From Pyrinomonadaceae bacterium (lineage in GTDB: Bacteria; Acidobacteriota; Blastocatellia; Pyrinomonadales; Pyrinomonadaceae), in assembly GCA_036399835.1 (NCBI GenBank), contig DASWMI010000168.1, positions 15,008 through 79,007 of the forward strand: a stretch of 64,000 nt of DNA, read 5' to 3'. The notes under the pieces are model-generated. The model was not told where the DNA came from and did not search any database. It saw only the letters and a program-made list of their open reading frames with translations. Both the position numbers and the translations under genes were made by a program. Shown here piece by piece: positions 1 through 64,000 of this stretch; position 1 is the first letter of the stretch; the number at the start of each line of letters is the position of its first letter.

Positions 1-676
1 GGTTGATGACATGCCCGTAGAGCCTCAAGATCATGACGCTCAAATGTCTGGCCGTCGCCAGTTCCTTAGACTCCGCAGCCGAAACTTCAGTTCCAAATTC
101 GCGCACGCAGGCGAGCGCGTGTAGAAACTCTGTGCGCGCACGCGCCTGGTGAGCAATCAGTCTGGCCGCGTTGCGGCGATGTATGCAGCGGCCAGCGAGC
201 AAGAGGTCGTCGCCCGTGCGTCCGGCGATGCGGCATAGCTCCAACTCGCGCTGGTCCGGTAAAGCTTCAGGCTCGACTTCCGACGCGGCCATCGTCAGCC
301 CGACATATCTCTCAACGTGGTCGCAGACGATACGAGTCTTTTGCTCCAACTCCTGCGCCCTGAGCCTGCCAGACTGGCGGGCCATCTCCTCTACCTTGTA
401 GAGCGTTTCGATAAGCTTGCGTTTAGCCTGCTCGATCTGCGCGTCGAAGTCTGGCGAAGATGTGTGGTCCATGCCGGTAGTAGTTTTCCAGGCGGGGCGC
501 GAGCGCCAGAGCTTGAGTAGAAACAACGTCGCCGCGCAGGGCCAGAGCAGCATCGCCAGCGTCGCTTTGAAGACGGCCTTCCGTGGTCCTCTACGGTTTC
601 TCCCTGAGAGTAGATCGCTCATGCCAAAGGGCGCTCCGGCTGCCAGATAAATGGTGATGATTTCGCTCGCTCGCAT
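1..676 (-). CDS. hypothetical protein with hydrophobic N-terminal segment (3' end lies beyond window start)
   Basis: Absent from the ORF track because there is no stop inside the window. The reverse frame is open from 769 down to base 1. ATG at 676 (alternatives: ATG 769, ATG 472) gives MRASEIITIYLAAGAPFG...LLWPCAATLFLLKLW, then MDHTSSPDFDAQIEQAKRKLIETLYKVEE... No family recognised. Confidence 0.5.
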   Translation of the reverse strand, partial: MRASEIITIYLAAGAPFGMSDLLSGRNRRGPRKAVFKATLAMLLWPCAATLFLLKLWRSRPAWKTTTGMDHTSSPDFDAQIEQAKRKLIETLYKVEEMARQSGRLRAQELEQKTRIVCDHVERYVGLTMAASEVEPEALPDQRELELCRIAGRTGDDLLLAGRCIHRRNAARLIAHQARARTEFLHALACVREFGTEVSAAESKELATARHLSVMILRLYGHVIN

Positions 677-1344
677 CCTGGCCTTCAGAAATGGCAACGC
701 TTGTGCCAGCGCCGCAAGCGCCGAGCGCGGCTCATCGCGGAAAGTTTTCTTCTGCTTCCGGCAGAACATTTACGGGAAATTTTTCCGGTCCGGACAAGCC
801 CGGCGCGTTTGGGAAAAGCGCTCTCGTCCGCTTGGCAAACCGCCTCTCCAACTTCAGGGTTTGGCATTCTGCAAACTCGCAGGAGAGGGCGACTGGTCCA
901 ACGCCTTGAGGCATGAAGATGAAGTTAATGGGAGCGGGCCATCGAGCGATTGAAGGGACGCGTCATTTCTCTGCTCGCGCGGCGCGGCGTGGGGTGAAGC
1001 GCGGCGGCTCTGCGGGAAGCGCCCAATCCAAACCGTACATCTGGAGTCACCTCTGTATGCAATAAAGCCACAGGTGGCTAATTTCCGAATCCCTTGATGC
1101 TCCTTCGAGGGAGGAAACTTCCTTCGGCTAAAACCATGCGCGCCGCGTCTAATATAGAAAATAAGAAGCGCAAATCCGAGTTCCGGTTTACGTCAGCAGT
1201 TGTGGCCTCCGGTTTGCAGGGATGACGGCGCAAAGGTCAACGGCTGTTTCTGATCGGACCAAAATAAATCGAACTTCGAGACAGCCGATTCGTTAGAGTA
1301 AAGAGATTATTCGAGAAACAATCAAGCAGGGACAGGCAATCATT

Positions 1345-1569
1345 ATGGCTACTAAACCTTCAATCAAAATCATCAAGCGCCGTGAGCGCATAGAGCAGGA
1401 AAACGGGCCTGAACAGGCCGCTGCTACGAAAGAAACGCCGCGCGAAGCCGCCCGCGAAATGGTCGCCACCGTGACCAACTGGGTGAGCGAGTTTCAGCAA
1501 AAGCGGCGCGAGGAAACTTCACGCGCCATCAAGACGCTGTTCGCGGACCAGCAACCGAACGAGGCATAG
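1345..1569 (+). CDS. small hypothetical protein (74 aa, Lys/Arg/Glu-rich)
   Basis: Complete ORF with GC-rich third codon positions. An intrinsic terminator lies about 105 nt downstream. No family recognised. Confidence 0.5.
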   Translation: MATKPSIKIIKRRERIEQENGPEQAAATKETPREAAREMVATVTNWVSEFQQKRREETSRAIKTLFADQQPNEA

Positions 1570-1674
1570 GCTCTCGCAACACATGCGGCGCATAATCCCG
1601 CACCGGAATGAAGCAGATTGCACGCTTTCGTTCTCGCCTAGACCAAAAAGAACAATCACAGACAGGCTACACAA

Positions 1675-1709
1675 AAGGGCGGCCCCAAGAGGTCGCCCTT
1701 AATTGTTTC
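1675..1709 (+). terminator. rho-independent terminator candidate
   Basis: GGGCGGCC (1677-1684) pairs with GGTCGCCC (1691-1698), 8 bp with one G-U, followed by TTAATTGTTT. Confidence 0.6.
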
Positions 1710-1832
1710 TAAAAGTATGGCGAATGCTACGTCTCAAGAGCGGACCTGTCAGGATGTTGACACGGGGCGCGTGGCGGCGATAGCATGGCTGCCAAATCAA
1801 AGCCCTAAGAGAAATGGTATCCGTCAAGCCTC

Positions 1833-2027
1833 ATGAAAACGACCGGACCAAAACGCGGGAAGAAACGCAAGCCTCAGCCTCTCTTTGAGACGATACGCAA
1901 GCCACTGGCGCCGCCCGGCCACCCGCTCGGACGTGACAAGCCGGAAGAGCGCGCGCATCCTTCGCTGCGCAAGGCCAAGCATAAACATCGTCCTGAAAGG
2001 TCCGGAGAGGGGACTGAGGGCGACTGA
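1833..2027 (+). CDS. small highly basic hypothetical protein (64 aa)
   Basis: ORF only. No clear Shine-Dalgarno, and an antisense ORF of similar size overlaps it. Confidence 0.3.
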   Translation: MKTTGPKRGKKRKPQPLFETIRKPLAPPGHPLGRDKPEERAHPSLRKAKHKHRPERSGEGTEGD

Positions 2028-2116
2028 TTCGGGCCTCACGAGGCTATCAACGAAAAGGCCGCTGTCTTCGTGTCCAAACGCTCTCGCCGCAAATCTTGAT
2101 CGCCGTGAATAATCTT

Positions 2117-2599
2117 ATGACTGATGTTACTCAAACCTTCATCGCCAAATCGCGCTCGCTGCTTTCCGAGTATCTGATGAAAATCGAGCGTTGTCTGAAA
2201 GAGCTGAGCGAGGAAGATGTCTGGTGGCGTGCGCACGAGGAAGGGAACAGTATAGGCAATCTGCTGCTGCATCTGTCGGGTAATGCGCGCCAGTGGATTG
2301 TGTGCGGCGTCGGCGGAGCGGAAGACAGGCGTGTGCGCCAGCAAGAGTTCGATGCGCGAGAGGGCGCGTCGCGCGATGAATTGCTCGCCGCGCTCAGACA
2401 GACCGTCGCAGAGGTGGATGCTGTTTTAGACGGTCTTGATGAAGGCAGCCTGCTCGAACCGCGTCAGATACAGAGATACGACGTGAGCGTGCTCGAAGCG
2501 GTCTACCACGTGGTCGAGCATTTCTCCATGCACACGGGCCAGATCATCTTGATGACCAAGCTGCTGGCGAAAAAGGACCTCGAATTCTACAACCTTTAA
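2117..2599 (+). CDS. DinB-family (DUF1572-like) four-helix-bundle protein
   Basis: Contains NSIGNLLLHLSGNARQW and VEHFSMHTGQI, the His-containing helices typical of DinB/DUF1572. The track ORF starts at TTG 2096; the first ATG is at 2117. Confidence 0.8.
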   Translation: MTDVTQTFIAKSRSLLSEYLMKIERCLKELSEEDVWWRAHEEGNSIGNLLLHLSGNARQWIVCGVGGAEDRRVRQQEFDAREGASRDELLAALRQTVAEVDAVLDGLDEGSLLEPRQIQRYDVSVLEAVYHVVEHFSMHTGQIILMTKLLAKKDLEFYNL

Positions 2600-2825
2600 A
2601 GGGTTCGGTCTTCGCCGTTCGGCGTGCGGAGCGCAAGGTTAAGCAGGCATGGTCGAGAGTTCCGAAGTTTAGTAGTTTTGATAAAAGTAGCCAGCAACGC
2701 GTTTGACTCCGAAGGCTTAAAGATGGGCATGGCACTCTTTCTTCATCTTTGTCATTTTTAACTTTTCAATCACACGGATTCATGCTTAATATACAGTCGC
2801 ACTTGAACAAAGCCCGAGGAGATGA

Positions 2826-3107
2826 ATGTTCATGACCTATACTGTTTGCGAACCTTGTGTCAACTGCCGTTATACAGACTGCGCCGTCGTCTGCCCTGTA
2901 GAGGCTTTTCATATAGACGACGACATGCTCGTCATCCATCCCGAAACCTGCATAGACTGTGACGCGTGCGTCCCGGAATGTCCCGTCGAGGCCATCTTTC
3001 CAGAAGATAAAGTCCCGGAGGAGTGGGCGCACTTTACGCCTATGAACGCCGAGAAAGCCATGAGCGGTCTGCCGACCATCAGTGTCAAGCTGGACCCTTT
3101 ATGCTGA
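2826..3107 (+). CDS. fdxA: 7Fe-type ferredoxin (3Fe-4S plus 4Fe-4S)
   Basis: MTYTVCEPCVNCRYTDCAVVCPV...CIDCDACVPECPVEAI carries two classical Cys clusters. GAGGAG lies just upstream. An alternative ATG is at 2832. Confidence 0.9.
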   Translation: MFMTYTVCEPCVNCRYTDCAVVCPVEAFHIDDDMLVIHPETCIDCDACVPECPVEAIFPEDKVPEEWAHFTPMNAEKAMSGLPTISVKLDPLC

Positions 3108-3202
3108 AGGGTCGTCGAAGCCGAAGTCAGATTCTACGGACAGGAAAAGCGCAAGGCGCGCCGTAGCTCCCTCGAAATTGGCCGGGACTGGCGCGCCTTG
3201 TC

Positions 3203-3565
3203 ATGTCTCAGAGGCCGCAACCAAAGGCACTGAACCCGTGGCGGGTTCAACGCGCGAGATTGAAGATGAAGAAACGCACAAAGCGTTGGATGGGTGGTCT
3301 CGCCCTCGCCGCCGGAATGTTGGGGGCCGTGGGAACGGTACTAATGAAAAAAAAGAGATTTTATAGAAATGGCGGAAGGTCCGAAGAGACGCGCGACGTG
3401 TGGGCCAGGCCGGGGATGGTCGTCACGTTCCGCGCAGAGTTGATGCCCGGACGCGAGCGTTCGGAGCGGACCTTTCGCGTCGCAGAGCTGTTGCCGAGCG
3501 GCAGAGTTATCTTGCAGGGAGTCGCGGGCGAGCATAACGAGAAGGAGTTTGAGCCTGCCAGGTAG
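3203..3565 (+). CDS. hypothetical protein with one predicted transmembrane helix
   Basis: Basic N-terminus, then WMGGLALAAGMLGAVGTVLM, then a soluble tail. The overlapping antisense 215-aa ORF is judged spurious. Confidence 0.5.
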   Translation: MSQRPQPKALNPWRVQRARLKMKKRTKRWMGGLALAAGMLGAVGTVLMKKKRFYRNGGRSEETRDVWARPGMVVTFRAELMPGRERSERTFRVAELLPSGRVILQGVAGEHNEKEFEPAR

Positions 3566-3580
3566 GCTCTGAAGGATTAA

Positions 3581-3949
3581 GTGGACCAGAGCATGTCGCA
3601 ATCGAGAATAGATATTTTCGCAGAGATGGCGCGCGAGCAGCCGGACAGTGAGATGGTCTGGTACGGGCTGGCTAACGAGTACGTCAAGGCTGAAAGATGG
3701 GGCGAGGCGGCAGATGCCCTGCGTCAGGTCGTCAGCCTGAACCCGGATTATACTGCCGCCTACCAGTTGCTCGGCACGGCCCTCTTTGAACAGGGCGAGA
3801 GCGAGCAGGCGCGCGTTATCTGGGAGCAGGGCCGAGAGGTCGCAGAGCGCACGGGAGCCTGGAAAGCTCGGCAACACATCGAAGGCTTGCTCGCACGGAT
3901 GGATGAAGGGCCGAAGGGTAAGCGGGATTCGGAATTTTGCGAAGAGTGA
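3581..3949 (+). CDS. TPR-repeat protein
   Basis: TPR-like repeats (WYGLANEYVKAERWGEAADALRQVVSLNPDYTAAYQLLGTALFEQGE) with a terminator immediately downstream. Confidence 0.75.
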   Translation: MDQSMSQSRIDIFAEMAREQPDSEMVWYGLANEYVKAERWGEAADALRQVVSLNPDYTAAYQLLGTALFEQGESEQARVIWEQGREVAERTGAWKARQHIEGLLARMDEGPKGKRDSEFCEE

Positions 3950-3974
3950 AGAAGCAGCAGAAAGCGTGTTAAGT

Positions 3975-4012
3975 AAAGCCCTGTCCATCAGCGACAGGGC
4001 TTTTCTCGTTTG
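3975..4012 (+). terminator. rho-independent terminator
   Basis: AAAGCCCTGTC (3975-3985) pairs with GACAGGGCTTT (3993-4003), followed by a T-rich run TTCTCGTTT. Confidence 0.7.
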
Positions 4013-4107
4013 AGAGCTAAGACAGCGAGAGGTAGTCCTTTGTTGGTCTCATCGCTTGCGTGTTAAGAAGCTAGTAAAAATGGATGTCGCCCGACGCGAG
4101 GTGTCGT

Positions 4108-4884
4108 CTACCATTCGTAGGTGCGGCCAGGCTCCATGACGCTCAGTTTCGGAATCTTTAGCTCCTCAAGCTCTTTGATGACCGTTTCGCGGTAGGCCGG
4201 CTTGAGATGGACGGCGAGAATCTCCAGTCCGTTGTGTTTGAGCTTGCCCAGCTCTTTCTGAAGAGAGGCGGGCGTGAAATGCCTTGAGACCTCTGCGAGC
4301 TGGGCCAGCGCGTTGGGGAAGGAAGCTTCAATGAGCAGCGCGTCAACGTGCGCCGCGCCGTTGACCAGCTCCCAGAACTCTTCTGTCTCCGCCGTGTCGG
4401 AGCTGAGAGCGACGGTCGTCTTGCCGTCTGAGATAATCATCCCGACCGTCGGGACGATGTGGTTGACGGCGACGGCAGTAATCTTGAGATGCGCGACCCG
4501 GAATTCGATGCCCGTGCCGAAGGGCACATACTCCATGACGCGGCTTTTGTCGTTGCTCAAATCGGAAAAGCGCGGGTAGACGGTCCAGTTAAAGATGTCG
4601 CGCTCAAGCGTCTCGATGACCTCTTCGGTGGCATGGACGCGGATAGGCTCTTCGAGTGTCCCGAAGAGATCGTCAATAAAGATGGGGAGGGTCGCAACGT
4701 GGTCCATGTGAGGATGCGTGATGATGATGTCGCGCACGCTCTCGCGCTGTTCGTCCGTGAGGGCCATCGCCAGGCTTCCGGCGTCAATCGCCACGCGCTC
4801 GTCTACGAGAAAACACGTCAGGCGCTGCTCCGGTGCGGCGTAGCCCTTTTCATCGAAGGTGCTGGGTAAGAGTTGAATCTTCAC
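4108..4884 (-). CDS. MBL-fold metallo-hydrolase, class II 3',5'-cyclic-nucleotide phosphodiesterase-like
   Basis: HxHxDH motif (THPHMDHV). The overall layout resembles the PDEase_II/MBL family. Confidence 0.8.
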   Translation of the reverse strand: MKIQLLPSTFDEKGYAAPEQRLTCFLVDERVAIDAGSLAMALTDEQRESVRDIIITHPHMDHVATLPIFIDDLFGTLEEPIRVHATEEVIETLERDIFNWTVYPRFSDLSNDKSRVMEYVPFGTGIEFRVAHLKITAVAVNHIVPTVGMIISDGKTTVALSSDTAETEEFWELVNGAAHVDALLIEASFPNALAQLAEVSRHFTPASLQKELGKLKHNGLEILAVHLKPAYRETVIKELEELKIPKLSVMEPGRTYEW

Positions 4885-4975
4885 GAAATGGGTCAGTGTT
4901 TCAGGACGCGCGCGAGGACCATTTCAGTATAAGGCAATCGAGCAAGCACGCGCGAGAATTTTCTGCGGCCCCGGG

Positions 4976-6163
4976 TTAATGCGCGCCCAGGCGCTGGCGC
5001 ATCTCTTGAAGCATTTGCAGATAGGCAGCTTCGCGTTCGAGCGCCTCCTGCGGGTCGCTGATGATACCGCGCGCGACGCGGCTACGATGAAAGGCCAGCT
5101 CGCTCGCCGTCTGATTATACTGCATACGCACGCGCCACACGCCGAAGCCGCCTCTGGTCAGCGCGTTGAAGGACGCGCCCATCCGTCCCCTGACGCTACA
5201 GAGTCGGTGATAGTCGTCCGGCGTGAACAGCCCGCGCTGGAGGTCCGCCATCAAGTGCTCGCGCACGATGCGCCCCTCACGACGCAGGTTAAAGCCTATC
5301 ACGACAAGCGTGGCGATGAAGACAGGGACCATCACTAGAAAGTACATCACCAGAAAGCCTGCGCCGCCGAAGAAGGTCGGCGAGGCATTCCAGATAGCGT
5401 GGAGCATGATTGCCATCAATAGGCCGGCGATGGGCGCGACAAACTTGATGAATTTATTGTTGGTCTGCCTGGACCAGCCGAGACCTATGCCCGTCATGCT
5501 CGTAAAGAGCGGGTGAGAGAAGGGAGCCATCGCGCCGCGCAGAATGAGAGTGCCCGTTAGCCCCGGACCCCCGCCCTGTATCAGAGCCTTGCCGTAATAT
5601 TGGAAATTCTCGGTCATGGCAAAGCCCAGTGCCACCATCCCCGCGTAGACGATGCCGTCCACGATGCCGTCAAATTCATCCTTTCTCCAGAAAAAGAGAA
5701 TAAAGAGGATGAGCGCCTTGGCGCTCTCTTCGACGATGGGCGCGGAGAGCACGGCACCGGCTGCCTCTGCGGCTTCCGAGCTTTGCGTGATGATGGCAAC
5801 GAAGATGGCGACCGCCGTGTTAATGATAAAGGCTATGAAGACGGCCACCATCGCGCCCCAGAAGAAGGCCAACGCCAGCATCCATAAAGGCTCGGATTCG
5901 TAGCGGTCAATCCAGAGCAGCAGCGCGACGTAAATCGGGACGGGAATCATCGCGCAGATCATCCCGACCAGCAGCGCGACTGGACCAGTTTGCGAGCCGA
6001 TGAGCAGCAGCACGATGAGGCCGAGCACCAGACCCGCGAGGATGGCCGCGATGGCGAGCATGACCTTGATGGCGCTGGTTTTCTTGCGCGATTGAAGGGC
6101 TATCCTGGGCGGCGGGTACGCGCCGCCATAATTCTGCACGGGGGAATACTGGTTGTTATACAT
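4976..6163 (-). CDS. PrsW-family intramembrane metalloprotease
   Basis: Polytopic membrane protein with PIVEESAKAL, FAMTENFQY and HAIWN motifs characteristic of PrsW. Confidence 0.85.
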   Translation of the reverse strand: MYNNQYSPVQNYGGAYPPPRIALQSRKKTSAIKVMLAIAAILAGLVLGLIVLLLIGSQTGPVALLVGMICAMIPVPIYVALLLWIDRYESEPLWMLALAFFWGAMVAVFIAFIINTAVAIFVAIITQSSEAAEAAGAVLSAPIVEESAKALILFILFFWRKDEFDGIVDGIVYAGMVALGFAMTENFQYYGKALIQGGGPGLTGTLILRGAMAPFSHPLFTSMTGIGLGWSRQTNNKFIKFVAPIAGLLMAIMLHAIWNASPTFFGGAGFLVMYFLVMVPVFIATLVVIGFNLRREGRIVREHLMADLQRGLFTPDDYHRLCSVRGRMGASFNALTRGGFGVWRVRMQYNQTASELAFHRSRVARGIISDPQEALEREAAYLQMLQEMRQRLGAH

Positions 6164-6350
6164 GATCCTTTAATTCGGAAACTGATGAAATGAGTTGCAG
6201 TATGTTAAAGAGAACCGAGAGATATGCGAGCGCAGCCGGAGTATAGCCACATTTGCCCCCAGACTTCCAGCTTTAATTGACGAACAGGTCCGCGCGGTTT
6301 TGCACAGCAGGCCGCGCACGTTCTCAAGCAGAGCCGGACGCCTGGCAGTC

Positions 6351-7124
6351 TTAGCGCGCACACGTCTGGGCGCGGCCTCCGTCAATCGAATAGGTCGCCC
6401 CTGTAATCCAGCCCGCGTGCTCCGAGGCCAGAAAGAGAATCAGGTCCGCGACCTCTTCCGGACGCCCGACGCGCCCGATGGGATGCGTCTGCTTCGAGCG
6501 TTCGAGGAAGGCTGCGTAAGCCTCTTCGCTCATCCCGCCGCGCTTGTGTATATCCGTGATGACGACGCCCGGGTTGACCGCGTTGACGCGTATCCCTTTG
6601 GGGGCCAGCTCAAGCGCGGCGCAGCGCGTCAACTGGTCCAGCCCTGCCTTTGAGACGCAATAGGCCAGCACGCCCGGAAACGAGCGCAGTCCGGTTACGC
6701 TTGAGACATTGACGATGTTGCCGCGCGTCCGTTCGAGCTGGGGCACGCATTGCTGCATCAGGTAGAAGGCGGCGCGCAGGTTGACGTTCATCATCGCGTC
6801 CCAGGCATCAAGCCGCGTGTCCTCTATAGTGCCGTTGGAAAGATGGCCCGCAGCGTTGACGAGCACATCAACCCTGCCGAAATTTTCTACAGTCCCGCGC
6901 ACGATTCGCCGCACATCAGCTTCATTCGTGACATCCGCCCTGAGCGAGAGGGACTCCGCGCCAAGCTCTTTAATCTCTTCGGCGACTTCTGCGAGCGCGC
7001 CTTCCTGGCGGCCCACGGCGGCCACGCGTGCGCCAGCCCCCGCCAGACGCAAGGCTGTCGCCCTTCCGATGCCCGAAGTCGCACCCGTCACGAGGGCTAT
7101 CTTACCCGCCAGCTCTTTCTCCAT
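6351..7124 (-). CDS. SDR-family oxidoreductase (FabG-like)
   Basis: TGATSGIGRA Rossmann motif, NAAG, and the catalytic S...YxxxK (YCVSKAG). Confidence 0.9.
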   Translation of the reverse strand: MEKELAGKIALVTGATSGIGRATALRLAGAGARVAAVGRQEGALAEVAEEIKELGAESLSLRADVTNEADVRRIVRGTVENFGRVDVLVNAAGHLSNGTIEDTRLDAWDAMMNVNLRAAFYLMQQCVPQLERTRGNIVNVSSVTGLRSFPGVLAYCVSKAGLDQLTRCAALELAPKGIRVNAVNPGVVITDIHKRGGMSEEAYAAFLERSKQTHPIGRVGRPEEVADLILFLASEHAGWITGATYSIDGGRAQTCAR

Positions 7125-7318
7125 CTATCTGTCTCCTCTTCATCAAGAATATTCAGACGCACTGATTTTAATCATCTCATATTGACAGGAGAGGCTCAAA
7201 AAGTTGACTATAAGCTTCTGCACGAGTGCCCTTGTGTTTCAAGGGAGCAAGCGACGGACATTACAGCTTCAAAGCACACGAAAGCCTGTTTCGCGTCTCG
7301 CCCTGTTAAGGAGAAAGC

Positions 7319-8344
7319 TTGCGCAGCAATTCGACCGAAAACTTTTTTGGTAGAACATCAAGGCCAGCCGCACGCTCTTCCGCAGGCGGCGCATCGCATC
7401 GCAGCCCATCGCGCGCGCGGATGCCTTCGACCTCCGGTTACATGGTGGCGGCGGGCGCGACTGCCGCGACTCTCTTCTTCCTGCTCTGGTGGATGCTGCA
7501 CGACAGCGGCGATGAAGCGCCCTGGGTTCCGGCGGGGCTGGCCTCCAGCGTCGTCATGCTGATTGCCGTCGCGGCGCGCGAAGTCATCATGCGGCGGGCC
7601 TGGACGCGCTATCTGCTCGAACATGAAAAGCATGAGCACGCGGCCAACAGGGAAGCCAGAGCGGGCGCTGGCAGCCGCAGCAATAGCAGCCAGGCGCACG
7701 GGACTATCAGCTCTCACTCGGCGGCCTTGCGCGCGCTGCAAAAACAGTCTGAAGAGGCGGATGCCCCGAGCGCACAGCCCGAAGCGCATCTCAACGTCTA
7801 TCAGGCCTGCCAGGAATATCTCGCGAGCACGGATGAGATACTGCGCTCGGCCAACGTCGAAACCGAAAGGCGCGTGGCCCTGCGTGCGGGACAGGAACGC
7901 GTGCGCGCCCTTCAGAAACATCACCTCCTGGGATGGGCGCGCGGGGCTTCGCGCACTCTGGCCCATGAAGCTCAACTGCGCAGCCGCCTCTCGGATAAGA
8001 TAGAGACGGCGCAGCGCGCGATTGATGTCATAGAGGCGGCGCTGAAGGCTTATCCGGGCGAGGGTGAGCTGGAGGATTCCGTGCTGGCGATACAGGAGTT
8101 TATCGGCTCTGTAAAAGTCTCTCACTGGGTCGAGCTGGCCGAGCGCGCAGCCTTTCGAGGCAAGTATGCGCGGGCTATTGACCGTTATCGAGATGCGCTC
8201 TTTTATGTCTCGCGCGAGAAGATGAGGGAAGAAACGCGCGCCGAGACGGCGCAACACATTCAACGCCAGATTGAGATGCTGCGCGCGCGGCTGCACATGA
8301 ATGGCAGGGCCGCTAAAACGGATGACCGTGCGTGGGATGGATAG
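7319..8344 (+). CDS. hypothetical membrane-anchored coiled-coil protein
   Basis: TTG start preceded by AAGGAG. Two hydrophobic helices are followed by a long helical Arg/Glu/Ala-rich region. The antisense 333-aa ORF is judged to be a shadow ORF. Confidence 0.6.
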   Translation: MRSNSTENFFGRTSRPAARSSAGGASHRSPSRARMPSTSGYMVAAGATAATLFFLLWWMLHDSGDEAPWVPAGLASSVVMLIAVAAREVIMRRAWTRYLLEHEKHEHAANREARAGAGSRSNSSQAHGTISSHSAALRALQKQSEEADAPSAQPEAHLNVYQACQEYLASTDEILRSANVETERRVALRAGQERVRALQKHHLLGWARGASRTLAHEAQLRSRLSDKIETAQRAIDVIEAALKAYPGEGELEDSVLAIQEFIGSVKVSHWVELAERAAFRGKYARAIDRYRDALFYVSREKMREETRAETAQHIQRQIEMLRARLHMNGRAAKTDDRAWDG

Positions 8345-8379
8345 AGTTTGAGGAGTCAATCTCCGGGGAATCCTTACAC

Positions 8380-8616
8380 ATGATTGGACAGCGTTGTCCG
8401 AAATGCAAAAGCTCGCGGATCAGGCGTGGCTACAAGCCGACCCCGCTCATTTTGCGTCTGTTTGGCATCTATAACCTTTTGTGCGATCATTGTAACCTGC
8501 TTTTTACGGGCTTCGCAGTCCCTGGCACGGTGCCCAAACACGGAAGCCGTAAGAAGAAGGGGGCCGAGGCGCGTGCGAGCAAGGAATTCGAGCGCCGAAC
8601 GCACGTCAAGAGTTGA
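8380..8616 (+). CDS. small zinc-ribbon protein
   Basis: CPKC...CDHC pairs followed by a basic tail. ATG at 8380 is preferred over the track start 8332, which overlaps the upstream gene. Confidence 0.5.
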   Translation: MIGQRCPKCKSSRIRRGYKPTPLILRLFGIYNLLCDHCNLLFTGFAVPGTVPKHGSRKKKGAEARASKEFERRTHVKS

Positions 8617-8720
8617 AGCCCTGTGCCGGTAAGACAGGGATTTCGCGGACGCGGGATACAGCTTGCAAGCTGCATCCAATCCCCGGCCAGGAGCATCTAT
8701 CAAAGGGCATTCAAGAGAGG

Positions 8721-8746
8721 GCCACAAAGGGCCACATCAAGCCACA
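8721..8746 (+). promoter_or_regulatory. three GCCACA direct repeats at exact 10-bp spacing upstream of the export gene
   Basis: GCCACA occurs at 8721, 8731 and 8741. A 14-bp perfect palindrome CAGCTTGCAAGCTG lies at 8659-8672. Confidence 0.3.
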
Positions 8747-8772
8747 TCAGCTTTAGCTTCGAGGATTTAATT

Positions 8773-9837
8773 ATGAAAGCCAGAATATTGCTTATCCTTT
8801 TCATCTTCACCTGTCTGGGAACAGCCTCAACGCTCAGTGCGCAGGAACAATCGCAGCCTGTCATGCAACAAGGCCCGACGGTGGTCATGCCCGCTTCGAT
8901 AGACAATCAGGGCATTAGAAACTATCTGCTCGGACCGGGCGACACCCTGGAGGTGCGTGTCTTCGGGCAACCTGATTTCGGCGGTCAGGCGGATGTGGAC
9001 AGCGCGGGCAATATCAGCCTGCCCTTTATTGACAAGCCGATTCCGGCACAGTGCCGCACGGAAAAAGATGTCTCCAAAGACATTGCCACGGCCTATTCCA
9101 AGTATCTCAAGAATCCCCAGGTCAGCGTGCGCATCATGGGACGCAATAGCCGCCCGCCCGCCATCGTGCATGGCGCTGTCAATTCGCCGGGCCAATTCCA
9201 GATGCAGCGCCGCGTGCGTCTACAGGAAGTGCTGGCACGCGCGGGCGGCGTGACGGAGCGCGCCAACGGCGTCATACAGGTGCTGCACACGGAATCCGTG
9301 ATGTGCCATGAGCCTGGAGAAGTGCCTGAGCCGGAAGCCAGCGTCGCCCTCAGCGACGGCACAAAGATGCCAGCCTTTAAGCTCTACAAGTATGCGGATA
9401 TTCTGACGGGGAATGCGGATGTCAATCCGTATGTCCGACCGGGCGACATCATCAGGGCGATGGAGGCCGAGCCTGTTTACATCACTGGCAGCGTCAATTC
9501 GCCGACCGGCCTCTACCTGCGCGAGCAGATGACTCTGAGCCGCGCCATCGCGATGGTCGGTGGACCAAAGAAAGAGGCCAAGCAGAGCGAGATCATTATC
9601 TATCGCCGGAAGCCCGGCTCGGTCGAGGCCGAGAAGATGGTCGTCAACCTCGCCGCGATTAAAAAGGGGAAGGAGAAGGACGTGCTTCTTCAGGCATACG
9701 ATATTATAGAAGTGCCGGAGGCCGGGATGCTCTCGAAAGAGCGTATCTTCCAGACCATCGCGGGCGGCGTCCTCTCAGGCTTTAGCGGCGTCGGCCAGCT
9801 TGCCACACAGACTTTGCCTCTGCGCGTTATCTACTGA
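8773..9837 (+). CDS. polysaccharide export protein (Wza-like; Poly_export plus SLBB domains)
   Basis: Signal peptide MKARILLILFIFTCLG, LLGPGDTLEVRVFGQPDF (Poly_export) and SLBB-like PGDIIRA / YDIIEVPE. GAGGA lies 7 nt before ATG 8773. Confidence 0.85.
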   Translation: MKARILLILFIFTCLGTASTLSAQEQSQPVMQQGPTVVMPASIDNQGIRNYLLGPGDTLEVRVFGQPDFGGQADVDSAGNISLPFIDKPIPAQCRTEKDVSKDIATAYSKYLKNPQVSVRIMGRNSRPPAIVHGAVNSPGQFQMQRRVRLQEVLARAGGVTERANGVIQVLHTESVMCHEPGEVPEPEASVALSDGTKMPAFKLYKYADILTGNADVNPYVRPGDIIRAMEAEPVYITGSVNSPTGLYLREQMTLSRAIAMVGGPKKEAKQSEIIIYRRKPGSVEAEKMVVNLAAIKKGKEKDVLLQAYDIIEVPEAGMLSKERIFQTIAGGVLSGFSGVGQLATQTLPLRVIY

Positions 9838-9859
9838 CAATCAGGCAGGCATCAGCTTT

Positions 9860-9894
9860 AAGAGGTTGGCCCAATCGCCAGCCTCTTATTGTTT
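9860..9894 (+). terminator. rho-independent terminator
   Basis: AAGAGGTTGGC (9860-9870) pairs with GCCAGCCTCTT (9877-9887), one G-U, then ATTGTTT. Confidence 0.7.
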
Positions 9895-9952
9895 AGAGAG
9901 AGCCGAGAGATTTTCCTTTAAAGCAGACGGCTCTTATTAAGAGGAGAAAAAG

Positions 9953-10273
9953 ATGAGTCGAAGACCGAACGTCAAGGGAGGGCGTCAGAAGCAGCGCGGG
10001 CGCGGCAAGACCTTCTTCTGGATTGCCGCTCTGGCAATCGTCACGATAGCCTTAATCTATTACGAGCAGGCGGCCATCCTCTACATCCTCGCCACGCTCG
10101 GCGTGACCGCGATACTGATTATCGTGGCGCTGGCGAATTTGAAGGATAAGGTCGCGGACGAGCCGCTTCCGGCAGACGATTCGGCGGCCATCGGCAGCGG
10201 CATCACGGCCACACTACCCCAGACCGCGACTAAGCCTCAGCGCACCACTCGCGCGGCAAGACGAGGCCGTTAA
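9953..10273 (+). CDS. small membrane protein (two predicted TM helices)
   Basis: GAGGAG Shine-Dalgarno, basic N-terminus, FFWIAALAIVTIALIYY and ILYILATLGVTAILIIVALA, and a terminator downstream. Confidence 0.6.
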   Translation: MSRRPNVKGGRQKQRGRGKTFFWIAALAIVTIALIYYEQAAILYILATLGVTAILIIVALANLKDKVADEPLPADDSAAIGSGITATLPQTATKPQRTTRAARRGR

Positions 10274-10330
10274 AGCTCTGAAGAAACCGAAGGGCGCGCC
10301 CATTAGTTTCAGCTTGAACACAGTCTTTTA

Positions 10331-10366
10331 GCCACAGTGCCCGAGGTCGGCGCTGTGGCGTTTTAG
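10331..10366 (+). terminator. rho-independent terminator
   Basis: GCCACAGTGCC (10331-10341) pairs with GGCGCTGTGGC (10349-10359), followed by GTTTT. Confidence 0.65.
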
Positions 10367-10442
10367 TCGAAGACACTCAAGAGCCACCATCAGCAAACGA
10401 TGGACACGTGCAGCGCGGCGCATGTTGAATAAAAACCAACCG

Positions 10443-10492
10443 GGCTATTGAATCAATCAACAAACGAATCAATAGCCTTTTATTCATCCTCC
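10443..10492. repeat. dispersed AATCAA/ATAGC hairpin element, copy A
   Basis: GGCTATTGA (10443-10451) pairs with TCAATAGCC (10469-10477), then TTTTATTCATCCTCC. It shares AAACGAATCAA, ATAGC and TCATCCT words with copies at 33530 and 36534. Confidence 0.5.
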
Positions 10493-11263
10493 GCGCTGGC
10501 CGCGCCCATCATTTCCCTTGACCGGTTTCTCCCTGGATTCGATCTCCTCCTTAATCTCTTCCACATCGGAGGCTACTTCCTGAAGATCGCTGCTCGTGCG
10601 TTTGACATCTGTGTGTATGGCCTCGACCTCGCCCGTAATCTCTTTAAGCGCTCCGCTCACCTCTTCTTTGACCTCCTCGGTCTTGTTCTTGACGGCCTCT
10701 TCAATGACTTCCAAAACCTCTCGCGGCTCCGGCGAGACCTTGAGCGCCTCCACTTCGGGGTCGGGCGTGAAATTAAAGCGATGACTCATCCCGTCAAGCT
10801 CTCTGGCAACCTGGTCCAGCATCTCTAAAATCTTGGCCGTCTTCTGTTCGGCCAGCAGGTTGACTTGCAGGTCAAGCTCCGCGCGACGCTCGCTGACCTG
10901 CGCCAGCCGGTTCTGCGAAATGAGGACGAAGGTCGAGAGGAAGATGGCTTCGAGCGAGACGATGAGCGTCAGCAGGCCGAAGGGGAAGGGGTCGAATTCG
11001 CTGACGTGCGGGATGTGCAGGAGACCTATGTTGAGCAGAATCCAGACGCCGAACCAGAAGGCGTGCATGTAAACAAACGCCATCGAGCCTGAGAATTCCG
11101 TGATCGCATCCGCGATTCGTTCCTGCGGCGTGCGCCCTTCAGCCGCCTGACGCTGCACAGCCGCGATGGCCTCTATATTCTTACGCACAATCTCGCTCTG
11201 TGCCTTAGACACTTCAGACGTTTCGCTCGCTGTGTGATTCTTATCCACTATCTCCTCGCTCAT
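10484..11263 (-). CDS. DUF1003-family membrane protein
   Basis: FSGSMAFVYMHAFWFGVWILLN...FDPFPFGLLTLIVSLEAIFLSTFVLISQNR matches the DUF1003 core. The C-terminal tail is acidic. Confidence 0.85.
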   Translation of the reverse strand: MSEEIVDKNHTASETSEVSKAQSEIVRKNIEAIAAVQRQAAEGRTPQERIADAITEFSGSMAFVYMHAFWFGVWILLNIGLLHIPHVSEFDPFPFGLLTLIVSLEAIFLSTFVLISQNRLAQVSERRAELDLQVNLLAEQKTAKILEMLDQVARELDGMSHRFNFTPDPEVEALKVSPEPREVLEVIEEAVKNKTEEVKEEVSGALKEITGEVEAIHTDVKRTSSDLQEVASDVEEIKEEIESREKPVKGNDGRGQRGG

Positions 11264-11408
11264 CCTGCGTGCATCCTCCGGCTCGCAAAAACTCTGGCGA
11301 CTTGAGTATATCCTATAACAAACATCGCCCGCGCGTGTTCAAATAAAGTTGGGCCAACGCGGCTCTCCCACAAGCTTGAGCGGCCACTTTTAACACAGAA
11401 TCTAACAG

Positions 11409-11437
11409 TTGAAACTTGAAGGCGTTTTGTGCATAAT
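11409..11437 (+). promoter_or_regulatory. sigma70-like promoter candidate
   Basis: TTGAAA (11409-11414), 17-nt spacer, CATAAT (11432-11437). Confidence 0.5.
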
Positions 11438-11443
11438 CTTGCC

Positions 11444-11538
11444 GCGTTCACCTCCCCGGTGGACGAAGTGGTCGCGTGGGGTGAGGACACGTGGCCTTAG
11501 GGTGGAGACGGTGGGAGGTCTCCACCCGTTTTATTTCC
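11444..11538 (+). ncRNA. candidate small RNA of about 95 nt (unclassified)
   Basis: Bounded by the 11409 promoter and a strong intrinsic terminator: GGGTGGAGAC 11500-11509 pairs with GTCTCCACCC 11518-11527, then GTTTTATTT. An internal CCTCCCC/GGGGTGAGG helix is present. There is no credible ORF. Confidence 0.4.
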
Positions 11539-11675
11539 GGTCCAGTTTTTCCGGCGCACAGGACAATCCGATAATGAGGGTGAAGGAATAGCTCCTGAGA
11601 ATGAACCGTGTCTCTCCTCTCAAAGCCTTCGGTCGTCGCGGCCTGCGCCTGAGGGTTGCGCTCGGCTGCACGCGC

Positions 11676-11703
11676 TTGACAGTGATAGGAGGCGGCGTAA
11701 AAT
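11676..11703 (+). promoter_or_regulatory. near-consensus sigma70-like promoter
   Basis: TTGACA (11676-11681), 16-nt spacer, TAAAAT (11698-11703). It lies about 285 nt upstream of the transporter ATG. Confidence 0.55.
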
Positions 11704-11994
11704 GGCGCTGTCCCGGTCAGTTCCGTTGGGCTTCAAGGACGCTCTCGAAAGGTTAAAGATTGAGGGCAAGAGGAGGAGAGCTTGCCTTTGATTTTCAGGG
11801 AAATCGGCTTACTGTACGCCGTACAGAAATCAAGCCCGTTTGCTCTCGAAAAAAGATCGTGCAGAGAGGGTCAACTTTCGTTGAAGAGCTACCACAGTTC
11901 GCGCTTTGTCCGGAGAGCTGCATCCTGTGGTCTTTTTCTTGCGCCGTTAAGCTGACCCGTCCTGCAAAGTCGTAGCGTATCGAGTGAGTTAGGA

Positions 11995-13917
11995 ATGACC
12001 ACATCCAATACTCCGCAGCAACGCTCGCCAAGTCCCTTCAAACGCTGGTTGTTTCAAGGTGTCAAGGAGGTCGCCGGACCACATGAGCGCGAGGGCGCGC
12101 ACCACCAGCATCCCTGGTGGAAAGTGATGTGCCTGACGGGCGTGGACTATTTCTCGACGCTCGGCTATCAACCCGGGATAGCCTTCCTCGCGGCGGGCGT
12201 GCTCTCTCCTATTGCAACGCTGATTCTGGTCCTCCTGACGCTCTTTGGCGCGCTGCCGATTTACAGCCGCGTGGCCGCCGAAAGCCCGCACGGGCAAGGC
12301 TCTATCTCGATGCTCGAAACGCTGCTCTCGCGCTGGCGCGGTAAGCTCTTCGTGCTGGTCCTGCTCGGCTTCGTCGCCACGGATTTCATCATCACCATCA
12401 CGCTCTCGGCGGCGGACGCGACGGCCCACGTCATTGATAATCCGTTTGTCGAAGCGCATGTCCCAATCCTGCGTCACCAGATAGGTGTCACGCTGGTCCT
12501 GATTGCTATTCTCGGCGCGGTCTTTCTCAAGGGCTTCAAAGAGGCGATAGGGCTGGCCGTGATGCTCGTCGCTGTTTATCTGGTACTCAACCTGGTTGTC
12601 GTCTCGGTAGGAATTTACGAGATTGCGACGCATCCGCAGAGATTGACCGACTGGAAGAGCGCTCTCTTTGCGCAGCACGGCAATCCGCTCAAGATGGTGG
12701 GCCTCGCGCTGCTCTTGTTTCCAAAGCTCGCGCTGGGCCTCTCAGGGTTTGAGACGGGGGTCGCCGTCATGCCGCTCGTCAAGGGGCCTGGACGCATACG
12801 CAATACGCGTATGCTGTTGATGACAGCCGCCCTGATTATGAGCGTCTTTCTGATTTCGAGCAGCTTTATCACGGCGACGCTGATTCCCGCAGAGGAGTTT
12901 CAAGAGGGCGGTGGCGCGAGCGGTCGCGCGCTGGCCTTCCTGGCCCATCAATTCCTGGGCGAGTGGTTTGGCACGGCTTACGATTTGAGCACGATTACGA
13001 TCCTCTGGTTCGCGGGCGCATCCGCGCTGGCGGGTCTTTTGAATATCGTGCCACGCTATCTGCCGCGTTACGGGATGGCCCCCGAATGGGCCAAAGCCAC
13101 GCGGCCTCTGACGATAGTCTTTATCATCATCGCCTTTACCGTCACGCTGATTTTTAAAGCTGACGTAGAGGCGCAGGGCGGAGCTTATGCTACGGGCGTG
13201 CTGGTGCTCATGAGTTCGGCTGCCGTCGCCGTGACCATCTCCGCCTGGCGCAGAAACGAGGGGCTGCGCTGGGCCTTTCTGCTCATCGCGCTGGTCTTCG
13301 CCTACACGACGATTCTCAACGTCATAGAGCGGCCCGAAGGCATCAAGATCGCGGGCTTCTTTATCGGTTCGATTATCTTTATCTCGCTTATCTCAAGAGC
13401 GCTGCGGACGACCGAGCTGCGCGTCGAAAATGTAGAGCTGGATGCGAAGGCCGAAGAGTTTATCAGCCAGGTGGGCCGTCGCGGCTCGATTCGCATCGTC
13501 GCCAACCGCTGCGACCGCGGCGACGCGCAGGAGTATATGCTGAAAGAGAGCGAGAAACGCGTGGACAATCATATCCCCGTCACGGACCCGATTCTTTTCT
13601 TTGAGGTGGTGCCGGGCGATGCTTCGGAATTTTCGGGCGTGCTCAAGGTCAAGGGCATAGATGTGGACGGCTACCGCGTGCTGCGCACGGAGAGTCCTGC
13701 CGTGCCGAACGCCATCGCCGCCTTTATGCTCTACCTGCGCGACAGAACGGGAAAGATACCGCACGTTTACTTTGGCTGGAGTGAAGGGAATCCGCTTGTT
13801 TACCTGCTCAGATACATAGCCTTCGGCGAGGGCGATACGGCTCCTGTGACGCACGAGGTGCTGCGCCAGGCCGAGGACGACCCGGAGCGCCGCCCGTCCG
13901 TGCATGTCGGCGGTTGA
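11995..13917 (+). CDS. APC-superfamily-like transporter with C-terminal cytoplasmic domain
   Basis: About 12 hydrophobic segments ([28 protein letters not shown]...) followed by a soluble domain of about 170 aa. Confidence 0.8.
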
Positions 13918-13990
13918 TGCTGGCAGGATGGTGCTGAAGGCGGCGAGCAGCCTTTGAAGGATTGAGACGTAAAAGGCTTGAATCCTAAAT

Positions 13991-14040
13991 CGTCAACGCG
14001 TGAATGGAAAGAGCAGTGCTTTACTATTCACGCGTTGACG
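13991..14040. terminator. bidirectional terminator hairpin between convergent genes
   Basis: Perfect 15-bp stem: CGTCAACGCGTGAAT (13991-14005) pairs with ATTCACGCGTTGACG (14026-14040). Confidence 0.7.
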
Positions 14041-14051
14041 TTTGATGGCTT

Positions 14052-14429
14052 TTACGCGCTTGCGTTATCTGGGGTGCGGCCTGCCAGAAAGCATGAGCGG
14101 CAGTAGACTGGGCGGCCCTGCGAGGGATAGAACGGGACGGTTGTCTGTTGCCCGCACTGCGCACACTGGACCGAGACCTCTATCCGCTGGCGCATCCCCG
14201 ATGCCTGTGCGGCGGCAATGGCGGCCAGCCTCTCATTCTTGGCCTGCTTGCAGGGCTTACACCGCTTAGGCTCATTCTTCAAACCTTTATCGTGAAAGAA
14301 GACCTGCTCGCCGGCGGTCCACACGAAGTCGTCTCCGCAGTCAACACACTTAATCGTGCGATCCTCGAATTCCTCTTCCGAGTGGCTCCACTTCCCGTTC
14401 GATTCGGTTACTACTTGTGTTTGTGACAT
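14052..14429 (-). CDS. zinc-ribbon protein (zf-trcl-like plus CxxC-x17-CxxC module)
   Basis: CVDCGDDFVWTAGEQVFFHDKGLKNEPKRCKPC and CAQCGQQTTVPFYPSQGRPVYCRSC. ATG at 14429 is preferred to GTG at 14444. Confidence 0.8.
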   Translation of the reverse strand: MSQTQVVTESNGKWSHSEEEFEDRTIKCVDCGDDFVWTAGEQVFFHDKGLKNEPKRCKPCKQAKNERLAAIAAAQASGMRQRIEVSVQCAQCGQQTTVPFYPSQGRPVYCRSCFLAGRTPDNASA

Positions 14430-14863
14430 GATGAAATCCCCCACCGATATGCTCTTTCTGCACGGGCGCGAAGCCGGGGCGCTCGTCCCCGTGCATGATT
14501 GTCAACGCAGGCAAACGAGGTATCTATGAACTCTTCAGACACGGAGCGAAAGTCTCTCTTCTGATAGCTCAAGCTCTCTTTCTGAGCCGGAAGATGCGCC
14601 GCTCATGCGTCTCTTCCGTCAGTTAAGGTCGAAAAGCTTTGCTTCTCCACCTCTCGCGGGCTGTTCGGGTAGGACCCCAGACCAGTTGGAGCAACAGCCT
14701 GTGTAACTGCAAATTATAACTATCACAAAATTGTGTCAAGCTTTCGCGAGCAGCCTTCCCATCAAGACCCGCACGGAGTCTTGACACAGCGCGCGCGCCG
14801 TGCCAGCATCCGGCCTCATCCGGCTGCTTAAATTTGACCCCGAAACGAGAATATTTACCGAAC

Positions 14864-16159
14864 ATGAAACTCCTCGTCGTAGGCTCTGGCGGGCGTGAAC
14901 ACGCGCTCTGCCATGTGCTCAGAAAAAGTTCCGCGCGGGCGCTGGAAATCTTCTGCGCGCCGGGCAACGACGGCATCAAGCAGGTAGCCGAGTGCGTCGC
15001 TGTGAATGCGACGGACACGCAGGCCCTCTCCCGATTCGCTCTCGAAAAGGGGATTGATTTAACCATCGTCGGCGGGGAAGCGCCGCTCGCCGCTGGCATC
15101 GTGGACCAGTTTGAGCGGCAGGGGCTGACAATCGCAGGGGCCAGCCAGAGCGCCGCGCGCCTGGAATCGAGCAAGGCTTTCGCCAAAGATTTTATGGCCC
15201 GGCACGGGATTCCCACCGCGCGTTATCGCATAGCGGATTCGGCGGGACAGGCGCTAGACATCTTGCGTCGCGGCGAGTTTGGCGGGGAGGAGGCTTCTGT
15301 GGTCGTCAAGGCCGACGGGCTGGCGGCTGGCAAGGGAGTCGTCGTCGCGCGCACGCGCTCGGAAGCCGGACGAGCGATTGAAGATTTGATGGAGCGTGGG
15401 ACAGCCGGAGCAGAGGCCGCGCGCCGCATTGTGATTGAAGAGGCGCTCGACGGGCCGGAAGCCTCGCTGCTGCTTTTTGCGGACGGGCGCGATTATGCGC
15501 TGATGCCTGCGGCGCGCGACCACAAGCGCATAGGCGAAGGCGACACAGGACCAAACACGGGCGGGATGGGCGCTGTCACGGACCGGAGCATCCTTGATGA
15601 AGAGACTTTAAGACGCATAGAGCTTGAGATTGTCCGCCCGACGCTGGAAGGCGCACGCACCGAAGCGATGCCCTTTCGCGGCGTGCTCTTTGTCGGCCTC
15701 ATGCTGACCGCAGACGGGCCGCGTGTGCTCGAATACAATGTTCGCTTTGGTGACCCGGAAACGCAGGCGATTCTAGTGCGTTTGAAATCGGACCTGGTAA
15801 ATATCTTTGAAGCAGTGGCGCATGGCGGGCTGGACCAAGTTCCGGTCGAATGGACCGATGAAGCTTCGGCTTGCGTAGTGCTGGCTGCACGAGGTTATCC
15901 GGGCCAGCCCGAAACGGGCGCGCCGATAGTGGGCCTCAAGCGTGCCGCGCGTGTGCCCGGTGTGGAAATCTTTCATGCGGGGACGCGGGCGACCGCGGAA
16001 GGCGAGTGGCTGACGGCGGGCGGGCGCGTGCTGGGTCTCACGGCTGCGGCTCGGAATCTCTCTGAAGCGCTCGACAGTTGCTACAGGGCCGCGAGCGAGA
16101 TTCATTGGGACGGGATGCAGTATCGCCGCGATATAGGAAAATTCAGAGAAAAGGGCTGA
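14864..16159 (+). CDS. purD: phosphoribosylamine--glycine ligase
   Basis: MKLLVVGSGGREHAL and full-length GARS similarity (ATP-grasp; GPNTGGMGA). Confidence 0.95.
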   Translation: MKLLVVGSGGREHALCHVLRKSSARALEIFCAPGNDGIKQVAECVAVNATDTQALSRFALEKGIDLTIVGGEAPLAAGIVDQFERQGLTIAGASQSAARLESSKAFAKDFMARHGIPTARYRIADSAGQALDILRRGEFGGEEASVVVKADGLAAGKGVVVARTRSEAGRAIEDLMERGTAGAEAARRIVIEEALDGPEASLLLFADGRDYALMPAARDHKRIGEGDTGPNTGGMGAVTDRSILDEETLRRIELEIVRPTLEGARTEAMPFRGVLFVGLMLTADGPRVLEYNVRFGDPETQAILVRLKSDLVNIFEAVAHGGLDQVPVEWTDEASACVVLAARGYPGQPETGAPIVGLKRAARVPGVEIFHAGTRATAEGEWLTAGGRVLGLTAAARNLSEALDSCYRAASEIHWDGMQYRRDIGKFREKG

Positions 16160-16380
16160 CGAATGAAGAGGTCTGCGCTACTCGCCGCGGCTCTTTCCGC
16201 TGATGATCTAGCGAGGCGCGCGTAACTCCTGCTATACTCAAATATGCCTCTTCGGAAAATGCAACCGTGTGACCCGAATTGGCGTACAACTAGAGGCCGG
16301 GCGAGTGGGCCAGTTTGCTTTTGTCAGATTGAATTTCCGAGGCCGCGCCCGATTTTGAATGCTGGAGGACTGAAGAGAAG

Positions 16381-17124
16381 ATGGGAGTCTGGACCAGGAT
16401 CAAGCGTTCTATGCGCGCACTGTTCGGGGGCATCGTGGAAAAGACGGAAGACCCGGAATTAATACTCCAGCAGACCATACGCGATATGCGCGACCGCGTG
16501 CCGGAGCTGAATAATTCCGTGGCCCAGGTGATGGCGACCGAAAGACTGCTCGCCAAGAACAAAGAGCGCCTGGAAGCACAGGTCGTGGACCTCGACTCGA
16601 AGATTAAAGCGTCCGTCAAGATGGGCCGCGACGACATCGCCACAGCCTACATAGGGCAGTTGCAGCAGGCGCAGGTTGACTTGCAGAAGACCGCGCAGCA
16701 ACTTGAGCACGCGACCGGAGCATCCAAGCAGGCACTAAAGGCGCGCGACAATTATGTGCTGCAAATGCAGCGGCGGACAGCCGAAGCCATGCAGCTCATC
16801 AACCAGTCGAAGCAGGCCAAGCTGCAAGAGCAGCTCGCGCAGACGATGGAATCATTCCAGCTCGGCGATGATGCTTCGACCTTTAACGAGATGCGCGACA
16901 AGATAGACCGCCGCGCCGCCGCCGCCGAAGCCAAGATGCAGCTCGGCTCTGCCTCCGTAGACACGCAGATGCAGGAGATCGAGCGCGAGGCGATGGACAT
17001 GCAGTTGCAGGATAAGCTGCTTGATTACAAGAGGCAGATGGGCCTGCTGCCCGCCGCGACGGACGACGGCAAAGCTCCCGAAGCTCTTCCGGCACAGGGC
17101 GAGACGAGCACGGGCAACCGTTGA
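16381..17124 (+). CDS. pspA: PspA/IM30-family protein
   Basis: The N-terminus MGVWTRIKRSMRALFGGIVEKTEDPELILQQTIRDMRD and the long coiled coil are typical of PspA/IM30. Confidence 0.9.
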   Translation: MGVWTRIKRSMRALFGGIVEKTEDPELILQQTIRDMRDRVPELNNSVAQVMATERLLAKNKERLEAQVVDLDSKIKASVKMGRDDIATAYIGQLQQAQVDLQKTAQQLEHATGASKQALKARDNYVLQMQRRTAEAMQLINQSKQAKLQEQLAQTMESFQLGDDASTFNEMRDKIDRRAAAAEAKMQLGSASVDTQMQEIEREAMDMQLQDKLLDYKRQMGLLPAATDDGKAPEALPAQGETSTGNR

Positions 17125-17250
17125 TGGCTCTCTGCTCCGGCTCTCAAGCAATAAGGCGCGTGGCTTGTAAGGACTATCGCCGGTGCGCGCAAATCTTGAG
17201 CGGGCAGCGCGTCTTTCGTAGTTGAGTTGGCATCGAATTGATAAACGGTC

Positions 17251-18087
17251 ATGGCAGATTTATCGAAGATCAATTTTCATTATCTAAAGGAAGCGCTCAA
17301 GGAACCCGTTAATTTCTGGGGCATGGCGGGTTTCGCCGTGGCCGCAGCCTACGAGGTGACAGTCATCCCGCTCGCGGTGGCGCTCGTCGCCGAAGGAGTT
17401 TATTTAGCTACCGTGCCTGCCAGTTCTTTCTATCGTCGCCTGGTTGATAACCGCCAGAAGAAGCGCCTGCGCGACCTGCGCGAAAAGCAGCGCGAAGAGT
17501 TGATTAAATCGTTCGACCCGCGCGAGCGCGAGGCCGTCGAGTATCTGCGCTGGATGAGAAATCAGATCTATTCCAACTACAAAAAGTTTACGGGAGCGCG
17601 CGAGATTCCAACGAACTTGCAGACGCTGGACCAGCGCTGGGAAGATTTCGTGGACCTCCTGGACATCTATCGTCGCCGCAAGAAACATCTGCGCTCGATC
17701 AACCGGCAGGCGATTGAAAATCAGTTGAAGCAGTCCGAGCGCGCCGTCGAAGGCTCGCCCGACGACCGCTCGCGCCGCATACAACAGGCCAACGTAGAGA
17801 TACTCAAACGCCGCGTGGCCGCCTTTAATGATCTTGAGAAATCGGTCAAGCTGGTCGAGGGACAGTTGCAATCCATCGAAAACTTCTTCGGGTTGGTCAA
17901 CGATCAGGTCGTCACGCTGCCCACGCCCGAGCGCGTCTCTTCGCTAGACTTCGAGCAGCTCAGCGATTCCATCGCCATGACGCGGCAGATGCTCGAAGAT
18001 ACCTCAGACATGATGGGGCCGCTCGACAGCCACAACCGCGAGATAGGCAATTACGACCTTCTGACCAACACGACGCCCTCGAAGTAA
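17251..18087 (+). CDS. hypothetical membrane-anchored coiled-coil protein downstream of pspA
   Basis: A hydrophobic hairpin (FWGMAGFAVAAAYEVTVIPLAVALVAEGVYLATV) followed by a helical Arg/Lys/Glu-rich domain. A terminator lies downstream. Confidence 0.65.
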   Translation: MADLSKINFHYLKEALKEPVNFWGMAGFAVAAAYEVTVIPLAVALVAEGVYLATVPASSFYRRLVDNRQKKRLRDLREKQREELIKSFDPREREAVEYLRWMRNQIYSNYKKFTGAREIPTNLQTLDQRWEDFVDLLDIYRRRKKHLRSINRQAIENQLKQSERAVEGSPDDRSRRIQQANVEILKRRVAAFNDLEKSVKLVEGQLQSIENFFGLVNDQVVTLPTPERVSSLDFEQLSDSIAMTRQMLEDTSDMMGPLDSHNREIGNYDLLTNTTPSK

Positions 18088-18127
18088 AAGGCTCTCTCAA
18101 AACGCCGCGAGAGCGAGAAGGGTAAAA

Positions 18128-18177
18128 AAAGCATGAGAGGCGACGGAAATTTAATTTCCGTCGCCTCTCATGCTTTT
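18128..18177. terminator. bidirectional terminator hairpin
   Basis: Stem of about 22 bp, AAGCATGAGAGGCGACGGAAAT / ATTTCCGTCGCCTCTCATGCTT, flanked by an A-run and a T-run, between convergent genes. Confidence 0.8.
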
Positions 18178-18213
18178 CGGAGCGCGCGAAGGCTAACAGC
18201 TTGAAGTCTCGCG

Positions 18214-20295
18214 CTAATTTCTTCTCGCGGCTGTCGGCTGCGTCAGTCCTCCTGTCTTGAGGTGAGCGTCAAACCAGCCGATAACCGTCTTGTACCATAG
18301 CTCGGAGTTCTGCGGTTTGAGTATCCAGTGGCCTTCGTCCGGGAAGTAGAGCAGCTTCGAGTCAACGCCCATGCGTTGCAGAGCCGTGAAGAGCTGCAAG
18401 CCCTCGCCGATGGGGACGCGGTAATCAAGCTCGCCGTGCGTGACGAGCATCGGCGTTCTGAAATTCTTGACGAACATGTGCGGCGACCACTTGGTGTACA
18501 TCTCCGGGTTGGTCCAGGGCGCGCCCTTGAATTCCCATTCCGGGAACCACAGCTCTTCTGTCGCGCCGTACATGCTGGTCAGGTTATAAACTCCGGCGTG
18601 CGAGACGAGAGCCTTAAACTGGAAACGCTTGTCGTTATTGTGGCCCTCTATCCAGTTGACCATGTAGCCGCCGTAAGAGCCGCCCGCAGCGCCCAGGTTA
18701 TTCTTGTCAACATAGCCGAGCGAGATGACCTGTGCCACTCCGTTCATGATGTCCGTGACGACCTTGCCGCCCCAGTCGCCTGAGATTTCGTCTACGAACT
18801 GTTGGCCGTAACCGGTCGAGCCGCGCGGGTTCGGCATAAAGACCACGTAGCCCGCCGCCGCGAAGACCTGCGGATTCCAGCGATAGCTCCAGGCATCGTT
18901 CCATGCGCCCTGCGGCCCGCCGTGTATCAGCACAATCATGGGCCACTTTCTGTTCGGCGTGAAATCGGGCGGCCTGGTGATAAAGCCGCTGACCTTCGTG
19001 CCGCCGCCGCCGGTCCAGGTAATCTCTTCGAGAGGCCGCAGGTTAAAAGGGTCTATAAAAGAGTCGTTGGTCCTGGTGACTTGAGTCGCGCCGCTGCCGT
19101 CAGCGCTCGCACGGAAGATTTCAGTCGGGCGATTTCCGGTGCTCCGCGAGAAGACCAGCGTCTTCCCGTCCTTAGAGAGATGCACGTCGTCGTTAAAGCC
19201 TTCGCCGATTAGCTTGGTAGCCGCGCCGCCTGCGACCGGGATGGAATAGATGTATTGATGGCCGCGCTCTGCGACGGCGAAGTAGATACGCTGGCTATCG
19301 GGTGAAAACTCGAAGCCCTCAGCCGAAGCGTTCAGCTGGTCTGTCAGCGAGCGCGATTGGTTAGCTTGCCTGTCATAAAGCATGAGCCGCCAGCGGTCGC
19401 TCTCAAAGCCAGCCTTAAGCTGCGAGCGATAGGCTATGTAACGCCCGTCCGGCGAATAGAGCGGCGAGGCATCTGCGCCCTGGTTGCTGCCCGTCAAGCG
19501 TCGCGGCTCGCCTCCGCTGGTGGAGACGACGAAGATGTCGCTGTTGGTCGAGAGTGCTTCGACGCGGTCAGTGTTGCGCACAAAGGCCAGCTCTCTAGCA
19601 TCGGGCGAGAAGGCATAATCTGTCGGACCGCCCAGACTAAAGGGCGGCGCATCGTAATCGCCGGGCGTCAGGTCGCGCGCCGCGCCTCCGTTTGCCGAGA
19701 CGACGAAAACATGCGTGCGCTTGCCTTCCTTAAAAGCGTTCCAGTGGCGAAAGAGCAGGCGCGTCGTCGTCTTCGCCTTGACCTTGCTCTCCTCCGCCTG
19801 CTGCTCGCGCCTGCGATTACACTCTTCGTCCGCGCACTCCGGATAAATGTCCGAGGTGAACGCGAGCCAGTTGCCATCCGCCGACCAGACTGGACCATCC
19901 GCGCCCGTAGGGATATTCGTGATCTTCTTCAACTCATTGGTCGCCAGGTCAATGGTCCAGATTTGGGGCGAGCCTTCGCGCGCAGAGATAAAGGCTATGC
20001 GCTTGCCGTCAGGCGACCAGCGCGGCGAAGTCGAAGACCTCTCTCCTGTGGTCAACTGCCTGGGCGAGCCGCCCTCTACGGGGATGAGGAAGATGTGCGT
20101 CAGGGTTCGATTGGCCGCCTTGTCAACATAGCCGACCTGGTAGGCTATGTTGCGTCCGTCGGGCGAAATCTGCGGGTCTCCGACCCTACGCACTTTTAGC
20201 AGTTCTTCGATGTTAAGCGGGCCAGCCGCCTGCTGCGCCTGCGTAGACACCAGGGCAAGCAAGACGATAGCCACAGAAATGACCAAGCGCTTCAT
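18214..20295 (-). CDS. S9-family serine peptidase with TolB-like beta-propeller
   Basis: Signal peptide, PD40-like repeats, GGSYGGYM nucleophile elbow and a C-terminal D...H. Confidence 0.9.
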   Translation of the reverse strand: MKRLVISVAIVLLALVSTQAQQAAGPLNIEELLKVRRVGDPQISPDGRNIAYQVGYVDKAANRTLTHIFLIPVEGGSPRQLTTGERSSTSPRWSPDGKRIAFISAREGSPQIWTIDLATNELKKITNIPTGADGPVWSADGNWLAFTSDIYPECADEECNRRREQQAEESKVKAKTTTRLLFRHWNAFKEGKRTHVFVVSANGGAARDLTPGDYDAPPFSLGGPTDYAFSPDARELAFVRNTDRVEALSTNSDIFVVSTSGGEPRRLTGSNQGADASPLYSPDGRYIAYRSQLKAGFESDRWRLMLYDRQANQSRSLTDQLNASAEGFEFSPDSQRIYFAVAERGHQYIYSIPVAGGAATKLIGEGFNDDVHLSKDGKTLVFSRSTGNRPTEIFRASADGSGATQVTRTNDSFIDPFNLRPLEEITWTGGGGTKVSGFITRPPDFTPNRKWPMIVLIHGGPQGAWNDAWSYRWNPQVFAAAGYVVFMPNPRGSTGYGQQFVDEISGDWGGKVVTDIMNGVAQVISLGYVDKNNLGAAGGSYGGYMVNWIEGHNNDKRFQFKALVSHAGVYNLTSMYGATEELWFPEWEFKGAPWTNPEMYTKWSPHMFVKNFRTPMLVTHGELDYRVPIGEGLQLFTALQRMGVDSKLLYFPDEGHWILKPQNSELWYKTVIGWFDAHLKTGGLTQPTAARRN

Positions 20296-20459
20296 AAGTA
20301 CCTCTCAAGATTTTTCGGCATGTGTGGGAAAGCGACCGTATTATGACACCTGACGGGCTTCACCTGCAAAAGAGCTTTCCAATATCATCTCGGCCATGAC
20401 TCAAACTTTTAGCCGCCGCGCGCCGCAGAGATAGATAACAAAGATAGCGTGCAACATCG

Positions 20460-21386
20460 TTAGCGAATCTCTGAAGAAGAAGGAATCCAGATGCCCGTCT
20501 CGCCCGCGCTCGAAATTTTTGGTCCATCTCCGAGCAGCGAGCGGAGGAAGACATACATGGCCCAGCATTCGACGGCGAAGGGGGGGAAGCCCAGAAAGCC
20601 CAGGACAGGCATCTCGAAGAGCTTGACCTGGCCCAGATAGGGAACTGTGTAGGTCCATTTCGAGATGGCCCAGTAGTTCCAGAATTCCCAGAGTAGACCG
20701 CACACGAAGCCGCTCAAGAGGAGCGCCGCCGGTCTGCGCAAGTGGCCGCGCGCCAGGTCGCCCGTAATCGAAGGCCAGCCGCGCAGCGCATTAAAGGGGT
20801 CGAGCAGAAAGATAAAAGACAACCAGACCAGCGGCACGAGCCAACCTGAGATGACAACCAGCGGAAGCAGAGCCATCACGATGCCTAAAACAATCAGCGC
20901 ATAGAGCAGAGGCTTTGAAAGCTTGAGCGGGCGTATCTGCTTGACCTTGCCAGAGAGCAGGCGGTCGAAAGCTTCGGCTGTCAGAAAGAGCGCGGGAAAG
21001 ATAGTCGCAAAGGCCCAGTCGTAGCCTACGCGGCGCAGGTAAGGGTTCGGCTCAAGATTATGGTAGTGCCACCACAGCTCCATCTCCGAGCGCCAGAATC
21101 TGGGCACGTTGTAAAACTCGAAAAGCCACCAGCAAGCGATTGAGATAACCGAGATGACAAGCAGCTCAAGGCGGTCTGTCATCAATAATGAGCGTGCCTT
21201 GAGCTTGTAGACGAGCGCGTCTATAAAGAGCAGGTATCCGGTCCAGACGATGGGCGTGAACCAGTGTCCGACGAGATGGTTGCCGGAAAACAGCAGGGCT
21301 TCGGCAGCGAAGATGATCGCCAGCCCCAGATAGCCGTAGGCGGGAAACCTGCTCTGCGTGCGCAGCTTGTTGCTTCCTGCGGTCAT
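20460..21386 (-). CDS. polytopic membrane protein of unknown function
   Basis: About 8 hydrophobic segments. The start overlaps the LysR stop by 4 nt. Confidence 0.7.
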   Translation of the reverse strand: MTAGSNKLRTQSRFPAYGYLGLAIIFAAEALLFSGNHLVGHWFTPIVWTGYLLFIDALVYKLKARSLLMTDRLELLVISVISIACWWLFEFYNVPRFWRSEMELWWHYHNLEPNPYLRRVGYDWAFATIFPALFLTAEAFDRLLSGKVKQIRPLKLSKPLLYALIVLGIVMALLPLVVISGWLVPLVWLSFIFLLDPFNALRGWPSITGDLARGHLRRPAALLLSGFVCGLLWEFWNYWAISKWTYTVPYLGQVKLFEMPVLGFLGFPPFAVECWAMYVFLRSLLGDGPKISSAGETGIWIPSSSEIR

Positions 21387-22330
21387 TGATTCGAGTCTGC
21401 TATCTCTGCAAACGCTTCCGCCTGGCCTGCGGCCATCCTTTGCAGCCTCTCCCTGTTGTGGATGATGAAGTTCAGAAAGGCTCGTGTCGGCGATGGCTGG
21501 AAGCGGCCCAGGCTAATCATCGCGACCGAGCGGCGAAGGCTGTGGTCCTTGATGCGAAGCTGCGCCAGCCGACCCTCGGCCACCTCCTCGCGTATGGCCC
21601 AAGAGGGAAGCAGGGAGATGCCCTGCCCGTGCTGGACCATCAGCTTGATAAAGTAAGTGTCGTTTGATTCAAGCCCGAGCGGTGGGCGTATGTCAACGCG
21701 CTTGAAAAACTCGTCGGTCGCGCGGCGGATGGATGCGCCTCGCTCGTAGAGTATAAAGCGCTCGCGCTCAATCTGCTCGGCGGTCGTCTCGTGCTCCTGG
21801 GCCAGAGGATGCTGCTGGCCGACGACTATGACCAGCTCATCCTCGAAGAGTTCCGTGATGTGCAGCGCCGGCGAATAGAGCGGCATGGAGGCGAACCCGA
21901 CATCGGCAGCGCCGTTGAGGATATCCATGATGGTCTGCTCCGTGCTGGCAGTGGTCCGAAAGGAAAGGTCTATCCCTGGATGCGTGCGCATGAAGGATTC
22001 AAAGAGGGTCGCAAAGAGATAGACGAAGGCCTGTGTCGCGGCAGCCGCGCGGACGCGTCCGACGGGCGAATGCTCACGGCCAGAGACATGCTCGCGCATG
22101 GCCTCCGCATCATCCAGTATGCGCACGGCATATTCGAGCGCGATCTTTCCCGCCTGCGAGATTTTGACGCCGCCCCTGGCCCGTATAAAAAGCGGCTCGC
22201 CAAGCTCAGATTCGAGCGCCTTGATCTGGTGACTGATTGCGGATTGAGTCAGGTTCAAGCGTTCCGCCGCCCGCGTGAAGTTCAGCGTCTCGGCCACGAC
22301 GCGAAAGGTGCGCAACTGCCATAACTCCAT
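21383..22330 (-). CDS. LysR-family transcriptional regulator
   Basis: N-terminal wHTH (LRTFRVVAETLNFTRAAERLNLTQSAISHQIKALE) plus a LysR substrate-binding domain. Confidence 0.9.
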   Translation of the reverse strand: MELWQLRTFRVVAETLNFTRAAERLNLTQSAISHQIKALESELGEPLFIRARGGVKISQAGKIALEYAVRILDDAEAMREHVSGREHSPVGRVRAAAATQAFVYLFATLFESFMRTHPGIDLSFRTTASTEQTIMDILNGAADVGFASMPLYSPALHITELFEDELVIVVGQQHPLAQEHETTAEQIERERFILYERGASIRRATDEFFKRVDIRPPLGLESNDTYFIKLMVQHGQGISLLPSWAIREEVAEGRLAQLRIKDHSLRRSVAMISLGRFQPSPTRAFLNFIIHNRERLQRMAAGQAEAFAEIADSNQ

Positions 22331-22516
22331 CTGGTAGCCTTCCGTTGTTCAAGAAACATGAGCCTTTTTAATGGACCGGATTATAACAATGAGTTGGCCC
22401 GCGAGACAGCCCCGAGGATGGGATTGACATCGGAATAGCAGAAATAAAAAGAATCTAAGAAGAAATCAGCGGGCGCTCCGGCGATTGGACCAGAGAGCAG
22501 AGACAAGGAGTTTTTT

Positions 22517-22825
22517 ATGCCGATTCCCTTCAAGTTAGATTACGTTATAGAAAGGACGCTCGCAGAGCAGCCGACCAGAGAGCAGCGCACATTGAAGACA
22601 CTGGCCGGAGCGCGCATCAGTGCGAGCGAGGCGCGCGTCATCTGGCCGCGTCTACAGGAACACAAATGGTATTTGAGCGAGCGTCTGGGCCGCGATGTCG
22701 GTCTGCGTGTGGCAGCCGTAGATTACTTTGAGAACATACACGCGCCGCTCGTCGCTCATTCACAAAAGCGTGCCCTCAGTCAAAAACTGCACGCGTTGTT
22801 GAAGCCTTTAACTCTGGCGGCTTAG
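22517..22825 (+). CDS. small DUF4032-like protein
   Basis: HKWYLSERLGRDVGLRVAAVDYF resembles the DUF4032 core (from memory, not searched). Confidence 0.55.
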   Translation: MPIPFKLDYVIERTLAEQPTREQRTLKTLAGARISASEARVIWPRLQEHKWYLSERLGRDVGLRVAAVDYFENIHAPLVAHSQKRALSQKLHALLKPLTLAA

Positions 22826-22853
22826 ATTTCATTGAGACCAAACGGAATTGAGC

Positions 22854-22892
22854 AAGGGCCATGTCAACCAGTCATGGCCTTTGCTTCTTTTG
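22854..22892. terminator. terminator hairpin between convergent genes
   Basis: AAGGGCCATG / CATGGCCTT with one bulge, then TGCTTCTTTT. Confidence 0.6.
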
Positions 22893-22897
22893 GATTC

Positions 22898-24781
22898 TCA
22901 TTGCGGCTTTGGCGAAGGCGACGGCGCGGCCTGCGTGAAGATGATGGGCTGTGTGGAGACAATACCTTTGCCTTCTTCGACGATGATGGATTGGTTGGGC
23001 ATGACATTGGGAATATTGTCCACCTGCCCGCTGGGCCAGACGATTTCCAGGCTGGCGGGTTTGCCTTCCGCCCTGCCAAGCCCGAAGACAAGCGGCAATT
23101 CGCTCTGCGAACAATAGCTCGACCCGCTTCTCACCAGGTTCATCAATCTCAAGCCGCTGCCCGCTTTGATAGTCACCTTCGCGCCGATGCCGTCGCGGTT
23201 CGATTTCGTTCCGACGAGGCGCAGACGCACGAGGTCGTTCTGGTTGCCGTTATCATTACGCAGCAGACGCGCTGGTCCATTGTTGGCCGTCAGCAGCAGG
23301 TCTAGGTCGCCGTCATTATCGAAATCCGCGTAGGCCGCGCCGCGCCCGACGATGGCGCGTTGGAGCGCACGGCCCAAACGCTGGCTCGTCTCTTCAAACT
23401 TGCGCTTGCCGCGGTTGCGAAAGAGATGCGGCGGCTGCGCGTACTTGACGTTGGGCTGGATGATGCTGATGTCGTCTGAGACGTGGCCGTTGGCGGCGAA
23501 GATGTCCAGCAGGCCGTCCAGGTCGTAATCAAAGAAGAAGCAGGCGAAGGTCAGAGACTGCGCGCTCATCTTGCCGATGCCGGACGTGGGCGCTTCATCC
23601 TCGAAGAGACCGTTGCCATCGTTGCGATAGAGCGCCATACTCTCGTTTGTGAAGTTGCCGATAATCAGCCCCTGCCGTCCGGAGCCATCGTAGTCGCCCG
23701 CGTCCACGCCCATCCCCGCGCGCGCCGTGCCAGCTTCGCTGTAGGCCACGCCCGCCGGAATAGCCTCGTCCGTAAAGGTCCCGTTGCCGTTATTTTTGTA
23801 GAGCTTGTTCGGCTCCGTGTCGCAGGCGACGAAGAGGTCCGGCCAGCCGTCCGCGTTGTAGTCGAGCATGGCGACGCCGAGCGCCTTGCCCGTGGGGGCA
23901 CTAACTCCTGCGCGCTGCGTGACGTTCTCAAACGTCCCGTTGCCGCGATTGTGAAAGAGGCTGGAGCTTTGGCCCTTGTAGGATTGCGGCGTGCAGTAAG
24001 ATTTATTCTTCCCGTCGAGCGAGCAGAATTGGTCCTTTTCTGTGGACCAGTCAACATAGTGGCAGACGAAGAGGTCCAATTTGCCGTCCCTGTCATAGTC
24101 GAACCAGATGGCGCTGGTCGAAAAGCCCGTATCGGCGACGCCAGCCTTTCCAGTCACGTCCGCGAACTTGCCGCCGCCGAGGTTGAGAAAGAGGCGATTC
24201 TGGCCGACCGTAGTGATGTAGATGTCGTCCAGCCCGTCGTTGTTGTAGTCGCCAACAGCCGCGCCCATCCCGTACATCTCCAGCGCCAGCCCCGCCTCGC
24301 GCGTGGCATCCTTAAACGTGCCGTCCCTGTTGTTGCGATAGAGCGCGGAGAAGGACCTGTTGGTTTTATGTTCGGGCCAGTCCATAGAGTTGACGAGCAG
24401 GATGTCCTGCCAGCCGTCGTTGTCATAATCAATAAAGGCACAGCCCGCGCCGAGAGTTTCGGGCAGATACTTTTTCCCGAAAGCTCCGCTGTTATGCTTG
24501 AAGCGCAGGCCGGCCTGCGCCGTCACGTCCGTAAACTCGATTGGACCAGAAGGGCGCGCTTGGTCTACGGGAGTCGGCGAGGGTGAAGCCTGAGCCTGAG
24601 CGCCGGGTTGCTGGCCCGCAGCGGCGGGCTGGCCCTCTGCATTCTGCGTCGTTGTATTCTTGCAGCCGGAGAATAAGAACGCGATGAGCAGAAATAGAGA
24701 GATGTTAATCAGGACTTTGTGCATCTTGCTTACCTGGTAATGGGAAGAAAGCGGTGGGCAGAGTGAAATTCTTGACATCAA
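22898..24781 (-). CDS. CRTAC1-family lipoprotein (FG-GAP/VCBS repeats plus ASPIC/UnbV domain)
   Basis: Repeated DYDNDGxxDL FG-GAP motifs and a C-terminal UnbV_ASPIC-like region (NRDGIGAKV...SYCSQSE). A lipobox (LFSGC) follows the alternative ATG at 24724. The 24781 start overlaps the upstream stop (ATGA). Confidence 0.9.
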   Translation of the reverse strand: MMSRISLCPPLSSHYQVSKMHKVLINISLFLLIAFLFSGCKNTTTQNAEGQPAAAGQQPGAQAQASPSPTPVDQARPSGPIEFTDVTAQAGLRFKHNSGAFGKKYLPETLGAGCAFIDYDNDGWQDILLVNSMDWPEHKTNRSFSALYRNNRDGTFKDATREAGLALEMYGMGAAVGDYNNDGLDDIYITTVGQNRLFLNLGGGKFADVTGKAGVADTGFSTSAIWFDYDRDGKLDLFVCHYVDWSTEKDQFCSLDGKNKSYCTPQSYKGQSSSLFHNRGNGTFENVTQRAGVSAPTGKALGVAMLDYNADGWPDLFVACDTEPNKLYKNNGNGTFTDEAIPAGVAYSEAGTARAGMGVDAGDYDGSGRQGLIIGNFTNESMALYRNDGNGLFEDEAPTSGIGKMSAQSLTFACFFFDYDLDGLLDIFAANGHVSDDISIIQPNVKYAQPPHLFRNRGKRKFEETSQRLGRALQRAIVGRGAAYADFDNDGDLDLLLTANNGPARLLRNDNGNQNDLVRLRLVGTKSNRDGIGAKVTIKAGSGLRLMNLVRSGSSYCSQSELPLVFGLGRAEGKPASLEIVWPSGQVDNIPNVMPNQSIIVEEGKGIVSTQPIIFTQAAPSPSPKPQ

Positions 24782-25641
24782 GCATTAATCGCAGCCGCGT
24801 TTGCCTTTCTTGAAGTCAGCCAGATTTCAACCAGATTGGCCGTTGGTCCAACCAGGAAGAGCGCGTAATAGGGCGCATGCACAATCTGGAATAGTCTCAA
24901 GACCATCTCGACCAGCGCAATCGTAAAGGCCACAGCGCACTGGCCCAGTCTTGAATGTACGGTCGTCTTCGGGTCTGTAATCATAAAGAAGACGAAGAGC
25001 TGGTACATTGGACCAGTGATGGGCGCAAGCTCCGCCAGGAAGGGATCGCCCGTCGCCAGGCTTCTGATGAAAGTAAAGAAGAGAAACGAGACGACATAGG
25101 TGGCCGTGATGTGCAGGCGTTTGAAGCGCCAGACGATGAGCGAGCCTGTTATCCAGATGACGAGCATCGGCCAGAGATAGTTGCCCCACTGGACGCTCAG
25201 GCTGGCGACGTATTCGTAGGCCAGAAAGAGCATCGCGCAGATGCCGAAGTTGGACGGATTCCAGATGTGGCGATGGCGAACGCGCAGGACATACTTGGAG
25301 GTAATCGAGATCATGCTGCACAGCGCATAGGGCCAGAAGGCGGGCGAGCGAACCAGTATGCCGACGCTGATACCTGTGATGTAGGCGCTCGCCAGATGCG
25401 GCCACTTGCCCACGAAGATGCGGCCCAGGATAAGCTCTGTCAGGAGGCTCATGATGATGGCGAGCGCGGTCTTGCGATAGCTCTCCAGCATCCCGAATGA
25501 GAAGTGGCCCACCAGCAGGATGCAGGTGATAAAGATGGGCGCGATGAAACGATTGTCAAAGTGAAACCCACGTTTCGGTCCGCGCTCGGATTCTTTATCT
25601 GCGAGCGAGGGCGCACTGGCGGCGCTTAGCTCCGGGTTCAT
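24778..25641 (-). CDS. RnfD/NqrB-like integral membrane protein (no flavinylation motif seen)
   Basis: Polytopic. HIWNPSNFG and FFMITDPKT resemble conserved NQR2/RnfD/RnfE-family motifs. It has 4-nt overlaps with both neighbours. Confidence 0.75.
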   Translation of the reverse strand: MNPELSAASAPSLADKESERGPKRGFHFDNRFIAPIFITCILLVGHFSFGMLESYRKTALAIIMSLLTELILGRIFVGKWPHLASAYITGISVGILVRSPAFWPYALCSMISITSKYVLRVRHRHIWNPSNFGICAMLFLAYEYVASLSVQWGNYLWPMLVIWITGSLIVWRFKRLHITATYVVSFLFFTFIRSLATGDPFLAELAPITGPMYQLFVFFMITDPKTTVHSRLGQCAVAFTIALVEMVLRLFQIVHAPYYALFLVGPTANLVEIWLTSRKANAAAINA

Positions 25642-27437
25642 ACTGGCTCCTTGACTTTTAACAACTGCCCCGCAGAGGGGCGTTCGAGAATCTGCATTTT
25701 ACCAGAGGGCCAGCGAATCTCGGCCTTCTCGATGAGAGCATTTCTGCCGAGGCCGAAATGCAGGCGACGCTGGTTCTGCGCGCAGAAGCCTGAGCCGCCG
25801 GAGACTTCCTGGACCTGCCGCTGACCGTTCCAGTAGAGCGTGACCTGCGCGCCGATGGCGCTGCGGTTGCTCGCGGTCCCTTCAAGCTCAAACTCGATCC
25901 AGTTGTTCTCGGTCGCCACCTCGTTTCTGTAAAAGAGCAGAGGCCCGCGCTGGTTGGCGACGACGACATCCAGGACGCCGCGATTGCCGAAGTCTGCGAG
26001 CGCGACGGAGCGTCCGTCGAAGGTATCTGTCGCGCCGACGGCCTGTGCCACGTTGATAAAACGGCCCGCGCCGTCATTTATCCAGACACGTTTCTGCTGG
26101 TAGCCCGAAAGGCTGCGGCCATCCATCGCGGGCCAGTTGGCCGCGTCGGCGATGATGTTTGAGTTGCCCCCGGCGATCTTGGAAAAGTCGTACCAGTAAT
26201 CCGTGCCCTTCTGGCCTGAGACATAGCCGTTAGTCAGATAGAGGTCCAGTTGGCCGTCGTTATTGAGATCGCCAAACTGCGCGCCAAAGCTCCAACCGCC
26301 AAGCTCCAATCCCATGTCGCGCGCCAGGTTCTCATACTGAAGAGCGTCGCCGCTTGTGCCCTCCTTCGGAATCCAGAGGTTGTTGCCTTGAATCAAGACG
26401 CCCTCTTCCGAGATGTTCGTCACGTAGATGGCATAACGGCCCTGGTTCAAGATGTCGCCGAAGGCCACGTTCATCCCGCTCTTTGGAGCAAAGCCGACGC
26501 CGGTCTTTTCGCCCGCGCTCAGGAAACGCTTGCCGCCGTCGTTAAAGAAAAGCTCTGCGATGCCGTAGTCGTTGGCGATGAAGAGGTCCGGGTAGCCCGT
26601 CCCGCGCAGGTCTGCGGCGGCGGCGGCCAGCGCCCAGCGGCGACTCTCTATGCCAAGCTCCGCGCTTTTTTCCTCAAACTTTCCCTGGCCCAGATTATGA
26701 AAGAGATACTTGCGCCCGCCGTTCTGCGCATACTCGAAACTCTCAGGCATCATCTTCGTCGTCGTCAGATGCCAGAGGTCAACCGTTTCAGGATAGTAGC
26801 CGCCGAGAAAGAGGTCCAGTTTGCCGTCGCGGTCATAGTCGAACCAGATGGCAGTGTTGGCATTGACCCAGGATGGAAGGCCAGCCTCTTCCGTCACACG
26901 CCTGAAGACATGCCCGCCTTCATTATGAAAAAGCTCGGGCCTGCCCCACTTGTAGAGGAAGAGGTCTTCAAAGCCGTCGTTGTCGTAATCGCCCCAGACC
27001 GCGCCCATCGAAACGCCCGTCCCCTCTTGATTGACATCCGCCAGCCCCAGCTCTTCGGCCACGTCTTTGAACGTGCCGTTCTGCTGGTTGCGGTAGAGAC
27101 GGTTGCGGCTGCCTTCGCCGCTGTTGGTCGTGTAGATGTCCTGCCAGCCGTCGCGGTCAAAGTCTACGACCGAGACAGCCGCGCCCATGGAGGCGACCTG
27201 CGGCATGATGTGGTCCAGCTTGTGGTCCAGCACGGGAGCCTGATGAACAAAATCAATGCCTGCGGCTTTGGCCGACTCTTCGAGTCGAAACCCGTAGCGC
27301 GCCATCACAGTCTGCCTGTCACGGACTTGCCCCGTAGACTCGCTGCGCCAGGCGTTCCAGCGCCTGACGAGGAGCGGCGTCGCAAGCAGTGAGAGGAAAA
27401 AGATGATGAGCAGGACTCTTAAAAAACGACTACGCAT
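25638..27437 (-). CDS. CRTAC1-family protein (FG-GAP repeats plus ASPIC/UnbV)
   Basis: FDRDGWQDIY, DYDNDGFEDL, DYDRDGKLDL repeats and a C-terminal NRSAIGAQV...SGFCAQN. Confidence 0.9.
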   Translation of the reverse strand: MRSRFLRVLLIIFFLSLLATPLLVRRWNAWRSESTGQVRDRQTVMARYGFRLEESAKAAGIDFVHQAPVLDHKLDHIMPQVASMGAAVSVVDFDRDGWQDIYTTNSGEGSRNRLYRNQQNGTFKDVAEELGLADVNQEGTGVSMGAVWGDYDNDGFEDLFLYKWGRPELFHNEGGHVFRRVTEEAGLPSWVNANTAIWFDYDRDGKLDLFLGGYYPETVDLWHLTTTKMMPESFEYAQNGGRKYLFHNLGQGKFEEKSAELGIESRRWALAAAAADLRGTGYPDLFIANDYGIAELFFNDGGKRFLSAGEKTGVGFAPKSGMNVAFGDILNQGRYAIYVTNISEEGVLIQGNNLWIPKEGTSGDALQYENLARDMGLELGGWSFGAQFGDLNNDGQLDLYLTNGYVSGQKGTDYWYDFSKIAGGNSNIIADAANWPAMDGRSLSGYQQKRVWINDGAGRFINVAQAVGATDTFDGRSVALADFGNRGVLDVVVANQRGPLLFYRNEVATENNWIEFELEGTASNRSAIGAQVTLYWNGQRQVQEVSGGSGFCAQNQRRLHFGLGRNALIEKAEIRWPSGKMQILERPSAGQLLKVKEPV

Positions 27438-27444
27438 TCAAGCT

Positions 27445-30400
27445 TTATTTTTGTCTGAGCAGATCGCGGAAGCCCCGCGGCGTCACATAACGCGTGTGAT
27501 AGTTTTGCCAGTCCTGCGAAAAACGGCGATAGACCGGGTCATCCTCAAGGCGTTCCGTCGAGGTAGTGTATTCTTGACGGTCATGTGAGGGCAAGGGGAG
27601 CACCGTCTTGGAAAAGCCCGAGTTGAAATCGCCGTCTTTAATCCAGCCATCGCCGACAATGACATAGTCGCGTTGCCAACCTGCGGCGGGCGCGGGCAGC
27701 GCCTTGAAGAGCAGGGCTATCTCGTCGCCCGCGTTGACCAGCACGATGCGGTCGTCAACCTGCGCGAGCAGCTCGCGCACGTCGCCGAAGCGTGTGTAGT
27801 AGCCGATGAGGTCGCGCCAGCGTTGCGTCGTGCCGGAGAGACGATTGTAGTCCGGCAATTCGGGCGAAGATTCGTTGGCCTGGTTGATAAAGGAGAAGCC
27901 CCTGTAGCGCAGGTCCGCGACCTCCGGTTTGAGTCGCACTGTTTTGATTTGCGCATCCTGCAAGCCAGCGGCCCATTCGAGCCGGTCCCAGTAGATTTCC
28001 AGATTGGTCCGAATCCTCAAGCGTCGCGGCGCGCCCCGAAGAAAGATATTTTCAAGCTCGAAGAGGACGGTCTTCTTGCGCCCGGCGGGGATTCCCAGGT
28101 GTGGTCTGGCAACCACCCAACCGCCCTTCTCGTCCGCGACTTCAAGGCTCAAATCGCGCGCGCGCTCGTGATGGCCCTGCCCTATGGCTTCGTTGATGGA
28201 TGAATCGGTCGGATGCATCCAGCCGTCCGCGATGAGCCAGAGCGGTCCCGCGCGCGGAGCATCTTCCGGCAGCTCTACTTCCACATAATGGTCTCGCGTC
28301 AGACCCTGATACTGCCCGCGCCCGAAGGTGTCAAGATAGTTTTCATCCAACTTGCTGACGACGCCCGTCACGTCCTCTCCGCGATCATCCACGGCGCGCG
28401 CAATCGGTTTCGGAGTCTGGACCAGATGAAGAGCGGGCTTGACGGGCGGGACGGCGAAGCGCTCGTCCACGAAAACGTCCGTGCCCTCCGGGTGGTCCAC
28501 AACCATCAAAGAGAGATGGTCGTAATAGTAAGTCTCCCATAGCTCAGCCGTCATGCGCAGGTCATAAAAGCCTTCGCGCGGCGCGAGCTGGTCGCCGCGA
28601 ATCTTAAACCATTCTTCCGTCTGCCCGATGCGCGCGGTGCCCAGCGTGTCAATCCGCAGACCGATGGCCGAACCCCACGGCACGCTGTCTTTGACAAAGC
28701 TCATCTCCCTGCCGTTGAAAGCAAACAGAAAAGGGCAAGAGCCTTTCAGCCGCTGCTCCGCGACAACCGCCTGGTCCGCCTTTAGCTCAAACTCGGCGCG
28801 CACAGACCCGTTGGGCCAGACGATGCGGACGACATCCGCGCCTCCTTGCTCACCCAGACCGAAATGTATGACCGGACTCGTGACAGGCTGTTTCTGGACC
28901 AGCAGCCCTGAGCGAATCTCCATCTCGCCGCCGATGCCGAAAGAATTAATACGCTGGTCTCCGACGGCCTGCTTTGCTCTGGGCCGTATCACCTGCCAGT
29001 GATAATTCTTCGCGCCGCGGCTCGATAAACGCACGGGCTGCCCGTCTGTCGAGAGACCTATCAGATCGAGTCGTCCGTCCGAATCAACATCGACAACTGA
29101 AAGGACGCGCGTTGAGTTAACAGCCTGGCCGAGCGGTTTCAGCTTGCCGCCTTCATCGCAGAGCCAGACAAACGCCGCGCTGCCAACGACCGTGCGCGGC
29201 CCGTTCACCGTGTTGGACTCTACGGTCTGAAGACCGGGCACGGACATTGATAACAACAGGTCCAGCCCGCCGTTGTTATCAAGATCGGCCACGAAAAGCT
29301 GCAAGACTCCCTCAAGATGATTTGGCGCTGCGGGAAGACGCGCCACCTCGGACACGTCCCAAGCACGGCCTTCATCTTTATCCGACAGGCCAACGATGAC
29401 GCCGTCTGCCTGTACCGCCAGCAGGTCCAGAACTCCGTCGCTGTTGACATCAATACTATTGACCGCGCGCAGGGGAGGGAGTTGAGCGGGCATGGCCCTT
29501 TCGCGGAATTGTCCGGCTCGTTCGTTGTCGAAGACTTGAAGTTTCCCGGAGGCATCAATCATCGCGGCGTCCGGGTCGCCGTCTCCATCCAGATCGGACC
29601 AGACAAAGTCGTGCATCCCTGAAACTTTCTCGAAGGGATGAGCCTCTTTAAAAGTGCCGTCACCGTTGTTTCTGAGGACCAGCGTCGGTCCATCCTTGTC
29701 TCCGAGAACGATGTCCAGATCGCCGTCCGCTTCGATGTCCGCGGCCCAAGCGCCCGTATAGAGTCCGTTCGTGACGGAGGGAGCGAGCGCGGTCTGAGCC
29801 GTGACCTCTGTAAATTTGCTCGGCTCATCTTGACGAAACAAACGCACGCCGCCCGCGCCCGCCAGCACGAGGTCCGTTTTGAAATCATAGTTGAAATCGA
29901 GCGCGAGAATGCCATCAGCTTGCGGAGGGATGAGGTCCGCAGGGCTGCCCGGAGTTAAATCGCCCGGAAAGGGAAGCGTCGCGCCTGTAGCGAGCCGCAC
30001 GTTTCGACCATCTGCGACGGCGATGGACGGCGTGCCTTCGCCGTTTAGATAAAATGCGCTGGTCCAGCTCCAATGAGCGCTTCCGAAATTCGTCACAGGC
30101 TCTGAGTTAAAAGTTAAGCTTTGGTCAGGGGGCGCGGGCGTGAAGGTGGGCTGTTCAAGGAGCAGGAAGCGCGCGAAAGGCTCTGCCTCTTCGCCGGGCG
30201 AGGGTTTGAGTTCGGCAAGGCTCTGGCGATATTCGGGGACGCGCACGAGGACGTTGCGCAGGAAAGCTATACGCGTGGCGGCGGCGCGCGGGTCTGGTCC
30301 GTCGGCGGCCTGCTGGACGGCTGCGAGTTGCTGTTTGACTTCCGCGGGCCAGTCGGACGAGCGCGCGTTGATGCGTGCGACGGTCGCCCTGAGCGTGACG

Positions 30401-31098
30401 GCGTCGCCGCGCTTGGCCGCGATGCGCGAGAGTTCCAGGAGACCGGCGAGATTGTCTGGCCGGGCTTCGAGAATTTTCTGGACCAGGTTCTGGACCTCAG
30501 TTGCGCTCGCCTCGCCACCCTGCCGCTCAAGCTCTTCGGCCAGCATGTAGGCGGCCTTTAAGTTCTGAGGGTCAAGCTCGACGGCCTTGCGCAGGTTCGC
30601 CATCGCTTGATCGAACTGGCCGCGACTGCTCTCGACCAGAGCCATCAACATGTAAAGACGACTGTTGGAGGGAGCGAGCGAGCGTGCGTGCTCGAATCTT
30701 TCGGCGGCTGCATCGAAGTTTCTCTGGCGGAGTGCGAGGATGGCGTAGTTGGCCCAGCCCGCAGGCTCGCCCGGCACTGTTTGCGTCAGCCGCGAGAGGT
30801 TCTCTTCGGCGCGCACGTCGTCGCCGACCTGCAAGCCGGCGAGTCCGACATAAAAGTTCTTCACGGCAGCGCGGTATTCGGCGGAAGATTTGTCCGGCAG
30901 CTTTGCGCCCGAACGGCATCCCATGCAGGCGAGGATAAAGAGGAGGCTCAAAAGAGAGAGAAGGATTGAGGCGCGTGTGTTTAGTAAGCTGATACGCATG
31001 AGTCGAAAAGGTTTGCGCCAGGCATCAAAGCGTTGATGGTTTGATAAAAGAGTGCGCGACCTCGCTTCGTTAGACATCAAAAGCCGATGTGATAACAT
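27445..31098 (-). CDS. giant TPR / FG-GAP-VCBS / ASPIC-UnbV fusion protein with large C-terminal domain
   Basis: N-terminal TPRs, central FG-GAP repeats, an UnbV-like segment, then about 400 aa starting SCPFLFAFNG. The likely lipoprotein start is the internal M at 30999 (MRISLL...ACMGC). Confidence 0.9.
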   Translation of the reverse strand: MLSHRLLMSNEARSRTLLSNHQRFDAWRKPFRLMRISLLNTRASILLSLLSLLFILACMGCRSGAKLPDKSSAEYRAAVKNFYVGLAGLQVGDDVRAEENLSRLTQTVPGEPAGWANYAILALRQRNFDAAAERFEHARSLAPSNSRLYMLMALVESSRGQFDQAMANLRKAVELDPQNLKAAYMLAEELERQGGEASATEVQNLVQKILEARPDNLAGLLELSRIAAKRGDAVTLRATVARINARSSDWPAEVKQQLAAVQQAADGPDPRAAATRIAFLRNVLVRVPEYRQSLAELKPSPGEEAEPFARFLLLEQPTFTPAPPDQSLTFNSEPVTNFGSAHWSWTSAFYLNGEGTPSIAVADGRNVRLATGATLPFPGDLTPGSPADLIPPQADGILALDFNYDFKTDLVLAGAGGVRLFRQDEPSKFTEVTAQTALAPSVTNGLYTGAWAADIEADGDLDIVLGDKDGPTLVLRNNGDGTFKEAHPFEKVSGMHDFVWSDLDGDGDPDAAMIDASGKLQVFDNERAGQFRERAMPAQLPPLRAVNSIDVNSDGVLDLLAVQADGVIVGLSDKDEGRAWDVSEVARLPAAPNHLEGVLQLFVADLDNNGGLDLLLSMSVPGLQTVESNTVNGPRTVVGSAAFVWLCDEGGKLKPLGQAVNSTRVLSVVDVDSDGRLDLIGLSTDGQPVRLSSRGAKNYHWQVIRPRAKQAVGDQRINSFGIGGEMEIRSGLLVQKQPVTSPVIHFGLGEQGGADVVRIVWPNGSVRAEFELKADQAVVAEQRLKGSCPFLFAFNGREMSFVKDSVPWGSAIGLRIDTLGTARIGQTEEWFKIRGDQLAPREGFYDLRMTAELWETYYYDHLSLMVVDHPEGTDVFVDERFAVPPVKPALHLVQTPKPIARAVDDRGEDVTGVVSKLDENYLDTFGRGQYQGLTRDHYVEVELPEDAPRAGPLWLIADGWMHPTDSSINEAIGQGHHERARDLSLEVADEKGGWVVARPHLGIPAGRKKTVLFELENIFLRGAPRRLRIRTNLEIYWDRLEWAAGLQDAQIKTVRLKPEVADLRYRGFSFINQANESSPELPDYNRLSGTTQRWRDLIGYYTRFGDVRELLAQVDDRIVLVNAGDEIALLFKALPAPAAGWQRDYVIVGDGWIKDGDFNSGFSKTVLPLPSHDRQEYTTSTERLEDDPVYRRFSQDWQNYHTRYVTPRGFRDLLRQK

Positions 31099-31129
31099 AA
31101 CATAACTCGCGGCGTCGAATGGTCAAGAC

Positions 31130-31960
31130 GTGTCGAGAAATATTCTTGCTCTGATAGTTATCAAGTTGATGAGTTCCCCCGCTCCCGTTAATCAAGAGAA
31201 GCTTGCGGCGCGCGCGCGTCTGCTCCCTTTACTGGTCCTGCTGGCTGCGCTCGTCATCTGGGAGGCGCTTTCCGTGGCGCGCGTCTTTCCGGCTGCGGCC
31301 TTCCCTTCGCCGCTCGATGTCAGCAAGGGTTTTGTCGAAGAGTTGCGCGCCGGTCGGTTCTTGAACGATCTCGTCGCATCGCTTTTTCGCGTCACAACGG
31401 GTTTTGTGCTGGCAGTCTTGCTGGGCCTGCCGCTCGGACTCTGGCTGGGCCACAGGGCGGCTGTGCGACAGGCGCTCTTGCCCGCCGTCAATTTCTTTCG
31501 CAGCCTCTCGCCGCTGGCCTGGATTCCCTTTGCCATACTCTGGTTCGGGATAGGCGATCTGCCAGCCATCTTTTTAATCTTCATGGCCTCTTTCTTTCCG
31601 GTCGTGCTGGCGACGGTGGCTGCGGTCGCCGGTATCCCGACAGTCTACTTCCGCGTCGCGCATGATTACGGCTTTCGCGGCGCGGAACTTTTGCGGCAGG
31701 TCGTGCTGCCAGCCATCGCGCCGCAGGTTATCACGGCGCTGCGCGTGACGGCTGGGCTGGCCTGGGTGGTGGTGGTCGCGGCGGAGATGATCGCGGGCCG
31801 CGACGGGCTGGGCTTCGCCATCTGGGATGCGCGCAACGGGCTGCGGATGGACTTGCTGGTCGTGGGGATGATCGTCATAGGACTAATCGGCGTGACGATA
31901 GACCGGCTGCTGGTGCGTCTGATGAGGATACCGAGCGTCCGTTGGGGTTATGAAAGATAA
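31130..31960 (+). CDS. ABC transporter permease (NitT/TauT family)
   Basis: BPD_transp_1-type permease resembling SsuC/TauC. GTG start at 31130; an alternative ATG is at 31169. Confidence 0.9.
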   Translation: MSRNILALIVIKLMSSPAPVNQEKLAARARLLPLLVLLAALVIWEALSVARVFPAAAFPSPLDVSKGFVEELRAGRFLNDLVASLFRVTTGFVLAVLLGLPLGLWLGHRAAVRQALLPAVNFFRSLSPLAWIPFAILWFGIGDLPAIFLIFMASFFPVVLATVAAVAGIPTVYFRVAHDYGFRGAELLRQVVLPAIAPQVITALRVTAGLAWVVVVAAEMIAGRDGLGFAIWDARNGLRMDLLVVGMIVIGLIGVTIDRLLVRLMRIPSVRWGYER

Positions 31961-31965
31961 GTGTC

Positions 31966-32706
31966 TTGATGAAAGATAAAGTGCTGCGTGTCGAAGGGGT
32001 CGTCTGCTCTTTCGGCGCGGTCAAGGTGTTCGAGGATTTTTCGTTGGAGATAGAGCGCGGCGAGTTCGTCGCGGTCGTTGGACCATCGGGGTGCGGCAAG
32101 ACGACGCTACTCAACCTGCTCTCCGGCTTTATCAAGCCGACGGCGGGCAACATTGCCAGCGTCGGCAGAATGCGCACGGTCTACCAGCAGGACGGACTCT
32201 TCCCCTGGCAGACTGTGGCCCAGAATATCTCGCTCGGGCTGCGTCATCTGAAAGACCAAGCAGAGCGCTCGCGGCAGCTCAAGGAGATGCTCGGCCTCAT
32301 CAGGCTGGAAGCCTTTGCCGCGCACTACCCGCACCAGCTTTCGGGCGGCATGCGCCAGCGCGTAGAGCTGGCACGCGCGCTCGCCGGCGATACGGATATA
32401 CTGCTTCTGGACGAGCCTTTCTCTTCGCTCGATTACCTGACACGACTCAGGCTGAGGCGCGAGTTGGTCCGCATGCTGGATGAGCTGCCGCGCACGGTCG
32501 TTCTCGTGACGCACGATATAGAGGAGGCCGCGCAACTGGCGGACCGCGTGGTGGTCCTCTCGGACCGCCCCTCGCGTATACGTTGCGAGCTGCGACTGGA
32601 TTTGCCCAGACCGCGAGACCTGACGCACCCTGTCGTGGTTGACGCCGTGCATCGTATCCTCGCGGAGCTTGGGCTTGAGAGCGAGACCGAAAGCGTGCTC
32701 GTCTAA
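31966..32706 (+). CDS. ABC transporter ATP-binding protein (NitT/TauT family)
   Basis: Walker A GPSGCGKTT, signature LSGGMRQR and Walker B LLLDEPF. Confidence 0.9.
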   Translation: MMKDKVLRVEGVVCSFGAVKVFEDFSLEIERGEFVAVVGPSGCGKTTLLNLLSGFIKPTAGNIASVGRMRTVYQQDGLFPWQTVAQNISLGLRHLKDQAERSRQLKEMLGLIRLEAFAAHYPHQLSGGMRQRVELARALAGDTDILLLDEPFSSLDYLTRLRLRRELVRMLDELPRTVVLVTHDIEEAAQLADRVVVLSDRPSRIRCELRLDLPRPRDLTHPVVVDAVHRILAELGLESETESVLV

Positions 32707-32740
32707 AAAATAGCGTGCTTCTTAAAAAGGAGAAGGGTAA

Positions 32741-33487
32741 ATGAATCTTAGCTTGAGACAATGGCTGCGTCTTCTCTCGTCTGTCGCACTTTGCTTAACG
32801 ACGCTGGCAGCCGTCGCCTGCGCTCAGCAGACGGCAAACTCAAGAGCCGAGCTGAAGGCTTTGCCACAGACGGGGCAGACGGCGCGCGCAAGGCTCCTCA
32901 GGGACATCCCGAAAAATGTCGAGACACAGGCCAGGTATCTCTTCTATCTTCACGGCTGGATTATAGAGAACCAGGGGGTGCGTCCGACCAGCCCGCAGTA
33001 CGGCGTTTACCAGTATCAGGAGATACTTGAGAGCTTCGCTCGAAAAGGCTTTATCGTCGTCAGCGAAGCGCGCCCAAAGGGAACGGACGTGCAGCAGTAC
33101 GCCGCCAAAGTTGTGGACCAGATACGCGCCTTGCTCAAAGCCGGAGTGCCGCCGCAACATATCACGGTCGCCGGAGCTTCAAAGGGAGGCGTGATTACCG
33201 TCGCCGTCTCGACGCTGCTTAAAAATAGGGATGTCAATTTCGTTATCCTGGCGGCCTGCGGCGAATCGGATGAGTACAGGCGTTTTCATCCGAGTCTCTG
33301 GGGCAATGTCCTTTCCATCTACGATGACAAGGATAATTGGGCCGTCACGTGCCGGAAATTCTTCGAGCAGGCGGGCGGGCTGAACAGGCGTAAAGAGATA
33401 GTGCTAAAGCTCGGCCTGGGTCACGGCATCCTCTATCGGCCCTTGAAGGAATGGGTCGAGCCGACCGCGGATTGGGCCAGTCAGTAA
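32741..33487 (+). CDS. secreted alpha/beta hydrolase (dienelactone-hydrolase-like)
   Basis: Signal peptide, nucleophile elbow GASKGG, and later D (YDDKD) and H (LGHG). Confidence 0.7.
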   Translation: MNLSLRQWLRLLSSVALCLTTLAAVACAQQTANSRAELKALPQTGQTARARLLRDIPKNVETQARYLFYLHGWIIENQGVRPTSPQYGVYQYQEILESFARKGFIVVSEARPKGTDVQQYAAKVVDQIRALLKAGVPPQHITVAGASKGGVITVAVSTLLKNRDVNFVILAACGESDEYRRFHPSLWGNVLSIYDDKDNWAVTCRKFFEQAGGLNRRKEIVLKLGLGHGILYRPLKEWVEPTADWASQ

Positions 33488-33529
33488 GCGAAAGGACGAA
33501 CTCGCGCGTCGCTGCACGATGAGGTAAAA

Positions 33530-33611
33530 GCTATTGACTCGTTTAATCATTGATTCAATCATTGAATCAAACAATGGTCCGATAGCTTCTTCTTTATCCT
33601 TCATCACCTCC
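33530..33611. repeat. dispersed AATCAA/ATAGC hairpin element, copy B
   Basis: Outer GCTAT...ATAGC arms. The inner perfect hairpin is TTGATTCAA (33550-33558) / TTGAATCAA (33562-33570). The tail TTCTTCTTTATCCTTCATCACCTCC resembles copies A and C. Confidence 0.5.
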
Positions 33612-33658
33612 TGCGCCGCCCGAGTTCAATCGTTGGCAATTATCATGGAGGTCTCATC

Positions 33659-34708
33659 ATGTTTCGTTCTTCGGCGACACGCTGGGCGCTCGGCGTACTG
33701 GTCCTTATCGCCGTCCTCGGTCTCTTGCGCTTCAAGCCCTGGCAGCGTCTGGCGAGACGCGGTGCGGCAACCGATGCCGGGCTGGCGCGCCAGCAGTTGA
33801 GTGTGGGCTTTCTGCCCGTCACTTGACACCTGACGTGCCCGGTCACGGATTACGCGTCCAGGACCAGCACGGCGACTCGGTTCGAGTCGCAGCGTTTTAC
33901 AGATTTCCCGACGATTGTCGAATCCATCAAGGGCGGGCGACTTGAAGCGACCTTTATGATCGCGCCATTGGCGATGAAGCTGCGCGAGCAGGGCGTGCCC
34001 GTCAAGATCGTTTACCTGGGCCACCGCGACGGCTCGACCGTTATCGTGCGGCGCGACCTTCCGGCCAAAGATTTACGCGACCTGCGCGGTAAGACCTTCG
34101 CCATCCCAAGCAAGTACAGCAATCAATATCTGGTCGTCCTCAAGCTGATGGAGGACCAGGGCATAGGCCCTGCGGAAATGAATTTTGTCGAGATGCCGCC
34201 GCCGGACATGCCGGGCGCGCTCGCCGCTCACGCGATTGACGCTTATTTCGTTGGCGAGCCTCATGCCGCCAAGGCCGAGCTAGACGGGTCTGGCCGCGTC
34301 CTCTATCACGCCAAAGACATCTGGCCTCACTTTATCTCCTGCGTGCTGGTGGTCCACGAAAGGCTTATCCGCGAGCGGCCCGCAGTCGTGCGCGATCTGG
34401 TGCGCGGCATAGCGGAGAGCGGCGAGTGGGCCGAGACTCATCGGCTGGATGCGGCCAAAGTCGTCTCGCCATATTTTCGGCAGGACGAAAGAGTCGTGCG
34501 CTACGTGCTGACGCAGCCGCCGGACCGCGTCAGCTACCGCATGCTCACACCGACCGACGAGGAGTTGCAGAAGATCGCCGACATGGGCCTCAAGGCTGGC
34601 ATCCTGAATAAGCCTGTCTCAATCCGCGACCTGGTTGACAGGCAATTTATCCCCGCGGACATCAAGCCGGCGGACATCCATGTCGAGACAACGGGAGGCG
34701 CACCCTGA
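33659..34708 (+). pseudogene. NitT/TauT-type (NMT1/SsuA-like) substrate-binding protein interrupted by one in-frame TGA (33824-33826)
   Basis: GGAGG lies 8 nt upstream of ATG 33659. A signal/anchor (WALGVLVLIAVLGLL) and LSVGFLPVT-TGA-HLTCPVTDYA follow. The same frame continues without further stops into the track ORF 33956..34708. Confidence 0.7.
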
Positions 34709-36561
34709 TGCTCGTGCGCGGCGCGGGCTACGCCGTCAGGAAGGAATTCCTGATTGGCGCGTTGCTGTTCGTCCTCTCCTTGATGGTCTTTATCTTCTCG
34801 CCCGTGCGCACGCCCGGCGAGACAAAATACTCCGTGCTGGTCAGCCAGAGCCTGCTCTACCATCGCAGCTTTGCGCTGGACCACTACGAGCTTTCTCTGC
34901 CTCAGCCTCTTGAACGCATAGGGAACAGCTCTAAACTAAAGGGGCCGCCGCTCGAGCTGGTCGGCGGCCACATCTACCACTACTCCGCGCCGGGCAGCCA
35001 TATCCTCTCCACGCCCTTCGTCGCCCTGATGAATCTCTTCGGTCTCTCGGCTGTGGATTCCGCGGGCAGGTACGACCCGCAGGGCGAGATGAAAATCGAA
35101 AAGTTTCTCGCGGCCCTTTTGATGGCCGCACTCTCGGCCATCTTTTTTTTGACGGCTCGGCTCGTGCTCCCGCTCGGATGGAGCCTTGTGCTGGCGCTCG
35201 GCGCGGCGTTTGGGACGCAGGTCTGGTCCGACGCCTCAAGAGTCGTAGAGGCTGACACCTGGGCGATTCTTTTGACCGGAATCGCGGTCTATCTGCTGCT
35301 GGCTTTGGAGACGGGCAAGCGCGAGGGCCATCCTGTCTGGCTGGCGAGCCTGCTCGCCTGGTCCTACTTCTGCCGCCCGACCAGCTCTTTGACGATCATC
35401 GTCATCTCGCTCTACCTGTTTATCTCTCAACGCCGCCTGTTCGCCCTTTACGCGCTCACGGGCCTCGTCTGGCTGGCGCTTTTCATCGCATACTCCTGGT
35501 CCAATTTTGGACAGCTCCTGCCCAGTTATTTCCAAGCGGGCCGTTTGGAATTCAGCCTCTTCGGAACGGCGCTGGCGGGGAACCTCTTTAGCCCCGGGCG
35601 CGGCCTGCTGGTTTACGTTCCCGCGCTGCTCTTTGTCCTTTACGCGCTCGTGCGATACAGGGCACATCTTCCGGCAAGGCGACTTGTGTTGTCCGCGCTC
35701 TTCATCATTCCCGCTTATCTCTTGACCATTTCGGGATTCGCGCACTGGTGGGCGGGTCACAGCTATGGTCCACGTTATTGCACGGGGCTGATTCCCTGGC
35801 TCGCTCTGCTTGCCATCCTGAGCATCAAAGCGATGCTCTCCGCGCACGTAGAGCAGGGCGAGCGCGGGCAGGCTGCATGGGGTTGGAGCTTTCAACTCAT
35901 GGCAGGCTGCTGCCTGCTCGCCTTGAGCATAATGATTCACGCGCGCGGGGCCGTCTCGGACGCGACGCGCGAGTGGAATTTCAAGCCAGCCGATGTGGAC
36001 CAGCATCCTGAGAGGCTCTGGGACTGGCGTTACCCGCAGTTTCTGGCCGGACTCGTGCGCCCACCTCTGCCCGCGGGATTTTACCCGCTCGTGGCGGCAG
36101 ACATGCAGATTGATTTTTTCAAGAGTGAGGCGGACCAGTATCTCTGGTATGGATGGAGCGGGCCTGAACAGGAGTATCGCTGGAGCGAAGAAAGGGAAGC
36201 CGCGTTTGTCTTCCGGCTCGAAGAGATTCAAAGCATTGAGCTGCAAATGGAGCTGATGCCGTTTCTGCACCCGGGCCAACTCGACGCGCAAACCCTGATC
36301 GTAGAGCTAAACGGGCGGCAGTTACAGACCTTCACCTTCCGAGAGATTCGCTGGCTGCAAATCACTCTGCCGCTGCCTCAAGAGAGCCTGCGGAGCAACA
36401 ACACGCTCGTCTTTCGTTTTCCGCAGGCGACCTCCGTCAAAGCTTTCGGAGACGGCAGCGAACAGCGTGCGCTCGGAATCGCCGTCAAATGGCTGAGACT
36501 CAGCAGAAAGGATGAACCCGGCAGCGTGAACACGGAATCAAACGAATCAACGAAGACATAA
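34708..36561 (+). CDS. GT-C-like polytopic membrane protein (ArnT/PMT-like glycosyltransferase fold) with C-terminal extracytoplasmic domain
   Basis: About 11 hydrophobic segments, then a soluble domain of about 200 aa. The ATG overlaps the stop of the upstream gene by 1 nt. The family call is tentative. Confidence 0.7.
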   Translation: MLVRGAGYAVRKEFLIGALLFVLSLMVFIFSPVRTPGETKYSVLVSQSLLYHRSFALDHYELSLPQPLERIGNSSKLKGPPLELVGGHIYHYSAPGSHILSTPFVALMNLFGLSAVDSAGRYDPQGEMKIEKFLAALLMAALSAIFFLTARLVLPLGWSLVLALGAAFGTQVWSDASRVVEADTWAILLTGIAVYLLLALETGKREGHPVWLASLLAWSYFCRPTSSLTIIVISLYLFISQRRLFALYALTGLVWLALFIAYSWSNFGQLLPSYFQAGRLEFSLFGTALAGNLFSPGRGLLVYVPALLFVLYALVRYRAHLPARRLVLSALFIIPAYLLTISGFAHWWAGHSYGPRYCTGLIPWLALLAILSIKAMLSAHVEQGERGQAAWGWSFQLMAGCCLLALSIMIHARGAVSDATREWNFKPADVDQHPERLWDWRYPQFLAGLVRPPLPAGFYPLVAADMQIDFFKSEADQYLWYGWSGPEQEYRWSEEREAAFVFRLEEIQSIELQMELMPFLHPGQLDAQTLIVELNGRQLQTFTFREIRWLQITLPLPQESLRSNNTLVFRFPQATSVKAFGDGSEQRALGIAVKWLRLSRKDEPGSVNTESNESTKT

Positions 36562-36602
36562 ATCAATGAGCCAATAGCTTTCCCTTCATCCTTCATCATT
36601 CC
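36534..36602. repeat. dispersed AATCAA/ATAGC element, copy C (overlaps the 3' end of the preceding CDS)
   Basis: GGAATCAAACGAATCAACG...AATCAATGAGCCAATAGCTTTCCCTTCATCCTTCATCATTCC. It shares AAACGAATCAA with copy A and the ATAGC..TTCATCCTTCATCA tail with copy B. Confidence 0.4.
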
Positions 36603-36636
36603 ACGCTGCCGAGTCCATCGTTTTCTTTGAGCCAGC

Positions 36637-36664
36637 TTGACAATGATTATTTCTACCTTATAGT
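36637..36664 (+). promoter_or_regulatory. near-consensus sigma70-like promoter
   Basis: TTGACA (36637-36642), 16-nt spacer, TATAGT (36659-36664). It lies 90 nt upstream of ATG 36754. Confidence 0.5.
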
Positions 36665-36753
36665 CACAATGAAGTCTCCTCGAACGGTTTCTATAAATAG
36701 ATTTGCGTAAGTCTCTAATCAAAGCAGCGCCGCGCTCAATATCCCTTTTAGAT

Positions 36754-39700
36754 ATGAAATTATCCAAGCGTCTGTGTCTCCTGTGCGCCACGTTGGCCTG
36801 TCTGCTGTTGATGATTTCGGTCTCCCTACGGCAAACAGGCTCGCGTGCGCAAACAAACGCACCCGACAAATTGGCTGCCCGTGAAGATGCTTACAGGGCG
36901 AATAATCTGGGCGTCGCTTTGATGGAGCAGTTCAAGTACAAGGAGGCTGCCGAAGCCTTCTCGTGCGCTCTCAAGCTCGACCCTCGGCTAGCCCTGGCGC
37001 GCATCAATCTGAGCATCGCTCTCTACAACGTGCCGGACCTACCTGGAGCAGAGCGCGAAGCGACGGCGGCCATCGCCATTAACCCGAATGCTCCGCAGCC
37101 GCACTACATTACTGGTCTCATCGCCAAAACGCAGAATCGCCCCGATGCCGCCGTCGCAGCCTTTCAGCGCGTGCTCAAGATAGACGCAGAGGATGTCGGA
37201 GCGAATATCAATCTGGGCCAGCTCTACGCGCAGCAACGCAAGTACGCGGAGGCCATCACGGTCTTTCGCACGGCCCTCGCTGCCGAAGCCTACAACACGA
37301 CGGCGCTCTATAACCTCTCGACCGCGCTCATGCGCTCAGGGCAAAGAGAAGAGGGCCAGCGTCTGATACAGCGTTTTCAGGAGCTGCGACAGCGCGGCAG
37401 CGGGACTGTCATCGGGACCAACTATCTTGAGCAGGGGCGATACGCCGAGGCCATCGCTTCGACGGGCGCGGAAGCCGGGCTGGTTGAGAAAAGCATCCCT
37501 GCCGTCAAGTTCAAGGATGCTTCAACCGAGATGCTCAACGCGAGCGTGGCTGGCGGCGCGGCATCCGAGGCCGAGGCCGCGCCGGTTCTCGGTCGCCGCT
37601 TTAAAGCCGCAGAGATTAAAGATGAGACTCGCAGAGCTATGGCGGCGCAGCTTGGCGGCAGCATCGCTATCTTTGATTATGACGCCGACGGTCGGCTGGA
37701 CCTTTTTATTGTCAACGCTGCGGGCCAGCGCCTCTTTCATAACAATAACGGAAAGCTCTCAGATGTGACGAGCCAATCCGGTGCCTTGAACATGAAGGCT
37801 GGCGGAACGGGGACGGCTACCGTCGCGGGCGATTATGATAACGATGGACGCGCGGACCTCTTCGTCGTCAGAGATGGCGGCCTGGCGCTTTATCATCAAG
37901 ACAGCAGCGGTAAATTCTCTGACGTGACGAGCGCGGCTGGCATTCCTGCTTATCAATATCTCTCCGCCTCGGCTGCCTTTGTAGATGTGGACCACGACGG
38001 CGACCTGGACCTTTTTATCGCGGGGCTGGCCGATACCTCAAAGCCCGCGGCTGGCAAGGAAACCGTCACGTTCCCGACAGACTTCGCGGGCGCGCCCAAC
38101 CTCTTGCTGCGTAACGACGGCAACGGAAAGTTTACGGACATCACGGCTGCCGCCAGGGTCTCTGGACCAAATCATGCTCTGGCAATCGTCCCGACCGATT
38201 ACAACAACAGCCGCGACGTAGACCTGCTGGTCGTCAACTACGGCGCAGCTCCCAACCTCTTCAGCAACCAGCGCGACGGCTCTTTCCGCGAGGTGGCGAG
38301 CGAAGCAGGGCTGGCGATTGAAGGGCGCTGGACCAGCGCCGCGGCGGGCGATGTTAATAAGGACGGGTTTACCGACCTCTTTTTCGGCAGGGGAAACGCG
38401 CCCGGCATGTTTGCCACGAGCAATGGCAGGGGAAAGTTTAAGACCTCTTTCGCGAGCAGCGAGACGGAGGGCGCGGCCTCTGCGCAGTTTCTTGATTATG
38501 ACAATGACGGGCTGCTCGATTGCCTGGTCCTGACGGGTAAGGGTCTGCTCGTCATGCGCAATCTGGGCGACACCTGGATGAGCCTGCCGGACCGTGTAGA
38601 GCCTGTCGGTCTCTTCGCTGGTCCAACTCTGCGTGGCCGTCTCTTTTTCGCGGGCGACCTGGATAACGATGGCGATACGGACCTGGTTGCCACGAGCGCA
38701 TCGGGCGAACTCCGTCTGGCGCGTAATCAGGGCGGCAATGAGAATCGCTCGCTGCGCATCAACCTGACGGGGAGGGTGAGCAACAAGAGCGGCGTCGGCG
38801 CAAAAGTCGAAGCGAGGGCGGGAAGCCTGGTCCAAAAGCTCGAATCCTACGCGGCCAGCCCCGCTCCTGCTCCCGCAGACCTCATCTTCGGATTGGGCCA
38901 GCGCCCTTCGGCGGATGCCGTGCGCGTGCTCTGGCCCGCGGGCATCGTCCAGGCAGAAACAGAGATTCCCGCGCAGCAGAGCGCCAGCGCACGAACGAAC
39001 GAACCCGCGAAGACTGGACCACCCGTCACGCTCCCAATCACGGAACTGGACCGCAAGCCTTCATCCTGTCCGTATCTCTACACCTGGAACGGCGAGCGCT
39101 TCGAGTTCATCACGGATTTTATGGGCGGCGGCGAGATGGGTTACTGGGAAGGACCTGGCCGCTATAATACGCCGGACCCGGACGAGTACGTGCGTATCCC
39201 CGCAGGCAAGTTAAAAGAGCGCGAGGGGCTTTACGAATTGCGCGTCACCAACGAGCTTGAAGAGGCGCTCTTTGTGGACCGCTTGCAGCTTCTGGCCTAC
39301 GCGCATCCGCGCGGGGTGGAGGTTTACCCGAACGAAGGCATGGTCGAAGCGCCGCCGCCCTTCAAGCTCTACCGGACGCAAGCGGCGCGTGCCCCTCTCG
39401 CCGCGACCGACGAGCACGGGCATGATGTGCTCTCGCGCATAGCTCTGCTGGACCGCGAGTACCCGGATGATTTTCGCCTCGAGCGTATACGCGGCTATGC
39501 GGACGAGCACTCTTTGACGCTCAAGCTGGCCGAAGATGGGCAGCCCGCGAGGGGTCGTCAAATGCTGCTCCTCTTGACGGGCTGGACGGATTACGCCTGG
39601 TCCAGTGATAACGTCGCCGCCTCGCAGAGCGGAAAGGTGATGCAAGCGCCCGCGCTTCAGGTGAAGGATGCCAGTGGCCGCTGGCGCACCGTGATAGAGA

Positions 39701-40356
39701 ACATAGGTATCCCCGTTGGCAGACCGCAAACCGTGGCCGTTGACCTGACCGGAAAATTCTTAACTGCGAACCGCGAAGTTCGCATCCTGACGAACATGCG
39801 TATCTACTGGGATCAAATCCTGTTTGATACGTCGAGCGGAAATTTTCCGGTCCAGCTCGCGCGGCTCGACCCCCTCAAGGCTTCCTTGCGCTGGCGCGGC
39901 TATTCCGTTGAGACGACGCCGGACGGACGCGAGCCTTACGGCTACGATTACACGCGCGTCACCTTCGACTCGCCCTGGAAGGTGATGACGGGCCGTTATA
40001 CACGCGAAGGCGACGTGCGCGAGTTGCTCATCAAAACGGATGAGATGTTCGTTATCTCGCGCACGGGCGACGAGCTACAAGTCTCTTTCGATGCCAGAGC
40101 CTTGCCCGCGCTCCCTGACGGGTGGACGCGTACCTTCCTGCTTTACGCGGACGGTTTCAGCAAGGAGATGGACATCAACTCGGCCAGCCCGGACCAAATC
40201 TCGCCGCTCCCTTTTCATGGGATGAAGCGTTACCCGTACAACTCGCCGCAGAGCTACCCCTTGACAAAGGAGCGCCGCGCTTACATGGAGCGCTACAACA
40301 CGCGGCTCGTCACCTCGCAGATACCGTCAATAGAAACAGTGACGGGTGATAGGTGA
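36754..40356 (+). CDS. giant TPR / FG-GAP-VCBS / ASPIC-UnbV fusion protein, paralog of 27445..31098
   Basis: Same architecture as the paralog. The C-terminal domain starts SCPYLYTWNG. The signal peptide starts at ATG 36754 (MKLSKRLCLL); the track start 36703 is TTG. Confidence 0.9.
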   Translation: MKLSKRLCLLCATLACLLLMISVSLRQTGSRAQTNAPDKLAAREDAYRANNLGVALMEQFKYKEAAEAFSCALKLDPRLALARINLSIALYNVPDLPGAEREATAAIAINPNAPQPHYITGLIAKTQNRPDAAVAAFQRVLKIDAEDVGANINLGQLYAQQRKYAEAITVFRTALAAEAYNTTALYNLSTALMRSGQREEGQRLIQRFQELRQRGSGTVIGTNYLEQGRYAEAIASTGAEAGLVEKSIPAVKFKDASTEMLNASVAGGAASEAEAAPVLGRRFKAAEIKDETRRAMAAQLGGSIAIFDYDADGRLDLFIVNAAGQRLFHNNNGKLSDVTSQSGALNMKAGGTGTATVAGDYDNDGRADLFVVRDGGLALYHQDSSGKFSDVTSAAGIPAYQYLSASAAFVDVDHDGDLDLFIAGLADTSKPAAGKETVTFPTDFAGAPNLLLRNDGNGKFTDITAAARVSGPNHALAIVPTDYNNSRDVDLLVVNYGAAPNLFSNQRDGSFREVASEAGLAIEGRWTSAAAGDVNKDGFTDLFFGRGNAPGMFATSNGRGKFKTSFASSETEGAASAQFLDYDNDGLLDCLVLTGKGLLVMRNLGDTWMSLPDRVEPVGLFAGPTLRGRLFFAGDLDNDGDTDLVATSASGELRLARNQGGNENRSLRINLTGRVSNKSGVGAKVEARAGSLVQKLESYAASPAPAPADLIFGLGQRPSADAVRVLWPAGIVQAETEIPAQQSASARTNEPAKTGPPVTLPITELDRKPSSCPYLYTWNGERFEFITDFMGGGEMGYWEGPGRYNTPDPDEYVRIPAGKLKEREGLYELRVTNELEEALFVDRLQLLAYAHPRGVEVYPNEGMVEAPPPFKLYRTQAARAPLAATDEHGHDVLSRIALLDREYPDDFRLERIRGYADEHSLTLKLAEDGQPARGRQMLLLLTGWTDYAWSSDNVAASQSGKVMQAPALQVKDASGRWRTVIENIGIPVGRPQTVAVDLTGKFLTANREVRILTNMRIYWDQILFDTSSGNFPVQLARLDPLKASLRWRGYSVETTPDGREPYGYDYTRVTFDSPWKVMTGRYTREGDVRELLIKTDEMFVISRTGDELQVSFDARALPALPDGWTRTFLLYADGFSKEMDINSASPDQISPLPFHGMKRYPYNSPQSYPLTKERRAYMERYNTRLVTSQIPSIETVTGDR

Positions 40357-40408
40357 TAGGATAAAAACTTGTTCCTGCCTGTCACCTGTTACGCGAATGG
40401 AGTGAGTT

Positions 40409-41407
40409 ATGGACCACATCAGATATTCGGTTGCGGCATGTCAGACGGATATGCCGAATCCTGTCGAGCGCAAAGGGATGCGCGCCAATACCGAACGTAT
40501 GCTCTCGATGATTGACTCGGCGGTGGCGGGCAGCGCCCCTTTTCTGCCCCTCAAGCTGGTTGTCTTCCCTGAATTTGCGCATGCCGCGCCGGTCTTTGCG
40601 ACGGCTGCCGAGCTGGTTGACAAACTGGCCGTGCGAATTCCCAACGAGCACACCGAAAAGCTCGAACAGAAGGCGCGCGAGTATGGCATCTACATTCAGA
40701 GCGGCTCGATGTTGGAGCTGGATGCGAAGTGGCCTGGCGCTGTCTTTAACACTACCTGCCTGATTGGACCAGAAGGCGTGCTCTACAAATACCGCAAGGT
40801 CAACACCTGGATTCCATACGAGGTACACACCAGCCCGCATGATCTTGAAGGCTACGACGAGCCGCTCTTTCCTGTCGCCGAGACTCCCATCGGTCGCATC
40901 GGCTGCGCCATCTGTTACGACTGGCTCTTTCCCGAAGCGATGCGACAGATGACGGCCAACGGCGCGGAGATACTCTTGCGCGTCTCGGCCTATATGGACC
41001 CCTGGGGCGCGACCGAGCCTATGGACTGGTGGACCATCATCAACCGCTGCCGCGCGCTGGAGAACACGGCTTACGTCGTCGCGGCCAACCAGGGCGCGAG
41101 CCTCAAACATTATCCGCCCTACTCCTGGCCCGGTGGCAGTATGGTTGTGGATTACGACGGGCGCATCCTCGCGCAGGCCAGCCCGGGCCCCGGCGAGCGG
41201 ATCGTCGTCGCGCCCCTCGACATAAGCGCGCTACGCCACGAGCGCGCCTCGCGCAGAGGCCATCACATGCTCGCGCACCTGCGCACAGAAGCCTACCCGC
41301 TTTACAAAGAGCATATCTACCCGCCGAAGATCGAGGGCGAGCGGGGCATCTCCTATGAGAGAAATAATCTTTTGATTGACGAGGCCAAGCGAGGAGTTCA
41401 GCGGTGA
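40409..41407 (+). CDS. carbon-nitrogen hydrolase family protein (aliphatic amidase/formamidase-like)
   Basis: Glu-Lys-Cys triad context: VVFPEF, YRKVN, GCAICYDWLFPE. Confidence 0.9.
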   Translation: MDHIRYSVAACQTDMPNPVERKGMRANTERMLSMIDSAVAGSAPFLPLKLVVFPEFAHAAPVFATAAELVDKLAVRIPNEHTEKLEQKAREYGIYIQSGSMLELDAKWPGAVFNTTCLIGPEGVLYKYRKVNTWIPYEVHTSPHDLEGYDEPLFPVAETPIGRIGCAICYDWLFPEAMRQMTANGAEILLRVSAYMDPWGATEPMDWWTIINRCRALENTAYVVAANQGASLKHYPPYSWPGGSMVVDYDGRILAQASPGPGERIVVAPLDISALRHERASRRGHHMLAHLRTEAYPLYKEHIYPPKIEGERGISYERNNLLIDEAKRGVQR

Positions 41408-41514
41408 ATGAGTAGACGGGCTGCCATCTTGAGTTTCAGAGTTAAGCTGTCTGGACCAATGCAGTAAAGTTCAAGGGGGGTGATGATTCCGGTTTCTCCT
41501 GAGAGCATCGCGGG

Positions 41515-42348
41515 ATGACAAATTCGACGGGAGTTGTCTTTCAATCTACGGCGGCTGATTTCGAGCGGCTCTACCAGGCCCTCGCGCATGATTCCAGATA
41601 CGGGCATTATGTGCGCATCCCTGAGCGTATCTGTCGTTGCCTGGACTATTTCGGAGTCGCTTCCGATCGGCTGGCTGTCAAGCAGCGTCTGCTTTCGTAC
41701 TATCTTTTTATAGGCGTGGTGGACCACGCGCTGGATTCGATTCATCTTGAGAAGGGCGCGGAGATTCTCAAATGGCTGGGGGCGGCCCTTCCCTCGTTTG
41801 ACGAAGAGGCGAGGCAGTCATCGGTCAAGCTGGTGACGGAAGTTTTGAAGTGTCACATCGGCATGGATAGTCATCCGCTGGTCCTGATGAAACTCGAGGA
41901 GCTTTACGGGGCGGTCGTGCGCGAGCGTTGGTCCAAAACGATGTCCGCCTATGTCGAGCAAAGAAAGCTGGTCGGCTCTCTGACCGCGGAACTCTCTTAC
42001 CTGCTCATACGTCCTCTGCTCAAGGATGAGCATCAGGAGCTGCGCGGCTTTTTGCAGAGAGTCGGGGAGGTCGGCTGCCTGATAGACAGCGCGATTGATT
42101 TGAGGGCCGACGAGCGAGCGGGCCTGCTCAGCTTCAGGCTCACGCCGAAGGCTTATCTTGAGCTGACGGGCGAGATGCTGCGCCAAGGTTCAAGGCTCTT
42201 ACGAAAACACCCGCGTCTGCTCGGCCTCTTTCTGGAAGCCGTCAGCGACGATCTGCTTGACAGGCTGCGTGCGCGCAGGAGGCCGCGCACTCTCCTAAAC
42301 CAACTGGACCACTCGAAGAAGGCTTACGCCTGCGAGCGCGCGGCCTGA
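41515..42348 (+). CDS. hypothetical protein, possibly squalene/phytoene-synthase-like isoprenoid-synthase fold
   Basis: All-helical, with two Asp-containing motifs placed as in SQS/PSY enzymes: VVDHALD and IDSAIDLRADERAG. The family call is low confidence. Confidence 0.55.
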   Translation: MTNSTGVVFQSTAADFERLYQALAHDSRYGHYVRIPERICRCLDYFGVASDRLAVKQRLLSYYLFIGVVDHALDSIHLEKGAEILKWLGAALPSFDEEARQSSVKLVTEVLKCHIGMDSHPLVLMKLEELYGAVVRERWSKTMSAYVEQRKLVGSLTAELSYLLIRPLLKDEHQELRGFLQRVGEVGCLIDSAIDLRADERAGLLSFRLTPKAYLELTGEMLRQGSRLLRKHPRLLGLFLEAVSDDLLDRLRARRRPRTLLNQLDHSKKAYACERAA

Positions 42349-42452
42349 ACAGCGGCAGCCGGACCAGACGGCCGATAGCGCGCCTCTCATCTTCGTGTGA
42401 TAGAGTATTGATTGAGCCTGATGGCAAACGATAGGGAATCCAGCGTTAGTCC

Positions 42453-44351
42453 ATGAAGTCTAGCCGCATTAGCAATCGCCAGCTTGTTATCCTTTTATTC
42501 GCTCTGGCCCTCGTCGCAACGCGCCTCGACACGCGTCCATCTTCAGCCAGCGCGCAAAAAAAACCGGACCCGCCCGCCAACGTCTCTCAACAGCCGCAGC
42601 CGTCTCAACAGCGCACGGGTCGTTCCTACGATACGGGCGATGCGGGCCGCAAGCCTGCGCCCACGACAGGACCGCAGGCCATCTCGCCAGTCACCTTCAA
42701 GGACATCACAGCGGCCACGAAAATTGATTTCAAGCACGCCGCTTCGCCTACTTCGCAAAAGTATCTGCTGGAAACGATGGGCGGCGGGGCGGCGATGTTC
42801 GATTACGATAATGACGGGCGAATGGACCTCTTTTTTACCAACGGCGCGCGCCTCGAAGACCCCATGCCAAAGGGAGCGATGCCCGTCAAAACGGATGCGA
42901 GCTACTGGAATCGCTTATATCGCCAGAAGCCGGACGGGACATTTGAGGATGTCACGGAGCGCGCGGGGCTAAAGGGCGAAGGCTACTCTCTGGGCGTCGC
43001 GGCGGGCGATTACGATGCGGACGGACTGCCAGACCTTTACGTCACGGCTTACGGCAGTAACACGCTCTATCACAACAACGGCAATGGAACTTTTAGCGAT
43101 GTGACGCGGAAGACAGGGACGGCTGGCGGCGGCTGGTCCACCAGCGCGGGCTGGCTCGATTATGATACGGACGGACGCGCGGACCTCTTTGTCGCCCGTT
43201 ACATGGAATGGGATTTCGAGCGCGGCTCTCTCTATTGCGGCGACACGCGCCCAGGCTTTCGCGCCTACTGCCACCCTGACAACTTCCGTGGCGCTTCCAA
43301 CATTCTCTTTCACCAGAAGCCCGACGGGACGTTTGAAGATGCTACGGCTAGCGCCGGTCTTTCCGACCCGAAAGGCAAGGGTCTCGGCGTGGCCTTCGCG
43401 GATTTTGACGGAGACGGTTGGACAGACATCTTCGTCGCCAACGACAGCGTGCGCCAGAGCCTCTATCGCAACCGTGGGAACGGGACGTTTGAGGACATAG
43501 CCGTGATGGCGGGCGTCGGCTACGACGAGAACGGAAAGACTTTCGCGGGGATGGGCGTGGACGCGGGCGATTATGATAACGACGGACTGATGGACCTCTT
43601 TATCACCACGCTCTCGAACGAGACCTATCCGCTCTATCGCAACAACGGCGACGAGACCTTCACTTACACGACCAACACTTCCGGGGTGGGCCAGATAACG
43701 CTGCTTTATTCGGGCTGGGGGACGCGCTTTCTGGATGCGGACAACGATGGATGGCGCGACATCTTCGTGGCCCAGAGCCACGTCCTCGATACGATTGAGA
43801 AGACATCCAGTTATTTGAAGTACAAACAGACGCCGCTCCTGATGTTGAATAAAGAGGGGAGGGGCTTCGTCAACGTCTCCGCTTCCGCCGGACAGCCTTT
43901 CAGTCTCCCGCTCGCCGCGCGCGGCGCGGCCTTCGGCGACCTCGACAATGACGGCGACGTTGATCTGGTCCTCTGCACTCTGAACGCTGGTCCAGTCATC
44001 CTGCGTAACGAAGGAACGCGCCATCACTGGCTCGGCATCTCTCTCGCCGGAACAAAATCGAATCGCGCGGGGCTGGGAGCGCGCCTGACTGTGACGGACT
44101 CATCTGGGCGCAAGCAGACTTTTGATAACTCGAACGCAGGGAGTTATCTTTCGTCGAGCGACCCGCGTCTTCTGGTCGGGCTGGGCCAGGCCGAGAGCGT
44201 GCGCGAGGTGGAAGTGCGCTGGCCCGGCAAACGTCTGCAACGTATCTTGAATCCCGCCGTTGACAGGTATCTAGTCATCAAAGAGCGCGATGCTGCCGGA
44301 CCAATCGCAAGGGTCGCGGACTTCTCAAACTTATCCGGGTCATCGAAATGA
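42453..44351 (+). CDS. CRTAC1-family protein (FG-GAP repeats plus ASPIC/UnbV)
   Basis: Signal peptide, FDYDNDGRMDL / DYDADGLPDL / DFDGDGWTDI repeats and a C-terminal NRAGLGARL...GSYLSSSD. Confidence 0.9.
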   Translation: MKSSRISNRQLVILLFALALVATRLDTRPSSASAQKKPDPPANVSQQPQPSQQRTGRSYDTGDAGRKPAPTTGPQAISPVTFKDITAATKIDFKHAASPTSQKYLLETMGGGAAMFDYDNDGRMDLFFTNGARLEDPMPKGAMPVKTDASYWNRLYRQKPDGTFEDVTERAGLKGEGYSLGVAAGDYDADGLPDLYVTAYGSNTLYHNNGNGTFSDVTRKTGTAGGGWSTSAGWLDYDTDGRADLFVARYMEWDFERGSLYCGDTRPGFRAYCHPDNFRGASNILFHQKPDGTFEDATASAGLSDPKGKGLGVAFADFDGDGWTDIFVANDSVRQSLYRNRGNGTFEDIAVMAGVGYDENGKTFAGMGVDAGDYDNDGLMDLFITTLSNETYPLYRNNGDETFTYTTNTSGVGQITLLYSGWGTRFLDADNDGWRDIFVAQSHVLDTIEKTSSYLKYKQTPLLMLNKEGRGFVNVSASAGQPFSLPLAARGAAFGDLDNDGDVDLVLCTLNAGPVILRNEGTRHHWLGISLAGTKSNRAGLGARLTVTDSSGRKQTFDNSNAGSYLSSSDPRLLVGLGQAESVREVEVRWPGKRLQRILNPAVDRYLVIKERDAAGPIARVADFSNLSGSSK

Positions 44352-46216
44352 GCCGCAACGTGCTTGAGAGGATAAGGAAAGTAATTTTCATGAAACGCCT
44401 GTTGGCCCTTCTCTTAACCAGCCTGTTACTATCCGCGCCGTTTGCTTTTCCGGCACAGACTCCGTCCGCCTCATCTCAGGGACAACAGAGCGTTGGCGGC
44501 GTCTCGACAGGAGAGGTCCGAACCTACACCTCCAGACGCACAGTCGGCATCACGGACCCGAAAGCCCCTTTGATTTTCGAGGACATCACGGACCAAACCG
44601 CGCTCAAAGATTTCAAACACCGCTCCGGCAACCCGCCCAAGGATTATATCTTTGAGACGCCTTCGGGCGGCGTCGCCATCCTTGATTACGACGGCGACGG
44701 GCTGCCGGATATTTACCTCGTCAACGGCTCGACCGTCCCCGCCATGCAGGGCAAAGAGAAAGCGCCGCGCGCCGCGCTCTATCGCAATCTGGGCAACTGG
44801 AAATTTGCTGACGTGACGGATAAAGCGGGCGTCGCAAATGAGCGCTGGGGGATGGGCGTGGCCGCCGGCGATTATGATAACGACGGGCACGCGGACCTCT
44901 TCGTCGGCAACTTCGGCACGTCGCGCCTTTATCATAACAACGGCGATGGGACGTTTACGGATGTCGCGGAAAAACTCGGCGTTGCGCGCAAGGGTTGGAG
45001 CACGGGTGCGACCTGGGGCGATTATGACCGCGATGGTCGGCTGGACCTTTTTGTTCCGGGCTACGTCGAGATTGATTTTAACAACCTGCCTCCGAATCCA
45101 AGCGAGGCTGGCAAGCCAGGACAGATCGGGCAAAACTTCTGCCAATTTCGCGGTACTCCCGTGATGTGCGGGCCGCGCGGTCTCAAGGGCGAGGGCGACA
45201 CGCTCTATCATCAAAAACAGGACGGCACGTTTGAGGATGCGAGCATCAGGGCTGGCGTTGATGACCCGAACAAATACTATGGCTTTTCATCAGCCTTTGT
45301 TCACGCAGATGATGACGACCTGCTGGACCTCGTCGTCATCAACGATTCGACCCCGAACCTTTTCTATCTCAACAAGGGTGACGGGACTTTTGAAGAAGCT
45401 GGCTATCCATCCGGCGTCGCGCTCAATGAGAACGGTCGTGAGCAGGCGGGGATGGGCCTCGCCGTCGGCGATTATAACAATGACGGGCTGGTTGATTTTC
45501 ATGTCACAAACTTTTCCGACGATTCCAACACGCTTCGCCACAACGATGGCGGCGGCAATTTCACGGACCTCACGTTCCAGTCCGGACTCGGCGAGCCTTC
45601 GATTCCTTTTCTCGGATGGGGCACGGATTTTCTGGACTATGACAACGACGGCTGGAAAGACTTGCTCGTCGTTAACGGCCACGTCTACCCGGCTGTGGAC
45701 CAGTATCAATGGGGCACGAGCTTTGCCCAACAGTTGCTGCTCTTTCGCAATCTGGCTAACGGCAGGTTCGAGCGCGTCGGCGCAGCGCCCGCGAGCGGCC
45801 TCGCCCTCGCCATCACGGGGCGCGGCCTAGCCATTGCGGACCTTGACGGCGACGGTCGCCTGGACGGCGTGACCAACAACCTGGACTCAAAGCCTACGCT
45901 CCTGCGTAATGTAACCAAGCCGGTGGGCCACTGGCTCGAATTGCGTCTCATGGGCGATGTCAAAAGGAGAAGCCCCAGGGATGCCATAGGGGCTATCGCT
46001 TATCTGACGACGGGGAAACTCCGCCAGCGCGCGGATGTCCTGAGCGGCGCGAGCTATGCTTCGCAAAGAGACCTGCGGCTGCATTTCGGCCTCGGCGCGG
46101 CGACGAAGGTTGATAAGCTGGAAGTGAAGTGGCCCGACGGCACGCGCGAAGCCTTTGAGGTGGCGGGCGTGGACCGCCTGCTCACCATTACAGAAGGCAA
46201 GGGCGGCTCGAAATAG
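44348..46216 (+). CDS. CRTAC1-family protein (FG-GAP repeats plus ASPIC/UnbV)
   Basis: Same architecture. ATGA overlaps the upstream stop. The signal peptide begins at the internal ATG 44390 (MKRLLALLL). Confidence 0.9.
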   Translation: MSRNVLERIRKVIFMKRLLALLLTSLLLSAPFAFPAQTPSASSQGQQSVGGVSTGEVRTYTSRRTVGITDPKAPLIFEDITDQTALKDFKHRSGNPPKDYIFETPSGGVAILDYDGDGLPDIYLVNGSTVPAMQGKEKAPRAALYRNLGNWKFADVTDKAGVANERWGMGVAAGDYDNDGHADLFVGNFGTSRLYHNNGDGTFTDVAEKLGVARKGWSTGATWGDYDRDGRLDLFVPGYVEIDFNNLPPNPSEAGKPGQIGQNFCQFRGTPVMCGPRGLKGEGDTLYHQKQDGTFEDASIRAGVDDPNKYYGFSSAFVHADDDDLLDLVVINDSTPNLFYLNKGDGTFEEAGYPSGVALNENGREQAGMGLAVGDYNNDGLVDFHVTNFSDDSNTLRHNDGGGNFTDLTFQSGLGEPSIPFLGWGTDFLDYDNDGWKDLLVVNGHVYPAVDQYQWGTSFAQQLLLFRNLANGRFERVGAAPASGLALAITGRGLAIADLDGDGRLDGVTNNLDSKPTLLRNVTKPVGHWLELRLMGDVKRRSPRDAIGAIAYLTTGKLRQRADVLSGASYASQRDLRLHFGLGAATKVDKLEVKWPDGTREAFEVAGVDRLLTITEGKGGSK

Positions 46217-46594
46217 TCAGCTCTTCATCTTCCAGGCTGCATGGTTATCTCTACAGGCCAGAGGGCCACGCCCGCTCTCAACCCGGCCTGAGAACTGCTC
46301 GAATGTAAATGTGTTTCTACTTGTGTGGGAAAAGTTACAGGAGTTCACCCGCCAGGGGCAGCGTCTTAGAAATCAGTTGACAGTCATTTGATTCTATATT
46401 AAAACTTCGTTCGCTTGGGCAACAAACTACAAGCAAGGGTTCTTATTCAGCTAATCGCCACCAAAAAACAGTAGCCAGGAGCGGGTTGAGACCGCATCTT
46501 TGGCTGAATAATTGTTAGACTTGATGTCTGTCTGCTCCTCTAAAAAGGGTTTGGAGCGCCTCAGACCACTTTTCGCTCGCTAAGAGGTCCAGCT

Positions 46595-49500
46595 ATGAAG
46601 ATATTCGGGAGCTTTTCCACTCTTCTGCCCAGAGTCGGCACACTTTCCCTGCTGCTCTTTGTCGTCTGCTGTTCAGCCCTGGCTCAGAACATCGTCGGGA
46701 CCATCCTGGGGACTGTCAAAGACCCGCAGGGAGCGCTCGTACAGGGCGCTAAAGTAACGGTCGTCAACAAGGCCACCGGAGACACGCGCGAGGCGACCTC
46801 GGGCGCAGACGGCACTTATACTGTGACCAACTTGCAGCCGGGCCGCTATCGTGTGACGGTCGAGGCGCAGGGGTTTCAGACGGCTGTTTTTGAAGAGGTC
46901 GCGGTTGAGACTAACCAGCGCGTGCCCCTGGATGTGGACTTCTCGACGATTACGGGCGGCGGCGGGACTGTCACCGTGACAGCCGAGGCCGCGCCGCTGG
47001 TCGAGAGTGAAACGAGCGTGCGCGGCGACATCATCACAGGTCGGCAGGTCACGGAATTGCCGATTCCGCAAAGAAACTTTACTTTGCTGGCCGGTCTCTC
47101 GCCAGGAGTCTCGCGCCCGAGCCTGGGAACGCTCGGCGGCGGCGGCAACTTTGACAGCGGCGGTCCGAGCAGGGGCACGGAATCAACTCGTTTCCGCGAA
47201 TCGGGCGGGTCTGTGCTCTCGGCCAACGGCGCTCGCGTCACGAATAACAATTTCTCGCTCGACGGCGTTGATAACAACGAATCGCAGTTCGGACAGATAG
47301 CCATCTTCCCGAACCCCGATTCGATTGCCGAGTTCAAGGTTGAGACCAGCGTCCCTTCGGCTGAGACGGGGCGAGCGGGCGGCGCTGTCATCTCGACTAC
47401 TTTCAAGTCCGGCGCGAACGACTTTCACGGCACGGCCTTCGAGTTTTATCAGGGACTGGTGGCGAGCGCCAAGCCCGTCTATAACGCCAACCCCGCAAAC
47501 ACCAACACGCATAATTTCGGCGGCACTATCGGTGGACCAATCTTCCTCCCGCATTTCGGAGAAGGTGGTCCGGTGCTCTGGAGCGGACGCAACAAATCCT
47601 TCTTCTTCTTCTCCTTTAACGGGCAGCGCAACTCTACGCCGGCCTTCGGCTCCAGCGAAGCTCCCGTCACGGTCCCGACCTTGAGGATGCGCAACGGCGA
47701 TTTTTCCGAACTGCTTCAGCCGGGTAATCTACATACCTATAACACCGTCAATGGACCAGTCGTCGCGCCGCAGGGAACTATCTTCGATGCGAACGGGTTG
47801 CCGTTTCCAGGCAACGTGATTCCTCAGAATCTCTTTTCTCAAGCAGGCTTCAATCTCCTGAACGCTTACCCGCTGCCGACCAACTCAAGCCTGCTCAGAA
47901 ACTTCGACCGCAACCGCAAAGAGAAGGCCAACATCAACCAGTACGACATCAAGCTGGACCACAACTTCACGACCAATAACCGTTTCTTTGGCCGCTACAG
48001 CAAGGCCACCAACGAGCGCATACGCGATAACAACTTCCCGCTCGGCTCTTCGCCCAACGGGCTGGACCTGCCATCGGGTTTCGGCGCGGGCACGGAGTTT
48101 GGTAACACGCGGCAGGTGGCACTCGGCGATACGCACGTTTTCTCGCCAACCGTGGTCAACGATGCGCGCGCGGGATATTCGCGTTTCGAGATCGGCATCT
48201 TTAATACGGGGCAGGGCGGCGCGCAGGGCTTTGACCCGAACATCGCATCGGCTCTGGGCATCCCGAACGTCAATGTCTGCGGCATCACCTGTACGGGGTC
48301 GGTCCTGCTCGGCGTCATCGGTACGAATGCAGATAAGGGCGATCTGGAGTTTATCGGAGATAGCAGCCCCTTCTTCTTCCTCTCGAACAACTTCTATTTC
48401 GGAGATACGCTGACCATCGTGCGCGGCAACAAGACTTTCAAGCTCGGCGGCGAGTTGCGCGTGCGTCAAAACCAACCCGCGACGGCGGGTGCAAGTGCCA
48501 AGGGGCAGTATCAGTACGGCACGCAGAACGGCGGATTCCTGGAGGGCAATTATGGCGGGATACCGATTGGCAATTTGGACGCAGGCTCATCCTACGCCAA
48601 CTTGCTGCTTGGCAATCCGCCTACTCACGTGGACCGTGCGATTCCGGGAGGCCCTTATTTCCAGTCCGGCAAAGAAATCTCCTTCTTCGTGCAGGACGAC
48701 TGGAAAGTTAATCAAGACCTGACGCTCAACCTGGGGCTGCGCTACGACATCTTTACGCCTTATACGGAGCGCTTCGACCGCCAGTTGAATTTTGTCCCGG
48801 AGCAGAACGCGCTCATCCGCGCTGGCGGCGGCATTCCGCGCGGGCTGCGTGAGACTGACAAGAACAACTTCGGGCCGCGCTTCGGGTTTGCCTGGAGCGG
48901 TTTCAGGGATGATAAGACGGTTGTCATTCGCGGCGGTTACGGGCTGCTCTATTCGACTGACGCGGCCAACATCGGCGCGTTTGCAGTGGACCAGCCCTTC
49001 AACGGTGGCGGTAGCTATAACTGCAACATCAACCAGTTCGGGTCTGCTCCCTGCACTCAATTCACGCCCGGCTTTAATCTGGACACGCCGCTCCCGCTGC
49101 CGCCGAACGTCTTTCTAGCCGGACCAGTCTTTCCCGCCTCGGCTATTTCACAGAACGTCTCGGCAGTTGATCTCAATCTCAAGGACGAGCTGTATCACCA
49201 GTTCAACCTGACGGGTCAATGGGAATTCAAACCGAGCTGGCTCGCCGAAATCGCTTATGTCGCAAGCTTTGGTCGCAATCTACTGATTGACCGCAACATC
49301 GGAACAGACCCCGGTAGAGGACCGGGCGCGCGCATCGTGTCCAACCTCGCCTTTGTCAACTTTACGGATGACATCGGCCAGTCCAGCTACAATGCGCTCC
49401 AGACCAAACTGGAGAAGCGTTTCACGCGCGGCCTCTCCATCCTTTCGACCTACACCTGGTCGCACACGATTGATAACGGGCCGGGTCGTTTCGCCGGTAA

Positions 49501-50188
49501 CAGTAACCCCGGCAGAGACCTCTATGGACCAAACAATCCGCTCGATGTGAATAACGAACGCGCCAACTCGGATTTGGACATCAGGCACAGATTTACCTTT
49601 GCCAACGTTTACGACCTGCCGTTCGGACGTGAGCGACGGTTCGGCGCGGGTTGGTCCAGGGCAGTTGATTTCTTTATCGGCGGCTGGCAGTGGAATAACC
49701 TTATACAGATTCAGAGCGGAGCGCCCTACACAGTCGTCTTCGGCGAAAATGGTCCACGTCCGATGCTGGTCGGCGACCCGACCCCGACCGAAGAACAGCG
49801 CGCCAGAAGAATGCAGTTTAATCCGGCTGCTTTTGCGCCGCCGTCAATCCGCGTCTTCCCGGGCAGCGCGTCTCCCGTTTACGGCTCTCTCGGTCGCAAC
49901 ACGTTTCGCGCGGACCGTCAGGAATACTGGGACATGTCCTTCTTCAAAAACTTCCGCTGGGGCGAGAAGCTCAACATACAGGCGCGAGTTCAGGTCTATA
50001 ATATTCTGAACCACGTCAATCGTAATGTCCCCGAGCGCAACATCGAACCCTGCTTCATCAACGGCGTCTTTAATCAGGCGCAGTGCCTGACGAACACGCA
50101 GGATAATCCGAACAGCAGGCACATCGGAATAGACACCAGCGCGCAGCGGCAAAGGCAGACGGAGTTCGGCCTGAGGCTGGTCTGGTAA
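46595..50188 (+). CDS. TonB-dependent receptor with N-terminal carboxypeptidase-regulatory-like domain
   Basis: Signal peptide, CarboxypepD_reg-like segment (GTVKDPQGALVQGAKVTVVN...GTYTVTNLQPGRYRV), plug and large beta-barrel, with a terminal aromatic residue (..RLVW). Confidence 0.9.
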   Translation: MKIFGSFSTLLPRVGTLSLLLFVVCCSALAQNIVGTILGTVKDPQGALVQGAKVTVVNKATGDTREATSGADGTYTVTNLQPGRYRVTVEAQGFQTAVFEEVAVETNQRVPLDVDFSTITGGGGTVTVTAEAAPLVESETSVRGDIITGRQVTELPIPQRNFTLLAGLSPGVSRPSLGTLGGGGNFDSGGPSRGTESTRFRESGGSVLSANGARVTNNNFSLDGVDNNESQFGQIAIFPNPDSIAEFKVETSVPSAETGRAGGAVISTTFKSGANDFHGTAFEFYQGLVASAKPVYNANPANTNTHNFGGTIGGPIFLPHFGEGGPVLWSGRNKSFFFFSFNGQRNSTPAFGSSEAPVTVPTLRMRNGDFSELLQPGNLHTYNTVNGPVVAPQGTIFDANGLPFPGNVIPQNLFSQAGFNLLNAYPLPTNSSLLRNFDRNRKEKANINQYDIKLDHNFTTNNRFFGRYSKATNERIRDNNFPLGSSPNGLDLPSGFGAGTEFGNTRQVALGDTHVFSPTVVNDARAGYSRFEIGIFNTGQGGAQGFDPNIASALGIPNVNVCGITCTGSVLLGVIGTNADKGDLEFIGDSSPFFFLSNNFYFGDTLTIVRGNKTFKLGGELRVRQNQPATAGASAKGQYQYGTQNGGFLEGNYGGIPIGNLDAGSSYANLLLGNPPTHVDRAIPGGPYFQSGKEISFFVQDDWKVNQDLTLNLGLRYDIFTPYTERFDRQLNFVPEQNALIRAGGGIPRGLRETDKNNFGPRFGFAWSGFRDDKTVVIRGGYGLLYSTDAANIGAFAVDQPFNGGGSYNCNINQFGSAPCTQFTPGFNLDTPLPLPPNVFLAGPVFPASAISQNVSAVDLNLKDELYHQFNLTGQWEFKPSWLAEIAYVASFGRNLLIDRNIGTDPGRGPGARIVSNLAFVNFTDDIGQSSYNALQTKLEKRFTRGLSILSTYTWSHTIDNGPGRFAGNSNPGRDLYGPNNPLDVNNERANSDLDIRHRFTFANVYDLPFGRERRFGAGWSRAVDFFIGGWQWNNLIQIQSGAPYTVVFGENGPRPMLVGDPTPTEEQRARRMQFNPAAFAPPSIRVFPGSASPVYGSLGRNTFRADRQEYWDMSFFKNFRWGEKLNIQARVQVYNILNHVNRNVPERNIEPCFINGVFNQAQCLTNTQDNPNSRHIGIDTSAQRQRQTEFGLRLVW

Positions 50189-50220
50189 AAGCTCCGGCGT
50201 CTCTTTTGTGTCATGCAGCC

Positions 50221-50266
50221 AGGAGCGGCGGGCAAACTATCATGCTCGCCGCTCCTTCATCTTTAT
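50221..50266 (+). terminator. rho-independent terminator
   Basis: 13-bp stem AGGAGCGGCGGGC (50221-50233) / GCTCGCCGCTCCT (50244-50256), then TCATCTTTAT. Confidence 0.75.
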
Positions 50267-50369
50267 ACGGCAGCGTTCAATCCGCGACTGCTTGAGATTA
50301 AAGCGCGAAACCTTTAACCTGTAGCCAGACTCCCCGAAAACCATTTCCCTATGCTTTAGAACTCTGATC

Positions 50370-51488
50370 ATGCGCAGCACCTGGCGAGATTTTATGGCGG
50401 ACGCACGGGAAGAGGCTGCAACAGCCTGCCTGACCCTGTTAGCGTCCATAGTCCTCTTAGCCTTCGCCGCGCAGCCGTCCTTCATCGTTCGAGCACAAAC
50501 GCCCGCTGCCAGTCAGACTCAGACATCGGGCCAGCTCGCAGCCGTGATAGAACAACTGCGCGCACATCCTTCCGATGCATCGAAACTGAATGCTGCGCGA
50601 CTGGCGGGCTTTAATCTGATAGCCGCTTTACGCTTTGAAGATGCCTGGTCCATTTTCAGCGCGATGCTTGAAGTCGCTCCAAAGGACCAGCAGGCTTTAT
50701 ACGGCGGCGCCCTCGCGCTCTTTAATTTGAGACAGGTCGGGCAGGCCGAACAGCTTGCCAGGTCCGCTGTCGAAGCGGCCCATCTCTCAGAGCCTTCGAC
50801 GGTCGAGGCGGCGCGGGTCAGGTCGGATGCGCTGGTCCTGCTCGGCGTGATTCTGGCCGTCAAAGGCGACGGCGCGGGCGCGCTCAAGGCTGTGGAGCAG
50901 GCTGCTTTGCTTGCGCCCGCGAGCTTTGACGCGCAGTTCGCGCTGGGCCGCGCGCGTTATGGTACGGGCGATGTGGCGGGGGCTGCCGTGGCTTTTCGCC
51001 GCGCCGTCAGCCTGCGGCCCTCTGATGCCAAGGCCATCTTCTTTCTGGCGACGGCGCTTGAAGAATCTGCTGACTACGCGGGCGCGCTCGTCGCCTATAG
51101 AGAGCTGCTGTCGGCTCATCCTGAGAACGCCGAAGGCTATCTGGGACTCGGCGCGTTGCTCATCAAATCCGGCGGCGAAAAGATTGAAGAGGGCATCAAG
51201 GCTTTGCAGCGGGCCGTCGCGCTCAACGGCGCGCTTTACGAGGCACGCGTCACGCTGGGCCGCACGCTGATTCGCACGGGACGCGCAGCCGAAGCTCTTG
51301 AGCATCTAAAACGCGCGGCAGAGCTTGCTCCAAGTAATCCTGAGCCGCACTACCAGCTCGCGCTCGCCTACAGGCGACTGGGCAAAACCCTTGAGGCCGA
51401 GCAGGAATCCGCCATCGTCAAACAGATTCATCTCACGCGGCGCGGGAATGTTGATGAAGCGGGCCGCGCGCCTAAGAATCAGGATTAG
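50370..51488 (+). CDS. TPR-repeat protein (secreted or anchored)
   Basis: N-terminal hydrophobic segment and multiple TPR units. Confidence 0.8.
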   Translation: MRSTWRDFMADAREEAATACLTLLASIVLLAFAAQPSFIVRAQTPAASQTQTSGQLAAVIEQLRAHPSDASKLNAARLAGFNLIAALRFEDAWSIFSAMLEVAPKDQQALYGGALALFNLRQVGQAEQLARSAVEAAHLSEPSTVEAARVRSDALVLLGVILAVKGDGAGALKAVEQAALLAPASFDAQFALGRARYGTGDVAGAAVAFRRAVSLRPSDAKAIFFLATALEESADYAGALVAYRELLSAHPENAEGYLGLGALLIKSGGEKIEEGIKALQRAVALNGALYEARVTLGRTLIRTGRAAEALEHLKRAAELAPSNPEPHYQLALAYRRLGKTLEAEQESAIVKQIHLTRRGNVDEAGRAPKNQD

Positions 51489-51695
51489 AAACAAAAGTCA
51501 GAGAAATCAAAAGTGGCGATTCAATACAGCGAGCAGCACAAGGCTGGACCAGCAACGATGAAGGATAAGCTGGGAAAGATGACTTGCGAGCTTAGGTTGC
51601 TTTTCCTGCCAGCTCATCTGTCCGCGTTTATCGTTGCTCCTTCGTCTCTCTCTGTTAAGAGTCTCTCAGGATTTATTCGACTCAAAGAAAATCTC

Positions 51696-53378
51696 ATGAG
51701 CCGCTTCTCGCTGCAAGTCCTGATGGCTCTCGCACTTTTTCTTTGCGCCATTACTACTTCTTCCACCATCGCGTTGGCCCAGCGACGCCGCGCAGCGCAG
51801 CCTGCCGCGACGACAACGCAAAGCGAAACGGGCGGCGACGAGGCGCTGCTGCGTGAGATTGGAGGGATGTTGCAGGCGGGCAGGCTCGACGAGGCGGAGG
51901 CGGGCGCACGCCGCGCCGTCTCTGCCGCACCGAAGAACGCCGAGCTGCATAACCTGCTCGGCGTGATTCTGGACCAGCGCAGGCAGGCCGAGGAAGCCGA
52001 GCGCGAATACAGGCAGGCGCTGCAACTGAACCCTTTGATTATCTCCGCACGCGCCAATTTGGGAGTCCTGCTGGCGCGGACCAATCGTCCCGAACAGGCC
52101 ATCGAAGCCTTCGAGACCGTGTTGCGCTTTGCTCCGCGTCATCCGCAGGCCATCTTTAACCTGGGCGCGCTCTATCTCGCCAAAGGCAATTACGAGCGGG
52201 CCATCCCACTGCTAGAACGCGCGGCTGGCATAAATTCAGCTCAGGAACTGCCGCCCGATGCGGACCTCTCGCTGCTGCTCGCACTGACCAACGCCTATCT
52301 TCGCGCTGGTCGCGCTAAGGAGGCGGCGAAGCTTCTGGACCAGCTTGAGGCCAGAGCGGGTCAGGACCCGCGCGTGCTCTTTACGCTCGGTCTGCAAATG
52401 GCTGCGGCACAGGACTACGAGCGCGCCGCGCAACTTTTTCAGAAAACGAATGAGTTGCGACCCAACACCGCCGAGGTTCTCTACAATCTGGGCGTCGCGC
52501 TCTACAACCTGAATCGTCTGGATGATGCAGAGCGCGCTCTTTCATCTGCGGCCACGCTCGCGCCCGATAATGCGGAGAGCTTTTATCGCCTCGGCCTCAT
52601 CGCGTCCGAGCGCAAACAGAGCGAGACGGCGCTTGGCTACTGGCAAAAGGCGCTCTCGCTCAAAGCAAATTTCGCGGACGCCAATTTTATGACTGCCGAA
52701 GAACTGACGAAAAACAGGCGCAGCGATGCGGCGATAGAATTTTACGAGCGCGCGCTGGTCCAGGATTCTTCAAAGCCTATCTATTATGTGCGGCTCGGCG
52801 CGGCACACCTGCGCCGCCGTCGCTATTCGCAGGCGCGTGAGGTCTATGAGCGCGCCGCCAAATTGTTCCCACAGTCAGCCGAGATTCATTACCTGGTCGG
52901 CTACGCCGCCCGCGCCCAGGGCCAATATAACGATGCGCGCGCAGCTTTCGAGCGTGCGCTGGCGATTCAGCCCGATAATTCGGACGTAATCGCCAACCTG
53001 GGGTTTATTGCCGGAGAGCGCGGCGAGAATGAGCGGGCCGAACAACTCCTGCGCCGGGCCATCGCGCTCAATGAGAAAAACTTTCCGGCCCATTACGACC
53101 TGGGAAAACTTCTCGTCCGCCTCAAGCGTTATGAAGAGGCCGTGCCCGTGCTGGAACGCGCCGCGCAGATGGGAGGGAGCGACCCCGGAATCCATTACCA
53201 GCTTTTCACGGCCTACTCTCGCCTCAAGCGCAAGGCGGATGCCGAGCGCGAGCTGGCAATCTTTAAGCGGCTTGAAGAGGCGCGCAAGAGCGTTGATGGG
53301 ATGGGCAGCGGAACAACGACCATCGAGCCGCCCACCGTGCAGCCAAAGACGGAAAGCTCTACTCCAAAAAATCCATAA
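51696..53378 (+). CDS. TPR-repeat protein (secreted)
   Basis: Signal peptide at ATG 51696 (MSRFSLQVLMALALFLCAITTSSTIALAQ) and more than 10 TPR units. The track start 51513 adds an implausible leader. Confidence 0.8.
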   Translation: MSRFSLQVLMALALFLCAITTSSTIALAQRRRAAQPAATTTQSETGGDEALLREIGGMLQAGRLDEAEAGARRAVSAAPKNAELHNLLGVILDQRRQAEEAEREYRQALQLNPLIISARANLGVLLARTNRPEQAIEAFETVLRFAPRHPQAIFNLGALYLAKGNYERAIPLLERAAGINSAQELPPDADLSLLLALTNAYLRAGRAKEAAKLLDQLEARAGQDPRVLFTLGLQMAAAQDYERAAQLFQKTNELRPNTAEVLYNLGVALYNLNRLDDAERALSSAATLAPDNAESFYRLGLIASERKQSETALGYWQKALSLKANFADANFMTAEELTKNRRSDAAIEFYERALVQDSSKPIYYVRLGAAHLRRRRYSQAREVYERAAKLFPQSAEIHYLVGYAARAQGQYNDARAAFERALAIQPDNSDVIANLGFIAGERGENERAEQLLRRAIALNEKNFPAHYDLGKLLVRLKRYEEAVPVLERAAQMGGSDPGIHYQLFTAYSRLKRKADAERELAIFKRLEEARKSVDGMGSGTTTIEPPTVQPKTESSTPKNP

Positions 53379-53400
53379 CTGCCAAAGCTCAAAAGACCAG

Positions 53401-55332
53401 ATGCGAAGCACCTTTGCCGGAACTCTCCTGGGAATCATGCTGTGCGCCCAGCTTTCTGTACATACTGAAGCACGCGCCGTGCGCTCCTTTGCGCCGCCGA
53501 CCGTTGCCGCAGCCGCGCCGTCCGTGCTCAAAGTCGAGCCGCCTTCATGGTGGGCCGGGCACAGCATCAACCCTGTGCGTCTGCTCGTGCGCGGCACAAA
53601 TCTGCACGGGGCACGCGTCGCGTCCACGCGCACGGAGATACGGCCCGAAGCTATACTGGTCAATCCGTCGGGGACATATCTCTTCGTCAGCCTGCACATC
53701 AACGCCAATGCTCAACCCGGCGACTATCCTCTGATTTTAGAGACCACCGAAGGCAGGACCAGCATCCCCTTTAGCCTCAACCCGCCGCTCGATGCCGCGA
53801 CCAACTTTCAAGGGATGACGCGCGATGATGTCATCTACCTGATAATGACCGACCGCTTTAGCAACGGCGACACGGCGAATGATGCTCCGGCAGGCTCAAC
53901 CAAAGAGACCAGCGACCGCAGCAATCCGCGCTCTTATCACGGCGGAGATTTTCGCGGCATCATCAATCATCTGCCTTATCTCAAAGACCTCGGCGTGACG
54001 GCCATCTGGCTCACTCCCTGGTACGACAACTGGAACGGCTTCTACAGATGCGAGAAGCCCTGGTGTCCGTACACCTACTATCACGGTTATCACGCGCTGG
54101 ACTATTACGCCGTCGAAGACCACTTCGGCGACCTCGGGACTTTGCGCGAGCTGGTCCAGAAGGCGCACTCTCTGGGTCTCAAGGTGATTCAGGACCAGGT
54201 GGCAAACCACGTCGGCTCGCAGCATGCCTGGACCACAGACCCGCCGCTCGCCGACTGGTTTCACGGCACGCTTCAGAGCCACTTGAAGAACCCTTTTCGT
54301 GGTGACCTGCTGCTCTCGCCGCACGCTGCGGAAGACGAGCGCAGACCCACGCTCGACGGCTGGTTCTCGGACGACCTGCCGGACATGAGTCAGGAAGAGC
54401 CCGAGGTGGCGCGCTACTTGATTCAGAACTCGCTCTGGTGGACGGGCATGACGGGCCTCGACGCGATACGCCAGGACACTATCCAGTACATGCCGCGCTC
54501 CTTCATACGCGAGTTATCAAAGGCGCTTCATCGCCAGTATCCAAGGATGTGGATGGTCGGAGAAGTCTTTGACCGCGACCCCGCGCAGACGGCCTTCTTT
54601 ATCGGCGGGCGCGAGGGTTGGGACGGGATTGATACGGAGCTTGATTCCGTTTTCGATTTTCCGCTCTGGCAAGCCTCGCTCGATGTCTTCAGCCACAGGA
54701 AGCCCGCGCGCACGCTGCGCGACGTGCTCAAATACGATGCTCTTTATTCTGATGCCTCGCGGCTGACGACCATGCTCAGCAATCATGATGTGGACCGGAC
54801 GGTTTCACTCGAAGGCATGACACTCGAAGGAGCTGCGTTGCACACAGCCTTTATGCTCATGGTGAGAGGCACGCCGCAACTCTATTACGGCGACGAGATC
54901 GCTTTGAAAGGCGGGTCCGACCCTGACAATCGTAGAGACTTCCCAGGAGGCTTTCCGGGTGATGCGCGCAGCGCCTTTACCAAAGCCGGACGCACGCCCG
55001 AAGAAGAGCGCATCTACACTGCCGTACGCGACTGGCTACGACTGCGCCGCGAGCACTCCGCCATTCGTCACGGCTCTTTGATTGACCTGGCCTATGACGA
55101 AGACCTTTACGCCTTCGCGCGCAGCGATGCGAGCGAGACTGTCATCATCGCCATCAATCGAGCGGCGACCCCCGCGCAGCTTTCAATCAAAGCTCGCTTG
55201 CTCAATCTGGCCGACGGCGCGCGTCTCTCTCCGCTGCTGGGTGCGCAGGGCAACAGGCCGTTCGTGAATGGAGCTGCGACGGTTTCCGTTCCTCCGCGCA
55301 CGGCTCTGGCTTACAGGGTGCTGAGCCGTTAG
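53401..55332 (+). CDS. GH13 alpha-amylase-family hydrolase with cyclomaltodextrinase-type N-terminal domain
   Basis: Signal peptide at ATG 53401. LKVEPPSWWAGH (Cyc-maltodext_N-like), DRFSNGD, HGGDFRG, GLKVIQDQVANH, DAIRQD, EVF. The track ORF from 53008 overlaps the TPR gene. Confidence 0.9.
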   Translation: MRSTFAGTLLGIMLCAQLSVHTEARAVRSFAPPTVAAAAPSVLKVEPPSWWAGHSINPVRLLVRGTNLHGARVASTRTEIRPEAILVNPSGTYLFVSLHINANAQPGDYPLILETTEGRTSIPFSLNPPLDAATNFQGMTRDDVIYLIMTDRFSNGDTANDAPAGSTKETSDRSNPRSYHGGDFRGIINHLPYLKDLGVTAIWLTPWYDNWNGFYRCEKPWCPYTYYHGYHALDYYAVEDHFGDLGTLRELVQKAHSLGLKVIQDQVANHVGSQHAWTTDPPLADWFHGTLQSHLKNPFRGDLLLSPHAAEDERRPTLDGWFSDDLPDMSQEEPEVARYLIQNSLWWTGMTGLDAIRQDTIQYMPRSFIRELSKALHRQYPRMWMVGEVFDRDPAQTAFFIGGREGWDGIDTELDSVFDFPLWQASLDVFSHRKPARTLRDVLKYDALYSDASRLTTMLSNHDVDRTVSLEGMTLEGAALHTAFMLMVRGTPQLYYGDEIALKGGSDPDNRRDFPGGFPGDARSAFTKAGRTPEEERIYTAVRDWLRLRREHSAIRHGSLIDLAYDEDLYAFARSDASETVIIAINRAATPAQLSIKARLLNLADGARLSPLLGAQGNRPFVNGAATVSVPPRTALAYRVLSR

Positions 55333-55434
55333 CCGGAGACCGAAGAGGCTGGCAAGCGCTTGGGCAACTCTGGTATAAACGTGCTGCATTTCAAAATCCC
55401 CTGTCATCTTAGCTGTAAAGTTTGAGGAGGGACT

Positions 55435-56985
55435 GTGAGCTTCTCTCGTTCAAGCGGGCTGCTCTTGCATCCGACATCGCTGCCGGGGCCTTTCGGCGTC
55501 GGAGACCTCGGCGACGAGGCATATCGCTTCGCGGATTTTCTCAAAGAGAGCGGGCAGGGTCTCTGGCAGATGTTGCCGCTTGGACCAACGGGCTACGGCA
55601 ATTCACCTTACGCGGGCTTCTCTGCCTTCGCCGGAAACACGCTGCTCATCAGCCCGCACAGGCTGGTTGAAGAGGGTCTGCTTCAGCCTTCAGACATCGC
55701 TAATCCTCCAACCTTCCCCGAAGAGACGGTTGATTACAGCGAGGCTTATAAATTCAAAGACAAGCTTTTGCGCCGCGCTTTCGAGGCGTTTCGCCGGACG
55801 ACGGATACCGGCTTTAAAGCCAACTTCGAGCACTTCTGCCTCCATGCCGCTTCCTGGCTGGATGATTACGCGCTCTATCGTGCGCTCAAAAAAGCTCACG
55901 GCGAGAAATCCTGGACCGATTGGGAGCCGCAGTTTGTCAGACGCGAGGCTGCGGCCCTCGCCTCGGCTCGCCGCGACCTTGAAGAAGAGATCGAAGCGCA
56001 GAAGTTTTACCAGTTTCTCTTTTTCAGGCAATGGTTCGCGCTCAAGGACTACTGCCATGCGCGTGGCATCAGCATCATCGGAGACATCCCCATCTTCGTC
56101 GCCTTCGATTCGGCTGACGTGTGGACCAATCCTGAACAGTTCAAGCTCAGCGAGGACCGCCGTCCGATGGTCGTCGCCGGTGTCCCGCCCGATTACTTTA
56201 GCGCGACGGGGCAGCTCTGGGGCAATCCCATCTACAACTGGGAACAGATGGTCGAGGACGGCTTTCGCTGGTGGATTGCGCGCGTCAGGGCCGCGCTGCA
56301 AACGATTGACATCCTGCGTATAGACCATTTCCGAGGCTTCGCTGCCTGCTGGGAGATTCCCGGCGGCGATGAGACGGCTGTGCGCGGGCGTTGGGTCAGC
56401 GCGCCCGGCAGAGAGTTGTTTAAGGCCATCAGGGAAGCTCTCGGAGAGTTGCCGATTATCGCCGAAGACCTCGGCGTCATCACGCCGGATGTCATCGCGC
56501 TGCGCCAGGAGTTCGACTTTCCAGGGATGAGCATTCTGCAATTCGCCTTTGACGGCGACAATGGCAACAGCAGGTTTCTCCCGCACAATTACAAGCATAA
56601 CTCTGTGGTCTACACGGGGACGCATGACAACGACACGATTGTCGGCTGGTTCAACAGCCACGCCGGCGCAGGCTCTACGCGCACAGCCGAGCAGATCGAG
56701 CGTGAACGCCGTCTCTGCCTGGAATATCTGGGTACGGACGGCAGCCGGATTCACATGGATTTCATACGCGCCGTGCTCGCCTCCGTCGCAGACATCGCGC
56801 TCATCCCCGTGCAAGACCTGCTCGGTCTGGGCACGGAGGCACGCATGAACCTCCCTAACACGACGGAAGGCAACTGGGCCTGGCGATATAAGCAGGGCGC
56901 TCTGACCGAAGAACTGGGCCGGCAGCTGGGAAAGTTAACGGCCCTTTACGGTCGAGCGCACAAGAGAAATGAGCAAGAGGCTTGA
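55435..56985 (+). CDS. malQ: 4-alpha-glucanotransferase (GH77)
   Basis: SSGLLLHPTSLPGPFGVGDLG, full-length MalQ similarity, GTG start. Confidence 0.95.
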   Translation: MSFSRSSGLLLHPTSLPGPFGVGDLGDEAYRFADFLKESGQGLWQMLPLGPTGYGNSPYAGFSAFAGNTLLISPHRLVEEGLLQPSDIANPPTFPEETVDYSEAYKFKDKLLRRAFEAFRRTTDTGFKANFEHFCLHAASWLDDYALYRALKKAHGEKSWTDWEPQFVRREAAALASARRDLEEEIEAQKFYQFLFFRQWFALKDYCHARGISIIGDIPIFVAFDSADVWTNPEQFKLSEDRRPMVVAGVPPDYFSATGQLWGNPIYNWEQMVEDGFRWWIARVRAALQTIDILRIDHFRGFAACWEIPGGDETAVRGRWVSAPGRELFKAIREALGELPIIAEDLGVITPDVIALRQEFDFPGMSILQFAFDGDNGNSRFLPHNYKHNSVVYTGTHDNDTIVGWFNSHAGAGSTRTAEQIERERRLCLEYLGTDGSRIHMDFIRAVLASVADIALIPVQDLLGLGTEARMNLPNTTEGNWAWRYKQGALTEELGRQLGKLTALYGRAHKRNEQEA

Positions 56986-57083
56986 GCAGCGCGGAAGAAA
57001 GAGAAGCTCAGGAGGAGAACTAAAAGGACTGGTCCATCCAGTTCAGGGATGTTCCTTCAGGAATTCTCTATTCGTCTAATGCT

Positions 57084-58985
57084 ATGGACGTGAATCATCT
57101 TAAAAAAATCTTGCGCGGCCTCTTGCTGGTCGGTCTCTTATTTTCCTCGAGGTCGCTGTGCCCGGCCCAGGACAATCCGGCTGTGCTCAAGGTCGAGCCG
57201 CCGAGCTGGTGGGCCAGGCATTCGATTAATCCTGTGCGCGTCATGATTCGCGGGCGCAACCTGAGCGGCGCGCGTGTAGAGGCGGTCGGCGAGGGAATCA
57301 GGACCGGCCTCGTGCGCATCAACGCCGCTGGCAGTTATCTCTTCGTTGACGTACGGATTGAGCCGCAGGCCAAACCGGGCGGGCGCGCTCTGCGCATCAC
57401 GACCGCCGGAGGGATGACGGATGCGCCTTTTGAAATCAACGCGCCCTTGCCGCGCGCGGGTCGCTTTCAGGGCTTCTCCACGGATGATGTCATCTACCTG
57501 ATTATGCCGGATCGTTTTAGCGACGGCGACCCCGCCAATAACGACCCGCCGAAATCGCGCGGCATCTACGACCGCAATAATAAGTTCTATTATCACGGCG
57601 GAGATTTTCGCGGCATCATCAATCATCTGCCTTATCTCAAAGACCTCGGCGTGACGGCCATCTGGCTCACTCCCTGGTACGACAACCACGACCGTCCCAA
57701 CGAGATTGAGCTAAAAGAAGGGAGGCCGAGCACGGGTTTTCACGGCTATAACCCCGTGGACTTCTACGGAGTAGAGGAGCATTTCGGCAGCCTGCAAACT
57801 TTGCGCGAGCTGGTGGATGAAGCGCACAAGGCAGGCATCAAGGTGATTCAAGATAGCGTCATGAATCACACTGGTCCACATCACGCCTGGGTGTCTGACC
57901 AGCCGACGCCAACCTGGTTCAACGGGACGAGAGAACATCACCTGGCGAATGTCTTCGAGACATGGGTACTGCACGACCCGCGCGCCGAAAGCCTCATCAA
58001 GCGCGAGACGATGGAAGGCTGGTTCTTGGACTTTCTGCCCGACCTCAACCAGACGGATGAAGAGACCGCGCGTTATCTGGTCCAGAATACGCTCTGGTGG
58101 ATAGGCATCACCGGCCTCGACGGGATACGCGAGGATACCTGGCAATATGTCCCCAACAGTTTCTGGCGCGACTGGATGGCGGCCATCAAGCGAGAGTATC
58201 CGAGCTTTCGTGTTTTCGGCGAAGTCAAAGACGGCGATGTGGTCCACGTCTCATTCTTTCAGGGAGGGCGCGTGCGCTTTGACGGTGTGGATTCCGGTCT
58301 CGATTCGCTGCTGGATTTCCCGCTCTTTTATAGCTTGCGCCATGCCTTCGCGGAAGGCCGGAGCCTCAAGCAAGTGCCGCAGACGCTCGCCAGAGATTAT
58401 CTCTATACCAATCCGGATATTCTGGTAACGCTGGTCGGCGGGCACGACGACAAACGCTTTATGAGCGAGCCGGGCGCGACCCCGGCAGGCTCTAAGCTGG
58501 CGCACACGCTGATGCTAACGACGCGCGGCGTGCCGCAGCTTTACTATGGCGACGAGATTGCCATGACGGGCGAGGATGAGCCGACGACGCGCAGGGATTT
58601 TCCCGGAGGCTTTCCGGGTGATGCGCGCAACGCCTTTACCAAAGCCGGACGCACGCCCGAAGAACAAAGCCTCTTCGAGCACATACGAAAGCTTGCGCGC
58701 CTGCACGCAGAGCTTGAGCCTTTAAGACGCGGCCAGCTCGTCAATCTGCATGTCACCGAACAGCAATATGCCTATGCGCGAACGACTGCGCGCTCCGCTG
58801 TCATCGTCATTATCAATAATGAGACGAAACCCGCGAGCCTTGCCTTCGACATTGGACCAGCCGGACTGGCGGACGGCGCGACGCTCACGGACCGGCTCGA
58901 AGTGCTTAAAGAGACGCGGATTGAGAACGGCAGGCTGAGAGTGGAGATGCCAGCGCGTTCGGCAAGTATTCTGACGGTCAAATGA
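57084..58985 (+). CDS. GH13 alpha-amylase-family hydrolase, paralog of 53401..55332
   Basis: Same domain order and motifs (LKVEPPSWWARH, DRFSDGD, HGGDFRG, VIQDSVMNH). Confidence 0.9.
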   Translation: MDVNHLKKILRGLLLVGLLFSSRSLCPAQDNPAVLKVEPPSWWARHSINPVRVMIRGRNLSGARVEAVGEGIRTGLVRINAAGSYLFVDVRIEPQAKPGGRALRITTAGGMTDAPFEINAPLPRAGRFQGFSTDDVIYLIMPDRFSDGDPANNDPPKSRGIYDRNNKFYYHGGDFRGIINHLPYLKDLGVTAIWLTPWYDNHDRPNEIELKEGRPSTGFHGYNPVDFYGVEEHFGSLQTLRELVDEAHKAGIKVIQDSVMNHTGPHHAWVSDQPTPTWFNGTREHHLANVFETWVLHDPRAESLIKRETMEGWFLDFLPDLNQTDEETARYLVQNTLWWIGITGLDGIREDTWQYVPNSFWRDWMAAIKREYPSFRVFGEVKDGDVVHVSFFQGGRVRFDGVDSGLDSLLDFPLFYSLRHAFAEGRSLKQVPQTLARDYLYTNPDILVTLVGGHDDKRFMSEPGATPAGSKLAHTLMLTTRGVPQLYYGDEIAMTGEDEPTTRRDFPGGFPGDARNAFTKAGRTPEEQSLFEHIRKLARLHAELEPLRRGQLVNLHVTEQQYAYARTTARSAVIVIINNETKPASLAFDIGPAGLADGATLTDRLEVLKETRIENGRLRVEMPARSASILTVK

Positions 58986-59058
58986 TAGTTCAAGGGGCTG
59001 TCTTTCAAGCTTCGTCTGATTTCATCGCTTTTGTCCGCACCGCTTCAAGGAGGTGGTC

Positions 59059-60492
59059 ATGCAGAAACCACGTTTGAGCTTCTGGCAAATCTGGAACATG
59101 AGCTTTGGCTTTCTGGGGATACAGTTTGGCTGGGGCTTGCAGCTCGCCAACATGAGCGGCATTTATACTTACCTCGGCGCCAGGCCCGAAGAAGTGCCGA
59201 TTCTCTGGCTCGCAGGGCCTGTCACGGGATTGCTGGTCCAGCCCATCATCGGCTCGATGAGCGACCGCACCTGGAATCGCCTGGGCCGCCGCCGTCCATA
59301 CTTTCTGGTTGGCGCCATCCTCTCCAGCATCGCGCTCTTTTTTATGCCGGATTCACCTGCGCTCTGGGTCGCGGCGGGCCTGCTCTGGATTCTGGACGCG
59401 AGCATCAACGTGAGCATGGAGCCTTTCCGAGCTTTCGTCGCTGACAAGCTCAACGTGGACCAGCGCACGGCTGGCTTTGTCATGCAGAGCTTCTTCATAG
59501 GCATCGGGCAGACGCTCGCCAATGCTTTGCCGTACATTTTCAGAAGGGCGGGGGTGGACGAGCGCAGCGTCGCCGCAGCCGAGCGAGCCGTCAACACAAT
59601 TCCTCCGAGCGTCAATTATTCTTTCAAGATAGGGGCGGTGGCCTTTCTGCTCTGTGTGCTCTGGACCGTCTTGACGACCAAGGAATACCCGCCGGAGGAC
59701 ATGGAGGATTTTGAGAGGCGGCGGCGCGAGCATAAAGGGATTGTCGCCGGGTTGCGCGAGATATTCTCGGCCATACGGGAGATGCCTGTGACGATGAAGC
59801 AGCTCGCAGTGGTCCAGTTTTTTACCTGGCTCGGCCTCTTCTGTATGTGGATGTTCTTCGGGCTGATGACCTCTTATCACGTCTTTGGCGCGCAGAGCGA
59901 GCGGGATGCGGCCTTTCGAGACGGGCAGGCGTGGGGCGGCATCTCCTTCGCCGTTTACTCAATCGTCTGCTTTGCCATAGCCTTCGTGCTGCCCGCGCTT
60001 GCCAAACGGACGAGCCGCAAAACGGTGCATGCCATCTCGCTCGTCTGCGGCGGTCTGGGCCTGCTCTCCGTCTATGTGATACATGATAAGTACGGGCTAC
60101 TGCTGGCGATGGTTGGCGTAGGGATAGCGTGGGCATCGATTCTCTCTATGCCTTACGCGATTCTTTCTGGCGCGCTGCCCGCCGCGCGGATGGGTCTCTA
60201 CATGGGAGTCTTCAATTTCTTCATAGTCATCCCGGAGATCATCGCATCCTTTACTTTTGGTCCAGCGATTCGCCTGCTCTTCGGCAGGGACAACCCGAAT
60301 GCGCCGCTCTATGTCGTGATGGCTGGCGGCGCATTTATGCTGCTGGCGGCGGCTTGTGTGGCGATAGTCCGAGATGTCGCGGACAGGCCAGTGCCCGAAC
60401 GGGATGTCATCAGGGCAGACATGCACGAGCCGCTCATCACGCAGCAGTCGGCACAGCCCGTGCCGAGCACAGGGCTGATTGACAAGGAATAA
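59059..60492 (+). CDS. MFS transporter, SLC45/GPH-like sugar:cation symporter
   Basis: 12-TM layout. [17 protein letters not shown] motif typical of SLC45/sucrose-type carriers. AAGGAGG lies before ATG 59059. Confidence 0.9.
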
Positions 60493-60495
60493 CGG

Positions 60496-61998
60496 ATGGG
60501 CAAGAGCGAGCAAATGTCTCTCAGCTTAACGGCGGACGCTCAGACGAGCGTGCGCCCGCGCATCCTGAGTTTCGCGCGAAGGAGTTTGTGCGCGGCCTGG
60601 CTCGCCTGTGTGGCTCTCGTCTCATCGAGCGCGGCGGCGCAGCAGAATCAGGCGCGAGATTTTTCTAAAGAGACGGCGCGGCAGAGTCCGGCGTGGGTGC
60701 GCGACGGCGTAATCTATGAGATTTTCGAGCGCAGCTTCTCGGAGCAGGGCGGCTTTAAAGGCATCACCGCGCAGCTTGAACGCTTGGATAAACTGGGAGT
60801 CAATATTCTGTGGCTGATGCCCTTGCATCCCATCAGCCGGTTAAAGAGGAAGGGCACGCTCGGCAGTCCTTACGCGGCGCAGGATTACTACGCCGTCAAT
60901 CCTGCCTACGGAACAAAGGAAGACCTACGGCAACTGGTCCGCGAAGCGCATTGCCGCAGGATGAAAGTCATCATAGACATCGTGGCGAATCACACGGGCT
61001 GGGACAGCGTGATGATGAAGACCCCCGAGTTTTACACGCACGACCCGAAGACCGGGCAGATACTCCCGCCCGTCGCTGACTGGGCCGATGTCGCGGACCT
61101 CAATTACGACAACCCGCAACTTCGCCAGTACATGAAGGAGATGCTCAAATTCTGGCTGCGCGAGTTCGACCTTGACGGGTTTCGTTGCGATGTCGCGGGG
61201 ATGGTCCCGACCGATTTCTGGGAAGAGGCGCGCGTCGAATTGGAGAAGATTAAGCCGGACATCCTGATGCTGGCCGAATGGCACGAGCCTGAGCTGCTCT
61301 TGAGGGCTTTCGATCTGGACTACTCCTGGCCGCTTCATTCGGCGCTGACCGATGTCTTGATGGGCAACGCGCACGCGACCAAGTTAAGAAAGGTCTGGGA
61401 AGAGGAGCGCGCAAAGTTTCCGCGCGGCGCGCTGCACATGCGCTTTTCGGATAATCACGATGAGAGGCGTGCTATCGCGCGATTTGGCGAGCGAGGCGCG
61501 CTGGCGGCCTCCGCCTTCGTCTTGACGATAGACGGCGTGCCGATGCTCTACAACGGGATGGAGGTCGGCGATACGGCTGAATCCGGCGCGCCCGCGCTCT
61601 TCGAGAAGCTTCCCATACTCTGGCAGATTGCCGAGCGTCGTCCGGAATTCCCGCGCTTTTATCAACAGCTCATCGCGCTCCGGCGCGCACACGAAGCCTT
61701 GCGCAGAGGCGAGCTGGAATGGCTTCACAACGAAGACGAACCTCGCCTGGCTACTTACCTGCGGCGCGCGGGCAATGAGGAAATGCTGGTCGCCGTCAAC
61801 TTCTCCAACCGTCCCTTCAGAGGCTTTGTCGAAGTCGGCAACGCAGGGAATTTTATAGAGGTCACGCCGGAGCTTGCGCCGCCGCTTCCGCCGGATGCGC
61901 CCGCGCCCGCCCGCACAATGCGTGCGCGACCCGTCGGCCTGCCCGCGCTCGCCCTCGATGCCTGGGGCTTTCGCATCTTTCGGCGCGAGTTGAAGTGA
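60496..61998 (+). CDS. GH13 alpha-amylase-family hydrolase
   Basis: VIYEIFERSF, DIVANHTG, DGFRCDVAGMVP, AEWHE, FSDNHDE conserved regions. Confidence 0.9.
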   Translation: MGKSEQMSLSLTADAQTSVRPRILSFARRSLCAAWLACVALVSSSAAAQQNQARDFSKETARQSPAWVRDGVIYEIFERSFSEQGGFKGITAQLERLDKLGVNILWLMPLHPISRLKRKGTLGSPYAAQDYYAVNPAYGTKEDLRQLVREAHCRRMKVIIDIVANHTGWDSVMMKTPEFYTHDPKTGQILPPVADWADVADLNYDNPQLRQYMKEMLKFWLREFDLDGFRCDVAGMVPTDFWEEARVELEKIKPDILMLAEWHEPELLLRAFDLDYSWPLHSALTDVLMGNAHATKLRKVWEEERAKFPRGALHMRFSDNHDERRAIARFGERGALAASAFVLTIDGVPMLYNGMEVGDTAESGAPALFEKLPILWQIAERRPEFPRFYQQLIALRRAHEALRRGELEWLHNEDEPRLATYLRRAGNEEMLVAVNFSNRPFRGFVEVGNAGNFIEVTPELAPPLPPDAPAPARTMRARPVGLPALALDAWGFRIFRRELK

Positions 61999-62156
61999 GA
62001 CGGGAGCTAAAACGTCTCTCAATTTAGAAGGCGCGAAGCCAGAGCCGTGCGCCGCTTAGCTGGAGAAAAGTTGATGAAAATCAGCATGCACATCTACCGG
62101 CCATAAACCGGCACTGGCCGACTTTATCCACGCTGGTCCATTCTTTGCCGTCTCTC

Positions 62157-62525
62157 TTACTTGAGCGTCCTCACGGTCTCGACCTTGACGGTCTTGCTTG
62201 AAGCATTCAACTGTCCCGTGATTTTAACGTGACGGCCTTCCTGTCCCTTGAGGGCTTCAGGGTTTTCGACTATCCAGATTCGCTTGTCCCTGTCGGCGAC
62301 GAAGACCATCCTCTGCGGTTTCCATTCGGGATGTCCGATGTCCGCGCCTCCTCTCAGGCATTTTCTGACGCAATCCTCGCGGCCAGCCTTGGTGTGCTCG
62401 GCCCCGCAGGATTCGTCGCTGACCCAGCCGTTCATGCTGAAGGGTTTGCTCGCGGCAGCGGCGGCTGCCATCAAGATACTGGCGATAAGGAGTGGACCAG
62501 CTATCAAGAGAATCGTTTTTCTCAT
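62157..62525 (-). CDS. small secreted Cys-containing hypothetical protein
   Basis: Signal peptide MRKTILLIAGPLLIASILMAAAAA, and four Cys in the mature part. Confidence 0.65.
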   Translation of the reverse strand: MRKTILLIAGPLLIASILMAAAAAASKPFSMNGWVSDESCGAEHTKAGREDCVRKCLRGGADIGHPEWKPQRMVFVADRDKRIWIVENPEALKGQEGRHVKITGQLNASSKTVKVETVRTLK

Positions 62526-62594
62526 GGTATCACCTCGGCCTGACTTTGCTTGGTCGGCCCGAATTGCTTGTGGTGCGCGAAAGCAAATCTCAAA

Positions 62595-63170
62595 TTATTC
62601 GCGCTTGCTCTTGAGCACGGGTGTTGGCCGCAGGCAGGTGCTCTGTGCCCGGCCCCAACTATATGGGAGCACTTCTATACTGAGCAGCCTGTGGCCGCCC
62701 TTAGTGTGATAGACGCGATGCGGTTGGCCTTCAATCAGGACTTCATAAGCCGCCTTCGGGACTTTAATCATATCGCCGTCTTCAAATTTATAGAAATAAG
62801 TATTCTGGCTCGCAGCCGAGGACGACCCGATCATCTCTCTGACCGGAACGCCTTCGATTTGATAAATAACAAAACCTTCGCTCGCCGTTTTGCGCCAGTT
62901 ATAGATGACAAAGGCTGTGAGCGCCAGAGGTATCAGCCCGATTATTAGATAAGGCCAGTTGTCCGCGAGCGAGGCCAGCCCCGCGATGATAAAAATCAAA
63001 CCGATGACGCCGCCCGCAACGGCGCATCCCAAAAAGCTGCGCTGCCACTGCGATTTCTGCCGCTCGCTCAATCTGCCTTCGCGGTTCTCATTCAAGTCGT
63101 CCATCGTAAACTCGCCCGCGACGGTCAACTCCTGTTGATACTGCTGCTCAAGCTCGCTCAGCTCATTCAT
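62595..63170 (-). CDS. hypothetical membrane protein (two TM helices)
   Basis: ORF with central hydrophobic hairpin (GCAVAGGVIGLIFIIAGL...YLIIGLIPLALTAFVIY). Confidence 0.6.
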   Translation of the reverse strand: MNELSELEQQYQQELTVAGEFTMDDLNENREGRLSERQKSQWQRSFLGCAVAGGVIGLIFIIAGLASLADNWPYLIIGLIPLALTAFVIYNWRKTASEGFVIYQIEGVPVREMIGSSSAASQNTYFYKFEDGDMIKVPKAAYEVLIEGQPHRVYHTKGGHRLLSIEVLPYSWGRAQSTCLRPTPVLKSKRE

Positions 63171-63328
63171 GATTGATTCTCCTTCGTCAAACAGAAAAGC
63201 CTTCTCCCGTCTAAACGTCAGTTCGTCAATATCATCCTACGCGACTGTCAAGCAACATCAAGCCATTTTCCCTGCTTCTTTTCCGGTGGCTGCTGGTGGT
63301 TGGTCCTGAAATCTGTTTTAACTATATC

Positions 63329-64000
63329 TTATCCCTTCGCCCGAGGTCTCTTTGATTGTTTGCCTTTGCTCTCGCGTCGCAGTCCTACGAGTTGCATGGC
63401 CCTGGGAATCTCGCTGTTACGCATAAACCAGCGCCAGACGTTGCCGCTGCGCAGGTTCTCCGCGCTCAACAGTGTGATGCCGAGGTCTATGCCGATGACA
63501 TCGGGGTTAACCCAGCCGTTGTTGGGATTGAAGGCGTCGGCGAATCCATAGCGCCCGTAGATGCGCCCGCCAAACTTTTCCCGCATCGTGCGCAGCGCCG
63601 CGAGCGAGATGTCCGGCGTAAACATCAGAGAGCCTGCGGAGGCACAGGGGACGACCGTCCCGTCAATGGCGGGGTCGCGCGGCGGGCCGCCCCAGGCCAC
63701 GTATCCTTTAGCACTATCCGAAGCCGTGATGCCCCAGACGTTTTCCGTGTAGCCCGGAAACTCTTTCCCCAACTCGATACAAAAGGCCCTGTGCGCGCGC
63801 GTCGCGGCAACGGAGTTGGCGAAGTAGTCTATACGTTGGCCCTGCTCTTCGCGACGTCCGCGAAAGTCAACCCAGGCGTGCGCGTACTGGTGCATAAAGA
63901 GCGGGACACCAATGGTCGTGAAATACTGCTGGCCGCCGTAGGTGTAAGCATCACGCCGTAGAGCTTGCCAGGCGCGCGGCTCTATGGCGTGAGTGTGCGA
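63329..64000 (-). CDS. glucoamylase-family / GH144-like (beta-1,2-glucanase-like) protein, 5' end beyond window
   Basis: MHQYAHAWVDFRG...GITASD...YGRYGFADAFNP resembles Pfam Glycoamylase / GH144. The reverse frame stays open from 63895 to 64000. Confidence 0.8.
   Translation of the reverse strand, partial: SHTHAIEPRAWQALRRDAYTYGGQQYFTTIGVPLFMHQYAHAWVDFRGRREEQGQRIDYFANSVAATRAHRAFCIELGKEFPGYTENVWGITASDSAKGYVAWGGPPRDPAIDGTVVPCASAGSLMFTPDISLAALRTMREKFGGRIYGRYGFADAFNPNNGWVNPDVIGIDLGITLLSAENLRSGNVWRWFMRNSEIPRAMQLVGLRRESKGKQSKRPRAKG

Follow-up and report, generated by a model that had tools for sequence, protein, structure and literature searches.

Distribution of TGGWCCA sites in the window

The window analysed here is a 64-kb stretch of a Pyrinomonadaceae (Acidobacteriota) contig from a soil metagenome, and it contains exactly 82 copies of the heptamer TGGWCCA (46 TGGACCA and 36 TGGTCCA on the + strand), which are randomly spaced. 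All copies are listed below with the gene in which they lie, the sequence at the site and the encoded tripeptide; no strand is assigned to any site. An earlier sequence-only reading had given 82 coordinates, of which 79 are exact and three had slipped (10811 for 10812, 18520 for 18510 and 34360 for 34350).

TGGWCCA sites
465..471, CDS 2-769(-), ATGGACCAC=MDH
894..900, intergenic
3582..3588, CDS 3581-3949(+), GTGGACCAG=VDQ, start codon overlapped
4700..4706, CDS 4108-4884(-), ATGGACCAC=MDH
5470..5476, CDS 4976-6163(-), TGGTCCAGG=WSR
5981..5987, CDS 4976-6163(-), ACTGGTCCA=TGP
6634..6640, CDS 6351-7124(-), CTGGACCAG=LDQ
9561..9567, CDS 8623-9837(+), GGTGGACCA=GGP
10812..10818, CDS 10484-11263(-), CTGGACCAG=LDQ
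15102..15108, purD CDS 14834-16159(+), GTGGACCAG=VDQ
15831..15837, purD CDS 14834-16159(+), CTGGACCAA=LDQ
16390..16396, CDS 16381-17124(+), TGGACCAGG=WTR
17627..17633, CDS 17251-18087(+), CTGGACCAG=LDQ; same LDQ in relative L003 is CTGGATCAG
18510..18516, CDS 18214-20295(-), TGGACCAAC=WTN
19891..19897, CDS 18214-20295(-), GATGGTCCA=DGP
19953..19959, CDS 18214-20295(-), TGGACCATT=WTI
20520..20526, CDS 20460-21386(-), GATGGACCA=DGP
21633..21639, CDS 21383-22330(-), ATGGTCCAG=MVQ
22486..22492, intergenic
23273..23279, CDS 22898-24781(-), AATGGACCA=NGP
24043..24049, CDS 22898-24781(-), TGGTCCACA=WST
24542..24548, CDS 22898-24781(-), TCTGGTCCA=SGP
24844..24850, CDS 24778-25641(-), GTTGGACCA=VGP
25009..25015, CDS 24778-25641(-), ACTGGTCCA=TGP
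27211..27217, CDS 25638-27437(-), CTGGACCAC=LDH; next site 12 bp away
27223..27229, CDS 25638-27437(-), CTGGACCAC=LDH
28418..28424, CDS 27445-31098(-), CTGGTCCAG=LVQ
28493..28499, CDS 27445-31098(-), GTGGACCAC=VDH
28895..28901, CDS 27445-31098(-), CTGGTCCAG=LVQ
30060..30066, CDS 27445-31098(-), TGGACCAGC=WTS
30479..30485, CDS 27445-31098(-), CTGGTCCAG=LVQ
32079..32085, ABC ATPase CDS 31966-32706(+), GTTGGACCA=VGP, Walker A region
33114..33120, CDS 32741-33487(+), GTGGACCAG=VDQ
34350..34356, CDS 33956-34708(+), GTGGTCCAC=VVH
34877..34883, CDS 34708-36561(+), CTGGACCAC=LDH
35497..35503, CDS 34708-36561(+), TGGTCCAAT=WSN
35766..35772, CDS 34708-36561(+), TATGGTCCA=YGP
35996..36002, CDS 34708-36561(+), GTGGACCAG=VDQ
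37988..37994, CDS 36703-40356(+), GTGGACCAC=VDH
38163..38169, CDS 36703-40356(+), TCTGGACCA=SGP
38329..38335, CDS 36703-40356(+), TGGACCAGC=WTS
38619..38625, CDS 36703-40356(+), GCTGGTCCA=AGP
38828..38834, CDS 36703-40356(+), CTGGTCCAA=LVQ
39015..39021, CDS 36703-40356(+), ACTGGACCA=TGP
39598..39604, CDS 36703-40356(+), TGGTCCAGT=WSS
40410..40416, CDS 40409-41407(+), ATGGACCAC=MDH, start codon overlapped
40765..40771, CDS 40409-41407(+), ATTGGACCA=IGP
41030..41036, CDS 40409-41407(+), TGGACCATC=WTI
41452..41458, intergenic
41720..41726, CDS 41515-42348(+), GTGGACCAC=VDH
41929..41935, CDS 41515-42348(+), TGGTCCAAA=WSK
42305..42311, CDS 41515-42348(+), CTGGACCAC=LDH
43134..43140, CDS 42453-44351(+), TGGTCCACC=WST
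43988..43994, CDS 42453-44351(+), GCTGGTCCA=AGP
45696..45702, CDS 44348-46216(+), GTGGACCAG=VDQ
47533..47539, TonB-type receptor CDS 46595-50188(+), GGTGGACCA=GGP
47752..47758, CDS 46595-50188(+), AATGGACCA=NGP
47955..47961, CDS 46595-50188(+), CTGGACCAC=LDH
48987..48993, CDS 46595-50188(+), GTGGACCAG=VDQ
49525..49531, CDS 46595-50188(+), TATGGACCA=YGP
49652..49658, CDS 46595-50188(+), TGGTCCAGG=WSR
49750..49756, CDS 46595-50188(+), AATGGTCCA=NGP
50646..50652, CDS 50370-51488(+), TGGTCCATT=WSI
51545..51551, CDS 51513-53378(+), GCTGGACCA=AGP
51970..51976, CDS 51513-53378(+), CTGGACCAG=LDQ
52336..52342, CDS 51513-53378(+), CTGGACCAG=LDQ
52756..52762, CDS 51513-53378(+), CTGGTCCAG=LVQ
54152..54158, CDS 53401-55332(+), CTGGTCCAG=LVQ
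54229..54235, CDS 53401-55332(+), TGGACCACA=WTT
55581..55587, malQ-like CDS 55435-56985(+), CTTGGACCA=LGP
56122..56128, malQ-like CDS 55435-56985(+), TGGACCAAT=WTN
57030..57036, intergenic
57872..57878, CDS 57084-58985(+), ACTGGTCCA=TGP
58078..58084, CDS 57084-58985(+), CTGGTCCAG=LVQ
58240..58246, CDS 57084-58985(+), GTGGTCCAC=VVH
58853..58859, CDS 57084-58985(+), ATTGGACCA=IGP
59234..59240, CDS 59053-60492(+), CTGGTCCAG=LVQ
59456..59462, CDS 59053-60492(+), GTGGACCAG=VDQ
59810..59816, CDS 59053-60492(+), GTGGTCCAG=VVQ
60258..60264, CDS 59053-60492(+), TTTGGTCCA=FGP
62134..62140, intergenic
62493..62499, CDS 62157-62525(-), GCTGGTCCA=AGP

The hyper-abundance claimed by the sequence-only reading was borne out. 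Expectations for the window were 8.4 from base composition, 4.2 and 13.1 from first- and third-order Markov models, 4.25 +/- 2.0 (maximum 12) in dinucleotide shuffles, 13.3 +/- 2.8 after shuffling codon order within genes and 19.7 +/- 3.1 after shuffling synonymous codons. This last null is conservative because TGGWCCA itself inflates the codon pool. Depending on the null, the enrichment is therefore 4-fold to 19-fold. The maximal-order Markov expectation reaches 69.5 solely because it builds on hexamers, TGGWCC and GGWCCA, that are already enriched (252 against about 90). Amongst all 7-mers of the window the first two places go to TGGACCA and TGGTCCA, whether deviation is judged against the Markov model or against the synonymous shuffle. 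GGWCC sites with exactly one T/A flank, previously put at about 58 and thus fewer than the full palindrome, in fact number 88, slightly more than the 82 full sites; the proposed over-representation of T..A flanks nevertheless stands, since of the 16 possible flank pairs around GGWCC none comes close to T..A in frequency.

TGGWCCA is driven at the DNA level

Enrichment is seen in all three codon phases and in intergenic DNA, in all of which the earlier reading had placed the motif: 36 sites lie in the phase xTG-GWC-CAx, 25 in xxT-GGW-CCA (X-Gly-Pro), 16 in TGG-WCC-Axx and five between genes. For X-Gly-Pro that reading had claimed 17 or more sites, and all 13 examples that it quoted are correct. 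TGGWCCA encodes 36 of the 38 [LMV][DV][HQ] tripeptides in the window, 16/19 of the W[TS]x and 25/60 of the x-Gly-Pro tripeptides, against 9%, 15% and 1% respectively in unenriched relatives. The motif fills almost every position that the protein sequences permit. The argument from rare AT-ending codons also held, since inside Gly-Pro the shares of GGA (42% vs 13% elsewhere) and GGT (23% vs 9%) amongst Gly codons and of CCA (48% vs 8%) amongst Pro codons are much higher. Synonymous shuffles, occurrence in every codon phase, enrichment between genes and rare-codon use together indicate that the force behind TGGWCCA acts at the DNA and not the protein level, as had been suggested.

TGGWCCA and GGWCC in relatives

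Relatives show three states, one with TGGWCCA enriched, one with GGWCC almost absent and one neutral. The enriched state occurs in at least two separate clades, and the nearest kin of the window are those that have almost no GGWCC, the core of the motif having been purged from their DNA. Across orthologues T1 and A7 are kept in about 80% of cases, against about 30% for controls; A and T replace each other at the centre of the motif as often as expected under neutrality.

Possible origin of the element

The element would be tied to a factor recognising (T)GGWCC(A), probably a horizontally mobile methyltransferase. We infer the link to methylation, and the sister lineages with GGWCC purged indirectly suggest that a GGWCC-type methyltransferase is involved; no gene for such an enzyme was found within the 79 kb of contig read. 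Alternatively, TGGWCCA may be a DNA uptake signal or a nucleoid-protein site; the near-saturation of compatible positions and the random spacing speak against any reading for which a single site on each fragment would be enough or which requires regularly spaced sites. Very-short-patch (Vsr) repair bias, also proposed by the sequence-only reading, is not supported and its footprint was not seen: T:G to C:G repair is unable to generate the T and A flanks, and TGGWTCA/TGAWCCA, the neighbour that such repair should deplete, occurs as often as expected (O/E 1.0-1.1) in 273 kb of enriched relatives. In the window this neighbour looks depleted only in the form that contains GATC, a tetramer avoided across the whole window.

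Likeness to HIP1

HIP1 is a cyanobacterial palindrome that has long gone unexplained. The resemblance to HIP1 noted in the earlier reading proved real on several features that were tested: like HIP1, TGGWCCA is a hyper-abundant palindrome, its core is a known methyltransferase site, its one-off variants are flank-biased and it is retained in orthologues beyond codon conservation. It differs from HIP1 in its sequence and in its phylum, the Acidobacteriota, and our literature search found nothing on a TGGWCCA element or its factor. TGGWCCA is best read as a HIP1-like element that is new in both sequence and phylum.

Excess of TGGWCCA in the window

An exact scan of the window identified 82 copies of the palindromic heptamer TGGWCCA, of which 46 read TGGACCA and 36 read TGGTCCA on the plus strand. 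This is the number that a sequence-only reading of the same DNA had counted by eye (79 of its 82 coordinates were exact and three were displaced by 1 or 10 bases). The G+C content of the window is 58.6%. We compared the count with several null models, the most protein-aware of which, the synonymous-codon shuffle, preserves each protein and the codon usage of each gene.

Expected number of TGGWCCA sites in the window (82 observed) under each null model
Base composition: 8.4
First-order Markov model: 4.2
Dinucleotide shuffles: 4.25 +/- 2.0 (maximum 12)
Third-order Markov model: 13.1
Codon order shuffled inside genes: 13.3 +/- 2.8
Synonymous-codon shuffle: 19.7 +/- 3.1

The excess asserted from sequence alone held against Markov models and codon-preserving shuffles alike (4-20 copies expected against 82), and TGGACCA and TGGTCCA were the top two of all heptamers under both kinds of null. 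Depending on the null, the enrichment is 4- to 19-fold. Coding DNA alone contains 77 copies against 8.5 and 15.1 expected from the codon-order and synonymous shuffles respectively. A Markov model of maximal order accounts for most of the count, but only because the hexamers TGGWCC and GGWCCA are themselves enriched (2.7-fold). The density of sites is equal in 15 kb of the same contig beyond the window, where 20 copies were found; this DNA was taken from a contig of 108.5 kb (ENA metagenome assembly ERZ27253115, k141_37341), 79 kb being read in total.

The T..A pair is the commonest of the 16 flank pairs around GGWCC in the window, by a factor of three, and the dominance of these flanks noted earlier was therefore real. 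The accompanying estimate of about 58 GGWCC sites with a single T or A flank was too low, the exact figure being 88, and a further 57 sites have neither flank. The total of GGWCC is only 1.4-1.5 times expectation, so the core alone is not the unit. Extension of the motif by C and G is weak, with 20 full CTGGWCCAG nonamers.

Gene content and other avoided sequences

Heuristic calling, based on open reading frames with a GC3 signal, gave 48 genes in the window, and about 30 of the scanned proteins have Pfam support. The protein encoded at 2096-2599 returned no database record on look-up. The main features are the following.

4108-4884, minus strand: metallo-beta-lactamase-fold protein, with precomputed Pfam assignments to Anti-Pycsar Apyc1 (PF23023) and class-II cAMP phosphodiesterase
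25638-31098, minus strand: first of three paralogous clusters, which encode large proteins of secreted type that carry FG-GAP/VCBS repeats, an ASPIC/UnbV domain and, at the N terminus, TPR repeats
34708-40356, plus strand: second of these clusters
42453-46216, plus strand: third of these clusters
46595-50188: CarboxypepD_reg TonB-type outer-membrane receptor
53401-61998: alpha-glucan utilisation cluster with two cyclomaltodextrinase-like amylases, a 4-alpha-glucanotransferase (GH77), an MFS transporter and a further alpha-amylase

The proteins of the secreted-type clusters are 1217, 1217, 632, 622, 599 and 617 residues long. The metallo-beta-lactamase-fold gene is chromosomal and adjoins a PrsW protease gene. 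Past the window, the contig (locus L162) encodes a GH3 protein, a glycoamylase and another TonB-type receptor.

Several other palindromes are scarce in this DNA. TGGCCA, the MscI/BalI site, does not occur in the window (24.6 +/- 4.5 expected from codon-aware shuffles) or in the two loci read beyond it (L162 and L163), and it is also absent from several relatives. Its counts do not track TGGWCCA enrichment among the relatives, and a link between the two was rejected in favour of an independent restriction-avoidance signal. GATC occurs 72 times in the window against 341 expected and CTAG 18 times against 153; CTGCAG, GAGCTC, CAATTG, GGATCC, CCTAGG, GGTACC and CATATG are all missing against 4-36 expected; CCATGG is found once against 11-17, the PpuMI site RGGWCCY 6 times against about 29, and GGGWCCC not at all against 5-6. 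GATC is present at normal frequency in the enriched soil clade described below (L087 and others), so the avoidance signatures of the window are lineage-specific.

TGGWCCA occupies most protein-compatible positions

The copies lie in both sense orientations and in all three codon phases: 36 as xTG-GWC-CAx, encoding [LMV][DV][HQ], 25 as xxT-GGW-CCA, encoding x-Gly-Pro, and 16 as TGG-WCC-Axx, encoding W[TS]x. Intergenic DNA, 7 kb in all, contains five more, against 0.44 +/- 0.69 predicted by dinucleotide shuffles. The occurrence in all frames and between genes that had been read from the sequence thus stands.

The motif fills 36 of the 38 [LMV][DV][HQ] tripeptides of the window (94%), 16 of the 19 positions at which W[TS] is followed by an A-initial codon (84%) and 25 of the 60 X-Gly-Pro positions (35-42%). 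The corresponding values in neutral relatives of similar composition are 9%, 15% and 1%, and in two enriched clades about 40-60% of the synonymously compatible positions are filled. Outside Gly-Pro, the codons GGA, GGT and CCA represent only 13%, 9% and 8% of the Gly or Pro codons of the window; they are recruited within Gly-Pro alone, which is written T-GGA-CCA or T-GGT-CCA despite their rarity. Compatible tripeptides are themselves 1.5-1.7 times as frequent in the window as in residue-shuffled proteins, and in relatives that avoid GGWCC the same ratio is 0.66. Two copies overlap a start codon (3582, GTG-GAC-CAG of the coding sequence at 3581, and 40410, ATG-GAC-CAC of that at 40409).

We looked for regular spacing of the sites within the 64-kb window and found a random-like distribution (coefficient of variation 0.94 against 0.99 +/- 0.11 under the null); one pair of sites is 12 bp apart. 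Near-saturation together with random spacing favours a per-site process over functions that need one copy per fragment or a regular spacing. These results show a lineage-specific positive pressure on DNA that acts site by site toward TGGWCCA and converts to it nearly every position that the proteins permit, as well as intergenic DNA. The suggestion that the cause lies in the DNA and not in the proteins is upheld by the use of three phases, the intergenic excess, the confinement of rare codons to Gly-Pro and the synonymous shuffles.

Three states among relatives

Relatives were sampled around two genes only, PurD in species-representative genomes and the TonB-type receptor in soil metagenomes. 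The PurD loci place the window in the Pyrinomonadaceae (Blastocatellia, Acidobacteriota), with a best identity of 74-75%. The loci fall into three states: enriched (0.5-1.25 TGGWCCA per kb), almost devoid of GGWCC, and neutral (20-40 GGWCC per 21 kb).

Relatives' loci in the two non-neutral states
Enriched, a coherent PurD clade: L040, L045, L048, L051, L054, L056, L060, L068
Enriched, JGI soil contigs with receptor proteins 80-97% identical to one another: L087-L100, L116, L132, L156
GGWCC almost absent (0-8 per about 21 kb): L003-L006, L008, L013, L016, L033, L044, L085, L099, L102, L105, L118, L148

The two enriched groups are defined by different genes, one by PurD and the other by the receptor. 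A PurD distance tree, which is a single-gene neighbour-joining tree and calls for caution, puts the window amid the GGWCC-avoiders. Among relatives with a long locus the closest is L003, whose proteins are 74-88% identical to those of the window and whose 21 kb contain one GGWCC; at a conserved LDQ L003 codes CTGGATCAG, where the window codes CTGGACCAG. With the same caution about single-gene neighbour-joining, the identical heptamer is enriched at no fewer than two (that is, at least two) separate places of the tree, beside lineages that erase its core. Such a patchy phylogeny, with the same heptamer in separate clades, fits a mobile determinant. The core itself is a classic target of restriction-modification systems. 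The scarcity of GGWCC in relatives implies that restriction systems of the AvaII/SinI type are widespread in the family.

Some relatives differ in the central base. The avoiders L005 and L013 retain 10-12 TGGSCCA per 21 kb, about three times expectation. In four loci from relatives of the enriched PurD clade (L046, L053, L051 and L043) the C/G-centred TGGCCCA equals or outnumbers the W form, and in L046 it is the top heptamer (12 against 2.0 expected). The preference for TGGCCCA in some relatives suggests motif 'dialects'. In L042, a high-GC Pyrinomonadaceae locus of about 15 kb, the mutually overlapping heptamers GACAGTA, ACAGTAG and AGTAGAC occur 19-21 times against about 0.5 expected, and belong to another repeat family or array.

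TGGWCCA clusters were also found in viral (IMG/VR) loci, L165-L282. They lie in low-GC, GGWCC-rich tracts with 80-130 GGWCC per 6-13 kb, which we take to be putative collagen-like Gly-X-Y repeats, and were set aside as unrelated to the genome-wide enrichment.

Retention of the motif between orthologues

In a codon alignment of the receptor, conserved Gly-Pro is written NNT-GGW-CCA in the enriched genomes and with other synonymous codons at the same columns in their sisters. We then analyzed 484 reciprocal-best orthologue pairs of the enriched soil clade (clade B), which are phylogenetically non-independent. At a 4-fold-site identity of 0.4-0.5, where synonymous sites are nearly saturated with change, the motif is kept at 61% of phase-2 sites, whereas 19% of phase-matched control heptamers are identical; over the range 0.4-0.6 the values are 61-69% and 19-24%. 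In the same range T1 survives in 83% of cases (control NNT codons, 35%) and A7 in 78% (control CCA codons, 27%). At the centre, W gives way to C or G in 14% of cases against 46% in controls, and the swap between A and T occurs in 21% against 18%, that is, at the neutral rate.

T1, G2, G3, C5, C6 and A7 are the bases that the pressure preserves, and A and T can replace each other freely at the centre. The neutral swap defines the unit as TGG-W-CCA with a truly degenerate centre, as expected of a dimeric protein of the GGWCC class. Retention between orthologues shows a sustained pressure and does not separate selection from a continuing drive, because 61-69% is only modestly above the level of about 47% of compatible positions that carry the motif anyway. 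Positional conservation as a proof of selection is weakened for the same reason, about half of the compatible positions being motif-bearing already.

Candidate agents

Taken together, we favour, at somewhat less than an even chance, the view that TGGWCCA is a methylation-linked, highly iterated palindrome of the Pyrinomonadaceae comparable to HIP1 (GCGATCGC) of cyanobacteria. The agent would be a dimeric, sequence-specific protein recognizing (T)GGWCC(A); the likeliest candidate is a DNA methyltransferase that moves horizontally and belongs to the AvaII/SinI (GGWCC) class of specificities. Sister lineages would pair a methyltransferase of this class with a restriction enzyme, and the pair would cause the purge of GGWCC. 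By analogy with HIP1, newly arisen methylatable sites may escape or misdirect post-replicative mismatch repair, which would create a one-way ratchet acting mainly on the flanks of GGWCC, and/or methylated sites may favour the uptake and recombination of own-species DNA. Methylation-misdirected mismatch repair has been proposed for the accumulation of HIP1, and alternate HIPs co-occur with their cognate methyltransferase (PMC4390886); methylated HIP1 raises transformation (bioRxiv 10.1101/2024.09.10.611283).

Two points sit less easily with a methyltransferase. Both the window and the enriched relatives have an excess of TGGSCCA of about 2-fold that neutral relatives lack, and a strict GGWCC enzyme does not predict this. 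In addition, the ratchet is unproven for HIP1 itself and does not obviously explain the preference for T/A flanks. No methyltransferase, Vsr or restriction gene was found in the 79 kb of contig read, and a regular-expression search for methylase and Vsr motifs over 2.24 Mb of loci (those of relatives being about 20 kb each) gave no match, a negative that is uninformative for a genome of about 5 Mb. The searched literature contained no enzyme of TGGWCCA specificity, and the string itself in one paper only, as an oomycete promoter motif. The supplementary tables of Nanomotif lack TGGWCCA and contain GGWCC (M.AvaII, 5mC on the inner C).

More speculatively, and with a chance that we would put at well under one half, the Pyrinomonadaceae may possess a second, independently evolved HIP-type system, in which a mobile (T)GGWCC(A) methyltransferase marks DNA of the own species, a site-autonomous drive (mismatch repair misdirected by methylation, or uptake and recombination that depend on it) writes the motif into every synonymous opportunity, and restriction-competent sisters erase the core.

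The motif could instead be a site to which an abundant protein binds without methylating it, for example a nucleoid-associated or segregation protein or a 'self-marker' for defence, with weak purifying selection keeping each copy. A palindromic heptamer is of a form that a dimer could bind, orthologues preserve T1, A7 and a W at the centre and exchange A and T there at the neutral rate, coding and intergenic DNA are both enriched, and a role in chromosome structure has been argued for HIP1 by Xu et al. 2018 (PMC5861425). However, the spacing is random, two sites lie 12 bp apart, and filling 94% of the [LMV][DV][HQ] positions exceeds what a function resting on the distribution of sites would need. 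The identical heptamer in separate clades, with its core purged by sisters, points rather to a specificity of the restriction-modification type, and we consider a binding protein of this kind unlikely.

We also see only a small chance that TGGWCCA is a DNA uptake or recombination signal, DUS/USS- or Chi-like, spread by natural transformation with methylation optional. The density of about 1.3 per kb, the presence in all frames, the lineage specificity with TGGCCCA 'dialects' in some relatives and the modest effect on amino acids (compatible tripeptides at 1.5-1.7 times expectation) would all suit such a signal, and HIP1 itself is now proposed to be one (bioRxiv 10.64898/2026.06.24.733823). Known uptake signals, however, are non-palindromic 9-12-mers and TGGWCCA is a palindrome of 7 bp; a drive acting per fragment is expected to plateau long before 94% of positions are filled, and a Chi-like hotspot requires an oriented, strand-skewed motif, which a palindrome cannot be.

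Neighbours of the motif

The sequence neighbours of the motif were counted in 273 kb of pooled coding DNA from enriched relatives and compared with 272 kb from neutral relatives. In the enriched relatives TGGWCCA occurs 245 times against 36-48 expected, GGWCC in other flank contexts has an observed/expected ratio (O/E) of 0.1-0.6, and one-off variants of the core have 0.5-1.4; in the neutral relatives the O/E of TGGWCCA is 0.64. Between neutral and enriched relatives TGGWCCA is thus about 10-fold up, contexts with both flanks wrong are 2- to 3-fold down, GGGWCCA is 5-fold down and core variants are roughly unchanged. In the window, the flank variants A and C have an O/E of 1.6-1.8. The pattern looks like a flow of GGWCC sequences into the T..A context, and Elhai described the same for the CGATCG core and G..C flanks of HIP1 (PMC4390886).

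These counts bear on the sequence-only proposal that the motif is the footprint of Vsr very-short-patch repair coupled to a GGWCC 5-methylcytosine methyltransferase. GGWCC is indeed the AvaII/SinI site, methylated on its inner C according to the Nanomotif supplement, and TGAWCCA/TGGWTCA looked depleted in the window (5 against 13-17 expected). But only the version that contains GATC is missing (0 against 7.5), the version without it being at expectation (5 against 5.0), because GATC is avoided throughout the window (72 against 341), and across the 273 kb of enriched relatives the class has an O/E of 1.0-1.1. Moreover, repair of T:G to C:G is unable to make the T:A flanks, which are most of the signal. 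The Vsr footprint is largely refuted, and we regard it as very improbable. Deamination of methylated CGGWCCG was likewise rejected as a source: the precursor pool is too small, half-converted sites show no excess, and A and G flanks are also depleted.

A further reading assumes that nothing favours TGGWCCA as such: the motif would be a side effect of the avoidance of GGWCC in other contexts (such as PpuMI-like RGGWCCY, 6 against about 29, with GGGWCC very rare in the window and many other palindromes avoided in this genome) or of bias in codons, dipeptides or composition. The shuffles and the neutral relatives refute it, and it merits next to no credence: avoidance is unable to turn GGC-CCG, the preferred spelling of Gly-Pro, into T-GGW-CCA at 42% of its occurrences or to fill 94% of [LMV][DV][HQ], synonymous and codon shuffles give 13-20 copies against 82, and neutral relatives of similar composition stand at an O/E of 0.64.

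Comparison with known systems

More than 30 years after HIP1 became known, there is still debate on how it arose and what it does; the proposals include a repair ratchet directed by methylation, a role in chromosome structure and a signal for DNA uptake. The resemblance to it that had been perceived in the window was borne out: TGGWCCA is a hyper-abundant palindrome present in all frames, with a methyltransferase-site core, flank-biased variants and retention between orthologues. Both motifs are short and GC-rich, occur about once per kb in all frames and in non-coding DNA, and consist of a methyltransferase-site core (CGATCG in HIP1, GGWCC here) extended by a single base pair at either end. 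They also share one-off variants that differ mostly in the flanks, a retention between orthologues that exceeds codon conservation, and a scatter of exceptions across related genomes. In contrast to HIP1, TGGWCCA has a different sequence, an odd length with a degenerate centre and a host in the Acidobacteriota (Pyrinomonadaceae), and its enrichment is 4- to 19-fold where that of HIP1 is 15- to 300-fold. Cognate methyltransferases are known for HIP1, whereas none was found for TGGWCCA in the 79 kb of contig or in the relatives' loci. The purge of the core in sister lineages is undescribed for HIP1. A periodic distribution over 10-90 kb has been reported for HIP1 (Xu et al. 2018, PMC5861425).

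TGGWCCA also resembles the alternate HIPs of single cyanobacterial genomes (GGCGCC-type in Calothrix, GCSGC in Cyanothece PCC 7822 and RCCGGY in Oscillatoria PCC 10802; PMC4390886), which are likewise sporadic, lineage-specific palindrome excesses and include odd-length degenerate sites. Those are found in single genomes inside the HIP1-bearing phylum, whereas TGGWCCA characterizes whole clades of soil Acidobacteriota and recurs separately. With Neisseria DUS and Pasteurellaceae USS it shares density, presence in all frames, lineage 'dialects' and a mild shaping of proteins; unlike it, these are non-palindromic 9-12-mers with a known or inferred receptor, and leave compatible positions unsaturated. 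Restriction avoidance of the AvaII site GGWCC in Anabaena involves the same pentamer core, and the nearest relatives of the window have 0-8 GGWCC per 21 kb, but in the window the sign is opposite when the core is flanked by T and A. Dcm/Vsr (CCWGG, E. coli) is likewise a proposed methylation-linked bias that raises a 5-bp degenerate palindrome; that effect is weak and depletes T:G-derived neighbours, whereas here the neighbours are undepleted and T:A flanks are unobtainable in this way.

HIP-type palindromes have been described for cyanobacteria, and what is new here is the sequence of the palindrome, the phylum and the purge of the core in sister lineages. An unrelated phylum with its own hyper-abundant palindrome provides a replicate of HIP1 with the same build, a methyltransferase-type core plus one flanking pair. 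It also provides a sharper contrast than cyanobacteria do, close relatives existing in three states: written near saturation, core erased and neutral. If the two-way reading of writing and erasing is true, this would be a natural three-state comparison within one family and could settle the origin of HIP-type motifs. The question would become directly testable if the three states were correlated with the genes for methyltransferases, restriction, mismatch repair and competence, and with the methylomes that nanopore soil MAGs can already supply. TGGWCCA is in addition a practical marker for the binning and host assignment of Pyrinomonadaceae DNA in soil metagenomes. It also illustrates that a pressure at the level of DNA can prevail over codon preference at thousands of sites and alter the proteins slightly.
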